Assembly: GCA_964016885.1 (NCBI GenBank)
Contig: OZ024742.1
Location: 219,356,001 to 219,420,000, forward strand
DNA: 64,000 bases
Reading direction: 5' to 3'
Source of the DNA: Eledone cirrhosa
Lineage: Eukaryota
Under the pieces are notes generated by a model that was given only the letters and a program-made list of their open reading frames with translations, did not search any database and had not been told where the DNA came from. Positions 1 to 64,000 of this stretch are shown here, piece by piece. A program made the position numbers and the translations under genes. Each line of letters opens with the position of its first letter. Position 1 is the stretch's first letter.

Positions 1-410
1 TATATTTCCTAAGCTTTTTTTTTTCTTTAAAATGATTGACAAAATCCCAGACCTTATTCGCTTACCGAGTGGGGTAGAACTAGTCAAATCAAATCAAGGA
101 AACAATGTTTCCCTTGATGATACTATCTACTGGTTGCAATTCCTGGCAAAATGAGCTACGTGAAATATCTTATTCAAAGACACAATGCATCACCTGGTCT
201 GGGAATCAAATTCACAACCTCACAATTGCAAATCCAATTCTCTAACTACTAAGCCACGCACCTTCACATTTAGCTTACGCATTAGCTAACGGAGAGAAAT
301 ATACATTAAAATAGGTTTGTCACCCAATTTTCATCAAATATCATTTTCATAAAATTAACATACCAAAATGTTTCCTAAATGATCTGAGAACAATTTTACC
401 AATTTGATAA

Positions 411-563
411 TATAATTGTTTCTACTTTAGGCACAAGGCCAGCAATTACCCAGTATATTACTGGTACTTTATTTTATTGACCCCGTAAGGATGAAAGGCA
501 AAGTTAACCTTGGCAGGATTTGAACTCAGACCGTAAAGGGACGTAACTATGCTAGAAAGCATG
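411..563 (-). mobile_element. SINE family A (tRNA-derived, Meta-domain-like), truncated
   Basis: Matches the copies at 1953-2143 and 28368-28549. Confidence 0.8.
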
Positions 564-639
564 GCGATATTATATTACTGAAATAGTTCACACATCATAA
601 TTTGTTTTAATAGTTTCCAGAAGTTTCATGTTAATAATA

Positions 640-670
<31 letters not shown>

Positions 671-1119
671 TTAGTAGAGCACAAAGCAACAATTTTTACA
701 GAGGAAAGGTTTTGATTGGTAAATTATTAAGGTTTTGATTGGTAAATTATTATTGAATTTCAATATACTAACCCCCAGGAGTTAACTTTAAGTATGTAAA
801 AGGACAAAACTAAACTGCCAAGAGTAAGTAGTAGAACTTTAGTAGAATATAGTTCTAATACTGTAGTAGCCAATGAATGCACTTGGAGTTTATAACTTGA
901 TTGCTCATACATAATTAAATTTTAAAATCAACATGAACTTGCAAATTATACTACATACATTTTCTCCAAGGAATAAGGCTCATATTAGAAATATCATACA
1001 CTAAATAATACAACCAAGACAAATTACATTATAAATGGTAAATTATATGCTAATATGATATAACTATGAGAGAGTAAAAAGAAAAAAAAAAAATGAAATA
1101 TTGTGGTAGTCTTACTCAC

Positions 1120-1162
1120 TTGTCAACAGGTGAGGTGGAACCTGAACTGACACTTTCAGTCT
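1120..1162 (-). CDS. KIF21: KIF21 exon (E)TESVSSGSTSPVD
   Basis: 43 bp, phase 1-2, ttttcag / gtgagt. Confidence 0.75.
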
Positions 1163-1758
1163 CTGAAAACAAAGGTAAATTTGTTTTTAAAAGAAATGAA
1201 ATAAAACAGTAATGCTTTTTTTTCTTGATTGATATGTAACATTAACTTATATGAAAAAGTGGATCAGATGAGTGGAGAAATTGAATGGGTATTAAAAAGA
1301 TCACACCGTGTGAGTAGATGAGCTTACTGAGATAGTAAGGACATGTGAATAAATGAGGAGTACTCATTTAAATGTGCCATGTATTATCAATGTAAGAAAG
1401 GGCACCCCACTTTAGAAACTATGCCAAAAAGAGTTGAGATGACTTTAGTTAAGCCAAGGGCACAACACCCCCCCTGGTGTTGGTGATCTGCATGATAAAT
1501 ACACCTAGTACATTCTAAAGTGGTTGGTGATAGGAAGGACCTCCAGCCATAAAAAACTTACCAAACAAAGGGGTTGAGAAAGCTTTTCAACTTTGACAAG
1601 GACATTACAATTTCCTTAGTGTTAGTTCTATAAAATACACATGGTATAGTACAGAATCATATGTCAGGCCCCTGGCCCACTTGGTGTCAGAGGTTCTGCT
1701 TGAATACTGGCCATTCTGTAGCAACATGTCCATCCCTTGCTAGCAGAAAACATTTTAA

Positions 1759-2143
1759 ATAATTATTTCTACTTATAGCACAAGGCCAGCAATTACCAGT
1801 GATGTACATTACTGGTACTTTATTTTATCGACCCCGTAAGGATGAAAGGCAAAGTTAACCTCAGAGGGATTTGAACTCAGTCCGTAAAGGGACGTAACTA
1901 TGCTGTAAAGCATGGCTTCCGACCCTCTACTGATACTGCCAATCCACATTTTAAATAATTGTTTCTACGTTTGGCTCAAGACCAGCAATTACCCAGTGCA
2001 TTACTGGTACTTTATTTTATCGACCCCGTAAGGATGAAAGGCAAAGTCAACCTCGGCGAGATTTGAACTCAGATTGTAAAGGGACGTAACTATGCTGGAA
2101 AGCATGGCGTCCGACCCTCTACTGATACTGCCAATCCACCGCC
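1759..2143 (-). mobile_element. Two tandem copies of SINE family A
   Basis: A-box TGGCAGTATCAG, B-box GAGTTCAAATC and central GCCTTTCATCCTTACGGGGTCGATAAAATAAAGTACCAG, which resembles the MetaSINE domain (from memory). Confidence 0.85.
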
Positions 2144-2183
2144 TTAAATTCACCTTAAACAATGATATCCCAACATAACTTAC

Positions 2184-2340
2184 CAACGTCATTTTGTACA
2201 AATTCTTCCATGTCAATATCTATTCTATCAGCCATCATATGCTTCAATATATCTTGCTGTAAGTTGTTATTCACCATACATTGATGAAGTTTAGCTTGAA
2301 GCTCTTTTAATTCTGTCTCTTTATTAGCACACAAAGTTCC
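2184..2340 (-). CDS. KIF21: KIF21 exon GTLCANKETELKELQAKLHQ...EEFVQNDV
   Basis: 157 bp, phase 0-1, tttcag / gtaagt. Confidence 0.88.
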
Positions 2341-4539
2341 CTGAAACAGAAAAATAAAAATAAAATTAAATTAGGTATCAATATGAATTTTTGAAAATAT
2401 TCAAATTTAACTTACTGTATTTTTTCTTGGAGAGCATCCAAAAAGAAACATTTTGATACCTCATTTGTGAAATTTGGATGAATATTTTAGGGAGTATGAC
2501 AATTAGGCCTAAATGAATAATTAACCATATTTGTGTTGTCATATCTTTGAAACTGAGGTGATAATCATCTTCAAATTACACAAGTTAATAGTGTCTAAGG
2601 GATAGCAGTTGCCTATTTTTTTCAGATCAAAATCTGACACATATGCCAGGTTGTGAAGTTAACCATAAAAGTTAACCAAAGTGTTACTAAATCCTGTTAC
2701 AAAGTGTTAGTGATATTTATGAATAAAATTATTCAATTTTATTTAATTATTAATGAAACTTTCTGAGAATTGCATGTAGACCTAGGTTAAAAAACAAACA
2801 AAATGTGAAAACTAATGCTAGAGAGAGAGAGAGAGTAAACAACATTCTCAATACAACTGTTCCATGCTAATTTGGGGCTTATGTAGCTCAATCTAGTGCA
2901 TTTTTTCGTAGAAATATATGTTTATTAATTTATGCATTTCTTGAAATTCTAGCTTAAACTCAATATTTGAAGCCTTGGATTTGAGTTCCATTTCAGCTCT
3001 CTCCATCCAAGAATATGCTATTTTGACAAATAGTGTCAATATGCATTATGAACGTCCATGGTATATCCCTTTGGCCAAACTCAGCAATGGCCAGATTGAA
3101 TTTGCAAGAAATTTCTTTCTTATGGTATAAAAATCTTGAAGAAAATAGGTTCTTTTCTAAGTGAAAATTAACAATAAAATTTTCACTTGTATATTTTATA
3201 ACAATTATCTGATCTACCCTCACTGAATTTTATAACAAAATAAAGCAAAAAGAATGTCCTCTTCATGACTATCATTTTCAACAAATCAAGTTATAGTGCT
3301 CGAGCACATTGAACTAGAATTAACATTACTATTCAGCAGTCAAAAACAAAAAGCAGGACAAACGTAAATGGGTGGACATATTAGGGTCATTGAAGAGGGG
3401 TCTCACCTGATATGTAAATGTAGGATTTGGATCAAAAGTATACGAGAAGAAAGTTAACATCCAGAACTTTCAAATGATATATAATTGTCCACAGAAAAAT
3501 ATTTTACAAGAAAATAATCAAGCAAAAATTGGACTTTGGTGGTCAAACTGTGCTTGTTGCCCCTTTTCAGAGTTCTATTGTGATACCTAATCAAATATCC
3601 ACACAAAACAACAAATGTTTGAACCATAAAACCAAAACAAACACACATCAAAATGCAGATACACACCAAAACAACAATATCAATCTATGCTAAGTTGCAG
3701 CCTGAACAATTTTAATGTAATCACAGCTACTCTGAAATGACTGAATTAAACTTATTTCATATGCTAAAATTCCTTAATTAATCATAATGAAGAGGAGCAG
3801 ATTACTCATATAGAAGCTCTATTGGAGATTCATGTCTCAACTTATTTATATCAGTCTAAGAGACAGAATGGCACTTATGTCAATCTTAAAAACTAATCCT
3901 TATCAACATTTTAAATTTCCTCCTTATGTGTTAGAACAGCTCTAAGACATCTTTTCACATATAATTTTCAGATGGCAAAGCTTTCTCTAGTTAAAATAAA
4001 AAGTACTTTACTTTTTAGCAAAATACTTCACTTGCAGCAATTTCACACCATCATGCCACCTGTGGTCCCATACACTGGCAAAAACAATACCATTAAATTG
4101 AACCATGTCTTTGGCTTGGTTTCTATGACTGGAAGTCCTTCCTAACACCAACCACTTTACAGAGTGTACTGAATGTGTTATATCATGGCACCAGTACTTA
4201 TAAAATAAAGTACCAGTCCAAGAAGATGAGTTAGTGGAATTGGTAGAATGTTTAGCGAGTGCTTTGTGATATTGTTCTGGCTCGGTGTTTACAGTTCAAA
4301 TCCAGTTGCAGCAGCCTTCTTTAGTGATTGAGAATCCATTGCCTTATTAAACACCAGTACCTGGCCCTTAAGTGCATTCAACAGAGTCCACTTTATTGTA
4401 AGAATTTGAATCACCTCTTCAGTTTGAGGATATTTTCCTCCCTCCTTTCCTTCCACCAGTATTGGTGGTTCTGAGAAGAGTTATTGGCACTGCCCTTTTT
4501 CTTCTGACTAAACAAAACAAAAAGAATGGCTAATGTTAC

Positions 4540-4641
4540 CTTTGATAATACAGATTCCATTAGATGTCTAAAAAGATATTGATTCTCCAGGACATTGCTT
4601 TTGCTGAATATAGCTTGTAGTTTCTCCAAATCATCATTGTT
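4540..4641 (-). CDS. KIF21: KIF21 exon NNDDLEKLQAIFSKSNVLENQYLFRHLMESVLSK
   Basis: 102 bp, phase 0-0, tttttag / gtaaca. Confidence 0.86.
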
Positions 4642-5020
4642 CTAAAAATATAAGAAAGCATTTTATAAAATATATTGTTTTGTTATCACATACCAAACAG
4701 CATTTATATAAGTCATTTATAACACCTCTTATTTCTAATGTTTGCCAACTGGATGGTGGTTTTAGTAAAAAATATGAACTACTTTCTAAAATAGTGCCAC
4801 CTATAATTAAACAGTAATTAAAATACAACATATATTTTTCTAAACCTAAAAATATTTATATATAGTGTATCAAAGTAGTTTCTTTACATCTACAAAATAT
4901 TCAAACTGCTAAGAAGTACTTGAGCCATATGATTCTTTTTACCAAAATTTATCAATGTCTAAAGAAAATTATGAAAAGAACAAAACAAAAAAGTTAGAAA
5001 AATAAGAAAAAAAAAATCAC

Positions 5021-5140
5021 TTTATTTTCTTCAAGTTGCATGATTTGTTCCTGTATCTCTGTGATGTGCTCCTGGCATAACTGAAGTTGCCCTTCCAAGC
5101 TCTCAATTACATCTAAACATTCATCAATTACATCTTGGGC
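5021..5140 (-). CDS. KIF21: KIF21 exon AQDVIDECLDVIESLEGQLQLCQEHITEIQEQIMQLEENK
   Basis: 120 bp, phase 0-0, ttctag / gtgatt; IMQ.EE.K motif of the regulatory coiled coil. Confidence 0.88.
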
Positions 5141-5253
5141 CTAGAATAAGAAGTAATATAAACATTTTAATAAACAAATTACATAAACTACAGATACAGT
5201 TTAAAATAATAGATTGGAACAAACATCAAATGATATTGTAATACTGTTCTTAC

Positions 5254-5325
5254 TTGTTCAGTTTCTATAAGAGTTTCTTTCTTCTTTGTGTACTTTTCTA
5301 AATTCTGGCCTAATTTCCTCCGTTC
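5254..5325 (-). CDS. KIF21: KIF21 exon ERRKLGQNLEKYTKKKETLIETEQ
   Basis: 72 bp, phase 0-0, cttctaag / gtaaga. Confidence 0.8.
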
Positions 5326-6482
5326 CTTAGAAGTATCAAAGAGAAGATACAAGACTGATGATTTGGAAATTTATTTTACAAAATTTGTTTTAAAATTTTA
5401 CATGGTAATTGACAATAATGGAGTTAGAATGATGATCATAACTGTAGACAGAAACAATATGTCAATGTGGATTCAGCACTGACATATTGAAATATCCATG
5501 CTGCATATCTTGGCCAAATACTGTGTCCAGTGGAGCCCATCCCTCTATTGGATCGACTAAAACCATCCTCCAAGAAGAGTTCAGTGGAAAAAGACTAGCA
5601 AAAATATCCAAAGAAGAAAAGGACATAACATGAAGCAATGAACCAGTAAAGACTTTGCAACAACCCACAGCAGATATAGATGGAGGAAGGTGGTACATTG
5701 CTCCACTCTGCTGTACTTCCACAACCCTGGGAAGATCAATGGTGTAGTGAAGTGTAATTGAAATATAGTATAAGATGGGACCTTGAAAAAGACCAGTCTT
5801 ATCTGGTCTCAACAACACAGTTGTATCATGCCATAAACTCTCACTAGACGAAGAGTCTTCACAAGACAAAAGAAATAACAGTTTGTGAGCTGAATATTGC
5901 TGAATATCTATGTACCACTGTAAAAAGCAAGAATACATGAGGGTGGTAAAAGGTCTGAATTCTAATTAACAGCTGATAAATGAGGTTTAACAACACAAGT
6001 TGTATGGTAATTCCATTACAAGTTTTCAGATTATTAACCCCATCTTTAAAAATGAAATTTTTTTCTTAATTTACATCTATACTACACCTGTTGACTTTGT
6101 CGATCAAATTGATAGATACATAGTGTAGGTGTTGATATATAAAAAAAAAATGTTTCTAAATATGAAGTTAATAGTCTAAAGAATTGTAATATTTATTACC
6201 AGTGGCTCATCTCAAATATTTAGCTATTTAACCAATGATATATGTTTTGTCAGGTTACATGTCTGTTGCTAAAACTAAAATATATTTTTAAAGTAACATT
6301 GTATATTAAAGTAACATTTCAGATTATAAGCATTGTAAACTTAATGTTTATAATCTGCTGTAAAAAAAACTGGAGATGCATTATTTTTTAATATAAACAA
6401 AACAAGTTCTAAGTATTCCATCTATCTTTAAGAAATAAATAGAGGAAGAGTGATTTTAAAATTAACTAAATTCAATACTTAC

Positions 6483-6551
6483 TTTTAACCATGTTTCCAT
6501 GTCTTTTTCTATTAAACTTAGAGTTTGTCGTTTGTTGATAATTTCATCTAC
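6483..6551 (-). CDS. KIF21: KIF21 exon VDEIINKRQTLSLIEKDMETWLK
   Basis: 69 bp, phase 0-0, ttttag / gtaagt. Confidence 0.88.
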
Positions 6552-7102
6552 CTAAAATTTACAAAGATCATGAAATATATAAATTTGCCAAGTACTTCTA
6601 TTGATGGTTGTTTTTGTTTCCCTTTTTTTTTCTCTCACTTTGATCATGTGTTGTATTTGTAATGTTCATAGTTAATTGTATTTATTATGTGTGTTTATAT
6701 TTTCATTCTGAAAGAATTGTGAACAATTTGTAATGTTATTTATACAAGTCCACACTGTAAATGAGGTTGGTGTTAGGAAGGGCATCAAGCCATAGAAAAC
6801 CTGCCAGAAACAGTTCTGTATGAGTGAGACATGGTCTCCCGACCAATCTTGCCTGAAGTGGGACAAAACCGTCCAACCCATGCAAGCGTGGAAGATAGAC
6901 ATTAAACAATGATGATGACAACCGAATAAAATTATTCCCTCTGCAGACTAAAGAAAAACATGTTTTTACTTTAGGCCCATGGCCTAATAATAATATTGCA
7001 ATTCTCATATTTCAAGTCCTGATAAATTTATCAATATAATTAGACAATCTCATGATAGCTTGTATACTCGATGTTGAATCTTCATCAGAACTTCCTTTTG
7101 GC

Positions 7103-7200
7103 AATAATTGTTTCTACTTTAGGCACAAGGCCAGCAATTACCTAGTGCATGACTGGTACTTTATTTTATCAACCCCGTAAGGATGAAAGGCAAAGTCAAC
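7103..7200 (-). mobile_element. SINE family A 3' fragment
   Basis: Same central and tail sequence as 1953-2143. Confidence 0.75.
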
Positions 7201-8004
7201 AATGTAATCAGGAGTGCGAACTAGTACTAACACTGTTAAGCATGATGTTTTCAGCAATGCTCACAATTGGGATAGGTTTTTCCAGGTGTTCACATCAACT
7301 AGAGAAAGGATGATTGGAAACAGTCGCTAAAAAGCAAGACACTAATATTCATAACCTTCTCTTTGCAGGGGGGGGGGTGTACACTGAATGTCAGTACTGC
7401 CAATGAGATGCAACAAAGCATTAACAGGTTCTCTATGACATGTGACAACTCTTGTGTACTATTAGTACACACAAAAAAAAAAAAATGAAATGATGTATCA
7501 ACTCCTACCAAGCCAAAAATATTGTCTAAAGACAACTGTTTATTGGCAGTTAAGAGGTTCACCTACATTGAAGGTCTTCTCTCAAAACATATCCACATTG
7601 ATGATCACATTTAATATCTTCTGGAAGACTATGTTACACAGTTACAATTACTGATAGATGAATAACATACTGCCATATGAGAATTATTGTACGATGGTAT
7701 AGAAATATATCACAATATTGCAAATTCAATTTAACTTATTAAATTAACTATTGTCTCCACAAAACCTCTGAAATTATTTTATGAAGAAAATAAATGAGAA
7801 GAATTTTCATTAAGGATAAATATCTAGATGTTAAACAGATAGCTAAGCAATGTTCCTTTAAATAGTAATAAAATTCTAATGAGAGACAAATCTGTGATAT
7901 CCAACAAATTGCAAGGGAAATATGAGTCAGTTAAAGACAAATTCTTAGATAATATTAAAGCTATCATCATTACATTTTCAAGCATTATAACAAGCATTAC
8001 TTAC

Positions 8005-8102
8005 CTTTTTCTGGATTATATCCCACTTTCGTTTAGCAAGTCTATCAGATCTGCTGCTTATCTTATTTTGACGTTCATATTGTGGCATAGGAATGTGATT
8101 TG
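8005..8102 (-). CDS. KIF21: KIF21 exon (S)NHIPMPQYERQ...LAKRKWDIIQKK
   Basis: 98 bp, phase 1-0, ttacag / gtaagt; AK.KW motif. Confidence 0.87.
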
Positions 8103-8154
8103 CTGTAAATAGAGAATTATATGATACATGTTATACAGTGTAATAGTAATATAC

Positions 8155-8835
8155 GTGAACGGCAAAGCATAAACGAACTAAGGAAAAAAATTAGAAATAA
8201 GAGGGATCAGATGTTTACTCGAGAGAAGGCTACGTTGGTATGGTCACGTGATGCGCATGAAAGACGATAGCTGTATAACAAAGTGCAGGGCAATAAAGAT
8301 AGACGGTAGACACGGAATAGGCAGACCCAGAAAAACCTGGGACGAGCTGATAAATTCTGACCTCACACACTTACACCTCTCCAAGACAATGTCACTGGAC
8401 CGAGACCTTTGGCGGTACTCAGTAATAGAGAAGACCCGCCTTACCTAAATACAAAGTAAAAACCTACTACAGTCAGTAGGCATCTCTAACAAAATATACC
8501 CCCGTCCCACCACCCCCGCCTCATCCACACCGCCCCTTTCAATGTAAAGTTATGTTGGTGTCACAACATCCAGGCCGAAACAAATGAGATCGTGTAGGTG
8601 TCACGACAAAAAAACACACAGTCCACACTGTAAATGTGGCCATGTAAGCAACGCGGTAAAAACCTCCCAGCCCCACACTGTAAATGTGGTTGGTGTTAGG
8701 AAGGGCATCCAGCTGTAGAAAACCCGCCAGACAGTCCTATGCGAGCAAGACAATCACTCTTGCCTCAAGTGGGAAAACCCCTGTCCAAACCCATGCAAGC
8801 GTGGAACACGGACGTTAAACGATGATGATGATGAT
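8155..8835 (+). mobile_element. RTE-clade LINE 3' fragment
   Basis: Encodes WYGHVMRMKDD...GRPRKTW; near-identical to 32547-33200; (GAT)n tail. Confidence 0.9.
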
Positions 8836-8927
8836 GTTATTGCCAATAATACCATAGCAATTTTAATTCTCTTTAGGTGAGCGAGCGAGCGAGTGCGTGC
8901 GTATATATATATATATATATATATAAA

Positions 8928-9305
8928 GGCACATGGCTTAGTGGTTAGAGCATTGGGCTTGCAATCGAAAGGTTGTGAGTTCAATTGTTAGACCGGGTGA
9001 TGTGTTGTTTCCTTGAGCAAGACACTTTATTTCACATTGCTCCAGTTTACTCAGCTGTAGAAATGAGATGATAGGACTGGGGTCCCTATCATTTCACTTC
9101 AAAGTGGTCGTGTAGGTGCCACGGCAAAAAAGCACCCAGCCCACACTGAAGTGGACATGTAGGCGCCACAGAAAAAAAGCACCCAGCACTCACTGTAAAT
9201 GAGGTTGGTGTTAGGAAGGGCATCCAGCTGTAGAAATCAAGCCAGAATCAGTTCCCGTCCCACCCTTGCAAGCAGGGAAAAGCAGACGTATGATGATGAT
9301 GATGA
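8928..9305 (+). mobile_element. SINE family B (tRNA head, RTE-derived 3' tail)
   Basis: A-box TGGCTTAGTGG, B-box GAGTTCAATT, tail GGTTGGTGTTAGGAAGGGCATCCAGCTGTAGAAA...(GAT)n shared with the RTE 3' UTR. Confidence 0.85.
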
Positions 9306-9371
9306 TCCATATAGTTGCTTTCTACTCGTGCGATATATATCATTATTAGTAGTATTATATATATATATATA

Positions 9372-10610
9372 CACGAGGTGGTATCAAAAAGTTCCTGGAA
9401 TAGTTATGTAATATAGTTACCTAAGTTTAAACAATCTTTAAAATAGTTACATTGCAAGCAATACACTGGTCCCAGCATTCTTGTCACTTTTGGAATCTCA
9501 ACTGGAAGTCATTTTCCGTAAGCGAGATACAGATCTCCTGCGATTTGTTTTGGATCTCAACAATGGTATTAAAACAGTGACCTTTCAGCTGCATTTTCAG
9601 CTTGTAGAAGAGATGGAAGTCAACAGTTGCTAACTCTGGCAAATAGGGTGGGCCCAGAAGTGATACAATGTTGTTTTTGGCAAAAAACTCACAAGTGAGG
9701 AGAGCTCAGTGACAGAGTACCTTGTCGTGAAGAATCCAATTTTTAGGCTCCACAGATCCGGATGCTTTCACCAAATGTCCTCCCTCAAATGCCTCAAAAT
9801 GTTGCAGCAGAACTCTTGATTGACAGTCTGGGCCTGGGGGACAAATTCTTGATGCACAATATTGCGGATGTCAAAAAAAACAAAACGATGAGCATGCTCT
9901 TGATTGAGCTGCAGATTGGTTGTGTCTTCTTCGGTTGTGGAGATGAAGGGCTTTTCCACTGTGTCAACTGCTGCTTTGTCTCAGGCTCGTACCCTTAGAC
10001 CCAACTCTCATTAGCAGAGATGATCCTCAACATGAAGGACTGGTCATCAGTAGCATGCTGACGGAGATCTTGTCAGACTTCTACGCGATGTTCTTTCTGT
10101 TCAGGAACATGTATGCTCAATTCAGACATTAGAATTGCCTGCACGGACCCATATGACAGACCAACAACATCAGCTATATTGTTGATTGTCCTCAAACAAT
10201 CTTCATACACAAAGCTGACTCCACATTTCTGGTGGGTGGCACTCATGGCAGGTCTTCATATCGCTCATCTTTGATGGATTATCTTCCACTTTTGAAGCAT
10301 TATGCCACTCGAAACATTGCACACGACTTATTGCCTCATCACCATAAGCTTGCCGAAGCATGCACAATGTCTCTGCAGCAGACTTCCGAAGTTGAATGCA
10401 AAATTTCACATTGGCTCTTTGTTCCAACTTCCTGTTCATGACAAAATCACAGGCTACAGCATATATGTGATCACAAAAGCACAAATTTCACAACTTGTGA
10501 AGTGAACACAGCAATGTCACTTGGCATACTTGGTCACTGCTAGCTGTCACTGAGCGCGCAACCATGTGTTGCCACGCTACAGAACTAGTCCGGTAATTTT
10601 TTGATACCAC

Positions 10611-10615
<5 letters not shown>
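9372..10615 (-). mobile_element. Degenerate mariner DNA transposon
   Basis: TIRs GAGGTGGTATCAAAAA / TTTTTGATACCACCTC in (TA)n flanks; broken transposase fragments EQRANVKFC...AETLCMLRQAYGDEAISRVQCFEW and FFDIRNIVHQEFVP..QTVN. Confidence 0.88.
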
Positions 10616-10642
<27 letters not shown>

Positions 10643-10959
10643 CTGGTATCTACCTGTTTGTAGTGAGGCTGTTAACACTGTTAGAACTCAATGCAGTTAT
10701 GAAGAAATGGTTTCAATGAGATTAGGCAGTAAGTGCCATAGTTTATATAGTAGGCTCTCATTGGATAAGGTTCATTCAAAGATTCTACTCAAGCTACTGA
10801 ATCATATGTGTGTATTGAACAATGAAAATAAAACAAGTCAATGATAGGTTCTTAATTAGTTCATTGTTTTACAATTGTTTCAGAGGGTTGACTTATGGTA
10901 GATTGATATACTGACTAGCAGATAGTGGTTATGTTACTACCTATTTCTAGTATTAAAAT

Positions 10960-11200
10960 CCCTGAGCCATGACAGCCTTCCTCAGAAACAATTGCATTGA
11001 ATTTTGGGAGTTCCCTGTCTATGACAGCAGTTTTGCAGGGAGCATCAATTCGTTGCAGATCAGCAGACAGACCAGGACACATTATTCTGATGTTCCAACT
11101 TGCAAAATGAAGTGCTGGTGTTTTGCTTTTTCTTGAGCTTCTTGAGTTTGTTGGTGCAGAATTTGTGGCCTGCCATTTCAGATGGTTCTGAGCTCCATGC
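10960..11200 (-). mobile_element. RTE LINE endonuclease N-terminal fragment
   Basis: LHFASWNIRIMCPGL...KTAVIDREL resembles the start of an RTE APE domain. Confidence 0.6.
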
Positions 11201-11560
11201 ATCCAGTGAAACATGCAGCAGGTCTCCATCCCCCCTCCACATGACCACTGAGGTCCAAAGGAAAGGTAGAAATCAATGCAGTTAGGCAACAGCAGTGCCA
11301 GAGTGAAGTTCAGCATCAGACCAACTTAATGATTCCAGCTCCGGATTTATCCTTGAGGTTTACTTCTGAAACCTTTCCCATAAATGGGTATAGCCACCAG
11401 AAAAAAGAAAAAAGTTGCCAACCACTCCTTTTTCTTCACACACACACAAGCATAATCTTCCTGTACACTTGAATCTTTGGGGATTGTCACAAATCACTCT
11501 ATATGATGATGATGGTGATGATGATGATGATGAGCACAAAAAATATGCTATGAAACTTAC

Positions 11561-11648
11561 AAGAATGTGCTGGATATGTATTGTATCGACCGATTCTACC
11601 AGCTGCTCGGTCAGACATTGGTCTTTGTCTTTTCCGTAGTGCCTCCAC
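11561..11648 (-). CDS. KIF21: KIF21 exon VEALRKRQRPMSDRAAGRIGRYNTYPAHS
   Basis: 88 bp, phase 0-1, tttttaatag / gtaagt. Confidence 0.9.
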
Positions 11649-12275
11649 CTATTAAAAAAGAAAATATAAATATAAAAAAAAGGAATGGAGTTTTTGAAGC
11701 AAATAAGATCAAGCATACAGAAATTAAAACTGTAGCGAGGAAAGTACTTCAAATGGGTGAGAAACATTGAAATCAAAACTCAATGCAAGAAACAATATTT
11801 GCTTTGAATTCAAGTGCTGTGTCTGTGATTAAGTGTGAAACAGGCATCATATTTTGGAAGAAAGATGAACTGGAAGTCAACGAAGCTAGTAACTATGTAT
11901 TGAGTGTTTAATCATACTGGGGATGTTGAGAGGCTCATTGGAAAGTATTCATGTAAAAGAAGGATTTAGCACCTTGCAAAAAGCTTGTTTGTTGGGAACA
12001 GAGAGGGTTCTGAGATGTTGCTGAAAACCTGAAATCAAGGGATTTAAATTGGTATTTTGATGATTTTTTTCCAGTTTTGCTATTTGAGCACCAAGAAAAC
12101 TCCAAATAATAATAATAATAAAATAGCAATAACAATAATAAAATCTTAAAACAATATATGTTGTAATTTTTCTTCTCAATTATTCTTAAGCTAAGGGTAT
12201 CATCGTAACAAAACATGGAGCAATTAATGACAAAATATGCTTTTTGAAGAAATAAAAACTGATCCTTGCACATAC

Positions 12276-12452
12276 CTCTTCTTGTTTCCTCTTCAGAACA
12301 ATTTCTTTTTGGTGTTTTTCAGTTTCTAAAGATTTTATCCTTTGTTCCTTCTTTAGATGAGCCTTTCGAAGTTGAGTGATTTCTTTGTGCTTCTTGGCAT
12401 CATTTAACTTATTCTTTTCAGATTCCTCTTTAATTTGTTTCATTAACCTTAC
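12276..12452 (-). CDS. KIF21: KIF21 exon VRLMKQIKEESEK...VLKRKQEE
   Basis: 177 bp, phase 0-0, aatag / gtatgt. Confidence 0.92.
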
Positions 12453-13792
12453 CTATTCACAAAGAGAAAATGATATACAATGGCATTTTGTGTTAAGGCA
12501 ACTACTTTTATTAGCTTAGAGATTATATATTTAAAATTTATTCAACTTTGTTAATTCCAACTCTTTCTTTTTTATTTATTTTATTATATTACTCATGAAG
12601 GGAAAGGCAGCATCCTTGACTCTTTTCAAAGCTGTCACTAAAACTACCCAAGTGTCAGGTGGTAATGATTAAGCCAAGCAATCAAGTAGGCTACAGTAGA
12701 ATTTGAACTCAGAATATAAAGAACTGGAAGAAATAGTATATCAAAACTTAAATATACTGCAATAAACCTAACAAATCTACCAATTCATTGGCCTGGAGTG
12801 CTACTTTATTTTATTGATTCCAAAAGAATGAAAGACAAAAATGATCTCAGCTGGATTTAATCTTTAACATAAAGAGACAGTATAACTACTGCAAGTTGTT
12901 ATTCCCGTGCTCTAAGAACTTGGCCAATTTGTTGCTTGTAATTTCAAATAAACACATGTGTTAACCATTCTAACATAACAGAGAAGTCTTCCATGGACAT
13001 AAACTACAGATTGTTAAAGTATGTTTAATTCAAGGTATAATAGCCCAATGAACAAACTGCAGTTGAATGAAAGCTAACAGTAATAAACTAAAATTATGAA
13101 AAATATATATCTAGTTTATCATTTTTACATCTACCTTTCTGTGCTAGCATAGGTTGGAGTTTTGATGTCATTCATGGCATTAACTCTTACTTGTAAGTTT
13201 GGTATTTATCACATTGATCTTTGCTGTTGAACTACTAAGCTGTAGGATATTAAGAAAATGGTACTTTTTTTTTTTAAGCAGGGTCAACCTGAAGACATAC
13301 TTAGAGACAAAGATAGAAATGTACACACTTCCTCACATTTTCTGTTAACCAAATTTTACTCACAAAGCATTGGTCAGCCTGTGGCTAGTAGAAAATATTT
13401 GCCCAAGGTAACACACAGTGGAACCAAACCCCAAAGCAAACTTCTTAACCACACTACCTTGCCTGCCACTGTAAATTAGTTTTATTAGTTAATTCTTTTA
13501 CAAAAGCCTCTTATTACTAGTAATGCAATATGCTATCAGTCAGAAATTCATATTTCTTCTTTAAATCCATATTTCACTAGCACTTTCATTACCATATTTC
13601 TAATGAGATACACTGTTTGAATTAATTAATGAAGAATTTGGAGGGATTTACTAACAAATTATATTGAGAGATTCTAGATTAAGTAGAAGCCCTTTAAAAC
13701 GGATGATTTTGTTTCATAAAACTAGATGTAGTTTTGGACAGGTTGGTATCAAAAGGGTTAATGATCACATTAGAGAGGATTGCAAAGTTTAC

Positions 13793-13992
13793 CTTGATTC
13801 GTTTCATCTCTTGAAGTTCTTGCTGATATGTTTTGAGCTGTTTCTCATGAATAGCTTGATTCCTGAGTAGTTTGGCATGTTCCTTCTTAGCTTCCTGTAA
13901 TTTCTTTAGCTCCTGCTGAAGACCATTTAGTTTTTGTTGATATTTCTCATTCACAGTTTTCATTTTATCTTTCTTATCTGACTCAACTTTAT
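13793..13992 (-). CDS. KIF21: KIF21 exon (D)KVESDKKDKMKTVNEKYQQKL...EMKRIK
   Basis: 200 bp, phase 1-0, tttcag / gtaaac. Confidence 0.92.
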
Positions 13993-14076
13993 CTGAAAAA
14001 TGTGAAAAATCTCCAGAGTTTAGAATATGAAAATGAATTCTTTTTTGGTCAATACGAGATTCTCAACAACATTTTA

Positions 14077-14232
14077 GACGCCATGCTTTGACGCATAGAG
14101 TTACAACCCTCTCCATTCTGAGTTCAAATCTCGCCGAGGTTAACTTTGCCTTTCATCCTTACGGGGTCGATAAAATAAAGTACCAGTAATGCACTGGGTA
14201 ATTGCTGGCCTTGTGCCAAATGTAGAAATAAT
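14077..14232 (+). mobile_element. SINE family A copy
   Basis: B-box plus central domain plus tail. Confidence 0.8.
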
Positions 14233-15172
14233 TATTGTTCTGAATAGATAACTATAGTTAGATATAGCTCATCTGAGAAAACAGGAAGAGCACTGCATAT
14301 TCAATTAGTATTTTACAAACATTTGAGTTCAAATCCTTCGTTAGACCTGGAATGAGTAATAAGAAACTATTATTCTATGCAATAAATTCCGAAAATGAGT
14401 GAGGCTATATGTGGTCACTCGGCCTGCTAGAAATAGCAGTCACTATCTTAAAGAAAGGATAGAAAAGAAAATGTGGTCCTAAACACTCCTAAAAAGAACA
14501 GGATATTCATAAATGAAATGCATTTTACAATCCAATTCAATACAATCCAGGGCCTTCTCATGTTGGAGGAACCCCTCCCTGGTTGACTTCCAATAATTTG
14601 TTTGTTTTGGTCATGTCTTCAGGGGTGTAGCCATACTCCACATGCTTGACCAACTGCAAGTTGGTGAGGCTATTTAATCAATAGTGGGGGGTGGGGGGGG
14701 GGATGGCCATTGACTGAGGAGTTCATCCACCCTTTTAATAGCTGGGGTTCCACTTACCCTCCTCACCAGACCAGGATATGGTGGGGGAGCCTGCTTAGTT
14801 GCTGACCACTCGACCATGAAGCAGGTTGTATTGGGTTACATGGTACTAGTATCAGGTAGAAGCCTGACAACCATATTTGACAATAGAAGCGTTCAACAGA
14901 GGCTAATCTGTCATCTAAGGAAGGACAACAGTTCCAGTTTTTTTTTTCTATGATATTTTTAACGATAAGAAAAGAAAAGAAACAACTGTAATGATATGGT
15001 GAGATTTAAACAGGGCCACACAAACAACTGTTGTAGTCAACTCAGGGTATCTGATCTGACATTTCTGCTCATGTAGTCTCTCTATCATCCATTTTAAGAA
15101 AGACAGAATATGAAACTATAGAAAAGAGATGATAAATGTTTGAAAATTAAAGCATTAATAAAAACCATTTAC

Positions 15173-15373
15173 CAATATTAGATATTATCTTGTCTCTTTC
15201 TACTTCTGTCTCCCGTATCTTTTGCTGAAGCTGCACTACCTTCTGTTCATAGTGAGTTTTCATGGCATTCAGTTTATTTTGATTTTTTTCCAGTGCTTCA
15301 ATTAACCGTTCTTTCAATGTCATTTCACATGTTAACTCAGCAAGATTTTCATGGACATTATCAGAGCCCATAC
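15173..15373 (-). CDS. KIF21: KIF21 exon (G)MGSDNVHENLAELTCEMTLKERLIEALE...ISNI
   Basis: 201 bp, phase 1-1; LAELTCE..KERLI coiled-coil motif; gtaaat donor. Confidence 0.9.
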
Positions 15374-17261
15374 CTTCAATTGAAAAACAGATTATAGGTA
15401 AAGAAATCTTAGTGTGATATATGAATATAATGTGTATGTATATATTTGTTAATGTTCCTGCTTGAAATGAGGTGAAGCATAATTTAAGGCAAAGTACTAA
15501 ATACATGAAGCAGAGTGAATATATTTTTATTACATTAATCACTGACAGGACTAGCTTTTCTTTCTCCAAGAATTCATTTTAGATGGATTTGTAGAGGAGC
15601 AAACAACAAGTCCAGTAAAGTCACTAATTGAATATATACATATAATATACATATATATATACACGCACACACACAAACAAATCAAGATGGATTCAGTAAG
15701 AAACTGGTTAGACCATTATTCACTAGTATCAATACATATATGGATAGAAAATCTAGTGAACAATAGTTTCTGTGGATTGAGAATTAATCATAAACAAAAT
15801 ATTTCCATTCATTCAATTCCTAATAGAATTAAAACAAATCCAAAATGGCAATGTGAAATATGTTACAAGTGGTTACTGCTAAAAAAAAAACCCAACTTCA
15901 TTGAGAGACAATAATAGTACTTCTAAATCAAGGTTAACTGGTGACCTCTTTGCAACATACACATTTAGTAGGAACAATATGAGCAACTAACATACAGAAA
16001 ACTACTTGACTGTATTTCTAATTCATAGTCTTGGAAAACTCATTTTCTAGTGTCAACTTTTTTTTTTATTAAGTAAACCAGTTTCAGACTTGCTAACAGA
16101 AAATTAACAAAGCCTGCCACCATTCCAGTGTTTGTGAGTGAAAAACAGTTAACTTTCTATCACTGTTGAAATTCACTGAATCAATCTTTACAACCTGCTT
16201 TGAGCCCAGAGGCTCATCAGACCAGTGTTTATCTCTGTTTCCGTGGCATTAAGCATATATCTCATCAAGCATTAAATATAATTTGTAATATTGGTAGTCA
16301 GTATTTTTTTACCATATTTGATGAAGATGCTGAGTTAATAAGATGTCAAACTATAGGCTTTAAACTTTTACATACCAAAGAGACCACTTGAAGGACTACG
16401 ATACCAGCTCAACTGAAACTGTCTATAATTCACTGAGATTATACCTTTTTCTCTAAAGTATTCAAACTCCAACTTAAGGAGGTTTATTAAACTTGCAAAG
16501 TACTTGATTATTTTCAAAAATAATTTAAGCACAGAGTATTTCATTAGAAATGTAGACTTGTATTTTGTACTATTCTCAATGATTTATTCCACAATGCTAG
16601 AAATAGATAGAATAGTGAAGGAACTTCACTATTGTAGTGAGGAGGAATACTGTAAATTTGGCAAGTGCTTTATTAGCTTGCATTGACTAATTTCAATCTT
16701 CTTTTGGACTTCGGTATGATGTCTTCACAACATAACCTGATTTCACCACTTCCACTGAAAGAAACCAACTGTAAAATCTCTCTCAAATCACATGCAACCA
16801 TTTTAAACGGGTAATGTAGTCTTGAAAATATTAAAATTGAAGAAATAAAATAGGATTGTAATGACTGATCACAGTTCTGTTCAAATCATAGTTGGTCGCT
16901 AGCTAAAAACAAAAACACCATACAAATGAGTAACATTTCTCTTGACTAGATCATTAATTATTCAGGCAATATTAGAAACAGGAAGCCAGAAAATCAGAAG
17001 ACATTCACATAAAAATATAAAAAGGTTATATATGTATATATATATATATTGTAATAATAAAATTGAAGACTAAAAATATTTTAATAAATATATATATATA
17101 TATATATATATTGTAATAATAAATTTGAAGACTAAAAATATTTTAATAAATATATATATATATATTTATAAGGAATAAACTAGTATTAAACTAGTAAGAC
17201 CATTATTCAACAGAGTACTCAATACTTGGGATAGAGTGTGACTATATTAGAAAGATTCAGG

Positions 17262-17350
17262 GTCTGACTGGTGAGCTCTAGCAGTTTCGACAGCTAATTC
17301 CAGACTGTCAACAAAACTACTTTCAGTAGACTGGCCATCTCGTCAGAGGC
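17262..17350 (-). ncRNA. Type I hammerhead ribozyme motif with long stem II
   Basis: GCCT-CTGACGA-GATGGC[...]GCTGTC-GAA-ACTG-CTAGAGCTCAC-CAGT-C-AGAC: intact core, GUC triplet, one stem I mismatch. Confidence 0.7.
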
Positions 17351-17648
17351 ATAGCTTAGGTGACTGATGTGACAATAAAATGATAGGTTGTCCATACAAG
17401 AGTATAAGCTGTCCATATAAGGGTAAAGGTCCTTTATAGGTTGTTAAAGAAAAGTTTTAGAATAAATTGATTATATTATTTTTTTATATATATATTTTCT
17501 CATAATGTGATAATGTGTGTGGGTGACAGGGCATATTGTGTGTGTGCATGAGTGTGAGTGTGTGTATGTATATGGGGATATATAAGAAAAACTGTGGTAT
17601 TGTAGTGGTGAGGGAAGAATTTGGCTGAGTTGAAGAATACCCAAAATA

Positions 17649-18887
17649 CAGGCTGCGGACGATATTTGTTCGCAAGATTACTGTCTAGGAAAAAATAACA
17701 CTAATATTTTTTAAGATATATTTATCAAACTTGGGTCAGTTTGTCTTCATGACTTGTTCTTTCGATCTCACTCGATAAACCCGCCATTGGCTTTGATGAC
17801 GGCCTTCGTCACTGTCCCCCGACTTAGGCCCCTAAAGGCACTTGTGATCCTGGCCTTCAGATCGTCTTTCGTATTGCAGCTCCACACAAAGAAGTCGAGG
17901 GGGTTGCAGTCAGCGAGCTGGGAGGCCAGATGTCAGGTGAAGTGTGGTCGACGAAGTTCTGACAGCCAGGTTTGGGTCTTTCGGCTGGTATGGCAGGGCG
18001 CTGAGTCTTGCTGTCACACGTATGGCCTACCTGCAGCTACCTGGTCGATCCAGGGCTTTACTACCTCGCTCAGAACGCGGATGTAGCCATCGGTGTTCAG
18101 CTTGAAGCCCTCAGGGAAGAAATGAGGTGGCATGACGTCACCTTGACTGCTGACGACACCCAAGACCAATGTTGTCGCTGGAAACTGTGTGCATGACTCT
18201 GGGTACGTCTTTTTGGACGAGACAGCGGGCCACCTGTTGTTCTGGGAGTTGATCTTCTGGTCTTGGCAGAGGCTTTTCTCGTCGGAGAAAATCCACAGCA
18301 TGTCTGGCTCCAGTGGGTGTTTCAACTTGTTGATCAGCTTCTTTGCGTGCTTCAGTCACTTTTCTTGCATCGCCTTTAACAGAAATTGTCCTTTCCTCAT
18401 CTTGTATGAAACGTAGTGAATGTCTTCATGTACCACCAGCCTAATGAGCTTTTCATCCACACCTTTCTCCCTTGCAATGGCCCGCAGTGACTTGCTAGGT
18501 TCATTGTTGACGATATTCTGAACTTCAGCGACGAACTCGGGCGTTCTGAAGGCGTCAGATTGTCGATCATGTGTTTTCCTCTCTGATGTTGTTTCGTAGT
18601 CGAATCCTGAATCTTCCAATTCCTTTCTGACCTTTTCCACCATTCTCCTGCCGACGCTGAGAAAGTCTGAAATTTCCTTATTTGTCCTCCCGGCACGGAT
18701 TCCAAGAAGAACTCCGTGTCTCTTCCACAAATTTGGAGGTTCAAAATTATTCATAATCAATTATTCTGAAAATAAATAATGGAAATATAGTCACTGTTTT
18801 TATGAAGACAAGAGTGACAACGGAAGTAAAAAAAATTAGCATAAAATTAGCAGTTGAAAATTGCGAACAAATATCGTCCACACCCTG
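17649..18887 (-). mobile_element. Tc1/mariner-superfamily transposon (maT/DD37D-like), transposase pseudogene
   Basis: ~27 bp TIRs CAGG(c/g)TG(c/t)GGACGATATTTGTTCGCAA, TA flanks, motifs WIFSDEK, VMPPHFF, QQDSAPCH, WPPSS..CNPLDFFVW with in-frame stops. Confidence 0.9.
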
Positions 18888-19076
18888 TATATATAAACAA
18901 ATATATAAAGAACCTTTACCCTTATATGGACAACTTATTTTACACATCAGTCACCTAAGCCATGCCACTGAGGAGATGGCCAGTCCACTCCAAGTAGTTT
19001 TGTCAACAATCTGGAATTAGCTGTCAAAACAAATCTCAGCTGTCAGGCCCTGATTCTTTCTAATGTCTGTGTGTGT

Positions 19077-19144
<68 letters not shown>

Positions 19145-19501
19145 GATTGTTTAATGTTTACTTGTTCTGCTCATCTCAATTTTATAGTTCTGGTATCTCA
19201 AATTAATACCATTGAACAACAAATGTATTATAGACACCCTATATATTTCCGTAGGTACTTAGTACCTGTGGGGGTATTAATCTCATTTCTTTCTCTCACA
19301 CACACTCACACACCCACACTAAGTGAGGAGAGGCTTTGCACAGGGCCACACCCACTCTCTGAACATTGAATGCATTTGCTCAAAAAGAAGAACTGGTCAA
19401 CATCATTGGATGCAAACAAAGTCACAGGTTTTATATCAGAGTGACCTTCACCTAAAGAGATGTCTTAATGAAGACTAGGAGTCTCTTGCTCCACAAAAAA
19501 A

Positions 19502-19559
<58 letters not shown>

Positions 19560-19859
19560 GTGGAATGAAATACAGTGGCAGGATGTTTAACATTCATAAC
19601 ATTATAAAGCAAAAGTAAATGAACCTTTTTTAAAGGTAAAATTAGATAAATTAAAAATAAAAGCCACAACAATAACCAAACCAGTGATATTTAATTAAAA
19701 TTTTTGGAAAGTCCATGCAAAATTTGAATATTTTGATACACTATTGTGCCATTGTTTTGCTTGCTTTCTATTTTCATAAATGTTGACAGTTTTATAGAAT
19801 AAACAAATTTTAAATTCTAGAGGTATTTGTGCTTTTACTTTTATTTGTTTTATTAGCAT

Positions 19860-21010
19860 CATTGATTATTAACTGTGTGATCTTAGAGGCATTTGTTGAC
19901 TTGAAGGTTTTTAACACCATGCTCCACAGTTTAGTGATTGCTGAGAAAACTGGGGTAGAGGAATGGCTTGCGATAGCCATGCAAGCCATATACAGGGGTG
20001 CTTTCAGCAAAGAGTTAGTAATGAGGAATTTAGCATATAGGTAGGTGTCCATCAAAGGTTAGTTCTTATCCTCTAGCAGTTAATTGAAATTCTCCAGGTG
20101 AAAAGAGACTTAAAGACTGTAGGAATTCCTCTATGCTGTCACTCATTCTCAAAGTTAAATCCATTTAAGAATTAGAGGAAAAGTCCATAACATGCAAACA
20201 TGGTCTAAAACTGAAGGCCTAAAGATTGAAGGCCTAAAGATCAATGTCGTAAAGATGAAAGTTTTAGTAAGCAAGAAAGAAAACAAAACACTACTACTAA
20301 CAAATGGTAATGCTAGATATGTAGAAATTATAAAATTCCTATCTACTCCCTGTCTACCCAATGCAAACAATGGATACACAAAAATGGAGTGGAATCACAA
20401 GCAGACTGACAAAAAAAGGATTTCATATGTAATAGATACACAAGTATAATTAGCAATAAGAGCACCCAAGAATTGAAGACTCGATTGCTCAGAAATTTTA
20501 CCAGATGTAGCCAATAGCTTATGTTACCTATGTAATCTAATCAACAGTGGAGGTAGTTCTTGTGAATACATAGTAGCCAGAATAATGATGGGGTAAAAAA
20601 AGTTCAGGTGGCAGTTACCCCTGTTCACAATAAAATACTTCTCTCTGCATTAAAAGAAGACAGTTTTATGCTTGTGTATGATGTATGATATTGCATGCCA
20701 ATGAGACATGGGTGCTGAATGTTGAGGATATGTGAAGGATGGAAAGAAATGAGGTGAGCATGCTCCATTGGATATTTCATATCAGCATTCATTATTGAAG
20801 GAGCACAAGTGTAAAGAGACAAAAATTAGACATCAGATCAATTCACTGTAATGTCCAAGAGCGGAGACTGTGGTGGTATGAGCATGTGAGGCACACGAGA
20901 AATGATAGTAGGGTGTAAAAATGTTGAATGAACAAAAGCAGAAGGGGCCGGCAAAAAAGGAGGACAGGCTGAAAAAGACAAGAATTAGTATAGACTGATC
21001 TCAGAATACT
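19860..21010 (+). mobile_element. Old, heavily degenerate RTE LINE fragment
   Basis: Remnants AFVDLKVF, GVEEWLAIAMQAIY, GLKINVVKMKVLVS. Confidence 0.7.
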
Positions 21011-23368
21011 AAGTCACTCAAAGAAAATGGCATCCATACGAGAATATGAATATGATTATGATGACTGTGATGGTAGCTGCAGTAATATATTTTCATGTAG
21101 TGCTTGAAGTAGCTCTAATTTCATGATCCAAATGGATTTTAGCGTCTGCCCCAGAGTGACAACATATTCTGATATTTCCATATAAATTAGTTAATTGTTT
21201 CCATTTGGCATCTCATTGTGGGCAGAAATTTTCTCTTTAAATTATATTTTTTTAAAAGGTCCACTATGATTACAAATGAAATTTAAATGTAGTGATTGCC
21301 AATTATATGGTTGGGAGGACCCTCAATTGTGTCGACGACATAACCTCTCCTGTGCATTTGGTAGAATGTGAAATCGTATATATGCAAGATGCAGATCAGC
21401 AGCCCTGCTTCAGTTCTGACTTGGTCCATGTAGACCCATCCAAACCCTTGTTAGCAGGGAAAGCAGACATTATGATGAATGAATGATGATAGATGATGAA
21501 TGAATGATGAATGATGGATGGTGAATGACAATGATGAATATGACAAATAACGATGATGAATGATGAACAATAAAAACAGCAAAATATATTTTTATATTCT
21601 GGATGATAATAGTTCCTTTGATCAAATATAAAAGTGTAGTTGATAGAATCAATGCCAGGGTTGTGGGGATTGCAAAGTATACAAAAGAGAAAAGAAAACC
21701 AAATTTGGACAGGCAAAAAGTTTGTACAAGCCAACAAGTAAGTCTTTATAATGTTGCTTGACCTGCTAAAAATAGCAGTGAAATCACACCTTACCATCAT
21801 AAATAAAGGACACATGAATAATGTTATAGACATTATCACTGGGTGAACATAAAAACGCTATGATCATCATTGGAATGCCCTTCATCATAGGTCTCCTCAA
21901 TCAGAGCTGACCTAGGCTGAAAAAGCCAACAAGAGATTATTTGACATGCTAGAAATTGCAGTCAAATGTTCTACCATCTAAAATGAAAGATACTTATTAA
22001 TGCCGTCTTAGATACACTGTCTGAAAATAAAAATTCTTTTAATGGTGGGATTGTCATTCTTGAAACACCTTTGTTTAAGGTGTGAATCGAATGAGACCAG
22101 GATATTAACAGTAACTATCTACTGTAAATAATTTAGTTCAGTGCTGTAGTAATTCTACCAACTCACACAGTACCAATACATTTTATTGAACATAAGATGG
22201 ATTTTACTTCTTGTGAAGAGTAGACAAACCCTTTAAGACAACAGCAGAAAGGAATATGTATTACACGAAGTCCAATAGTTCTATATAATACCAACAGCTC
22301 AATACCCGATGAACAAGTTTTCTTTAATACTCATTCCGTTGTGTTTTATAGCCATTAATTCTTAAAATCCTGTTCCAGATGAAACCACATTTGTAAGATA
22401 TTCTTGAAAAGCACAAAACAGCACCATGACTGCCTCACATTAAAAATTAAACTCTTTAATTTACTGCAAATTTTTTACAATGATCTGTCCACTTGTAAAA
22501 ATACTATAACCATTTAATTTAACAAACCCATTTTTAGATATTTTCTGCTAAATCATTATCAGATGTTAAATGTTAAACATTCAAATCTAAGTTATTTACA
22601 ATATATGACCAACTAAAAAGCCAGCTGATTAACATACTTTAATTAGTTGTTTCCATATCTTAGTGAGTCAAGGAAAGCATGTTCATACTGTGGCCCAATC
22701 TCCACTAATTCTTTCATCAACTACCCAGGGGATTCAATAAGAAACAGAAACATTAAAAGTGCTAATTATTATTCTTCAAAATGAACTCTACATTGATGTA
22801 AATATTGCATGGCAAAGCTCCAAGATGAGCCAGCCCTGCAATAACTGAACATTGTTTAAATGTTATATGCAGACAATGTTGATGATGATACATGCCTAAT
22901 AAAACCTACAATGTGTGTGGCGGGTGAAAAATAATAAATCCATTCCACAACTTCAATAAGCTATTATTTTTAGATATGTCCACGTAAATGCACACATATG
23001 TTTAATAGCTGTAACATAAATATAAAGCTAAAATAGGGTAGGAATAAATGGTAGCAAAACTGAAAAGAAATCATGCTGTGGAAGGAAAATAAATCAGAAC
23101 ATATTTAGTAATTAATTTTAATTTAACTGCTTTAAATAGAACAAGTTTAAGCAATAAATACAAATAAACTGCAATAAACATAAGCCATATCTCCAACAAC
23201 AAAATAAAAAGGGTACATATCAAAAGTTAGAAATATAACTGCACATATAGTATGATAGGCTGTAATTTAGAAATGTTTAGGTCAAACATAACTGCAAGTA
23301 AACTGTGAAAATGACATGAAGCATGCAGAAACTTTGTTGGTAAGAGGCACATCTCAAAACCAAGTTAC

Positions 23369-23407
23369 CTGTGAAGCTCCATAATGTGTATAGAGAAGCT
23401 GTGAGAG
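23369..23407 (-). CDS. Candidate 39-nt (or 30-nt) cassette exon (A)LTASLYTLWSFT(G)
   Basis: tttctcttctcag acceptor, second in-frame cag 9 nt later, CAG|gtaact donor, phase 1-1, no stop. Confidence 0.4.
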
Positions 23408-25072
23408 CTGAGAAGAGAAACAATTGCAAGAGTATTTAAGAAAATTTCACCAGCCATTTGAAAATGATGTATTTCATATCAAAATAATTCAAAGTTTACA
23501 TATTCATGAAACAACTTTACACTAAGTATATATTCCCTCAATACAGCGACAAAATACAAATCAATTCGGAATGACTGATTAAGAATGTTAAACATTAAAG
23601 CATATCAATTGAAAAGTTCCTCATCAAAATTTATAAAAATAAACGATTTTTCCAAAAACACACTAAATAAATTTTATGTAAATGAAAGTTCTAAGTTCTT
23701 AAAGTGTTGGTTGAATGATCTTAGGGTATAGATAATTATGACAAAATTATGTATAAGTATAAATTCCCACTGCAAAGTGAACGTGTAGGCGCCACGGAAA
23801 AAAGCCCCCATCACTCACTATAAATGAGATTGGTGTTAGGAAGGGCATCCAGCTGTAGAAAATCAAGCCAGAATCAGTTCCCATATGAGCAAGACAAGGT
23901 CAGCCGACTGGACACTGCCCACAACAGGACAACCCATCTAACCCATGCTAGCATGGAAGAATGGATGTAAAACGATGATGATGATGATGATATAGTAGGC
24001 TTTTGAACTTATCAAAATACAAACCATTTAAAAAATTATATGAATTGTTGTTATAACAATTATCAAAATTATTATCAAAACATTCTATTGATAATCACAA
24101 ACTCGAGATAATTTCAAAATTTAAAACATTAAGCAAAATGCTGTATATGTGAATTAAAGACCCGTCTAAAATACATAAATAATCTAGTCAACTCAAAGTT
24201 CTTTTATTACAAGATGAATCTGAAATAAATAGTAGGATACTGTAAAACAAATTTTCACAACATTTAAATAAGTGATCAAAAAAGCACACAGAGAAATTGT
24301 ACAGTTTTAAAGGAAAGGGGAAAAGATCTGGAACAGATGTAGCAAACACTGACCACAAGAAATACAAAAACACAATCATACATGCAAAAACCATTCTATA
24401 TATATATATAACATGAATAGTACACAAAAACTAAATTGACACAAAAGCATATTTGGTGATTTAGCTAAATTTTGTTGCTATAAAGATAGTCCTATCTGTT
24501 TAAACTAACCATACTTAGTCATGTTAACATGTTTGGTAAGAGGCTTCGCAAACACAGCTATGTCATTTTTTCTTTTTGTTTCATTGACACAAACATCATT
24601 AGTATCATAATATCAACACAACATCATTAGTATCATAATATCTATGCCAAGACTTCTCAGAAAAAGATAAAATATTAAAATAAAATTAGTGTTTGATTTT
24701 TAAACTGTATATATTTTATTGCTGAGCTCTGTAAACCAAAAGTCAATTAGTGAACAACTATGCATGCATGGCTCCATAACTCCCGATGGAATCGTAGTGG
24801 CATACAGTATTTTCTAGGGCATATTTTAAGCTTGGCAGAGCCCATCTCTCTCCAGGACTGAACACAGCAGATTTCTCCCAAAGGAAAGAAAGTGAAAAAG
24901 AGATATAGAGGAAGAATCGACTCCAGTATTAGACTTGTACTTTTTTTTTTTTTTAAAATCGATCTTAAAAGGATTTGAACTCAGAGAGGCAGAACTAATA
25001 CCATAAAGCATTCTATCCAATGTTCTAATACCTCTGCCAATACATCACCTTTGTGAACAGCTATACAATCCA

Positions 25073-25110
<38 letters not shown>

Positions 25111-25614
25111 AAAAAATAAAAATCACAGGTGGTTGAAATCAGACTACAAGCTTTAACTTTCTATACTATCACTGGTGTTGCACTGCTGCAGCCAAAACAC
25201 TTATCACATCATTTATGTTCTGTCTAAAGATATTTAAAAGAATTTTTTTTTCTGTTCAATCCATCAGTTTTGATTTACTATAAGTGATATTTTAAAATAC
25301 CATTCGTCCTATTAATAAAATTTCTTGAAAATATTCCTAAATGAATTTATCATCCAATCAACTATTACTAGCTAGCAAACAAATTTCTGTATTCGAAAAA
25401 TGTTAATGGGTTCTTTATCTTACACTATCAGATTTAGAAACTATAATAAAAAAATCTCAGTCAAGTTTATATTAATGCTCAGCTTTCAGTTACACTTAAA
25501 GAATTTACTATAAACTTAAGGATTTCTTTGTTAAACAGGAAAGCTATCACAATTCTTACCTATGAGATAGAATGAAGAGGGTATCAACATACATGCATGA
25601 GAGAAAAGCATGCA

Positions 25615-26878
25615 GAGAGGAAGAAAGAGAGAGAGAGGAGGAGAAGAGAGGAGGAGGAGGAGGAGGAGAGAGGAGGAGGAGGATGAGAAGGGAGGAGGAG
25701 GATGAGAAGAGAGGAGGAGGAGGAGGAGAAGAGAGGAGGAGGAGGATGAGAAGAGAGGAGGAGGAGGATGAGAAGAGAGGAGGAGGAGGAGAAGAAGAGA
25801 AAGAGAAGGAGAAGGAGGAGAGAGAGAGAGAGGAAGAGAGAGAGAGAGAGGAGGAGAGAGAGAGAGAGGAGGAGAGAGAGAAGAGGAAGAGGAAGAGGAG
25901 GAGAGAGAGAGGAGAGAGAGGGGAGAGGAGGAGGAGAGAGAGCGAGGAGAAGAGAGGAGAGAGAGAGGAGAGGAGGCGAGGCGAGAGGAGAGGAGGCGAG
26001 GAGAGAGAGGAAAGAGAGAGGAGAGAGAGAGGAGGCGAGGAGAGAGAGGAGAGAGAGAGGAGGCGAGAGAGAGGAGGCGAGGAGAGAGAGAGGAGGCGAG
26101 GAGAGAGAGAGGAGGCGAGGAGGCGAGGAGGAGAGGCGAGGAGGCGAGGAGGAGAGGCGAGGAGGAGAGGCGAGGCGGGGCGGAGAGGGAGGAGGAGAGG
26201 GGGGCGAGGGCGAGGAGGGAGAGGGGAGGGCGAGAGAGAGGAGAGCGAGAGAGAGAGAAAAAAGAGAGAGAGGAAAGGAGAGAGAGAGAGAGAGGAAAGA
26301 GGAAAGAGAGAGAGAGAGGAAAGAGGAAAGAGAGAGAGAGAGAGGAAAGAGGAAAGAGAGAGAGAGAGGGGGGAAAGAGAGAGAGAGAAGAGAGAGAGAA
26401 AAGAGAGAGAGAAGAGAGAGAGAGAAGAGAGAGAGGAGAGAGAGAGAGGAGAGAGAGAGAGGAGAGAGAGAGAGGAGAGAGAGAGGAGAGGAGAGAGAGG
26501 AGAGAGAGGAGAGGAAAGAGAGAGAGGAGAGAGAGGAGAGGAAAGAGAGAGAGGAAAGAGAGAGAGGAAAGAGAGAGAGGAAAGAGAGAGAGAGGAAAGA
26601 GAGAGAGAGGAAAGAGAGAGAGAGGAAAGAGAGAGAGAGGAAAGAGAGAGAGAGGAAAGAGAGAGAGAGGAAAGAGAGAGAGAGGAAAGAGAGAGAGAGG
26701 AAAGAGAGAGAGAGGAAAGAGAGAGAGAGAGGAAAGAGAGAGAGGAGAGAGAGAGAGGAGAGAGAGAGAGGAGAGAGAGAGAGAGGAAAGAGAGAAAGAG
26801 AGAGAGAGAGAGGAAAGAGAGAGAGAGAGGAAAGAGAGAGAGAGAGGAAAGAGAGAGAGGAAAGAGAGAGGAAAGAAA
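25615..26878. repeat. ~1.26 kb GA-rich polypurine low-complexity tract
   Basis: Nearly pure G/A on the + strand, including (GAGAGAGAGGAAAGA)n units. Confidence 0.95.
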
Positions 26879-27219
26879 AAAATAAATTTTAATCTTAATC
26901 AATGTTTCACAGAATGCCTGGAGTGATGGCAATTTGGATCAGTGGTAATGGTGGTGGGGAAGGGGAACTAGAGTGGTGAATGCAAGCAGGAAAAATTTAA
27001 TTAAAAGGAAAACAAGTATAGATTTAAAGTGCAAGATCATGATTTGAAGTGCAACAAATCAGCATATGAAACTAGGAACTATAAAAACTTCAGAGGTGCA
27101 CAAAATAAAAGCTAAGTTTGAGAATAGCTATCATAAATAAGGATTCATAATGGGTATTAGTAAAAATAAAAACTGAGTGAAATAACTAAATATATAAAAC
27201 AAGTATAAATTACCCTTAA

Positions 27220-27434
27220 CCCTTTAGCATTCACATTACTCTATATATACTATTATATTTTCATGGTAAAGGCTTTGCCTCGCATAATTATCTCACATAA
27301 TATCGAATCTGAGATTTTGAAAGTATTTATTTTAGAGAATACCTTAACATCAGTCTGAGTGACCAGTTACAGCCAGTTTCAACAGAAAAAGGAAGAGAAT
27401 TCTGGCGGGTTTGGCCCGTTTGAACATTAAAGGG
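27220..27434. mobile_element. piggyBac-like MITE
   Basis: TTAA-CCCTTTAgcaTTCA ... TGAAcatTAAAGGG-TTAA; related ends at about 13751 and 39366. Confidence 0.7.
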
Positions 27435-28367
27435 TTAATTGATCATTAACATTGAATCAAGGTAAAAGAATTATATACATCCACTTTAATATACGTAATA
27501 TCATTAAGAAAAGTTCAAATAGCTTTCAATATTCTTCAAGAGTAATAAATAATAATGTTAGCAGTTGAAACTAATAGCATTATGACATATATTATTTTCT
27601 TTTTGTAACTTTATGTAACACGACCATCTGTTCTGCTTGTGCTATCAAACAGAATGTATTGTTGCATTAAAGCAGGCCACTGCTAACAATTTCCTTCATT
27701 TATATAAATAGTCTTTCATTTTCTTTTGTATATTTTACTATTCATAGTAAGACTAAAGTAGTATAGTTAATATGAAGCATTGCGAGATGTAATAAACGAT
27801 TGATAAATTGTACCGGCTTCCAAAAAACTTATTAAATTAATGACTATTTTCTATAATTAATGTCAATATTTTTTTTAAAATTGAGATCATGGAAATCTCT
27901 CACTTCCAATGCCTGTTCACAATGAAAATAAAAAACAAATCTAATCAACCTAAAGTGACATAATTAAAGTTAAAGAGGAAAACTAAGAGAATTAACATGT
28001 TATTGCCAGAATTATAACAAAGAAAATCTAATAACAAAGAAAATCTAAATACAGTCTTCAGCAACACGAAAATGCTAATAATAAATAAGTTTTAGAATTA
28101 TTAATTATTTAGAAAGAAGAGTAACCAATATACATTAAAAGACATAATTACACATCCTAGCAAGATTTATGATAGTCAGAGGAGAAGTATAATTCATAGA
28201 GAAACAATGCAAGAGATCTAAGAAGATTGGTTTGAGCTTCTATACTAAGTGGTCAGTAGTGAAACACCTTACCTTCACAACCACTATACCCTGAAATATC
28301 ATGTTAAAATACACTGGGTAAAACACTACTTTATTTTGTTTCATTTGTCATCATTTGCCCTTATTTT

Positions 28368-28549
28368 CTTGGCAGTATCGGTAGAGAGTCGGACGCCATG
28401 CTTTCCAGCATAGTTACGTCCCTTTACGATCTGAGTTCAAATCCCGCCGAGGTTGACTTTGCCTTTCATCCTTACGGGGGTCGATAAAATAAAGTACCAG
28501 TAATGCACTGGGTAATTGCTGGCCTTGTGCCTAAAGTAGAAACAATTAT
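28368..28549 (+). mobile_element. SINE family A, near full length
   Basis: A-box TGGCAGTATCGG, B-box GAGTTCAAATCC, central domain. Confidence 0.85.
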
Positions 28550-30747
28550 TTTCTACGGCATTGTACCAGCTTTTTGATAATTATCGGTCTTTTACCACTA
28601 TACCCAGTTTCTATACCAAGTGGTCAGAAGTGAAACACCCTTAGCTTCACAATCACTATACCCAGTTTCTATAAATTCATACAGAATCATCTAAAAGACA
28701 GTGAACATAGACATATCATTGAGTAAAATATAGAGCTGCCCAAGGATTTTATTAGATTTTGTGGCTTTATCAAGATTTCTTCTTCACACACATATTCCTG
28801 GGAGGGTCGTGGGGGAAGAGTCCTCAAACACTCCTTCCAATGGGTCCTGCCAGAAGTAACAATTTTCAATTGATCCAACTGGATCCCCAAGCGAGACCTG
28901 CTGAGCTAATGGATGCTATCCATTCATCTTGCTCAGGGTCATGCTGGCACTTGAAACTAATAGATTTCAACAGCTAAATTTCATGTGAAGTGAAATAAGA
29001 TGACGATTTCTGTTCAAATACTAGTATATTCTGTAAGGGTAGACCTATTCACAAAATCTACAATACTGCCTTTCAGTGTGTCCCAAATATGAAACATCTC
29101 CTCCCAAAACCCCAATAACTATTTTCCACATCTAAGTGAATGAAGGCAATATAAAATTGTGTCCTACTCACTACTCAGAAACAACATAACCACATTTGAA
29201 CTCACAACCCAGTGGTCTATTCGACCTCTATACAAGTAGAGCTATTAGCTTGACTATAAAATTCGGCTAAGTGAACTCATTGTCATAATTCAACGAAATC
29301 ATAACCAGAACAACAAACTATAAAAATTAATAAATAGACTTAAGACTTATCTAAATGTAACTTCCATTACTGTCACACCTTAATACCTTAGCTCAAACAT
29401 GTCACCATTTTAAACCCCCCCCCCCCCCAAAAAAAAAACCTATGCCAGCATGTTGGGGATGAAAAGAGTTAAATTTAATTAGAAATTTTATACTTTTAAT
29501 TTGCAGAATAATGCTTGTTTTGGTCAAGATTAATTCTGAAATATTGATCTAGTAGATTAATCTAATTAAGCTTAAATTTAATTTAATCAGTTAATGTATT
29601 GTTTAAATGACTATTAAAGACTTGCTTAGATTAATTAAGTTTAAGAATTTCTAATTAGTTGCATTAATTTTTGTGTAAACTATCTTTATGAAGTAAATCA
29701 CATGAGACTTTGTTGAGATATTCAATACCATCCCCCTCTGCACCCCCCCCCCCACACACACTCAAGAAATTTTATGACTTTCTTTTCAAGCACTTTTAAT
29801 TGATGTACATAATTGTTACTAATACATTGATATAGTTTTAATAAGCTGACAAGCCAAATTTTTTTTTTTTTCTAGGTTGAAGGTCTGGGCCGCTACAGCA
29901 CATTAACCACTACTCAACATACACATCTTGTCACAGCTGACTGGTTCCACAATACAGTCAGGACATGAGGACAATTTGGAGGCTTGAGATGCAAGATAGT
30001 TTTGCGTCAAGAGCAAAAATTGCTGCTGTATAAAAAGGAGCAGGGCGATCAGAGTTGATGGAAGCTATGGCATATGAAAATCTAGGAAGACCTGGGATGA
30101 GGTGATAAAAGCTGACCTTGCATAATTGCACCTCCCAAAGACAATGACACAGGATTGAGATCTTTGGTGTTATGCAGTAACACAGAACACCTGCCTTCCC
30201 ATGTGCACGGACTGAAGCATTCATCTAGTATGCACAGCTTAACCAATATCCTCCCCCCCCTTTCATACACCTCCTACGCCCTAATGCCCTCAGATCTGAT
30301 CACACAACCCTTCTCCCATACCATTACACCTTTGCCCCAGTCCCCAGTGTAAAGTGGTTGTGAAGGTGTCATAACAAAAAAGCACTCAGCCAACACTGTA
30401 AATGTGGTTGGCATTAGGAAAGGCATCCAGCCATAGAAACCAAGCCAGAAACTGCGAAAAAGATATGGTCACTTGACCCGACTTGCCTCAAACAGGTCAA
30501 CCTGTCTAATACTAGCTACCATGGAAAATAGATGTTAAACGATGATGATCATGTGTGTGCGCGTGCATGTGTGTGTACACACACAGAGAAAGAGGCATAT
30601 ATACACATATATACCTATTGTATGAATTTATGAACCAAATGAGAGAAAGCAGATACTCTACATTTAAATGCCATTTAGGTTATTTTGTTTTAGTTCCACT
30701 TAAAACCAAGAAAAAAAACAAATATATATATATATATATATATATTT

Positions 30748-31360
30748 GCTGTATAACAAAGTGCAGGGCAATAAAGATAGACGGTAGCCACGGAATAGGC
30801 AGACCTAGAAAAACCTGGGACGAGCTGATAAACTCCGACCTCACACACTTACACCTCTCCAAGACAATGTCACTGGACCGAGACCTTTGGCGGTACTCAG
30901 TAACAGAGAGGACCCGCCTTACCACCGAGACCTTTGGCGGTACTCAGTAACAGAGAAGACCCGCCTTACCTAAATATATAGTAAAACCTACTCCAGCCAG
31001 TAGGCATCTCTAACAAAATACACCCCGTCCCACCACCACCACCCCATCCACACCACCCCGTTCTATGTAAAGTTATGTTGGTGCCGCGCCATCCAGGCCG
31101 AAACAAATGAGATCGTGTAGGTGTCACGACAAAAAAAACAGTCCACGCTGTAATGTGGCTGTGTAGGCAACACGGTAAAAACCTCCCAGACCCACACTGT
31201 AATTGTGGTTGGTGTTAGGAAGGGCATCCAACTGTAGAAAACCTGCCAGACAGTCCTATGCGAGCAAGACAATCACTCTTGCCTCAAGTGGGACTACCCC
31301 CGTCCAAACCCATGCAAGCGTGGAACACGGACGTTAAACGTTGATGATGATGATGATGAT
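30748..31360 (+). mobile_element. RTE LINE 3' fragment with a short internal duplication
   Basis: Same family as 32547-34270, opposite orientation; ACCGAGACCTTTGGCGGTACTCAGTAACAGAGA occurs twice. Confidence 0.9.
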
Positions 31361-31364
31361 TTGA

Positions 31365-31473
31365 ATTAAGACTCAAAGCAAATTCCTGCACTTAGATATA
31401 TTCACAGCGTTTCATATAAATATCTGCAGCCCAAGAGTTTATTGTTCCATTCTGCTGTGTAAAGGCCACAGAA

Positions 31474-31510
<37 letters not shown>

Positions 31511-31900
31511 AAAGAATAGAGGTGTAACACACAAGTTATTATATATTGGTAAACGGAATAGAAAATGCTGACAAATTGTTCACAGTTGAAAAATAGTTTA
31601 ATTAGGAATAAAAGAGGATTAGTAATTGTATTGGTTAGTAATCAGTTTTGGTTTTAAGTTTTACCGGTTGCGCATTTCTAAATGCTTTTCAAAAATAATT
31701 TTGAGATAGAGCGTCCGTGTTGTTTGCTCAAACAACACGGACGCGCTATCTCAAAATTATTTTTGAAAAGCATTTAGAAATGCGCAACCGGTAAAAACTT
31801 AAAACAACAACTAAATACTAACCAATACAATTACTAATACTCTTTTATTCCTAATTAAACTATTTTTCAACTGAACAATTTGTCAGCATTTTCTATTCCG

Positions 31901-31948
<48 letters not shown>

Positions 31949-32130
31949 TGCACATATATGATGATATTTGTTTGTATGTGTGTATAATTATATACCATTC
32001 AATGTATCTGTCCCTACTTTCTTCTGTGGCCTTTTCACAGCAGAATGGAATAATAAACTTTTGGGCTGCAGATATTTATACAAAACGCTGTGAATTTATC
32101 TAAGTGCAGGAATTTGCTTTGAGTCTTAAT
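31365..32130. repeat. Element with ~110 bp terminal inverted repeats (31365-31474 / 32021-32130)
   Basis: ATTAAGACTCAAAGCAAATTCCTGCACTTAG... mirrored at the right end. Confidence 0.85.
31549..31905. repeat. Near-perfect palindrome, ~178 bp arms, 2-nt spacer at 31727-31728
   Basis: Centre ...CGTCCGTGTTGTTTG-CT-CAAACAACACGGACG...; pairing continues to both ends with a few indels. Confidence 0.92.
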
Positions 32131-32145
32131 ATATATATATATATA

Positions 32146-32447
32146 TTAAAATAGATTAAAGTTTAAGCAAAGAATCGCTGCTTTCACCCTTAACGGGATC
32201 TTCTGAAACTAACAAAGTCAATCTGTAAACGCAGAAGTGAATATTTCGTTGCAACCGGAGGAAGACAGGAAGACGATACTTTGGTTCGTGGAAACGTTCC
32301 CTATGCAAATAAGTACTTATTTGCATAGGGAAATACGTTTTTTGAAATATTCACTTCTGCGTTTACAGATTGACTGTTAGTTTCAGAAGATCCCGTTAAG
32401 GGTGAAAGCAGCGATTCTTTGCTTAAACTTTAATCTGTTATTTTAAT
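32146..32447. repeat. Palindromic element with degenerate hammerhead motifs
   Basis: Arms about 32153-32248 / 32344-32436 and a perfect 36 bp central palindrome at 32297-32332. Confidence 0.9.
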
Positions 32448-32546
32448 AAATATTTGCTCTACGGTTCTTATATATTTGATATATATTTATCCTTATCGAG
32501 CCCTCTTTGGATTTTAGTCTTCAAATTTATTATTATTACTATATAT

Positions 32547-34267
32547 ATCATCATCATCATCATCAACGTTTAACGTCCGTGTTCCACGCTTGCATGGGTT
32601 TGGATGGGGGTTTTCCCACTCGAGGCAAGAGTGTTTGTCTTGCTCGCATAGGACTATCTGGCAGGTTTTCTACAGCTGGATGCCCTTCCTAACACCAACC
32701 ACATTTACAGTGTGGGGCTGGGAGGTTTTTACTGTGTTGCCTACACGGCCACATTACAGCGTGGACTGTGTCTACACGATCTCATTTGTTTCGGCCTGGA
32801 TGTTGTGGCACCAACATAACTTTACATTGAAGGGGCGGTGTGGATGGGGTGGGGGTGGGTGGGACGGGGGTGTATTTTGTTAGAGATGCCTACTGGCTGT
32901 AGTAGGTTTTACTTTGTATTTAGGTAAGGCGGGTCTTCTCTATTACTGAGTACCGCCAAAGGTCTCGGTCCAGTGACATTGTCTTGGAGAGGTGTAAGTG
33001 TGTGAGGTCAGAATTTATCAGCTCGTCCCAGGTTTTTCTGGGTCTGCCTACTCCGTAGCTACCGTCTATCTTTATTGCCCTGCACTTTGTTATACAGCTG
33101 TCGTCTTTCATGCGCATCACGTGACCATACCAATGTAGCCTTCTCTCGAGTAAACAACATCTGATCCCTCTTATTTCTAATTTTTTCCTTAGTTCGCTTA
33201 TGCTTTGGTGTTCATGTATGTTACTATTACACATCCAGCGGAGCATGCAAGCTTCGTTCCTCTCTAGTCTGCGTATATCTTCTGCACACAATGCGCAGGT
33301 CTCACTGCCATGCAACATTGCTGTTCGTATGCAGGCATCATACAACCTGCATTTCATTCTTAGGGAGAACCCTTTAGCGGCTAATAGTGGTATAAGCTCT
33401 CTGAAGTTTTTCCAACCAGTTCCGACTCTAGCTATTGTACTTTCAGAGCACCCTCCCCCACTGCTGATTTTGTCGCCCAGGTAACGGAAGCTGTCCACTA
33501 TTTCTATAGAACCCTCTGCGCAATTGAAAGAGCTAGTATTTTGTGGGCACTTGCTGCTACTTATTGCACCAGAGCACCGGCCACATGTAAAATCTATGTT
33601 CTTAGTTAGCTTACCTGTGATCCCACTACATCTTTTATGCACCCATACTTTGCATTTGGGACATAAAATGGAGTTTCTACCTACGCCTTTCCTACACACT
33701 GAGCATTGCCATTTCCCGGAAGGGACCGGCGCCTTATTTTCTTTCCTACAAACTAGAACTTTAGTCTTAGCCAGGTTAATTTTAAGGCCTTTTGATTCTA
33801 GGCCGTGCTTCCATGTTTGGAATTTCTTCTCTAGCTCGGCCATTGATTCAGCTATGAGCGTTAGATCATCTGCGTATAGGAGTTCCCATGGGCAGCCGGT
33901 CTTGAACTCCTCTGTTATAGCCTGAAGGGCAATAATAGGAGGGGGCTAAGAACAGAGCCCTGATGGACACCAACTTTTACGCTAAACTCTTCACTATATT
34001 CGTTGTTAATTCTAACCTTGCTGACTGTTTCTTTATACATGGCTTGTATAGCTCTGACAAGCCATTCGTCAACACCTAGTTTTCTAAGAGCCCACCAGAT
34101 AATGGAACGGGGGACTCTGTCGAAGGCTTTCTCCAGGTCAACAAAAGCTAAGTATAGGGGTTTACTTTTAGCTAGGTACTTCTGTAGTTGTCGTACAATG
34201 AAAAGAGCGTCTGTGGTACTTTTGCCTGACACAAACCCGAACTGCATTTCATCTAGATCAATTCTCT

Positions 34268-34270
<3 letters not shown>
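32547..34270 (-). mobile_element. 5'-truncated RTE-clade LINE (reverse transcriptase pseudogene)
   Basis: QFGF..GKSTTDA, AFVDLEKAFDRVPR, GVHQGSVLSPLL, WELLYADDL, Cys-rich insert, WYGHVMR; frameshift near 33930-33938; (GAT)n tail. Confidence 0.95.
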
Positions 34271-34311
<41 letters not shown>

Positions 34312-34316
<5 letters not shown>

Positions 34317-34462
34317 GTGGCTACACAACAGTGAGTTCACCATACCAAGAACAATTGTTTCACCTTAGCAGATCCTCAGCTCGTAATTTACGAGCTGAGG
34401 ATCCGCTCAGGATAAACAATTGTTCTCGGTATGGTGAACTAACTGTTGTGTAGCCACTTCTA
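34312..34462. repeat. 151 bp palindrome between (TA)n tracts, centred at 34387
   Basis: TAGAAGTGGCTACACAACAGT... / ...ACTGTTGTGTAGCCACTTCTA. Confidence 0.92.
34346..34383 (-). ncRNA. Minimal type I hammerhead ribozyme motif (Penelope-like-element style)
   Basis: CGAG-CTGAGGA-TCTGCTAAGGT-GAA-ACAATTGT-T-CTTG: intact CUGAnGA/GAAA core, palindromic stem III, GUU triplet, weak stem II. Confidence 0.65.
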
Positions 34463-34514
34463 CCTCACTCGTCCCATGGGCTGAGTGCTCTACCACTACG
34501 GATATTACCTTCCA

Positions 34515-35083
<569 letters not shown>

Positions 35084-35430
35084 TCATCATCATCATCATT
35101 TCATTTTACGTCCACTTTTCCCTGCTTGCAAGGGTGGGACGGGAACTGATTCTGGCTTGATTTCTACAGCTGGATGCCCTTCCTAACACCAACCTCATTT
35201 ACAGTGAGTGCTGGGTGCTTTTTTTTTGCCGTGGCACCTCCACGACCACTTTGCAGTGGAATGATAGTGACCCCAGTCCCTATCATCTCATTTCTACAGC
35301 TGAGTAAACTGGAGCAATGTGAAATAAAGTGCCTTGCTCAAGGAAACAACACATCACCCGGTCTGAGAATTGAACTCACAACCTTTCGATTGCAAGGCCA
35401 ATGCTCTAACCACTAAGCCATGTGCCTCCA
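35084..35430 (-). mobile_element. SINE family B, full length
   Basis: Reverse complement of 8928-9305, embedded in (TA)n. Confidence 0.88.
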
Positions 35431-35444
35431 TATAGATATATGTG

Positions 35445-35477
<33 letters not shown>

Positions 35478-35588
35478 GTGTATATATATATGTGTATATA
35501 TATATATATATGTGTATATATATATATATATATATGTGTATATATATATGTGTATATATATATATATATATATGTGTATATATATGTG

Positions 35589-35635
<47 letters not shown>

Positions 35636-35662
35636 GTGTATATATATATGTATATATATGTG

Positions 35663-35693
<31 letters not shown>

Positions 35694-35715
35694 GTGTATA
35701 TATATATATGTATAT

Positions 35716-35749
<34 letters not shown>

Positions 35750-35773
35750 ATGTGTATATATATATATGTATAT

Positions 35774-35807
<34 letters not shown>

Positions 35808-35824
35808 ATGTGTATATATATATG

Positions 35825-35855
<31 letters not shown>

Positions 35856-35958
35856 GTGTGTATATATATATATGTGTGTATATATATATGTATATATATA
35901 TATATGTATATATATATATGTGTATATATATATATATATATGTGTATATATATATATA

Positions 35959-36001
<43 letters not shown>

Positions 36002-36016
36002 GTGTATATATATATA
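35431..36016. repeat. (TA)n/(TG) microsatellite
   Basis: Direct inspection. Confidence 0.97.
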
Positions 36017-37532
36017 CACACACATACATCTATACACTGTAATACAAACACACACATTGAAATGCAAGCATGCATATACATGCAGTAATATATAAGCAAA
36101 TACAGAAACTGATACTCAAGCACATAAACACAAATGCACACATACACTCCTCCACATACACACCACACACGCATTAAAATAGAAACAAATATTCTTGCTG
36201 AAAATAGTTGACATTATTATATGAAGGCAGGTACAATAGTAATATATACAAATGTTATCAGTACATTTTATGTAACAAAATCTTCAGACTAAAGCTATAA
36301 CAGATAGAAATTAGATAAGAAACCAACTAAATCATAGACAATGTTTGGAAGTAAAATATAATTTGTGATCAACAACCAAAATGTTTTGGTTTAGAATTTG
36401 AATTGTTATGGTAACTACAAATTTTTTGATTGAATGAATATAAAACAATTATAATATAATGATTATATTAAAAGCTTGACTCCCCATACCTTGGTATTAC
36501 TATCAATATGAAACCCAACCAGTACCGACTGTATCTAACCAAGACAAGCCATATCTTGATATTATTATCACTATGAAATCCAACCAGTACTGTCTGTACT
36601 TAACTAAGACAACACTTATCTCATCTTCATAGAAGTATCTGATAGGTCTCTTAGACAGTTTAATGAGAGGAGTCTCAATCCTATCATATCATTTTTCTCA
36701 TGACAGGGGGAATGATTTAAACTTAGAACATAGAGCCAGAACAGATACTGCAAGGAGTTCCAGCCCCATAACTCACTACCTTGAACTGCAGCTTTACAAA
36801 CCTCAAAAGGACATAAGGCAAAGTTGATCTCATTAAGACAAACTCAGAGCACATACAGCTACAACAAACACCACACAGTATTTAATTCAATGCTCAAATA
36901 TCCACTAATTTACTGTCTTATACACACATGCTATGTATATGTGTTTTCTCCACATGACTGAATACATGTGTTTTTATGTTTCTTTTTAAATTGTTTTCCT
37001 TTCCTTCCTCTTCTCACTATCTATTTCATCTTTTATTTCCCATTCTATCTTCTGATGACAGAGTAGTGTCCGAAACATTAAAACTCTACTATATCAAGCG
37101 TTAAATTAATATATTCATTGTACTGTGTCAATTGCTTTGTTATTTCCGTTTACCTTTTGTATATATATATATATATATATATAACAAAATGGACATTAAA
37201 CATTGATGATTAGAGATTTCCATCATGCCAAGCAATAATTTGGAAAGTCAATATATATGATGAGAACATTTATTCATTGAGGCTGTGGAAATTGTATAGA
37301 AATATGTGAATTAAGATTGAGAAATGATTTGAAATGAAATAGAACTGATGTGGTTGCTGGTGTATGTGTATGTAGGGAGATGTGAATTAATGATGGAAAA
37401 TCAACTGGAATGGTGCATGTGTGTGTAGAAATATGGGAAACAATAAGATTTGTCCTAAAGCAGAATATTTCTGAACAGCTGAACAACTAAACAACGAGAT
37501 TACAGAACTGATCACACAGAAAAATAACTTAC

Positions 37533-37553
37533 CTATATCAGAGGAACTTAAAT
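37533..37553 (-). CDS. Candidate 21-nt microexon (D)LSSSDI(G)
   Basis: ttttccattttag acceptor, AG|gtaagt donor, symmetric phase 1-1 matching the host intron, no stop. Confidence 0.55.
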
Positions 37554-38839
37554 CTAAAATGGAAAACCTTTCTTTAACATTTTGAAGATTTTTTTTTCAG
37601 AAATGTTTTAAGGTGTTCAACTATTTCAGAGCAACTTTTAAAAAAAATGATTTAAATTGAATGAAATCTATTCAGTATTTTCATTACCAAAGTGAAATGT
37701 AACAAAAATTGAATTAAAATCTTTTCTATATAAAATTAAAACCATACTGCAAATTGTTAAATATCAAAAATAAATTCAGTATATATCTAAATCATTTTTA
37801 AATTGGTGAAGTTTAGCCTTTATTTTTGGGAAAGAGACATTTTATTCAAGCATGTATGAAATTTTAAATTAATAAAAATATTTTTTTTTATTGTTAACTG
37901 AAATAGGTAGAGCAAAAATTCAGATTAGAAAATAAATTTAAAAAAAAAACATTTGCATTAATATAGAAATTGTAAATAATATTCAATTTTGAATTTATAA
38001 ACTGAAATTAATATTATACAGTCTGATTAGAATTTTAATTGAAAACAATTCTTGGTTTCTGAAAATATCTCAGATATTAAAATTTTTTGACACTATGTCA
38101 AAATTATTATTCATGGGTAATGGATGGGCTTCATATATATTTTTGATAATTAAACATTGAATTCCAGTATTATAAAGAGTTCAACATCAAATAACTAAAG
38201 AATTGAGATTTATTCAGTTTACATCGACCAAATGAAAAACAACTATTATAATGATTATTAATCCTTTTGATGCCAAACCACCTGAATCTGCTCTTGGTTT
38301 AATGATGAAAATCTGTTTATTATGAAGTATATATATATGTGTGTGTGTATATATATATATATTCTAGTTGGCGAAAATCCAAACATTTTAGAGTAACTTC
38401 AGTCTGTGGATGGGTTATGATATACATAATAAATCTACACTACAAAGAAGGGTTTTCTTCATAATTAAAAGCTGATGAGATAACTAATTTCCCGTCATTG
38501 AAACATGCATCCCATTAATTATGAATTCTTTGTATTTTTTTGAGTGCATGTTGATTGTGTATGTGCATGTATGTATATATATATATTATATATACATACA
38601 TACATACATGTAGGTGTCACAACAAAAAAACACAGTCCACACTAATGTGGTCGTGTAGGTAACAGTAAAACGTTCCTAGTTCCACACTAAATGTGGTTGG
38701 TGTTAAGAAGGGCATCCAGCCGTAGAAAACCTGCCAGATAGTCCTATATGAGCAAGACACGGTCACCTGACCAACCTTGCCTCAAGTGGGGCAACTCTGG
38801 TTATAACTGGTATCTTCATAATCAACCATTGCTACTCAC

Positions 38840-38951
38840 AGATTAACTTTAATGTATGTAATAACATTAAACTTAATAACAGATTAACTTTAATGTATGT
38901 AATAACATTAAACTTAATAACAGATTAACTTAATGTATGTAATAACATTAA
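38840..38951. repeat. ~41 bp tandem repeat, about 2.7 copies
   Basis: AGATTAACTTTAATGTATGTAATAACATTAAACTTAATAAC repeated. Confidence 0.9.
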
Positions 38952-39173
38952 AATTTGAGGACTGGGCAGAGAGTTTTATGTATCAAGTTTACATTAACCA
39001 TAACATTTTTATCTATTCTTTGATGGCTGACTCAAATGAAATGAGCTGTACCTATGACCAGTAAGATTGAAAAAAAAAAGATTCTGACAAAATTCAATAC
39101 CATGCAAAATGGTAAATATTAAATTTAGTCACAAGATAAATATTAATAAAAGTTTTGATAATCATAAACAAAC

Positions 39174-39237
39174 CTTCTTCTTCATCCGTGTCATCAGTGT
39201 TAAAATCAAGAGATTCAGTATCTTCTTCAACCATTTC
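39174..39237 (-). CDS. KIF21: KIF21 acidic-linker exon EMVEEDTESLDFNTDDTDEEE
   Basis: 64 bp, phase 0-1, cttcag / gtttgt; acidic stretch as in vertebrate KIF21 linkers. Confidence 0.82.
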
Positions 39238-39977
39238 CTGAAGAGATAATACAAAAAGACATTCTAAGAATACTTAAAGAGAAATAAAAATAAATAATAG
39301 TTCAGTGAACTTCTAATACTTAGTTTAATCAAAAAGCACCAATAATTATTTTTTCTAAACTGGTATTAACCCTTTTGATACTAAACTGCTTGGAATTGCC
39401 CCTGATTCTATGATAAATACTATACATTTTAAAGTGTTTATATTTATCTAGAAAAACCTTCCATCAATTTTATGTAAGAACCTTTAAGTTATGTTCCAAA
39501 TAGCTTAACGATGAGAACATTATTTAAATTACTAATTACCTCTAAATTCCTGATTTTCAAAATATTTTTGAAAATTATAGTTAATGTTTCATTGAAAATA
39601 TGGTAACAAATGGATTGATTAAATCACTTTCTTGTATTACATTCAGTCATTTCAATTATGCATAAACTTAGTAGTCTTCCTTCTTTTGAAAGAAAGTAAT
39701 AGTATCTTTCTTTTGCTATCAAGTGTTTGAGGCTAAGACACCTGACAGCAGTGCGTGCTCAAGGCTAAGATGTCAGACTGCTAGCAAGGGTTGGACACGT
39801 CATCACAGCCCAAGTTAGTACTGAATTAGAACCACTGATCTCGCACTCTGTAGAGCATGCCATACATTTTATGATAGCACCAGCACTAGGGAAGTCATCA
39901 TGTGTTTAGAACAATTGAAGAGTCCTTTTTACCTTTTGCATACACTGTTGAATAAAACATCTCATTTTAAAACTGAC

Positions 39978-40107
39978 CTCTCCAGCATAATATTCTTCAC
40001 TCAATGCTTCAAATGTTTCTCCAGTGATATCTGACAATCGATCACAAGGAATATCACCACGATTGTTCTTTTGGAGATTTCCTTCACAAATGTTTTCTTT
40101 ATCACTC
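39978..40107 (-). CDS. KIF21: KIF21 exon SDKENICEGNLQ...EEYYAGE
   Basis: 130 bp, phase 2-0, tttttag / gtcagt; variable linker. Confidence 0.8.
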
Positions 40108-40620
40108 CTAAAAAAAACATACAAAATATCTTGTAAAATTCATGATTACTGAAAGTGTTTATGAGTTTAACAACTTACTTAATCTACATGGTTCTTAATA
40201 TTTTGGATGTATTTTTTAATTGTAATTCTTTTGTTTGTACGGAAACTTGTCCAAGATAACGACAATTGCTCAAAGACAGTTATGATTTGCAGGACATTGC
40301 TGGAGAAGTAAGCAGTAAGTTATACACAAGCTAATATTGTGGGAACCAACTCATGGGAGATGCAGTAGAAGAAGAACTGCTCAAACATTTAACAATCAAC
40401 TCCCATATAACACAAACCTCAGTAGAAAGCAGTTGCCAGGAGCAATGGAAAGTCATGAATTGTGGAGAGACTTTTTCAGAAATGTTCATCTGTGGTTGCA
40501 ATGATGATGAATTCTTTTGTCAGGTTTAGTTTTAGTGATAGGTTATATCAAATTTGGTTAACCAGTTACAAAGGAATCAGTACCACTTTCATTACAACCA
40601 TCTGCATCTCCATATAAAGG

Positions 40621-40835
40621 GTGGTGGATTGGCAGTATAGAAAGAGCATCAGATATACTTTGCAGCATATAGTTACATCCATTTACAGTCTGAGTTCAAA
40701 TTCCTCCGAGGTTAGCTTTGCCTTTCATCCTTACAGGGTCGACAAAATAAAGTACCAGTAATGCATTGGGATCAATTTAACCGACATTCCCCTCTCCCAA
40801 AAATTGTTGGCCTTGTGGCTAAATCACAAACAATT
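40621..40835 (+). mobile_element. SINE family A variant
   Basis: tRNA-like head and central domain. Confidence 0.75.
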
Positions 40836-40949
40836 ATTATCATCTGTAGATGGCACTGAGTTCAACTTTTCCTTAAAGCCCATCACATTCATGATAAAAC
40901 TATTTCTTCTATCCTAGAAAAGCACCCTTCTCGACTAGATGGTGAGGAA

Positions 40950-42744
40950 AAAAGGGACAACTAGATGGCGGGTGGGAGGGGGCAACTAGACGGCAGAGGA
41001 AAAAGGGGACAACTAGAAGGCAGAGGAAAAGGGGACAACTAGAAGGCAGAAGAAAAAGGAGACAACTAGAAGGCAGAAGAAAAAGGAGACAACTAGAAGG
41101 CAGAAGAAAAAGGAGACAACTAGAAGGCAGAAGAAAAAGGAGACAACTAGAAGGCAGAAGAAAAAGGAGACAACTAGAAGGCAGAGGAAAAGGGGACAAC
41201 TAGACGGCAGAAGAAAAAGGGGACAACTAGACGGCAGAAGAAAAAGGGGACAACTAGAAGGCAGAAGAAAAAGGGGACAACTAGAAGGCAGAAGAAAAAG
41301 GGGACAACTAGAAGGCAGAAGAAAAAGGGGACAACTAGAAGGCAGAAGAAAAAAGGGACAACTAGAAGGCAGAAGAAAAAGGGGACAACTAGAAGGCAGA
41401 AGAAAAAGGGGACAACTAGAAGGCAGAAGAAAAAGGGGACAACTAGAAGGCAGGAGGAAAAGGGGACAACTAGAAGGCAGAGGAAAAGGGGACAACTAGA
41501 AGGCAGAGGAAAAGGGGACAACTAAAAGGCAGAGGAAAAGGGGACAACTAAAAGGCAGAGGAAAAGGGGACAACTAAAAGGCAGAGGAAAAGGGAACAAC
41601 TAAAATGCAGAGGAAAAGGGAACAACTAAAAGGCAGAGGAAAAGGGAACAACTAGAAGGCAGAGAGAAAAGGGGACAACTAGAAGGCAGAAGAAAAAGGA
41701 GACAACTAGAAGGCAGAGGAAAAGGGGACAACTAGAAGGCAGAGGAAATGGGGACAACTAGACGGCAGAAGAAAAGGGGACACCTAGAAGGCAGAAGAAA
41801 AGGGGACACCTAAAAGGCAGAAGAAAAGGGGACACCTAAAAGGCAGAAGAAAAGGGGACAACTAGAAGACAGAAGAAAAGGGGACAACTAGAATGCAGAA
41901 GAAAAGGGGACAACTAGAAGGCAGAAGAAAAATGGGACAACTAGAAGGCAGAAGAAAAAGGGGACAACTAGAAGGCAGAAGAAAAAGGGGACAACTAGAA
42001 GGCAGAAGAAAAAGGGGACAACTAGAAGGCAGAAGAAAAAGGGGACAACTAGAAGGCAGAAGAAAAAGGGGACAACTAGAAGGCAGAAGAAAACGGGGAC
42101 AACTAGAAGGCAGAAGAAAAAGGGGACAACTAGAAGGCAGAAGAAAAAGGGGACAACTAGAATTCAGAAGAAAAAGGGGACAACTAGAAGGCAGAAGAAA
42201 AAGGGGACAACTAGAAGGCAGAAGAAAAAGGGGACAACTAGAAGGCAGAGGAAAAAGGGACAACTAGAAGGCAGAGGAAAAAGGGACAACTAGAAGGCAG
42301 AGGAAAAAGGGACAACTAGAAGGCAGAGGAAAAAGGGACAACTAGAAGGCAGAGAAAAAAGGGACAACTAGAAGGCAGAGGAAAAGGGGACAACTAGAAG
42401 GCAGAGGAAAAGGGGACAACTAGAAGGCAGAGGAAAAGGGGACAACTAGAAGGCAGAGGAAAAGGGGACAACTAGAAGGCAGATGAAAAGGGGACAACTA
42501 GAAGGCAGAGGAAAAAGGGACAACTAGAAGGCAGAGGAAAAGGGGACAACTAGAAGGCAGAGGAAAAGGGGACAACTAGAAGGCAGAGGAAAAGGGGACA
42601 ACTAGAAGGCAGAAGAAAAGGGGACAACTAGAAGGCAGAAGAAAAGGGGACAACTAGAAGGCAGAAGAAAAGGGGACAACTAGAAGGCAGAAGAAAAGGG
42701 GACAACTAGAAGGCAGAGGAAAAAGGGACAACTAGAAGGCAGAG
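40950..42744. repeat. Minisatellite, 26-27 bp unit GGGACAACTAGAAGGCAGA(A/G)GAAAA(A)G, roughly 65-70 copies
   Basis: Direct inspection; variant units occur in blocks. Confidence 0.97.
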
Positions 42745-42882
42745 TCAACTACAATTAATCAAAGGATGAAGAAATCAGTTATTTTCTGATAACAAAACTG
42801 AGAATGAAAAAGTTTAGAATCAACAGGACTATTTCATGTTAAAAGAGATTCCAAGAAAGACAATTTATTAAATAGAACTTAC

Positions 42883-43107
42883 TCTTGACCATCTCCTCCA
42901 GTGCGGTATCTTATCTTTTCTTTTAGGTTTTTTAAGTCTTCATTAGCTTCTCTCAGCAGATCATAATTATTGAGCTCAGAGCTGCTGGGTACATCAGTAA
43001 GGGAGGAAGACATCGCAACACGTGGGCTGAGAGCAAGCCGAGATTGAGCTCGGGAAGCAGAATTCTGTGCAACTTTGCACTTGGACTCTGCTTCTACTAA
43101 TTGAGCT
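42883..43107 (-). CDS. KIF21: KIF21 exon AQLVEAESKCK...GGDGQ(E)
   Basis: 225 bp, phase 2-2, tttttcaaag / gtaagt. Confidence 0.88.
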
Positions 43108-43349
43108 CTTTGAAAAAGATGCAAATATTTACACAATGTTTTAATTTGATTAAAAAAGAATCAAGAAAGAAATTTAAAAATTGTGTGTGGACACACAAAA
43201 AAAAAAAATTGTAGACATAGATGTAAAACTATTATAAATGTAAAATCGCACCCAACTTAGAAAAATTTCTTTTTTTTTTCTGTTAAAGATATTAAAGCAG
43301 AAAATTCAAAATTATGTAAAACAATATAATTATACCCAAGATGGGTGTG

Positions 43350-43570
43350 TGGTTAGAATGTCTCAGGATAGAATCGCTGGACAGATTTTACAGGCAAGAC
43401 CAATGGGCAGGAGACCCAGGGGCAGACTATAAGCAAGATGGTTGGATAACATCCTTGAGCTTGGCTGGTCTTGCTTAAGGATCCAGCCAGATCAGTTGGA
43501 GACAGTTGCTTCTGACAGGACCCCCTGGAAGGTGTGTTTGAGCACTGCCTCCATGACCCTCTCAAGAATA
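43350..43570 (+). mobile_element. 3' fragment of a second RTE-like LINE family
   Basis: Similar to 57690-57910; other fragments at about 28790-28930 (-) and 61940-62050 (-). Confidence 0.7.
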
Positions 43571-43965
43571 AATGGGTAAAAAAGAAGAATACAATTATAA
43601 GTAAACTAGTGTTGGTGATCTACATGATAAACATACCCAGTACACACTGTAAAGTGGCTGGTGATAGGAAGGACATCCAGCTTTAGAAAGCTTACCAAAC
43701 AAAGAAGTGGGAGGACTCATCAATTGTGTCAAAACATTACAGCTTCTCTAGTAATGGTACCACAATAAAAAGCAGTTTGTAGAGTGTGGGACCATATGTA
43801 AGCAAAGAATGCAGATGCCCAGCCCTTGGATGTCAGTCTGTGAGTTGATTACAGGCTGAATTCACGTTATAAACGACTTCCCTGTATAAATTAGTAATTG
43901 TTTTCTAAGATATTTTAATTACAGCAAATAGGATTATATAAAAATGACTTGTTTGTTCTACATAC

Positions 43966-44032
43966 CGGAGAACCTCTGTCTCTTTAGTATAATTTTCTAT
44001 TAGAGTTGCTAATTGTTCATTGTTTACAGGTT
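43966..44032 (-). CDS. KIF21: KIF21 exon (E)PVNNEQLATLIENYTKETEVL(R)
   Basis: 67 bp, phase 1-2, tttcag / gtatgt; bridges the phases of its neighbours. Confidence 0.88.
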
Positions 44033-44619
44033 CTGAAAAAGAATTATATACAGAGAGTGTTAATATATATTTAAATAAAGAGTCATGCTATGTTAAACAT
44101 ATATTCATAGACCAAATACGACACATTAAATAATGATTAAATGTGAACTTGAGCATTTTATAGACATAACAAATGGAAAAATTTACAAAACTGCAAGCAT
44201 AAAACTCAATGGGAATACCCCATAAAACATCTGGTTATCCAAATATGTGGAATCACGTATCATATTTTATTAGTTTTCATTTCTTTATATTCCCACTAAA
44301 CCAATGTTCTACATTTAAATTGAATACATAGAAATACATACACTGATCTATTTTTAGAAATGTTGAGCAGATATTTATTTATTGAAAATTATCCTAGAGT
44401 TAAAAGCTTTATTTTTTTTTTACAACTAATCTAGATCTAGGATTGAAAGAAAAAAAAGATTTTCAGATTTTCACTTCTGATTTTTATTCATATGTTGTTA
44501 TGGTATTCAGACTAATGAATAAAATGTTTGAAATCAAACAATGAATTTATATATTTTAATCTTTTATAACAAACAAAAGAAAATGTATATATAAGAAAAA
44601 TTGATCAAAAATTTCTCAC

Positions 44620-44809
44620 CTGTTTGACTATGCTTGTATAAGTTGTTTTCAATAGCTAACTCTGTGTTCCGCTCTCTTAGGCAATCAGCTGTCTTAGACA
44701 TTGCCTTCAGGCGTTGTCGTAGTTTTTCATTCTCAGATTGCAACATTGTGTTTTCAGCCAAGAAGTCATTCATTCCTTCCATGCCATCACTGTCAACTAC
44801 ACGTTTTCC
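44620..44809 (-). CDS. KIF21: KIF21 exon GKRVVDSDGMEGMNDFLAENTMLQSENEKLRQRLKAM...
   Basis: 190 bp, phase 0-1, actag / gtgaga; coiled coil. Confidence 0.92.
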
Positions 44810-47771
44810 CTAGTTGAAATTAATTATGACATATTTTAAAATTTAAATCCTGTTCATATTTATCAATGAAAGATATTCTTTCTATTTTGTGTTGTATTAT
44901 AAATGTGTATTTTTATTTTCATTAACATTGTTAAAAGAGACTGGAATTTGTTTCAGTTGGACCAACAAATTGAAAACTAAAATAGATCTAACAAGAGGTA
45001 ACCCATCAAACATTAAAACTGGAAAGTGGGCACAACTAAAGCATAGTAAAATTACTTTAGACATAAATTTAAATTCGAGTGACAAAATCTAAAGTCTGTT
45101 TCAAGCCCAGAGGTTCATCAGACCAGTGCTTATCCTGGTTTCTGTGATATTAAGCAACTGAGAGTACAATACTCCCTCCTAGACAGGATGCCAGACCACA
45201 TGGGGTTAAACCCCCAGCTATTGCTGTTCCTCATTTTCAGCTAATTATACTGGAGCAACATGAATGAAGTGTTTTTCTCAAGCACACAACACAGTCTAGG
45301 AATCGAACCCACATCATGATCGTAAGTCCAACACCCTTACCACTAGGTCATGCACCTCCAGTGACAAAATGTTAGCTTAAAAAATAAAAAAAGGAAACAT
45401 TTACATCTAACCACTAAAAACAGACTTTATATTTATTTCAACAGTGAGTATTTAACTTTTAGACTGTATCCCTGAATGTCTCGAGAAGCAACTAAAGGGG
45501 ATGACCAAATAAAGGGCATCTGTGCATAAATCACTAGCTCAAAAAGTTCCATCCAATCGATGTCAGCTTGGAAAAGTAGTTATAAACATATGAAAGGTGT
45601 ATGTGTAAATATATGTATATATTAGAGGCAAAAACGAATCTTGATTATATATATTATATTTATCTACATTCATACACAGAACAAAAAGTGCTATCCAAGG
45701 TTTCAAGGTCCAATTATGATCATCATCTCGGATTTTGCATGGTGGTGGAGTGTGGAAGAGTGACCAAATTTGTGACCTAGTTATCAGGTGTTTTTTGTTC
45801 CATGTATGAACATAAATAATACATCTTTCATACCAGATTGAATACTGTTTATTTTTTTCCTTTCACACACCCATCAATTTTTTTACCACACACAATTATT
45901 TAACATTCACCTTCCTTGCTAATATATACATACACACAGAAACACAAAGACAAATAGATAATGATATAGAACACTGACTTCTGACATAAACAAAAGCATT
46001 TTGGAAAGAATTTCTAAGATTGTAGTATTCATGTGACAGATGGACACAAATGACTGATTATAATATTTTCGCAGTTAATTCTACTACTACGACAATCAAA
46101 ACACCCGCAATCATATGATGTTCAATAATCATACATTTAAGATGTTGGAATACTAACTCCACACTAAATTTCAAAGCCTTCAACAATTCAAATTTTTTGG
46201 TAATTGATCCAGCAAAACGCACCATCAACATGGCAAAGTGGATAAAAAAACTACACAGTAATCTAGGTCTTCATTTAAACATTTGATGAAATTCAAGAAA
46301 GCCTCTCGACCAATTTAATGTGGAGGGCAGTAAAACTGTCTAATGGTTCATCAAAGAAAGCAAGGGTATATACGCCTAAGTTTTAAGGCAGTTTGGACTA
46401 AGATTTTGGCTTCTTCAATAGCTCTTTCTATGGTGAAAGACCAACTGGTTGTATTCTGGTAAAATAGAGTTGAATAGCTGGATATTATCGAAGTGAAGTT
46501 CTGCATTCAGGTATAATTGTATTGTCAATGTTAAGTTTTGAAGCGAAAAATAAGCCAGAAAAGAACATATATATACATATAAGAGCATACAATTACTCAA
46601 GTTTAAAAAACTACATCAGTATTTGAAGATTACTAATTAGTCACATTTATTCAACTGTTAAATACAGACCACTGCCACTACCACATACAACACACACACA
46701 AGACAAAAGTACAAGTTACACACAACTCTCTCACAAGATTCCCAGCATACACAGATAACTTAGTAAACATAGTAAAATGACACAGAAACATATCACAGGC
46801 ACCTTGTTAGCCACAGAAGAAGAAAACACAATTGAGTAGAAACAACACATTAGAGCCATCATAGACTAGACTATGTCAATTGTACATGAATCACCAATCT
46901 TACAACAAGCAACCATAAACTGCAAAGGACAAAACAATAAACGACACATCATAACAGGTGTGTTGCTGTAGTATGTCTCAGCCTTCCCCCACCCCACTCA
47001 CATACACACACATACACACAGTACATAAAAAATAACCTCTAAATATCAAAACACATGTCTAACCCATGCAAGCATTGATAATAGCCATAAAGTAATGTTG
47101 ATATTTAACATTCTATAGCACTGCTACAACAACATGCTAAAAATACTATCTCTTCCATTCAACCCAGACAAAAGAGAAAACACACACACACGCGCGCGCG
47201 CGATGGCTGCCCCTTCGTTATTGAGTATGGCCATTGCACGAGAAAAAAAAAAAAAAATTATATATATATATATATCTCTTAATAACAACAATAATAATGA
47301 CAACAACACTACACACACACACATGATAGCAATTAACAGCGCTGCGATCGAATGTGGCTTTTTAGCCCAGCCAATGATCTAAAATGCCTTGCACAGTCGG
47401 CAACCAAAAAAAGCGCACGCACACGCGCACACACGCACACACACACATTCTTACAGCAACTGCCACACTGGGCCTAAACACTGTGCTGGGGTTGCATATC
47501 CCCAACAATAACTACAAAAAGAGCAACAACTGTTGCATCCGAACCATTCCCACCTTTGCTGTGGCTACCACTAGAATCTGTGAGATTACTGTGTAGTGGA
47601 GAGAGAGAGAGAGAGAGAGCACATTGTGTCTAGGCTATCACACTGTAACACAAATCAGCACAGCATGTGAGAGTGTTCAGTATAGTCCTCAGCCTGACAG
47701 GGCGGTTCGGACAGGGCTGTGCTGGAGCAACACAATATTAAAAAGATTTATATCATTGAACCTTTACTTAC

Positions 47772-47967
47772 TGTTTTATATTCTAATAATTCTTTTTGTA
47801 AAAGGCTGTTTTCAGCCCTTAATTGTGCCAACAATTTACTGGCTTTATCCTGGTTTGCTACAACAACATTCTGGATATTTTTTGCCCTATTAGCATATTT
47901 TAGTGTGTTTAAGGTTTCCATAAAATCTCTGTCAGAAGGTGAAATGCAAGCAATCATGAGGGTCCGG
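47772..47967 (-). CDS. KIF21: KIF21 exon, end of motor domain and neck ([31 protein letters not shown]...EYKT)
   Basis: 196 bp, phase 2-0, cacag / gtaagt. Confidence 0.95.
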
Positions 47968-49411
47968 CTGTGATAAATAAAAAAAGGAAAAGAAATTTCA
48001 GCTTAGATTTTTTTAAAATATTTTACTTCAAAATACATATTTGAAACATTATAACAAGTTTAGTCAATGGAGTAGTTGTTTAGACCCAGATTAATCCTGA
48101 TAGAGTAGCTGTTTACACCCAGGTCAATTCTGATAGACATTCCACCTGTGATCATCTCATCATTTCTAAGGCAGTAGACTTCATTTTTCAAGGGTTCTTC
48201 CTCTTTTTAAAGTAGAATGTCATTTCAACATTTCTCTAATATATCTAGCAGGTTGAGCTATTGCATAGAAAATATATTCAAAACAAGGAGGAAAATAATA
48301 ATTTGCAACCTAAGAGCAGCTAAGCACCATACCCCTGGACTCAACTCACACCGATTCAATCTACCAAGGTATAAATAGGTAGTATGAGTAGGCATTGTTC
48401 ATGACTGAGTAGCAGGAATTCTAATTAACAAAAAATGTTATTAGCTTTCATTTTTGAGTTGATGTTCTGTGAACCCGAGCCACATTAGAAATTCACTCAC
48501 TAGTCCTATGTTAACTATCAGTGTTACACTAAAAACAACTGGGGTACTTTTCTGATGAACAGTCAGCTAGCTGTGAACCATACAAATGCAATCTCTGATG
48601 TTTTTCTTTGTACAAAGGAAATAACAGAATGCATTTATGTGTTCCTTTTTCACAGCATGATTTTAAAAGACTATGTTGTGCATAAATATTTATTATATTA
48701 ATTATGATGCCAAAAGAATGTATGTTATACAAACTAGAATGGTTATGTCAGTTAAGTTTGGGTTTGACAGAAATAGTGGCTTGCTACAAGTCCTCTTTAT
48801 TTGCAGGAGCAAAAATGTGCTTATCTTCAAATAAACTGCTAATTAGCAGCAAAATAAGTAAAGGCAACATCGTATGTTTTTCTTTGTATGAAGAGAAAAA
48901 CAAAATCTTTTCATTTTCGTTTCACAGCAAGACTTTTATAATTTAAAGACAGATTATACCAACATTGAATTTATCTTAAATGAATAAATGCTTTTAAAAT
49001 GCGTGCATAGAGGTACATGGTCTAGTGGGAAGGATGTTGGGCTTATGATCATAATGTCATGGGTTCGACTCCTGGACTGAGTTGTGTGTTGTGTTCTTGA
49101 GAAAAACACGTTGCTCCAGTATACTTAGCTGAAAATGAGTACCAGCAATAGCAGGAGGGCGCGGGTTTAACTCTGCTATGAACAGGTGTCCTATCTAGGT
49201 GGGAGGAAGTCCTGTACTCTTAGTCGCTTCCCACCATGGAAATTTGGATAAGCACAGGCCTGATGAGCCTCTGGACTCAAGACAGGTTTTAAACCTTTTT
49301 TAAAATGTAATATGCTATAAACTTGGTTAAAGTATCATTCAAACATAAGGAAACAAATATTCTAAAATGCTATAGACATAAATGAAAACTGAAGACATGA
49401 AAGTAACTCAC

Positions 49412-49527
49412 CTATTACCTCCTAGGGAATCTTGTAGTAGTCGAGTTAATTTTGAATCTCGATAAGGTACATGGCATCCTTTTTTTGTTTTGTCACCAAG
49501 AGCAGATATCACATTTCCTAAAGCAAG
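49412..49527 (-). CDS. KIF21: KIF21 exon [12 protein letters not shown]...[20 protein letters not shown]
   Basis: 116 bp, phase 0-2, tttcag / gtgagt. Confidence 0.95.
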
Positions 49528-49740
49528 CTGAAAATAATGATAATGATATTAAGATTATTAGTAACAGTAGTACTAGCATGGAAAAATTGCCTTCATTCGA
49601 TCATTTCATCATAGTACCAGTAATATACCTTGAACATGTCAATAAAATTTATATAATAAATAAGACTAAAAAAGTAAAGACAGTACTAAAAAAGAAAAGA
49701 AAAAAACGGGAATAATAAATCATTATTATTTCTATTACTG

Positions 49741-50091
49741 AGCGGTGGATTGGCAGTATCGGTAGAGGGTCGGACGCCATGCTTTGATGCATTGTAAATG
49801 TGGTTGGTGTTAGGAAGGGCATCTAGCCATAGAAAACCTGCCAGATAGTCCTATATGAGCGAGACATGGTCACCCGACCAACCTTGCTTCAAGTGGGACA
49901 ACTCCCATCTAACCATGCTAGCGTGAAAAATGGACGTTAAACGAAGATGATGATGAGTTATGGCCCTTGCCATTCTGAGTTCAAATCCCGCCAAGGTTAA
50001 CTTCGCCTTTCATCCTTATGGGGTCGATAAAATAAAGTACCAGTAATGCACTGGGTAATTGCTAGCCTTGTGCCAAAAGTAGAAACAATTA
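49741..50091 (+). mobile_element. SINE family A with a nested RTE-tail insertion (about 49793-49956)
   Basis: The tRNA head is split between A and B boxes by a GGTTGGTGTTAGGAAGGGCATC...(GAT)n segment. Confidence 0.82.
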
Positions 50092-50151
50092 TTTCTATTA
50101 TCGAGCACGAGAAGTTGAGACAGTACATTAGTGTAATACATAGGAAAAGTA

Positions 50152-50706
50152 CACCCGCCACGTCAGTGCTGACAGTCCACCCGCCACGTCAGTGCCGACA
50201 GTCCACCCGCCACGTCAGTGCCGACAGTCCACCCGCCACGTCAGTGCCGACAGTCCACCCGCCACGTCAGTGCCGACAGTCCACCCGCCACGTCAGTGCC
50301 GACAGTCCACCCGCCACGTCAGTGCCGACAGTCCACCCGCCACGTCAGTGCCGACAGTCCACCCGCCACGTCAGTGCCGACAGTCCACCCGCCACGTCAG
50401 TGCCGACAGTCCACCCGCCACGTCAGTGCCGACAGTCCACCCGCCACGTCAGTGCCGACAGTCCACCCGCCACGTCAGTGCCGACAGTCCACCCGCCACG
50501 TCAGTGCTGACAGTCCACCCGCCACGTCAGTGCCGACAGTCCACCCGCCACGTCAGTGCCGACAGTCCACCCGCCACGTCAGTGCCGACAGTCCACCCGC
50601 CACGTCAGTGCCGACAGTCCACCCGCCACGTCAGTGCCGACAGTCCACCCGCCACGTCAGTGCTGACAGGTGGACTGTCACGTCAGTGCTGACAGTCCAC
50701 CTGTCA
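50152..50706. repeat. GC-rich minisatellite, 26 bp unit CACCCGCCACGTCAGTGCCGACAGTC, about 20 copies, ending in a 17 bp inverted repeat
   Basis: Direct inspection; units near identical. Confidence 0.97.
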
Positions 50707-53339
50707 CATCAACCTAACAAAAACCTTGTTCTTACATGAGTATAGAGCTAGAACTTAAGAGTAGGGTTTGGCTGAGTGAATCAACTACAGTACATCTTTG
50801 GAAAGAGGACAATCAAAGTCAACCTCTAAAAAAAGTCTAACGTCTGTCTCAAACCTGGAGGTTCATCAGGTCGGTGCTTATCCCGTGTGGAGTTAAGCAA
50901 CTAGGAGTACAAGTCTCCCCTTCTGGACAGGATGCCAGTCCACTGCAGTGTTAAACTCCCAGCTATCACTGTGAAATGAGTTTTACTTGAGAACACAACA
51001 CACAACCCAGTCCAAGAATTGAACAGACGACATTCAACACCCTTACCACTAGGCCTCATGCCCCCACTCAGTGGATCAAACTCAACCTCAGTGAGATTCA
51101 AACTTAAAGAGATATAACTAAATACTGTGATGCATATTTACAGTAATGTTTCTGCCTCCCAATCACCCAATTAATACACTTACTCATCATATCGAGATTA
51201 AGTCATTAATAAGCTGGAACCAAAATTAAGCTAAAACAATTTTTACAAATTAATTTTTCTAATTAATTTCATTTATTTATTTTGTATTTCTTTTGCTCAG
51301 AAGAAAAATATCTGTGCTGACATCCATCCTTTTCTATTCAGTGGGTTTATATGCCCCATTTTTAGTCTTGTATCTAGTCAACAAATTACAGCAAAATTCT
51401 ATTTTGATTTTATCTGTTTAATAATTTCACACTTCAAATCTCAAGAATGTATATTAATAATGCCTAGCTGTGATTGTTCAGGTTAATTTCACCTGTAACA
51501 TTTGAAGGAATTTACAGGTATTCTACAAAACAATTGGTTTTCACATACTTCTCATTTGCATTTTGTTTAGTTAGTAATTGGCCCATTAAATTGGATCAAC
51601 GCTCCTCTATCTTTATAAATGCAGTGAAGTATTAAAAGTATTTTTATACAATATTAAATATTAACCTAAATTATGTTTGGTGAATAAAATTATTTACAAT
51701 AAAATGTTTCTGAATATATTTCAGTGAATAGGACTGAAATATATTTATCTTCTGGAAATTGTCATCACGAACATGTACAAAAACCAGTTGAAGAGCCGGC
51801 AAAAGTGTTGATACATTCTCACTTGGTTTTCTCAACATAGCACCTAAATTACTCTCAATTAACTTCCTTCTGTCATTAAAATATAAATTGCTGACACAAT
51901 GAACCTTCTGCCAGTAGGTTCATTGTAACATTTCATATGCCTCCTATGTCTTATGATGTAAAGTAACTTGCATGATATAAAGTAACTTCATTAGTGCTGG
52001 TATAATAAAATACACTTGGTACACATAGTAAAGTGGTTGGCATTGTAAAAGGCATTCAGCCATAGAAACCTTGCTAAAAACAGAATATACAAAACAAGAT
52101 ACAGTTGTACAACATCTAGGTGGGTAGAAATTCTGAATAATTGATTTGGATTATGACAATCTTTCCAACCCATGCAAGCATGGAATGTGGATGTTGAATA
52201 ACAATGAAGATTTGTGACCCATTTGGCTAATATTTATTTCCAGCTTTAATGGGGTTTAGTCTTTAAGAAATAAATCTTTAAGAACTGAACTCACTACTAC
52301 ATCTGAACAAATCATTTATTTGAGAAATGATGCCATCTGTGCCACCTACATATAACTAGGTAGGGTTGGTAGTTAAGAGTTCAGTATCTTAGCTACAGAC
52401 AATACAATGCATGTGATAGGGAGAAAACTACCAATTTCTTAATTGTGTCAGCAATTTATATTTTAATTACAATTTCAGGTTTATACTTATATGGTTCTAA
52501 AACAAAGTATGTAATATGGAAGCCAGGGAAGATGGCACAAAGAGAAGAATCTTGAAACAATACATATTGTTAATACAATTATATTTCAGACTTATTCTCA
52601 TATATAGAGATAAAACATTATTTTTAAATATATAAATCTACATTATGCATCTATCATCATTGTGTCTTATTCCGGGATATGTACATAACACCAGACTATG
52701 TGAACTAGGAAGCTTTATTTCTAATTAATGGTAGTAATGTACATATTTGTACATATTTTAGTGGCATAGTAAATAAGTTTCTTACTTCATTTAGCTTAGA
52801 AATAAAGGCTCCCCAATTTGAATCTAGTCTGGCATTATGTAGACAGTTATAAGAGATTAGAGATCAAATCTATTAAAATATAATGTATATGTAAATATTT
52901 TTTAATGTTTTATCCTTGAAGACTGAAAAATTATGAAAGTATAATTAACTCAGACACATTGAATACATATTGTATTAAACTGAAAGGCTGAAAACTGCAA
53001 TAGTTTATAGTTTTGAAAATTATAAATATATAACAATAATAGAAATTGGCAACCAGCCTTAAAAAAACATTTACAAAACACACACAATACATATAACAGA
53101 GTCAACTCAGACCTCATAGCAGTAGAAAATTAAGAAACAATGGGGAAGAAGCAGTACAAACAGACATATGAATGGTGGACCATAGAGAAGATATACAGTA
53201 AGACTGGGGTTACTGTAGTGTAGAGCTGTCTAAATCATGTATTTTCCCATGCAAAATTGCTAGCAAATAATTCCTATTAATTTTTTGCCATCTTTCCAAG
53301 TTCAGCTGAAGTTCATAAGTCAAAGATTAGAGTGTCTTC

Positions 53340-53830
53340 TGATAGAACATTCATCATCAAGTTTGGCTTGATAAGCTTTCTCCATTCTGGTTCATTGTTC
53401 GAGTTTGCCATTTGTTATGACCAATTCCTTTCCACTTCATATTTTCTTTTGCAATATCTTTTAATCTCAGTCCAGGTCTTACTTGGTTTCTTTCCCCCAT
53501 GTATAGTTGGAAATAAAGGAGTTGTCTGGGGAGTCTGCTGTTGTCCATCTTGTATACGTATCCCAACCATTGTAAATTTCTATCAGTGAGGATTTCCAGG
53601 CAGCTTTATAGACTGTCTAAATTTCAGCTCCATACAATAGGGAAGAAAACACTAGAGCCTGGTATTGCTTACATATGGCCCATATATAAATATGCCTATT
53701 TTTCAACATACTCTCCTGTAGCATGCCAAATTCAGCACTAGCTCCACTCATTTTATAAGTGATTTCTTGGTCCAGTCATACATTATCTGTATTTGAATGC
53801 TTGGCACTGGACTAGTCCTTCATGTCTAAT
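53340..53830 (-). mobile_element. Degenerate RTE/BovB-like LINE 3' fragment
   Basis: MDNSRLPRQLLY..L..GERN..RP.LRLKD..KENMK. Confidence 0.65.
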
Positions 53831-53901
53831 AGTGGTGTTTTCTTGTTACATTAAGAACAAGAAAACATGACAACCATATTAAATTGTAAAATTCTACTAA
53901 C

Positions 53902-54057
53902 CAAACCACAGTTTATAGATATTCCTTCTTTTGCTCGGTCTCCCGTAGCTCCAGTACGTTTAAGTCTTTCTGATCCAGCAAGGTCAACAAAATGGAATTT
54001 GGCAGTCAAAGTTTCATATGTAGGTTGAGCTGAATCTTCTTTGCTTTCATCTAACAT
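53902..54057 (-). CDS. KIF21: KIF21 exon with switch II ([34 protein letters not shown])
   Basis: 156 bp, phase 0-0, ttctag / gttagt; matches ORF 53851..54057. Confidence 0.95.
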
Positions 54058-56979
54058 CTAGAATAAAAATATATAAGACATCCTCACTGAAAGAATTCAA
54101 GTAATTATAAAATCTACAAATGCTGCTTTTTTACAGTTTGGTGAAAAGACATGATGAAACTGAACTTTATTTATTTCATTTATAAAACAACAGGATATGC
54201 ACAAGTAAATATAATTTCTAGCTTGTAAATATTGGGGAAGGTGTGTTGACTCTGGAGGGATGAAAGGCAAGGCCAACCTTAGTAAAATTTGAACTCATAA
54301 TACAGAAGCATAACCAAAGGCCAACATTTATTTGTCTAGCACTCCAGAGATTAAAATATAAATAATCAAACTTTATATTTAAAAAACAACAAAATAATAA
54401 TAATAAAACGTGCATCATTTAAAACTAGCAATGGCCTATGATGGTGGTTATCAGACTGTGTTACTATGTTGAATCTACAACTCTGGCATTTGTATAAACA
54501 GAAATCTTTAGGCTGATCTCTTAGATGGGCTGGGGGTTGCGTCATGTTTACATTCATTCCCACACTCTGCATAATGCACTATGCATTTTATTGTAGCACC
54601 AACAATAGAGAAGTTGTAATGTCTTTCACAAAACTGAAAAGTTCACTACCTTTTGTTTGACAAATTTTCTATGGCTGGATGCCCTTCTTATCACCAACTA
54701 TAATGATTGAACATTCCACAAACATGTTATTCTCAAGCCAAGCCAACATGATATGTGACAAAGCTAGAACCTTTGAATTACAGATACAATCCATACAATG
54801 GGTGCCTAGTCAATTTCCATCTACCAAAATTTTGTCCAAAATTCCACAGAACTATTGAATTATATGATTGTCAAATGAAATTCTTAACCATTCAGACATG
54901 CCTGTGTCCATAAAAGAACTTTATTGATAACAACTTATAACATGAACAATTTTCTCTTTCATGAATCTTTTGTAGGTAAATTCAATGGTTTGGATATTTT
55001 GAAGCATGCCATTACTATAAATGAGAGTTGCAAGGTTTACACAAGGTATTCTCTTAAAATACTGTAGAAAAGTACATGATATATTTTCCAGCCATTCAAA
55101 ATCACTGATATGAGGTTTCTGTGTCAGTTTTTATTTTTGGTTTTTGAAATGGGTTATTTACTTAGTTTTAAAGACCTGTATAAGCAGCTTTTACAATTTC
55201 TATATATCTAGTAGAACAACTATAGATTTTTTATGAAATAAATCACTTTAATGCACATCTATGATTTTTCAATGCAAATTTAATTTGTAATTCAATAATT
55301 TTTGCTGCTGTTGTTTAGTCCCAGGTCAGCCTTTATCTCATAAACCTATGATCTATGTCTAAGGCATTCCAGCTGTGACCATCCACATTTTTTTCTTACA
55401 TAATATATCTATGATTATATTATCCTTTGTAAGATAATATAGTAATTAATATATCAATGCTGTTTTAAGGCAGTAGTGAATGATTTAGCTACTATTTCTA
55501 GTAGGACACTTATTTAAATACTTTAAACAAAGTGGATTCCATTAAAGTTACCCAAGGACCAGATAGTGACATCAAACCAGGGATGAGATTAAACCTACCA
55601 CCTAAGAACAAGTACAGTTTCAGGTTATCCAATTTCAAACACATGGCTTAGGTCAAGCTATACTATAGTAGAAGACCCTTGCTCAAGGTGCTCTGAAATA
55701 GTATCAAACTTGCTGAAATATTCTTGAAAAGCAAACTTTATAACCACATGGTCATATTTTTCCATCTAGACATTTACATATGGAGATAGTTAGTGTTCAC
55801 AAAGGCATCCGGTCATAAAAAAACCATGCTAAATATGAAACATATGAGGCTGCTCCACCCCCCACCTAGTCACAGACTATGACAAACTATGCAATCCATT
55901 CCAATGTGAAAAGAGGGTGTAAAAACGATGATGATGTGTAACCAGAACTTTCGTGACTTTTTAGTATCTAATTAGACACACGTCTGTAATTCTTTTCCTA
56001 TTTGAACTTCCAAATGAGGTCTTTGTGTGTTAACCACTTAGTTTCAAAGGTCCATCAATAGATCCAAGCTGAAACAACTGTCTATGTTACAGTATCAGAG
56101 CATTTTGAGTTTTGCAATTCCAAACATAAGAGGAATATATATTTGATTGTATTGAAAAGATGTAGTAGTCACCTATCCACCATCACATTGTGAAAATCTG
56201 TTAGCTATCCTGCAATCATTGTTTAAATTTTTCAAATTTCACCAAACAATTTCAATAATGAGACCACTTCTAACTTTTTTTTTTCTCTTTTACTGTTCAT
56301 TCAGGGAGGAAAGGATAATGCCCATGACTCTTTTCAAGTTTTCTGAAAATGATAGGAGGGAGGAAGGAAGTTAGACTCGAACCAGAGGCCTAGCCGAAAT
56401 ATTTACAATACAGTAGACTTTGCTAAAGGAAACCATATGTCAGATTAAGTTTACATTGTAATGTTGTTGGCATTAGGAAGGGCATCCAGCTGTAGAAACC
56501 AAGCCAAAATACAGATCTGTATGGGCATGTTGTGGTCTCCGTATTTGACTTGTCTCAATGTGACAACCCATAAAACCCATGCAAGCATGGAAAAAACGAC
56601 ATTAAATGAAGATCTAAGTAGGTCATGGCAGGATTTGAACTCATAATGTTGAAGACCAAAGAAGACTTGGATGGAAGTGGTGAGAGCTGGACATTCATTA
56701 AGCTTTTTAAATGCCATAAAATATCTGAACTAAGTTTCTTATTTTAAAATAGAGAAACTGAACAGATGATTGAGGTTTCTTTTATTACTAAAAGAAGTAA
56801 CATTTAATAAATAATTTGTAATAATATTAGAAGTGGCAGCAGCTAAACAATTACACATCAAATGCAATAATAAAATAGAATAAAACAATTATAGATCTGT
56901 CTAGAGTGGCACCTCAACAATTGGCTGTATCAGTTGCAGGAACATGATGATGTAGTAAGGAAAATGGAATAAAACTTAC

Positions 56980-57105
56980 TTCAGCAGCAAATCTATCTTG
57001 TTTGATGTGCAGAGAGAATATAGCATGTGAACGAGAGGATTGAACATTCATCTTAGTACTAGCTGTAGCTCGGGAAAGTGCACCACCTTTTAAGAGCTGT
57101 AGAGT
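56980..57105 (-). CDS. KIF21: KIF21 exon with switch I ([23 protein letters not shown])
   Basis: 126 bp, phase 0-0, cacag / gtaagt. Confidence 0.95.
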
Positions 57106-57418
57106 CTGTGAAAATAATAATAATATAGTAATAATAATATAGTAATAATAATACAGTTATAATAACAACAACAACAACAACACAATCTTTTCTGTTTAAT
57201 TCTGATAATAAATTTAATTGATATTTAATAAAATGCAAATATCCCTAATACAGAATTAATTCATATCTTCTATACTCCTTAATACTTCTTTTTACCTCCT
57301 CCCACCTTTCTATATTTATTTTCTCAATTTTTAAAACTTTATTTACCTATCAACTTCTGTGACATGACTTAAGTAAATGTGAGGATATATAAAAAAAAAA
57401 AACTATCAAAACCAATGA

Positions 57419-57910
57419 TGTATGCCCTAAGTATCAAGTTGATACATGGTACCCATTGCATGTAAAGTGAAATCAGGGCTCCAGAAACTGAGACACTGGT
57501 CATGAATCTTGAGTAATGACCGAAAGAATACAATCGCGAATACAAGCAACTGAAATGGAGTTCCTCCAAAGGGTCTTTGGAATAACGTTAATCAATAGAG
57601 TGCATAGCTCGGAGATTAGAGAGTCACTCCAGGTAGAGCCACTACTTCCTTGAATTGAAAGATCACAGCTCCAATACTATGGGGATGGGGTTAGAATGTC
57701 TCAAGAAAGAATCGTTGGACAGATATTACAGGCAAAACCAACCAGCAGGAGGCCCAGGGGTAGACCACAAGCAAGATGGTTGGATAACATCCATGAACTT
57801 GGCTGGTCTCTCTTGGGAATTCAGCCAGATCAATTGGAAATGGTTGCTTCTGACAAAACCTGCTGGAAGGCGTGTAATGATTTTGCCCCCACGACCCTCC
57901 CAGGAATAAG
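57419..57910 (+). mobile_element. 3' fragment of the second RTE-like LINE family
   Basis: RIQATEMEFLQR..., MSQERIVGQILQAKPTSRRPRGRPQARWLDNI. Confidence 0.78.
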
Positions 57911-59058
57911 TGCGCAAAGGAGTAGAAATCATTTGAAATCAAATGAACTACAACCATGGTGAAATTAATTATAAAAAAAAAAAAAAAAAAAAAATTAATC
58001 AATATAAAATATATAACGACTGTTATAGTATAAGTTTATTGATATAAAAGTAATGTGTCACAGTCCTTTCAAAGGTTCAGCAACATTATTACCATTTCAT
58101 CATTGTTGACGGTGTTTCTATGGTTTCTGAGGCTATTTGATATTGTTTAGAAAAAAAAATGTGAATTCAATAGCCACAGTGCTTGCTCTTCAAATCGTGT
58201 TGAGACAAAGGGAAGCTTGTCTTATTTCAGAGAGGAGCTGGTGCTGTACTCTGCCATGCTCCACATTGAAACCTATTCTCAGTCTGTGAAAAGCAATAGC
58301 AAGCACCATCAATGGGATGCAATTCTCTTAGTGGAATTTGAGCTAAAAGTAGAATAGATACTGAAATGCATCTCATCCAATTTTCTAGCAATTCTGCTAA
58401 CCCATTGTTCTAGACTAATACTTTACTCACTGATTCTGAAAGGATTAACGGCCAAGTTGACCATGATGAGATTTAAACAGTGAAGAGACCCATAACACAT
58501 ACTGCTAAGTGTTCTACCTGATGCTTTACCAACTACCTTCACCACCTAAAGGGTCAACTGAACAAAAACAGTCTGATTTCTTATTGCTAGTGTCTAAAAC
58601 AAAAACAAATCTAAGATGTATGTATGGTTCCATAACTCCAAGGAGAGTTGTTGGGGCACGATATTGACTTACAGTGTTTCTAGGGCATTTTTTTATACCT
58701 GGTGGAGCCCATCTCTCCAAATCTGAATACAGCAGATTTCTTCCAAAGAAGGATAGAAAGTGAGAGAGGAAAGTGAGAAAGAGATATAGAGGAAAAATCA
58801 ACCCCAGTACTTGACTGGTACTTTTTTTATCGAACTTGAATGGATAAAAGACAAAGTTGTCCTTTGCAGGATTTGAATTCAGAGAGCCAACACATACAAG
58901 CAGTATGATGTATGATCTGTAGAGGAAAAACATTTCTATTGAAGAGAATAATTAATTCCTTATATTTAGACAGAAGCCTGGTTTCATGCAGAAACTGAAA
59001 ACAGCACATGGTTATTTAAATGATGCTAGATACTAGAACATGAAAAACAGGAACTTAC

Positions 59059-59151
59059 AGCATTAAGAGAATCAACTGGTCGTGTGTTGACACCAACTAC
59101 ATAAATACCTCCATTAGCATCTTCATGAACTTTGATGTGAGATTTTCTATT
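59059..59151 (-). CDS. KIF21: KIF21 exon NRKSHIKVHEDANGGIYVVGVNTRPVDSLNA
   Basis: 93 bp, phase 0-0, tttcag / gtaagt. Confidence 0.93.
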
Positions 59152-59970
59152 CTGAAAAGAGAATTTTTATGCTTGATAAATAAAATGCATAGAGAACTAA
59201 TGAAATAATAAATTCAAGGTACACAAGAGGATGCATTACACTGGAATAGGGGAAAAAGCTGAATATGAAAATTTGATTGTATGATATGCAACTTAAATAA
59301 GTTGCAGAATCTCAGTAATAAAAATAAAACAAAAAGAAAAACTATTTTTTGTTACAGTTCTATCAAGCTATGTCTCTCAAAAGAAGACATTTTAAATATA
59401 TATTTTAATTATAGAATAATATTTAAAATAATTTCTTTGTTATCTAGCTTTTTTTTTTTTTTTTTTGCATTTGGTGCAGTGTTCAGAACATTTACATACT
59501 TCAGTTCTCTTATGTTGCTTCTACATCAAAATTTCACCATACAGGATGAATTCATTTCACATTAAATTTTCTAAGATTCTCATGAATAGAATACTAAAAT
59601 ATTTCATCTGTCAGCATTTTAGCCTCTAATAGGAAATACTGTAATTCTGCCAAGCTAGCAAAGGTTAGATGGGTGTACAATTTCAGATATTTCTATGATA
59701 AATTTCTATTTCTTACAACCCATCAGAAGGCTGCCCATTTTCAACAGAATTGATTAAAGAATGAGAGGTTGTGTGTCTTGTTTTAAAATAGCTCTCTTCA
59801 ATAGCATTTGCAGATTTTGAAATATTACACTTTAGTCAAAAGTCCAGCATTATAATTACACAACCTGTCATCAGTATAAGACATTAGGGAAGCTTAAGCT
59901 AAAAGCAGCAACTGGGCTTTTTAATTAACAAAAACAATTTTTTAAAAGAATAATTAATAAGAAAACTTAC

Positions 59971-60027
59971 TCTGGATTCTAAATCTTTGGTTGGGTCTAA
60001 TAAGTCAAGAATTTCCTCATTATACAA
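59971..60027 (-). CDS. KIF21: KIF21 exon LYNEEILDLLDPTKDLESR
   Basis: 57 bp, phase 0-0, tttcag acceptor and gtaagt donor; motor-domain motif. Confidence 0.93.
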
Positions 60028-61512
60028 CTGAAAATACATAAAAATAATTATTTCAACATCAGAGATTGAAATTAAAGAAAATACAATGTTATGGTATTAA
60101 GTTTCACTTTCCTTTTAATACCTTGAAATGTTAATAAAGTCCAATGCTTAGCAACAATTTCATAGTAAACTTAAAAAACTAAAGCAACAATTTCAAGGTA
60201 ATCTTCCAAAACTGGAGGAAAGAAAAGAAAGCAGAAACCACTCTTGGGTAACTGTAGAGGTATTCATAGACTGGAGATCTGGGTTAAATACCTGTAACAT
60301 AGCAGTGTTAAGCTGATTGGATTAAGCAATGGATTAAGTCTACCACCAAATAACAAGTTATAGTTTGTGTAATGGGCTGCCACTGGTTATTGAAATTATA
60401 TATTTGAAATGTGATAAGTTTCATAGTAATGCCTGAAACAGCAGATCTGTATTCTGTATCCCCTATAATCACTTTTCCATGTCACTTACCATTGACATCG
60501 ACCACTATTAACCAACTTCTCTTTTTCAACATCACTCAACTTACTGCTATCTCATCATACTGCACATACTGTTTTCCTCTTCAATCTCCTTACCAACAAC
60601 CAGCCAGCTTGTCGTGATCACTGTATCTCTTCCATTACTCCTTTCACTACCACAGTCACATTTTGTGTTCAACCCATGCACGTTCAGAAAATGGATGTAA
60701 AATGATAAGAGAAGTTTCACAGTAATGTTTGTTTGTTGAATTATTTCATGAAATAGATAATGTGGTAATTGTTTAAGAACCATAAAAAGATATTACTATT
60801 ATTTTTTAGAACAATATATTTAGTGATTAGAACATCAGTCTTGATTTTTTAAAATGATGGTTCTAGTTCCAGTTTCTGGTATAGCTGAGGAATTTAGCTC
60901 ATATCCCAAAAGAGAAAATGGCGTTAAAAAAAAAAAAAAAAAAAAAAAAAATTGTGCATTATATTTTCAAATGTAAGCACCTGTTCCTAACAGCTAACTG
61001 AACTGAGTTAAATAAGAATGTGTCTACAAAAAAATCCAAAAAGAGGGAGTAGTCCAAAACCATATTGTAGAGGAGATATTCAATCTTTGGCACCTATTTC
61101 AACAGCTACATGAACTGATATGTATAACATTAAGTATACTATATAATACACCTAGCATAGTTTTGAACTTAAGATTTTGTACTTTCAGTTAAAAAAATGT
61201 TATCAACACATGAATAATTTCATCTGAGTTAGATAGCTATGTAGAAGTAAAATTTCATGACAGAAGAACCACAGAATACCATACTAGTATATCTAATATA
61301 AAATTGCTAGAAAAATAACTTATGCAGAAGAGTTCCAAAATAATATGGAACCAACAATTAGTAATATTTTCAATAGCTTAAAGGAAGAAAGGTAGCATCA
61401 CTGGCCTTTTTAGGACCTCTATAACTGATGAGAGGAAGGAAAGCAGTTATAAGACAGAATGGACTGTTAAAGACACCTAATGGTCAGGTTTTGAAATAAT
61501 ACTACATATATG

Positions 61513-61555
<43 letters not shown>

Positions 61556-64000
61556 ATAGTGTGAGTTGGGTCAGAGTTTAATATAATCAAAGAATAAACA
61601 AAAATCTTCAGTGAATCAGCAGATAATTCAGTATTTACTTCACTCGTAACCTTATAAATCTATATCTGTCCTCAACAGTTCAATGACATATTACTGAAGT
61701 ATCTCATGTTGCAGGATTCAGACACTTGTCTTCAATATTTCTTCATCTTGTAAATCATAACAGATGTTAGGCAATATTTTCCTTGAATATATAACATCTT
61801 TCTAGAGCTTTCAGATAATTATATTGCTGACAAAAATATTGTATTTACTGCCACCTACCCACCATTTTAGAGTTACAATTCTAGCAGAGCTATTCTGAAT
61901 CACTTTCCATTACAGGATTCTTTTCTTATTGTTCTCCCACTTATTCCTGGAAGGGTTGTGGAGGCAGAGTCCTCAAACACTCCTTCCAGCAGGTCTTGTT
62001 AGAAGAAACTGTCGTCAATTGACCTGGTTGGATCCCCAAGCAAGACCAACTGGGTCTGAGAAAAGTACCAGATTGGTGACCGATGTGAATAAGACCACCA
62101 AATATCACTGCAATATGGTAAGACACTTCCATTACTGGATTCAGATGGTAAAATGTAGAATTGAGTTTTAAAGAATACATCTGATATTATAAGTTCAAGC
62201 TAAAATGTTAATATTTACATGTCACAGAATATGAGGAAATTTAAATACAGATTAATTTGGGAAATTAAATTGTTGATGGTCAAATTATTTCTGGATTATT
62301 TTTCATCACATTTGTATAAATAACAAATATATTATGGAAAGTCCTCAGTACCAACTGTGACTAACTTCTAACTATCTTCCATTTTATGAGCCAGCTTAAA
62401 CAATGAGTTCTTAGTCCCCACTTCCTTCCCTCCCACTCAGTCATGTTGATTTCTATTGAAGCAGAAATAAACTGAAGATATCACATACAGTAGAGTGGAT
62501 ATCCAGAAATAGAAATAATTTAGAATATAGAGAGTGCTTAGTGTGATTGTTTCACCACAACAGGTTCAACTATAATAAAGACATCATCATCATCGTTGTT
62601 TTAATGTCCTCTTTCTCTGCTAGCAAGGGTTGAACAAGTCTACATAGACCAAGTCAGTACTGAAGTGAGCTACTGATCTGGATAGGCTAGGCGTTCTGCA
62701 CCTTGCTTATGTACAGTCATATGTTCTACTAAGTGCACAGGAGAGATTGGCATGTCTGATACACCCAAGGATCCTCCTAACTCATTGTTTGGAAAGCTTT
62801 CTATGACTGGATGCCCTTCCTATCACCAACCACTTTACAGAGTGTACTGAGTGATTTTACCATGTAAATCACCAAAACTAGGGAGGCTATCATGTTTGGC
62901 AAAACACTATTCTATCAATGATTGACAATATAAATGGCATCCAGTTATAAACATTTTTACCATGTTTGAATGGGTTGGTTGAAGTTTCTCACCCTCTTTA
63001 CAGAGAGGACTGGGTTTATTTATCACACAACCAGTGCTAAAGAGGCTCACTGATGCAGAACCAAACTGTCAACTCCATCCTATATCAGACTGTTTTTGTT
63101 GTTATTGCCCTACATCACAAGACAGGTGTTTGTGATGTGGTGGCACTGGACACAATAAAGCCATTGTTATGTAGCTGCACTCACTAACCTTCACCAAAAT
63201 CTCAAACTGGTTCTAGGTCAGTATTAATGTAGAAGAGCTGTAGATGGTTAAGTTGATAGTGTACCAAGCAACAAGCTGAGAGGTCACCAACACACTTGAC
63301 TGCCAATGATCAAATTCAACAAATTATAAGTAGGTACTCAGAGTAGTAGTAGAATAAGTCAACATACTAATCACAGCAGTAACATGAGATTTGTTAGGCT
63401 TCAAGTACCAAATTCTATTCAACCTAGAGGAAAGATTGCCTGCAATTAAACTTTATTCTATTGTGACAGATTTGTTTAATTCCCACAACACTACAGAAAC
63501 TGCTGTCAGCACTAAGCCAGTGGTTAAAAAAAACAGACAACAGATATGTAAAACCAATGAGAATACTGGTAATAAATGTAGGAACAGAAACTTCAGTAAA
63601 ACAGTGATAGTCTCCAATGGAAAATTCTTTTGAAATAATAAAATTCTCCATGCTGCAAGGAGAGATGAATTCTGACATATCAAGTAGTTCCATTCCTGCT
63701 TCAGAGAAATTTTACAAATTTTAGGTTCTGTATGTGTTGTTTAACCCTACATAAATTCAAATCAAGCAATCCAACTATAACCAACTTATCCATATATATT
63801 AGGGTATATATTGTCCAAAGTGTTCCTTAAAACTTCAAGGTTTGATTAGAGGGAGATTTGACTGCTGTTTCTTGCATGTTGAGTAACCATTTTACAGCTA
63901 CCTCATTAAATTATAAAACATGACATTGTCATACCATATGCCAACTCTATGCAAGTAGGCCTCTGATAAAAGAAGTTCTGTCTTTTTAAGGGTATGTCCT

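Follow-up and report, generated by a model that had tools for sequence, protein, structure and literature searches.

Five hammerhead-bearing elements in a 64,000-nucleotide stretch of the Eledone cirrhosa genome (the window; contig OZ024742.1, positions 219,356,001 to 219,420,000) are very probably the 3′ ends, or pLTRs, of five families of Penelope-like elements (PLEs) located at (TA)n, and their inverted pairs likely come from double priming on capped RNA. Ribozyme-bearing palindromes are in themselves ordinary, being expected PLE by-products that should be annotated accordingly. The useful part is the mechanism, since a fixed start preceded by an extra G, together with a single tail in each pair, is sharply testable. 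The five elements, belonging to families F1 to F5, are laid out in the window as follows.

15374..39173, minus strand: intron (likely a single one) in a KIF21-like kinesin gene, housing all five elements
17170..17638 (approximate ends), minus strand: tailed arm of element 1, family F1, with 3′ UTR, type I hammerhead and tail
17646..18890, minus strand: remnant of a presumably Tc1/mariner-like DNA transposon, inserted at a TA that lies between element 1's two arms
18904..19064, plus strand: tail-less inverted arm of element 1; core from 18968, GAAA box mutated
32139..32315, minus strand: tail-less arm of element 2, Hydra-type family F2; variant core CAGAAGA from 32205
32335..32548, plus strand: tailed arm of element 2; core CAGAAGA from 32384, tail about 32448-32540
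34312..34387, minus strand: tail-less arm of element 3, family F3; core CUGAGGA from 34379
34388..34516, plus strand: tailed arm of element 3; mutated GAAA box, tail 34463-34516 followed by (TG)/(TA)n
36955..37160, plus strand: element 4, a lone decayed 3′ end of the old Neptune-like family F4; core from 37052
38364..38449 (approximate ends), minus strand: inverted tailed arm of element 5, without hammerhead
38454..38560, plus strand: tail-less arm of element 5, family F5; core from 38472

The upstream exon ends at 39174 with GT next to it, and the downstream exon starts at 15373 with AG ahead. The two are phase-compatible, so that the elements likely sit within one intron of 23.8 kb, a single intron being the original prediction too; Pfam KIF21A_4th matched flanking minus-strand exons near 15300 and 13900. 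The inverted pairing proposed for the first three elements holds (17246-17438/18904-19064, 32139-32315/32335-32548 and 34312-34387/34388-34462), and element 5, described before as single, is also a pair by virtue of its inverted tailed arm. The first pair had been considered devoid of coding capacity of its own, but a transposase remnant lies between its arms. This remnant, labelled from motifs that we take to be of the Tc1/mariner type, has 30-bp terminal inverted repeats, broken ORFs and a weak HTH_23 match, and is no part of the PLE of element 1. The hammerhead of element 1 spans 17350-17262 with a long helix II, the tail-less arm of element 3 starts at the modal start of its family (−8), and element 4 carries a minimal hammerhead with decay in each of helices I-III. 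The copies in the window are probably inactive and in the course of decay.

Family searches gave 343, 695, 1603, 3082 and 28 candidates for F1 to F5, respectively, and in all five families the longer copies continue into a PLE ORF or its remnant. In loci L214, L252, L254 and L259, F1 extends some 1.3 kb farther upstream and reaches the remnant of a PLE endonuclease. The F2 ORF comprises 621 amino acids in locus L150, with 1779 homologues of which the best one carries PF01541, and is near full length in L310. An ORF is present in F3 (L155, L170, L173/L217), and a PLE ORF remnant lies upstream of F5 (L244/L269); the links of F3, F1 and F5 were found by tblastn, that of F5 by its likeness to the F2 ORF only. 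In F4 the link consists of decayed reverse transcriptase/endonuclease (RT/EN) remnants at two to three loci (upstream in L267 and L268), and two homologues carry RVT_1. Direct Pfam scanning of the L150 ORF recognised no family, and RT and GIY-YIG in F2 were assigned by motifs and homologues. The DKT, CxCX5C linker, CxxC and CxH motifs all occur in the F2 ORF, the last three in F3, and CxxC and CxH in F1, while the F4 homologues have a CxxxxCxxC linker in place of CxCX5C; the position of the RWK motif reads RWR in L310. From these motifs and homologues four families look to have Hydra-clade features and F4 looks Neptune-like. The predicted link to Penelope RT/GIY-YIG ORFs is thus borne out in all five families, decayed in F4. 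We read each element as a pLTR, at the 3′ end of a PLE family with many copies, and not as a new non-autonomous class.

The original prediction favoured non-autonomous, hairpin-forming retroelement derivatives, a view contradicted by longer copies that reach the PLE ORF, by varying junctions and by the fact that no diagnostic difference sets short copies apart from long ones. In a related scenario, solo pLTRs and palindromes would form a self-propagating class with an internal promoter and RT starts, re-mobilised in trans like SINEs. Fixed-start short copies do exist in thousands, an internal promoter is described for Penelope in the available text of PMC2377424, rotifer pLTRs are enough in cis for trans-mobilisation according to that of PMC3846280, and no 5′ pLTR joined to the ORF (a partial-tandem master) was present among the loci examined. 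However, no diagnostic column out of 60 distinguished short from long copies at p<0.01 in either F2 or F3, the F3 comparison resting on five long copies, and divergences were similar in size (3.3% vs 2.5% in F2, 3.0% vs 2.7% in F3). Moreover, junctions are particular to each copy and palindromes are not duplicated as units. We consider this scenario improbable, though it is the strongest competitor of the reading as PLE 3′ ends. A fixed 5′ boundary suspected for F4 was dropped once longer copies turned up, and the F2 tail resembles ORF-start sequence in locus L165 (0/2000 shuffles).

The preference for microsatellites predicted at the outset is seen in all five families. (TA)3+ lay at most 30 nt from the 3′ end in 15/21, 35/41, 39/45, 31/51 and 6/10 copies of F1 to F5, against backgrounds of 6% and 15%. 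Among 30 tail-selected F3 loci 19 were inverted, and in 18 of these 19 the second arm stopped at +65 to +67, the tail never being present on it. Exactly one arm was tailed in 21/21 F3 palindromes examined, the longer arm being either of the two, and two discrete 3′ ends were seen among arms. An inverted pair with one tail is also found in window elements 1, 2, 3 and 5, element 4 being single. Arm-arm junctions differ in nearly every copy, hence the palindromes are not copied as units. In L150, L310, L176 and window element 2 the tail-less arm is longer than the tailed arm, in L150 and L310 by kilobases; F2 arms were mapped on incidental copies.

In the young families F2 and F3, short copies start preferentially at one A located at the edge of helix I, at −5 (F2) or −8 (F3) relative to the core. 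The F2 short start gave 2734 exact matches genome-wide and its reversed control none. Among the matches listed, a non-genomic G precedes the modal A in 56/100 (F2) and 42/100 (F3), where about 25% and 20% would be expected, and the F3 start is also often preceded by T (35/100) or A (23/100). In F3 arms, most of them from loci picked by likeness to the window palindrome, G occurred at the modal start in 11/25 and at other ends in 2/53 (Fisher p 3e-5). G precedes the start on both arms at one F5 locus, and at 30 F2 loci the partner arm could template 5/19 G ends. An origin of the F3 G at a splice junction was rejected: the start is not preceded by AG, and the sequence in front of the G varies by copy. 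We infer that the extra G may be a copied cap at the RNA 5′ end; non-templated addition of C at any fixed RNA end predicts the same G.

The elements could also be PLE ends whose 5′ clustering results from RT stalling at helix I and whose palindromes result from self-priming (snap-back), a possibility that we regard as quite unlikely. In F2, F3 and F5 the modal ends do fall on helix I, on its 5′ strand, and some junctions overlap at self-complementary sites. But G is in excess at a single position only, the G is possible on both arms of a single locus (L022, L285/L286, L136), and the modal A lies in contexts that resemble initiator motifs. Since the longer arm at the loci given above is the one without a tail, snap-back from the tailed strand is excluded. 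Snap-back on an antisense template is proposed in the available text of PMC3846280.

For the PLE 3′ ends described here we propose a double-priming model. In the model, the PLE protein would nick both (TA)n strands, as suggested by Frangieh et al. (2024) and by the counts above. Two primings independent of each other, from opposite target strands, would start reverse transcription on capped sense RNA, using one internal site ahead of the tail and another behind it. Each cDNA would then either truncate or run to the transcription start, which would lie at the border of helix I, and copy the cap, and both cDNA ends would be joined via microhomology or filler. As copies extend across the predicted cleavage site, the RNA template would have to be intact there. 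We give even chances to the model in its full form, in which each palindrome is a pair of twin-primed cDNAs that both run off the capped end, transcription begins precisely at helix I, and F2, a family recently very active, does so with an A4 hammerhead. If true, the genome would record the PLE start site and the sense-strand template in thousands of copies, which would speak against the antisense self-priming model. The origin and RNA strand of PLE head-to-head inversions are open according to the available parts of PMC8557442, PMC3846280 and PMC11167929.

The hammerheads themselves are recognised at the level of families. At the DNA level the five arms are not similar to one another (best cross-family E 0.2), in agreement with the claim that the elements are unrelated, and alignments of each family give, by majority letters, a core with helices I-III in all five cases, predicted folds that fit the proposed type I hammerheads. 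Paired cells reached 85% in F4 and 82% in F1, compared with 15-51% when the structure was slid. The canonical C3 U4 G5 A6 N7 G8 A9 / G12 A13 A14 is matched by the majority sequences of F1, F3 and F4, and position 4 deviates in the other two, being A in F2 and by majority C in F5. The F2 arms read CAGA in 48/63 family arms and both window arms, and CUGA in three. The F5 majority core is CCGAUGA; hence the CUGA of the window copy likely arose by CpG decay. A U-U occupies 10.1-11.1 in F2 and F3, and the helix II region of F1 extends over 51 nt. Stem covariation, suggested as a check, exceeded shuffles in F1 (0/500), mostly through CG>UA and GC>AU transitions obtainable by CpG decay, and did not do so in F4 (283/500). 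U4C and U10.1-U11.1 are known in natural hammerheads according to the available text of PMC3088659, from which the string U4A is absent. Self-cleavage in these families is a prediction, and A4/C4 variants across whole families bear on whether PLE hammerheads must cleave.

Single copies carry less of this signal. CUGAnGA was expected in all five elements; canonical cores with GAAAC start at 17346(−), 34379(−), 37052(+) and 38472(+), in elements 1, 3, 4 and 5, and element 2 has CAGAAGA instead. With two canonical cores on each strand, and the same core on both strands in element 2, the suspected bias of intact cores toward the host pre-mRNA strand is discarded. A core plus GAAAC with a spacer of at most 35 nt was counted four times in 17246-38521, including 18150 within the DNA transposon and leaving out the 17346 core with its 51-nt spacer, against 0.28 in local dinucleotide shuffles (0/100 reach 4). 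The hammerhead-like motifs are real; once a predicted stem II of at least 3 bp is required, their excess over shuffles becomes weak (1 vs 0.07 expected, 7/100 shuffles). The suggested Rfam scan of the window returned no hammerhead at E up to 10, merely microsatellite and hairpin noise. None of eight window arms folded was unusually stable (z −1.5 to +0.25), and the three-helix fold was the minimum-energy structure in the right arm of element 2 only. Of 12 sequences folded as single strands, one (an F5 copy) beat all shuffles, decayed copies being uninformative. Cores at 16220 and 45121 were rejected as a sixth family, and the 45121 match comes from an unrelated repeat in which the GAAA box is not conserved. 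The absent Rfam match, the marginal stem-filtered counts, the poor single-copy folds and the 45121 core would suit motifs that match by chance in AT-rich repeats, or derivatives of DNA transposons of the MITE type, but this reading is refuted by the ORF links and by the family alignments, in which the core is flanked by all three helices in each of five sequences with no relation to one another. Asymmetric ends and variable junctions, without any fixed interior copied as a unit, also speak against it, and we give it practically no credence.

Three traits seen here are already published for PLEs, namely arms inverted head to head, a tail on one side only and the targeting of (TA)n. The available text on Hydra-clade C-terminal EN+ PLEs (Craig et al. 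2021, PMC8557442) describes a short element with a single RT-EN ORF, the DKT, CxCX5C linker, CxxC and CxH motifs, a hammerhead near the 3′ end, (TA)n insertion and an inverted truncated copy with a one-sided tail, a likeness that covers F2 and F3 and, partly, F1 and F5. Tails here measure about 65-90 nt instead of 30-40, and A4 (F2), C4 (F5), U-U at 10.1-11.1 (F2, F3), the 51-nt helix II region (F1) and RWR for RWK (L310) are further differences from that description. With PLE minimal hammerheads, as presented in the accessible part of Cervera and de la Pena (2014, PMC4209133), the families share the type I fold, a short palindromic helix III and, in F4, the extra base after position 9. In contrast, helix III of F1 has 5 bp, and F2 and F3 are without the G10.1-C11.1 pair, there called highly conserved. 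The same text ascribes opposite-strand hammerhead pairs 100-700 bp apart to truncated PLEs, likewise the interpretation here. For Anolis Poseidon PAc (Frangieh et al. 2024, PMC11167929), cutting of both strands, AT-rich DNA, two internal RT starts bounding the tail and an uncleaved RNA template are described as proposed here; the available text reports no strand difference in start site and is silent on the 5′ end. The present copies differ from that system in that each pair combines a tailed with a tail-less arm, and in their fixed 5′ start with extra G. A search of the accessible literature found no statement of a cap-derived G or start-site run-off for PLEs; the fixed start with extra G and the one tail per pair go beyond the PLE literature compared, and both the G and the core variants may already be published. 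Non-LTR retrozymes (bioRxiv 10.64898/2026.07.22.740005, in its available part) are likewise non-coding, carry a type I hammerhead and are kin to PLE pLTRs. They were rejected as an identity for the elements: the window holds no hammerhead-bearing tandem array, and whereas retrozymes are head-to-tail tandem units, the family copies here stand alone or head to head, and they grade into copies that bear the ORF.

The five elements of the window, copies of families F1 to F5, are almost certainly Penelope-like elements (PLEs), in keeping with the PLE link drawn in the original prediction, and represent new families of an already known kind of element. ORF links were found for all five families. F2 copies continue into an ORF of 621 aa in locus L150, which is nearly complete in L310; of 8000 scored, 1779 proved homologous. 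This ORF holds DKT, CxCX5C, CxxC and CxH, motifs that section 11 of PMC8557442 gives, together with (TA)n insertion, for the Hydra clade. A Pfam scan of the L150 ORF recognised no domain. F3 continues into an ORF related to that of F2, the 3′ UTR of F1, of about 1.3 kb, leads to an endonuclease remnant in four loci, and F5 reaches a PLE ORF remnant in L244 and L269. F4 reaches a decayed RT, the two database homologues of which carry RVT_1 and a CxxxxCxxC linker, and looks Neptune-like by its motifs. The predicted (TA)n adjacency was confirmed: at least (TA)3 lies within 30 nt of the 3′ end in 15/21, 35/41, 39/45, 31/51 and 6/10 copies of F1 to F5, above a background of 6% in the window with its flanks and 15% in all loci.

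A CUGAnGA core had been noted in each of the five elements. The motif scan located it in four of them:

17346, minus strand, canonical core
34379, minus strand, canonical core
37052, plus strand, canonical core
38472, plus strand, canonical core

Element 2 carries CAGAAGA in both arms. The canonical cores divide 2:2 between strands, and the proposed bias of intact cores towards the host strand is not upheld. Element 5, taken before for a single copy, has an inverted arm that had been overlooked. DNA comparison agrees that arms from different elements are unrelated. Between the arms of element 1 lies a 1.2-kb transposon bounded by 30-bp terminal repeats. Cores with GAAAC after a short spacer number 4 in the interval 17246-38521 against 0.28 in shuffled sequence, where 0/100 shuffles reach 4, and one of the 4 sits inside this DNA transposon; the excess becomes marginal once stems are required (7/100 reach the observed count), and the suggested Rfam scan gave no hammerhead match. 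A SINE-like dispersed repeat with CTGATGA in its 3′ part occurs at 16220 and 45121 (both minus), 49234-49293 and 50832-50943; it is discarded as a hammerhead source, since its GAAA box varies between copies.

Copy searches, with at most 40 candidates scored in each, gave 343, 695, 1603, 3082 and 28 first-look candidates for F1 to F5. Type I hammerheads are predicted in every family from the majority letters of 36, 63, 86, 52 and 30 arms. F1 has a helix I of 4 bp, a long helix II whose base is 6 bp, a helix III of 5 bp and a GUC site; F2 has the core CAGAAGA and a helix II of U-U followed by 3 bp; F3 has CUGAGGA, a palindromic loop III and a GUU site; F4 is of the minimal type, where an A is added after position 9 and ACGU replaces helix III. 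The F5 majority core is CCGAUGA, and the CUGA of the window copy therefore likely arose by CpG decay. The main structural evidence is the maintenance of a single architecture by five different sequences. Stem covariation, proposed earlier as a check, is weak overall within families: none was seen in F4, and that of F1 exceeds 500/500 shuffles, yet consists mostly of transitions at CpG sites. At 32365-32390 the A4 variant of F2 yields a pyrimidine-rich CAG, preceded by a possible branch motif, which would resemble a putative 3′ splice site lying within the hammerhead core.

Of 30 F3 loci selected only by their tail, one of them the window copy, 19 show a second arm in inverted orientation, which ends at +65 to +67 from the core in 18/19 and bears the tail in 0/19. 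Ten further F3 loci are similar (in four the inverted arm has no tail, and in one a pair of tailed copies is separated by 180 bp), and the F3 palindromes of the first search show one tail in 21/21 distinct cases. The arms meet variably, by overlap, direct join or short filler. PMC8557442 and PMC3846280 describe truncated inverted PLE copies with a tail at one side only, PMC4209133 attributes hammerhead pairs on opposite strands to truncated PLEs, and PMC11167929 shows that both strands are cut, that RT starts internally at two sites, one on either side of the tail, and that the template RNA is uncleaved.

The tailed arms of the 30 loci start between −22 and +20 in 22 cases, at −77 in one and at −288 or beyond in 7. 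When 85 F3 arms were mapped base by base, 25 started at −8 and 17 at −7. In this set, many of whose arms come from loci chosen for resemblance to the window copy, itself without G, the base at −9 is C in long copies and G in 11/25 arms starting at −8 versus 2/53 ending elsewhere (p 3e-5; 7 arms reaching past −25 omitted). Most of the 14 arms at −8 without G join the partner arm directly. Genome-wide pattern matching is free of that locus-choice bias. For F2 it gave 2734 exact matches with a non-genomic base preceding the A at −5, this base being G in 56 of the first 100 listed versus 25% expected from 16.5% G; for F3, 322 matches, with G in 42 of the first 100 listed versus 20% expected. In 30 F2 loci viewed in context, the partner arm could template 5/19 G ends, and G is found in 14/18 ends that are neither partner-explained nor long copies. 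Both arms of one F5 locus begin at helix I with G. Secondary F2 5′-end clusters near −114 (L021, L066, L157, L274) and −51 (L114, L236) are possibly T-tract microhomology or alignment breaks.

Taking into account (i) the PLE origin, (ii) the (TA)n targets, (iii) the two 3′ ends with one tail per pair, and (iv) the fixed starts with their excess of G, we propose a model in which a Pol II transcript would start at helix I within the pLTR, the hammerhead-bearing end. The PLE protein would prime once per target strand, at two internal RNA sites; many cDNAs would run off the RNA cap, because the priming sites are only 70-170 nt from the start, and the cDNA ends would be joined head to head. In LINE-1 insertions, copying of the 5′ cap is known to leave an additional G at a fixed start, and the modal-start A's lie in initiator-like contexts. 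The same pattern would result if C were added without a template at a fixed end lacking a cap; we consider cap run-off moderately probable, a reading not found in literature searches covering part of the literature. The F2 tail is similar to the ORF-start sequence in L165, as expected if the tail comes from the start of the body. Among the loci examined, none proved to be a master in which a 5′ pLTR adjoins the ORF; therefore the short RNA could alternatively come from 3′ or solo pLTRs. The retrozyme-like class suggested originally is not supported, the families being ORF-continuous, and the lack of diagnostic differences between short and long copies, in a comparison of limited power, argues against separate non-autonomous lineages. 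The tail-less arm is far longer than the tailed one in some loci (L150, L310), which rules out its origin by snap-back from the tailed strand.

Within a 3.0-Gb assembly, the window occupies G000:C3:219356001-219420000. On the minus strand, the exons near 13900 and 15300 carry matches to Pfam KIF21A_4th. The end of an acidic exon, at 39174, is followed by GT, the following exon starts at 15373, after AG, and the phases are compatible; from these ends, a single 23.8-kb intron common to all five elements is most likely. A host effect of the window copies seems unlikely, because they are decayed and, in the pre-mRNA, element 3 would have its two arms base-paired with each other.

Shared (TA)n tracts gather insertions of several PLE families. 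At L003:2121-2567, L020:2-511, L032:2662-3297 and L033:1887-2360, three or more further PLE families are represented by GIY-YIG-type remnants next to the insertions studied here. In the window, a 355-bp palindrome with a one-sided extension (31521-31905), multi-copy among the loci examined, adjoins (TA)n and (CA)n; no CUGAnGA core was found in it, and it resembles the terminus of a further PLE family. It is surrounded by a 110-bp inverted pair of 94.5% identity (31365-31474 and 32021-32130), one insertion being nested within the other at a single (TA)n site. Nearby lies a minus-strand RTE-like LINE remnant with RVT_1 and a PHD-like finger; upstream of it are 3′ fragments from its own family in inverted orientation (30025-31341, 32520-34250). 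Two F2 tail-end fragments in a 62-bp tandem (17027-17137) adjoin the tail of element 1. At G000:C5:30058610-30455570, at least ten F1 3′ UTR matches on one strand within 400 kb, mostly spaced 20-50 kb apart, suggest tandem segmental duplication. Homogeneous 26-27-bp minisatellites, with 95-97% matches, occupy 40977-42743 and 50148-50701 of the window.
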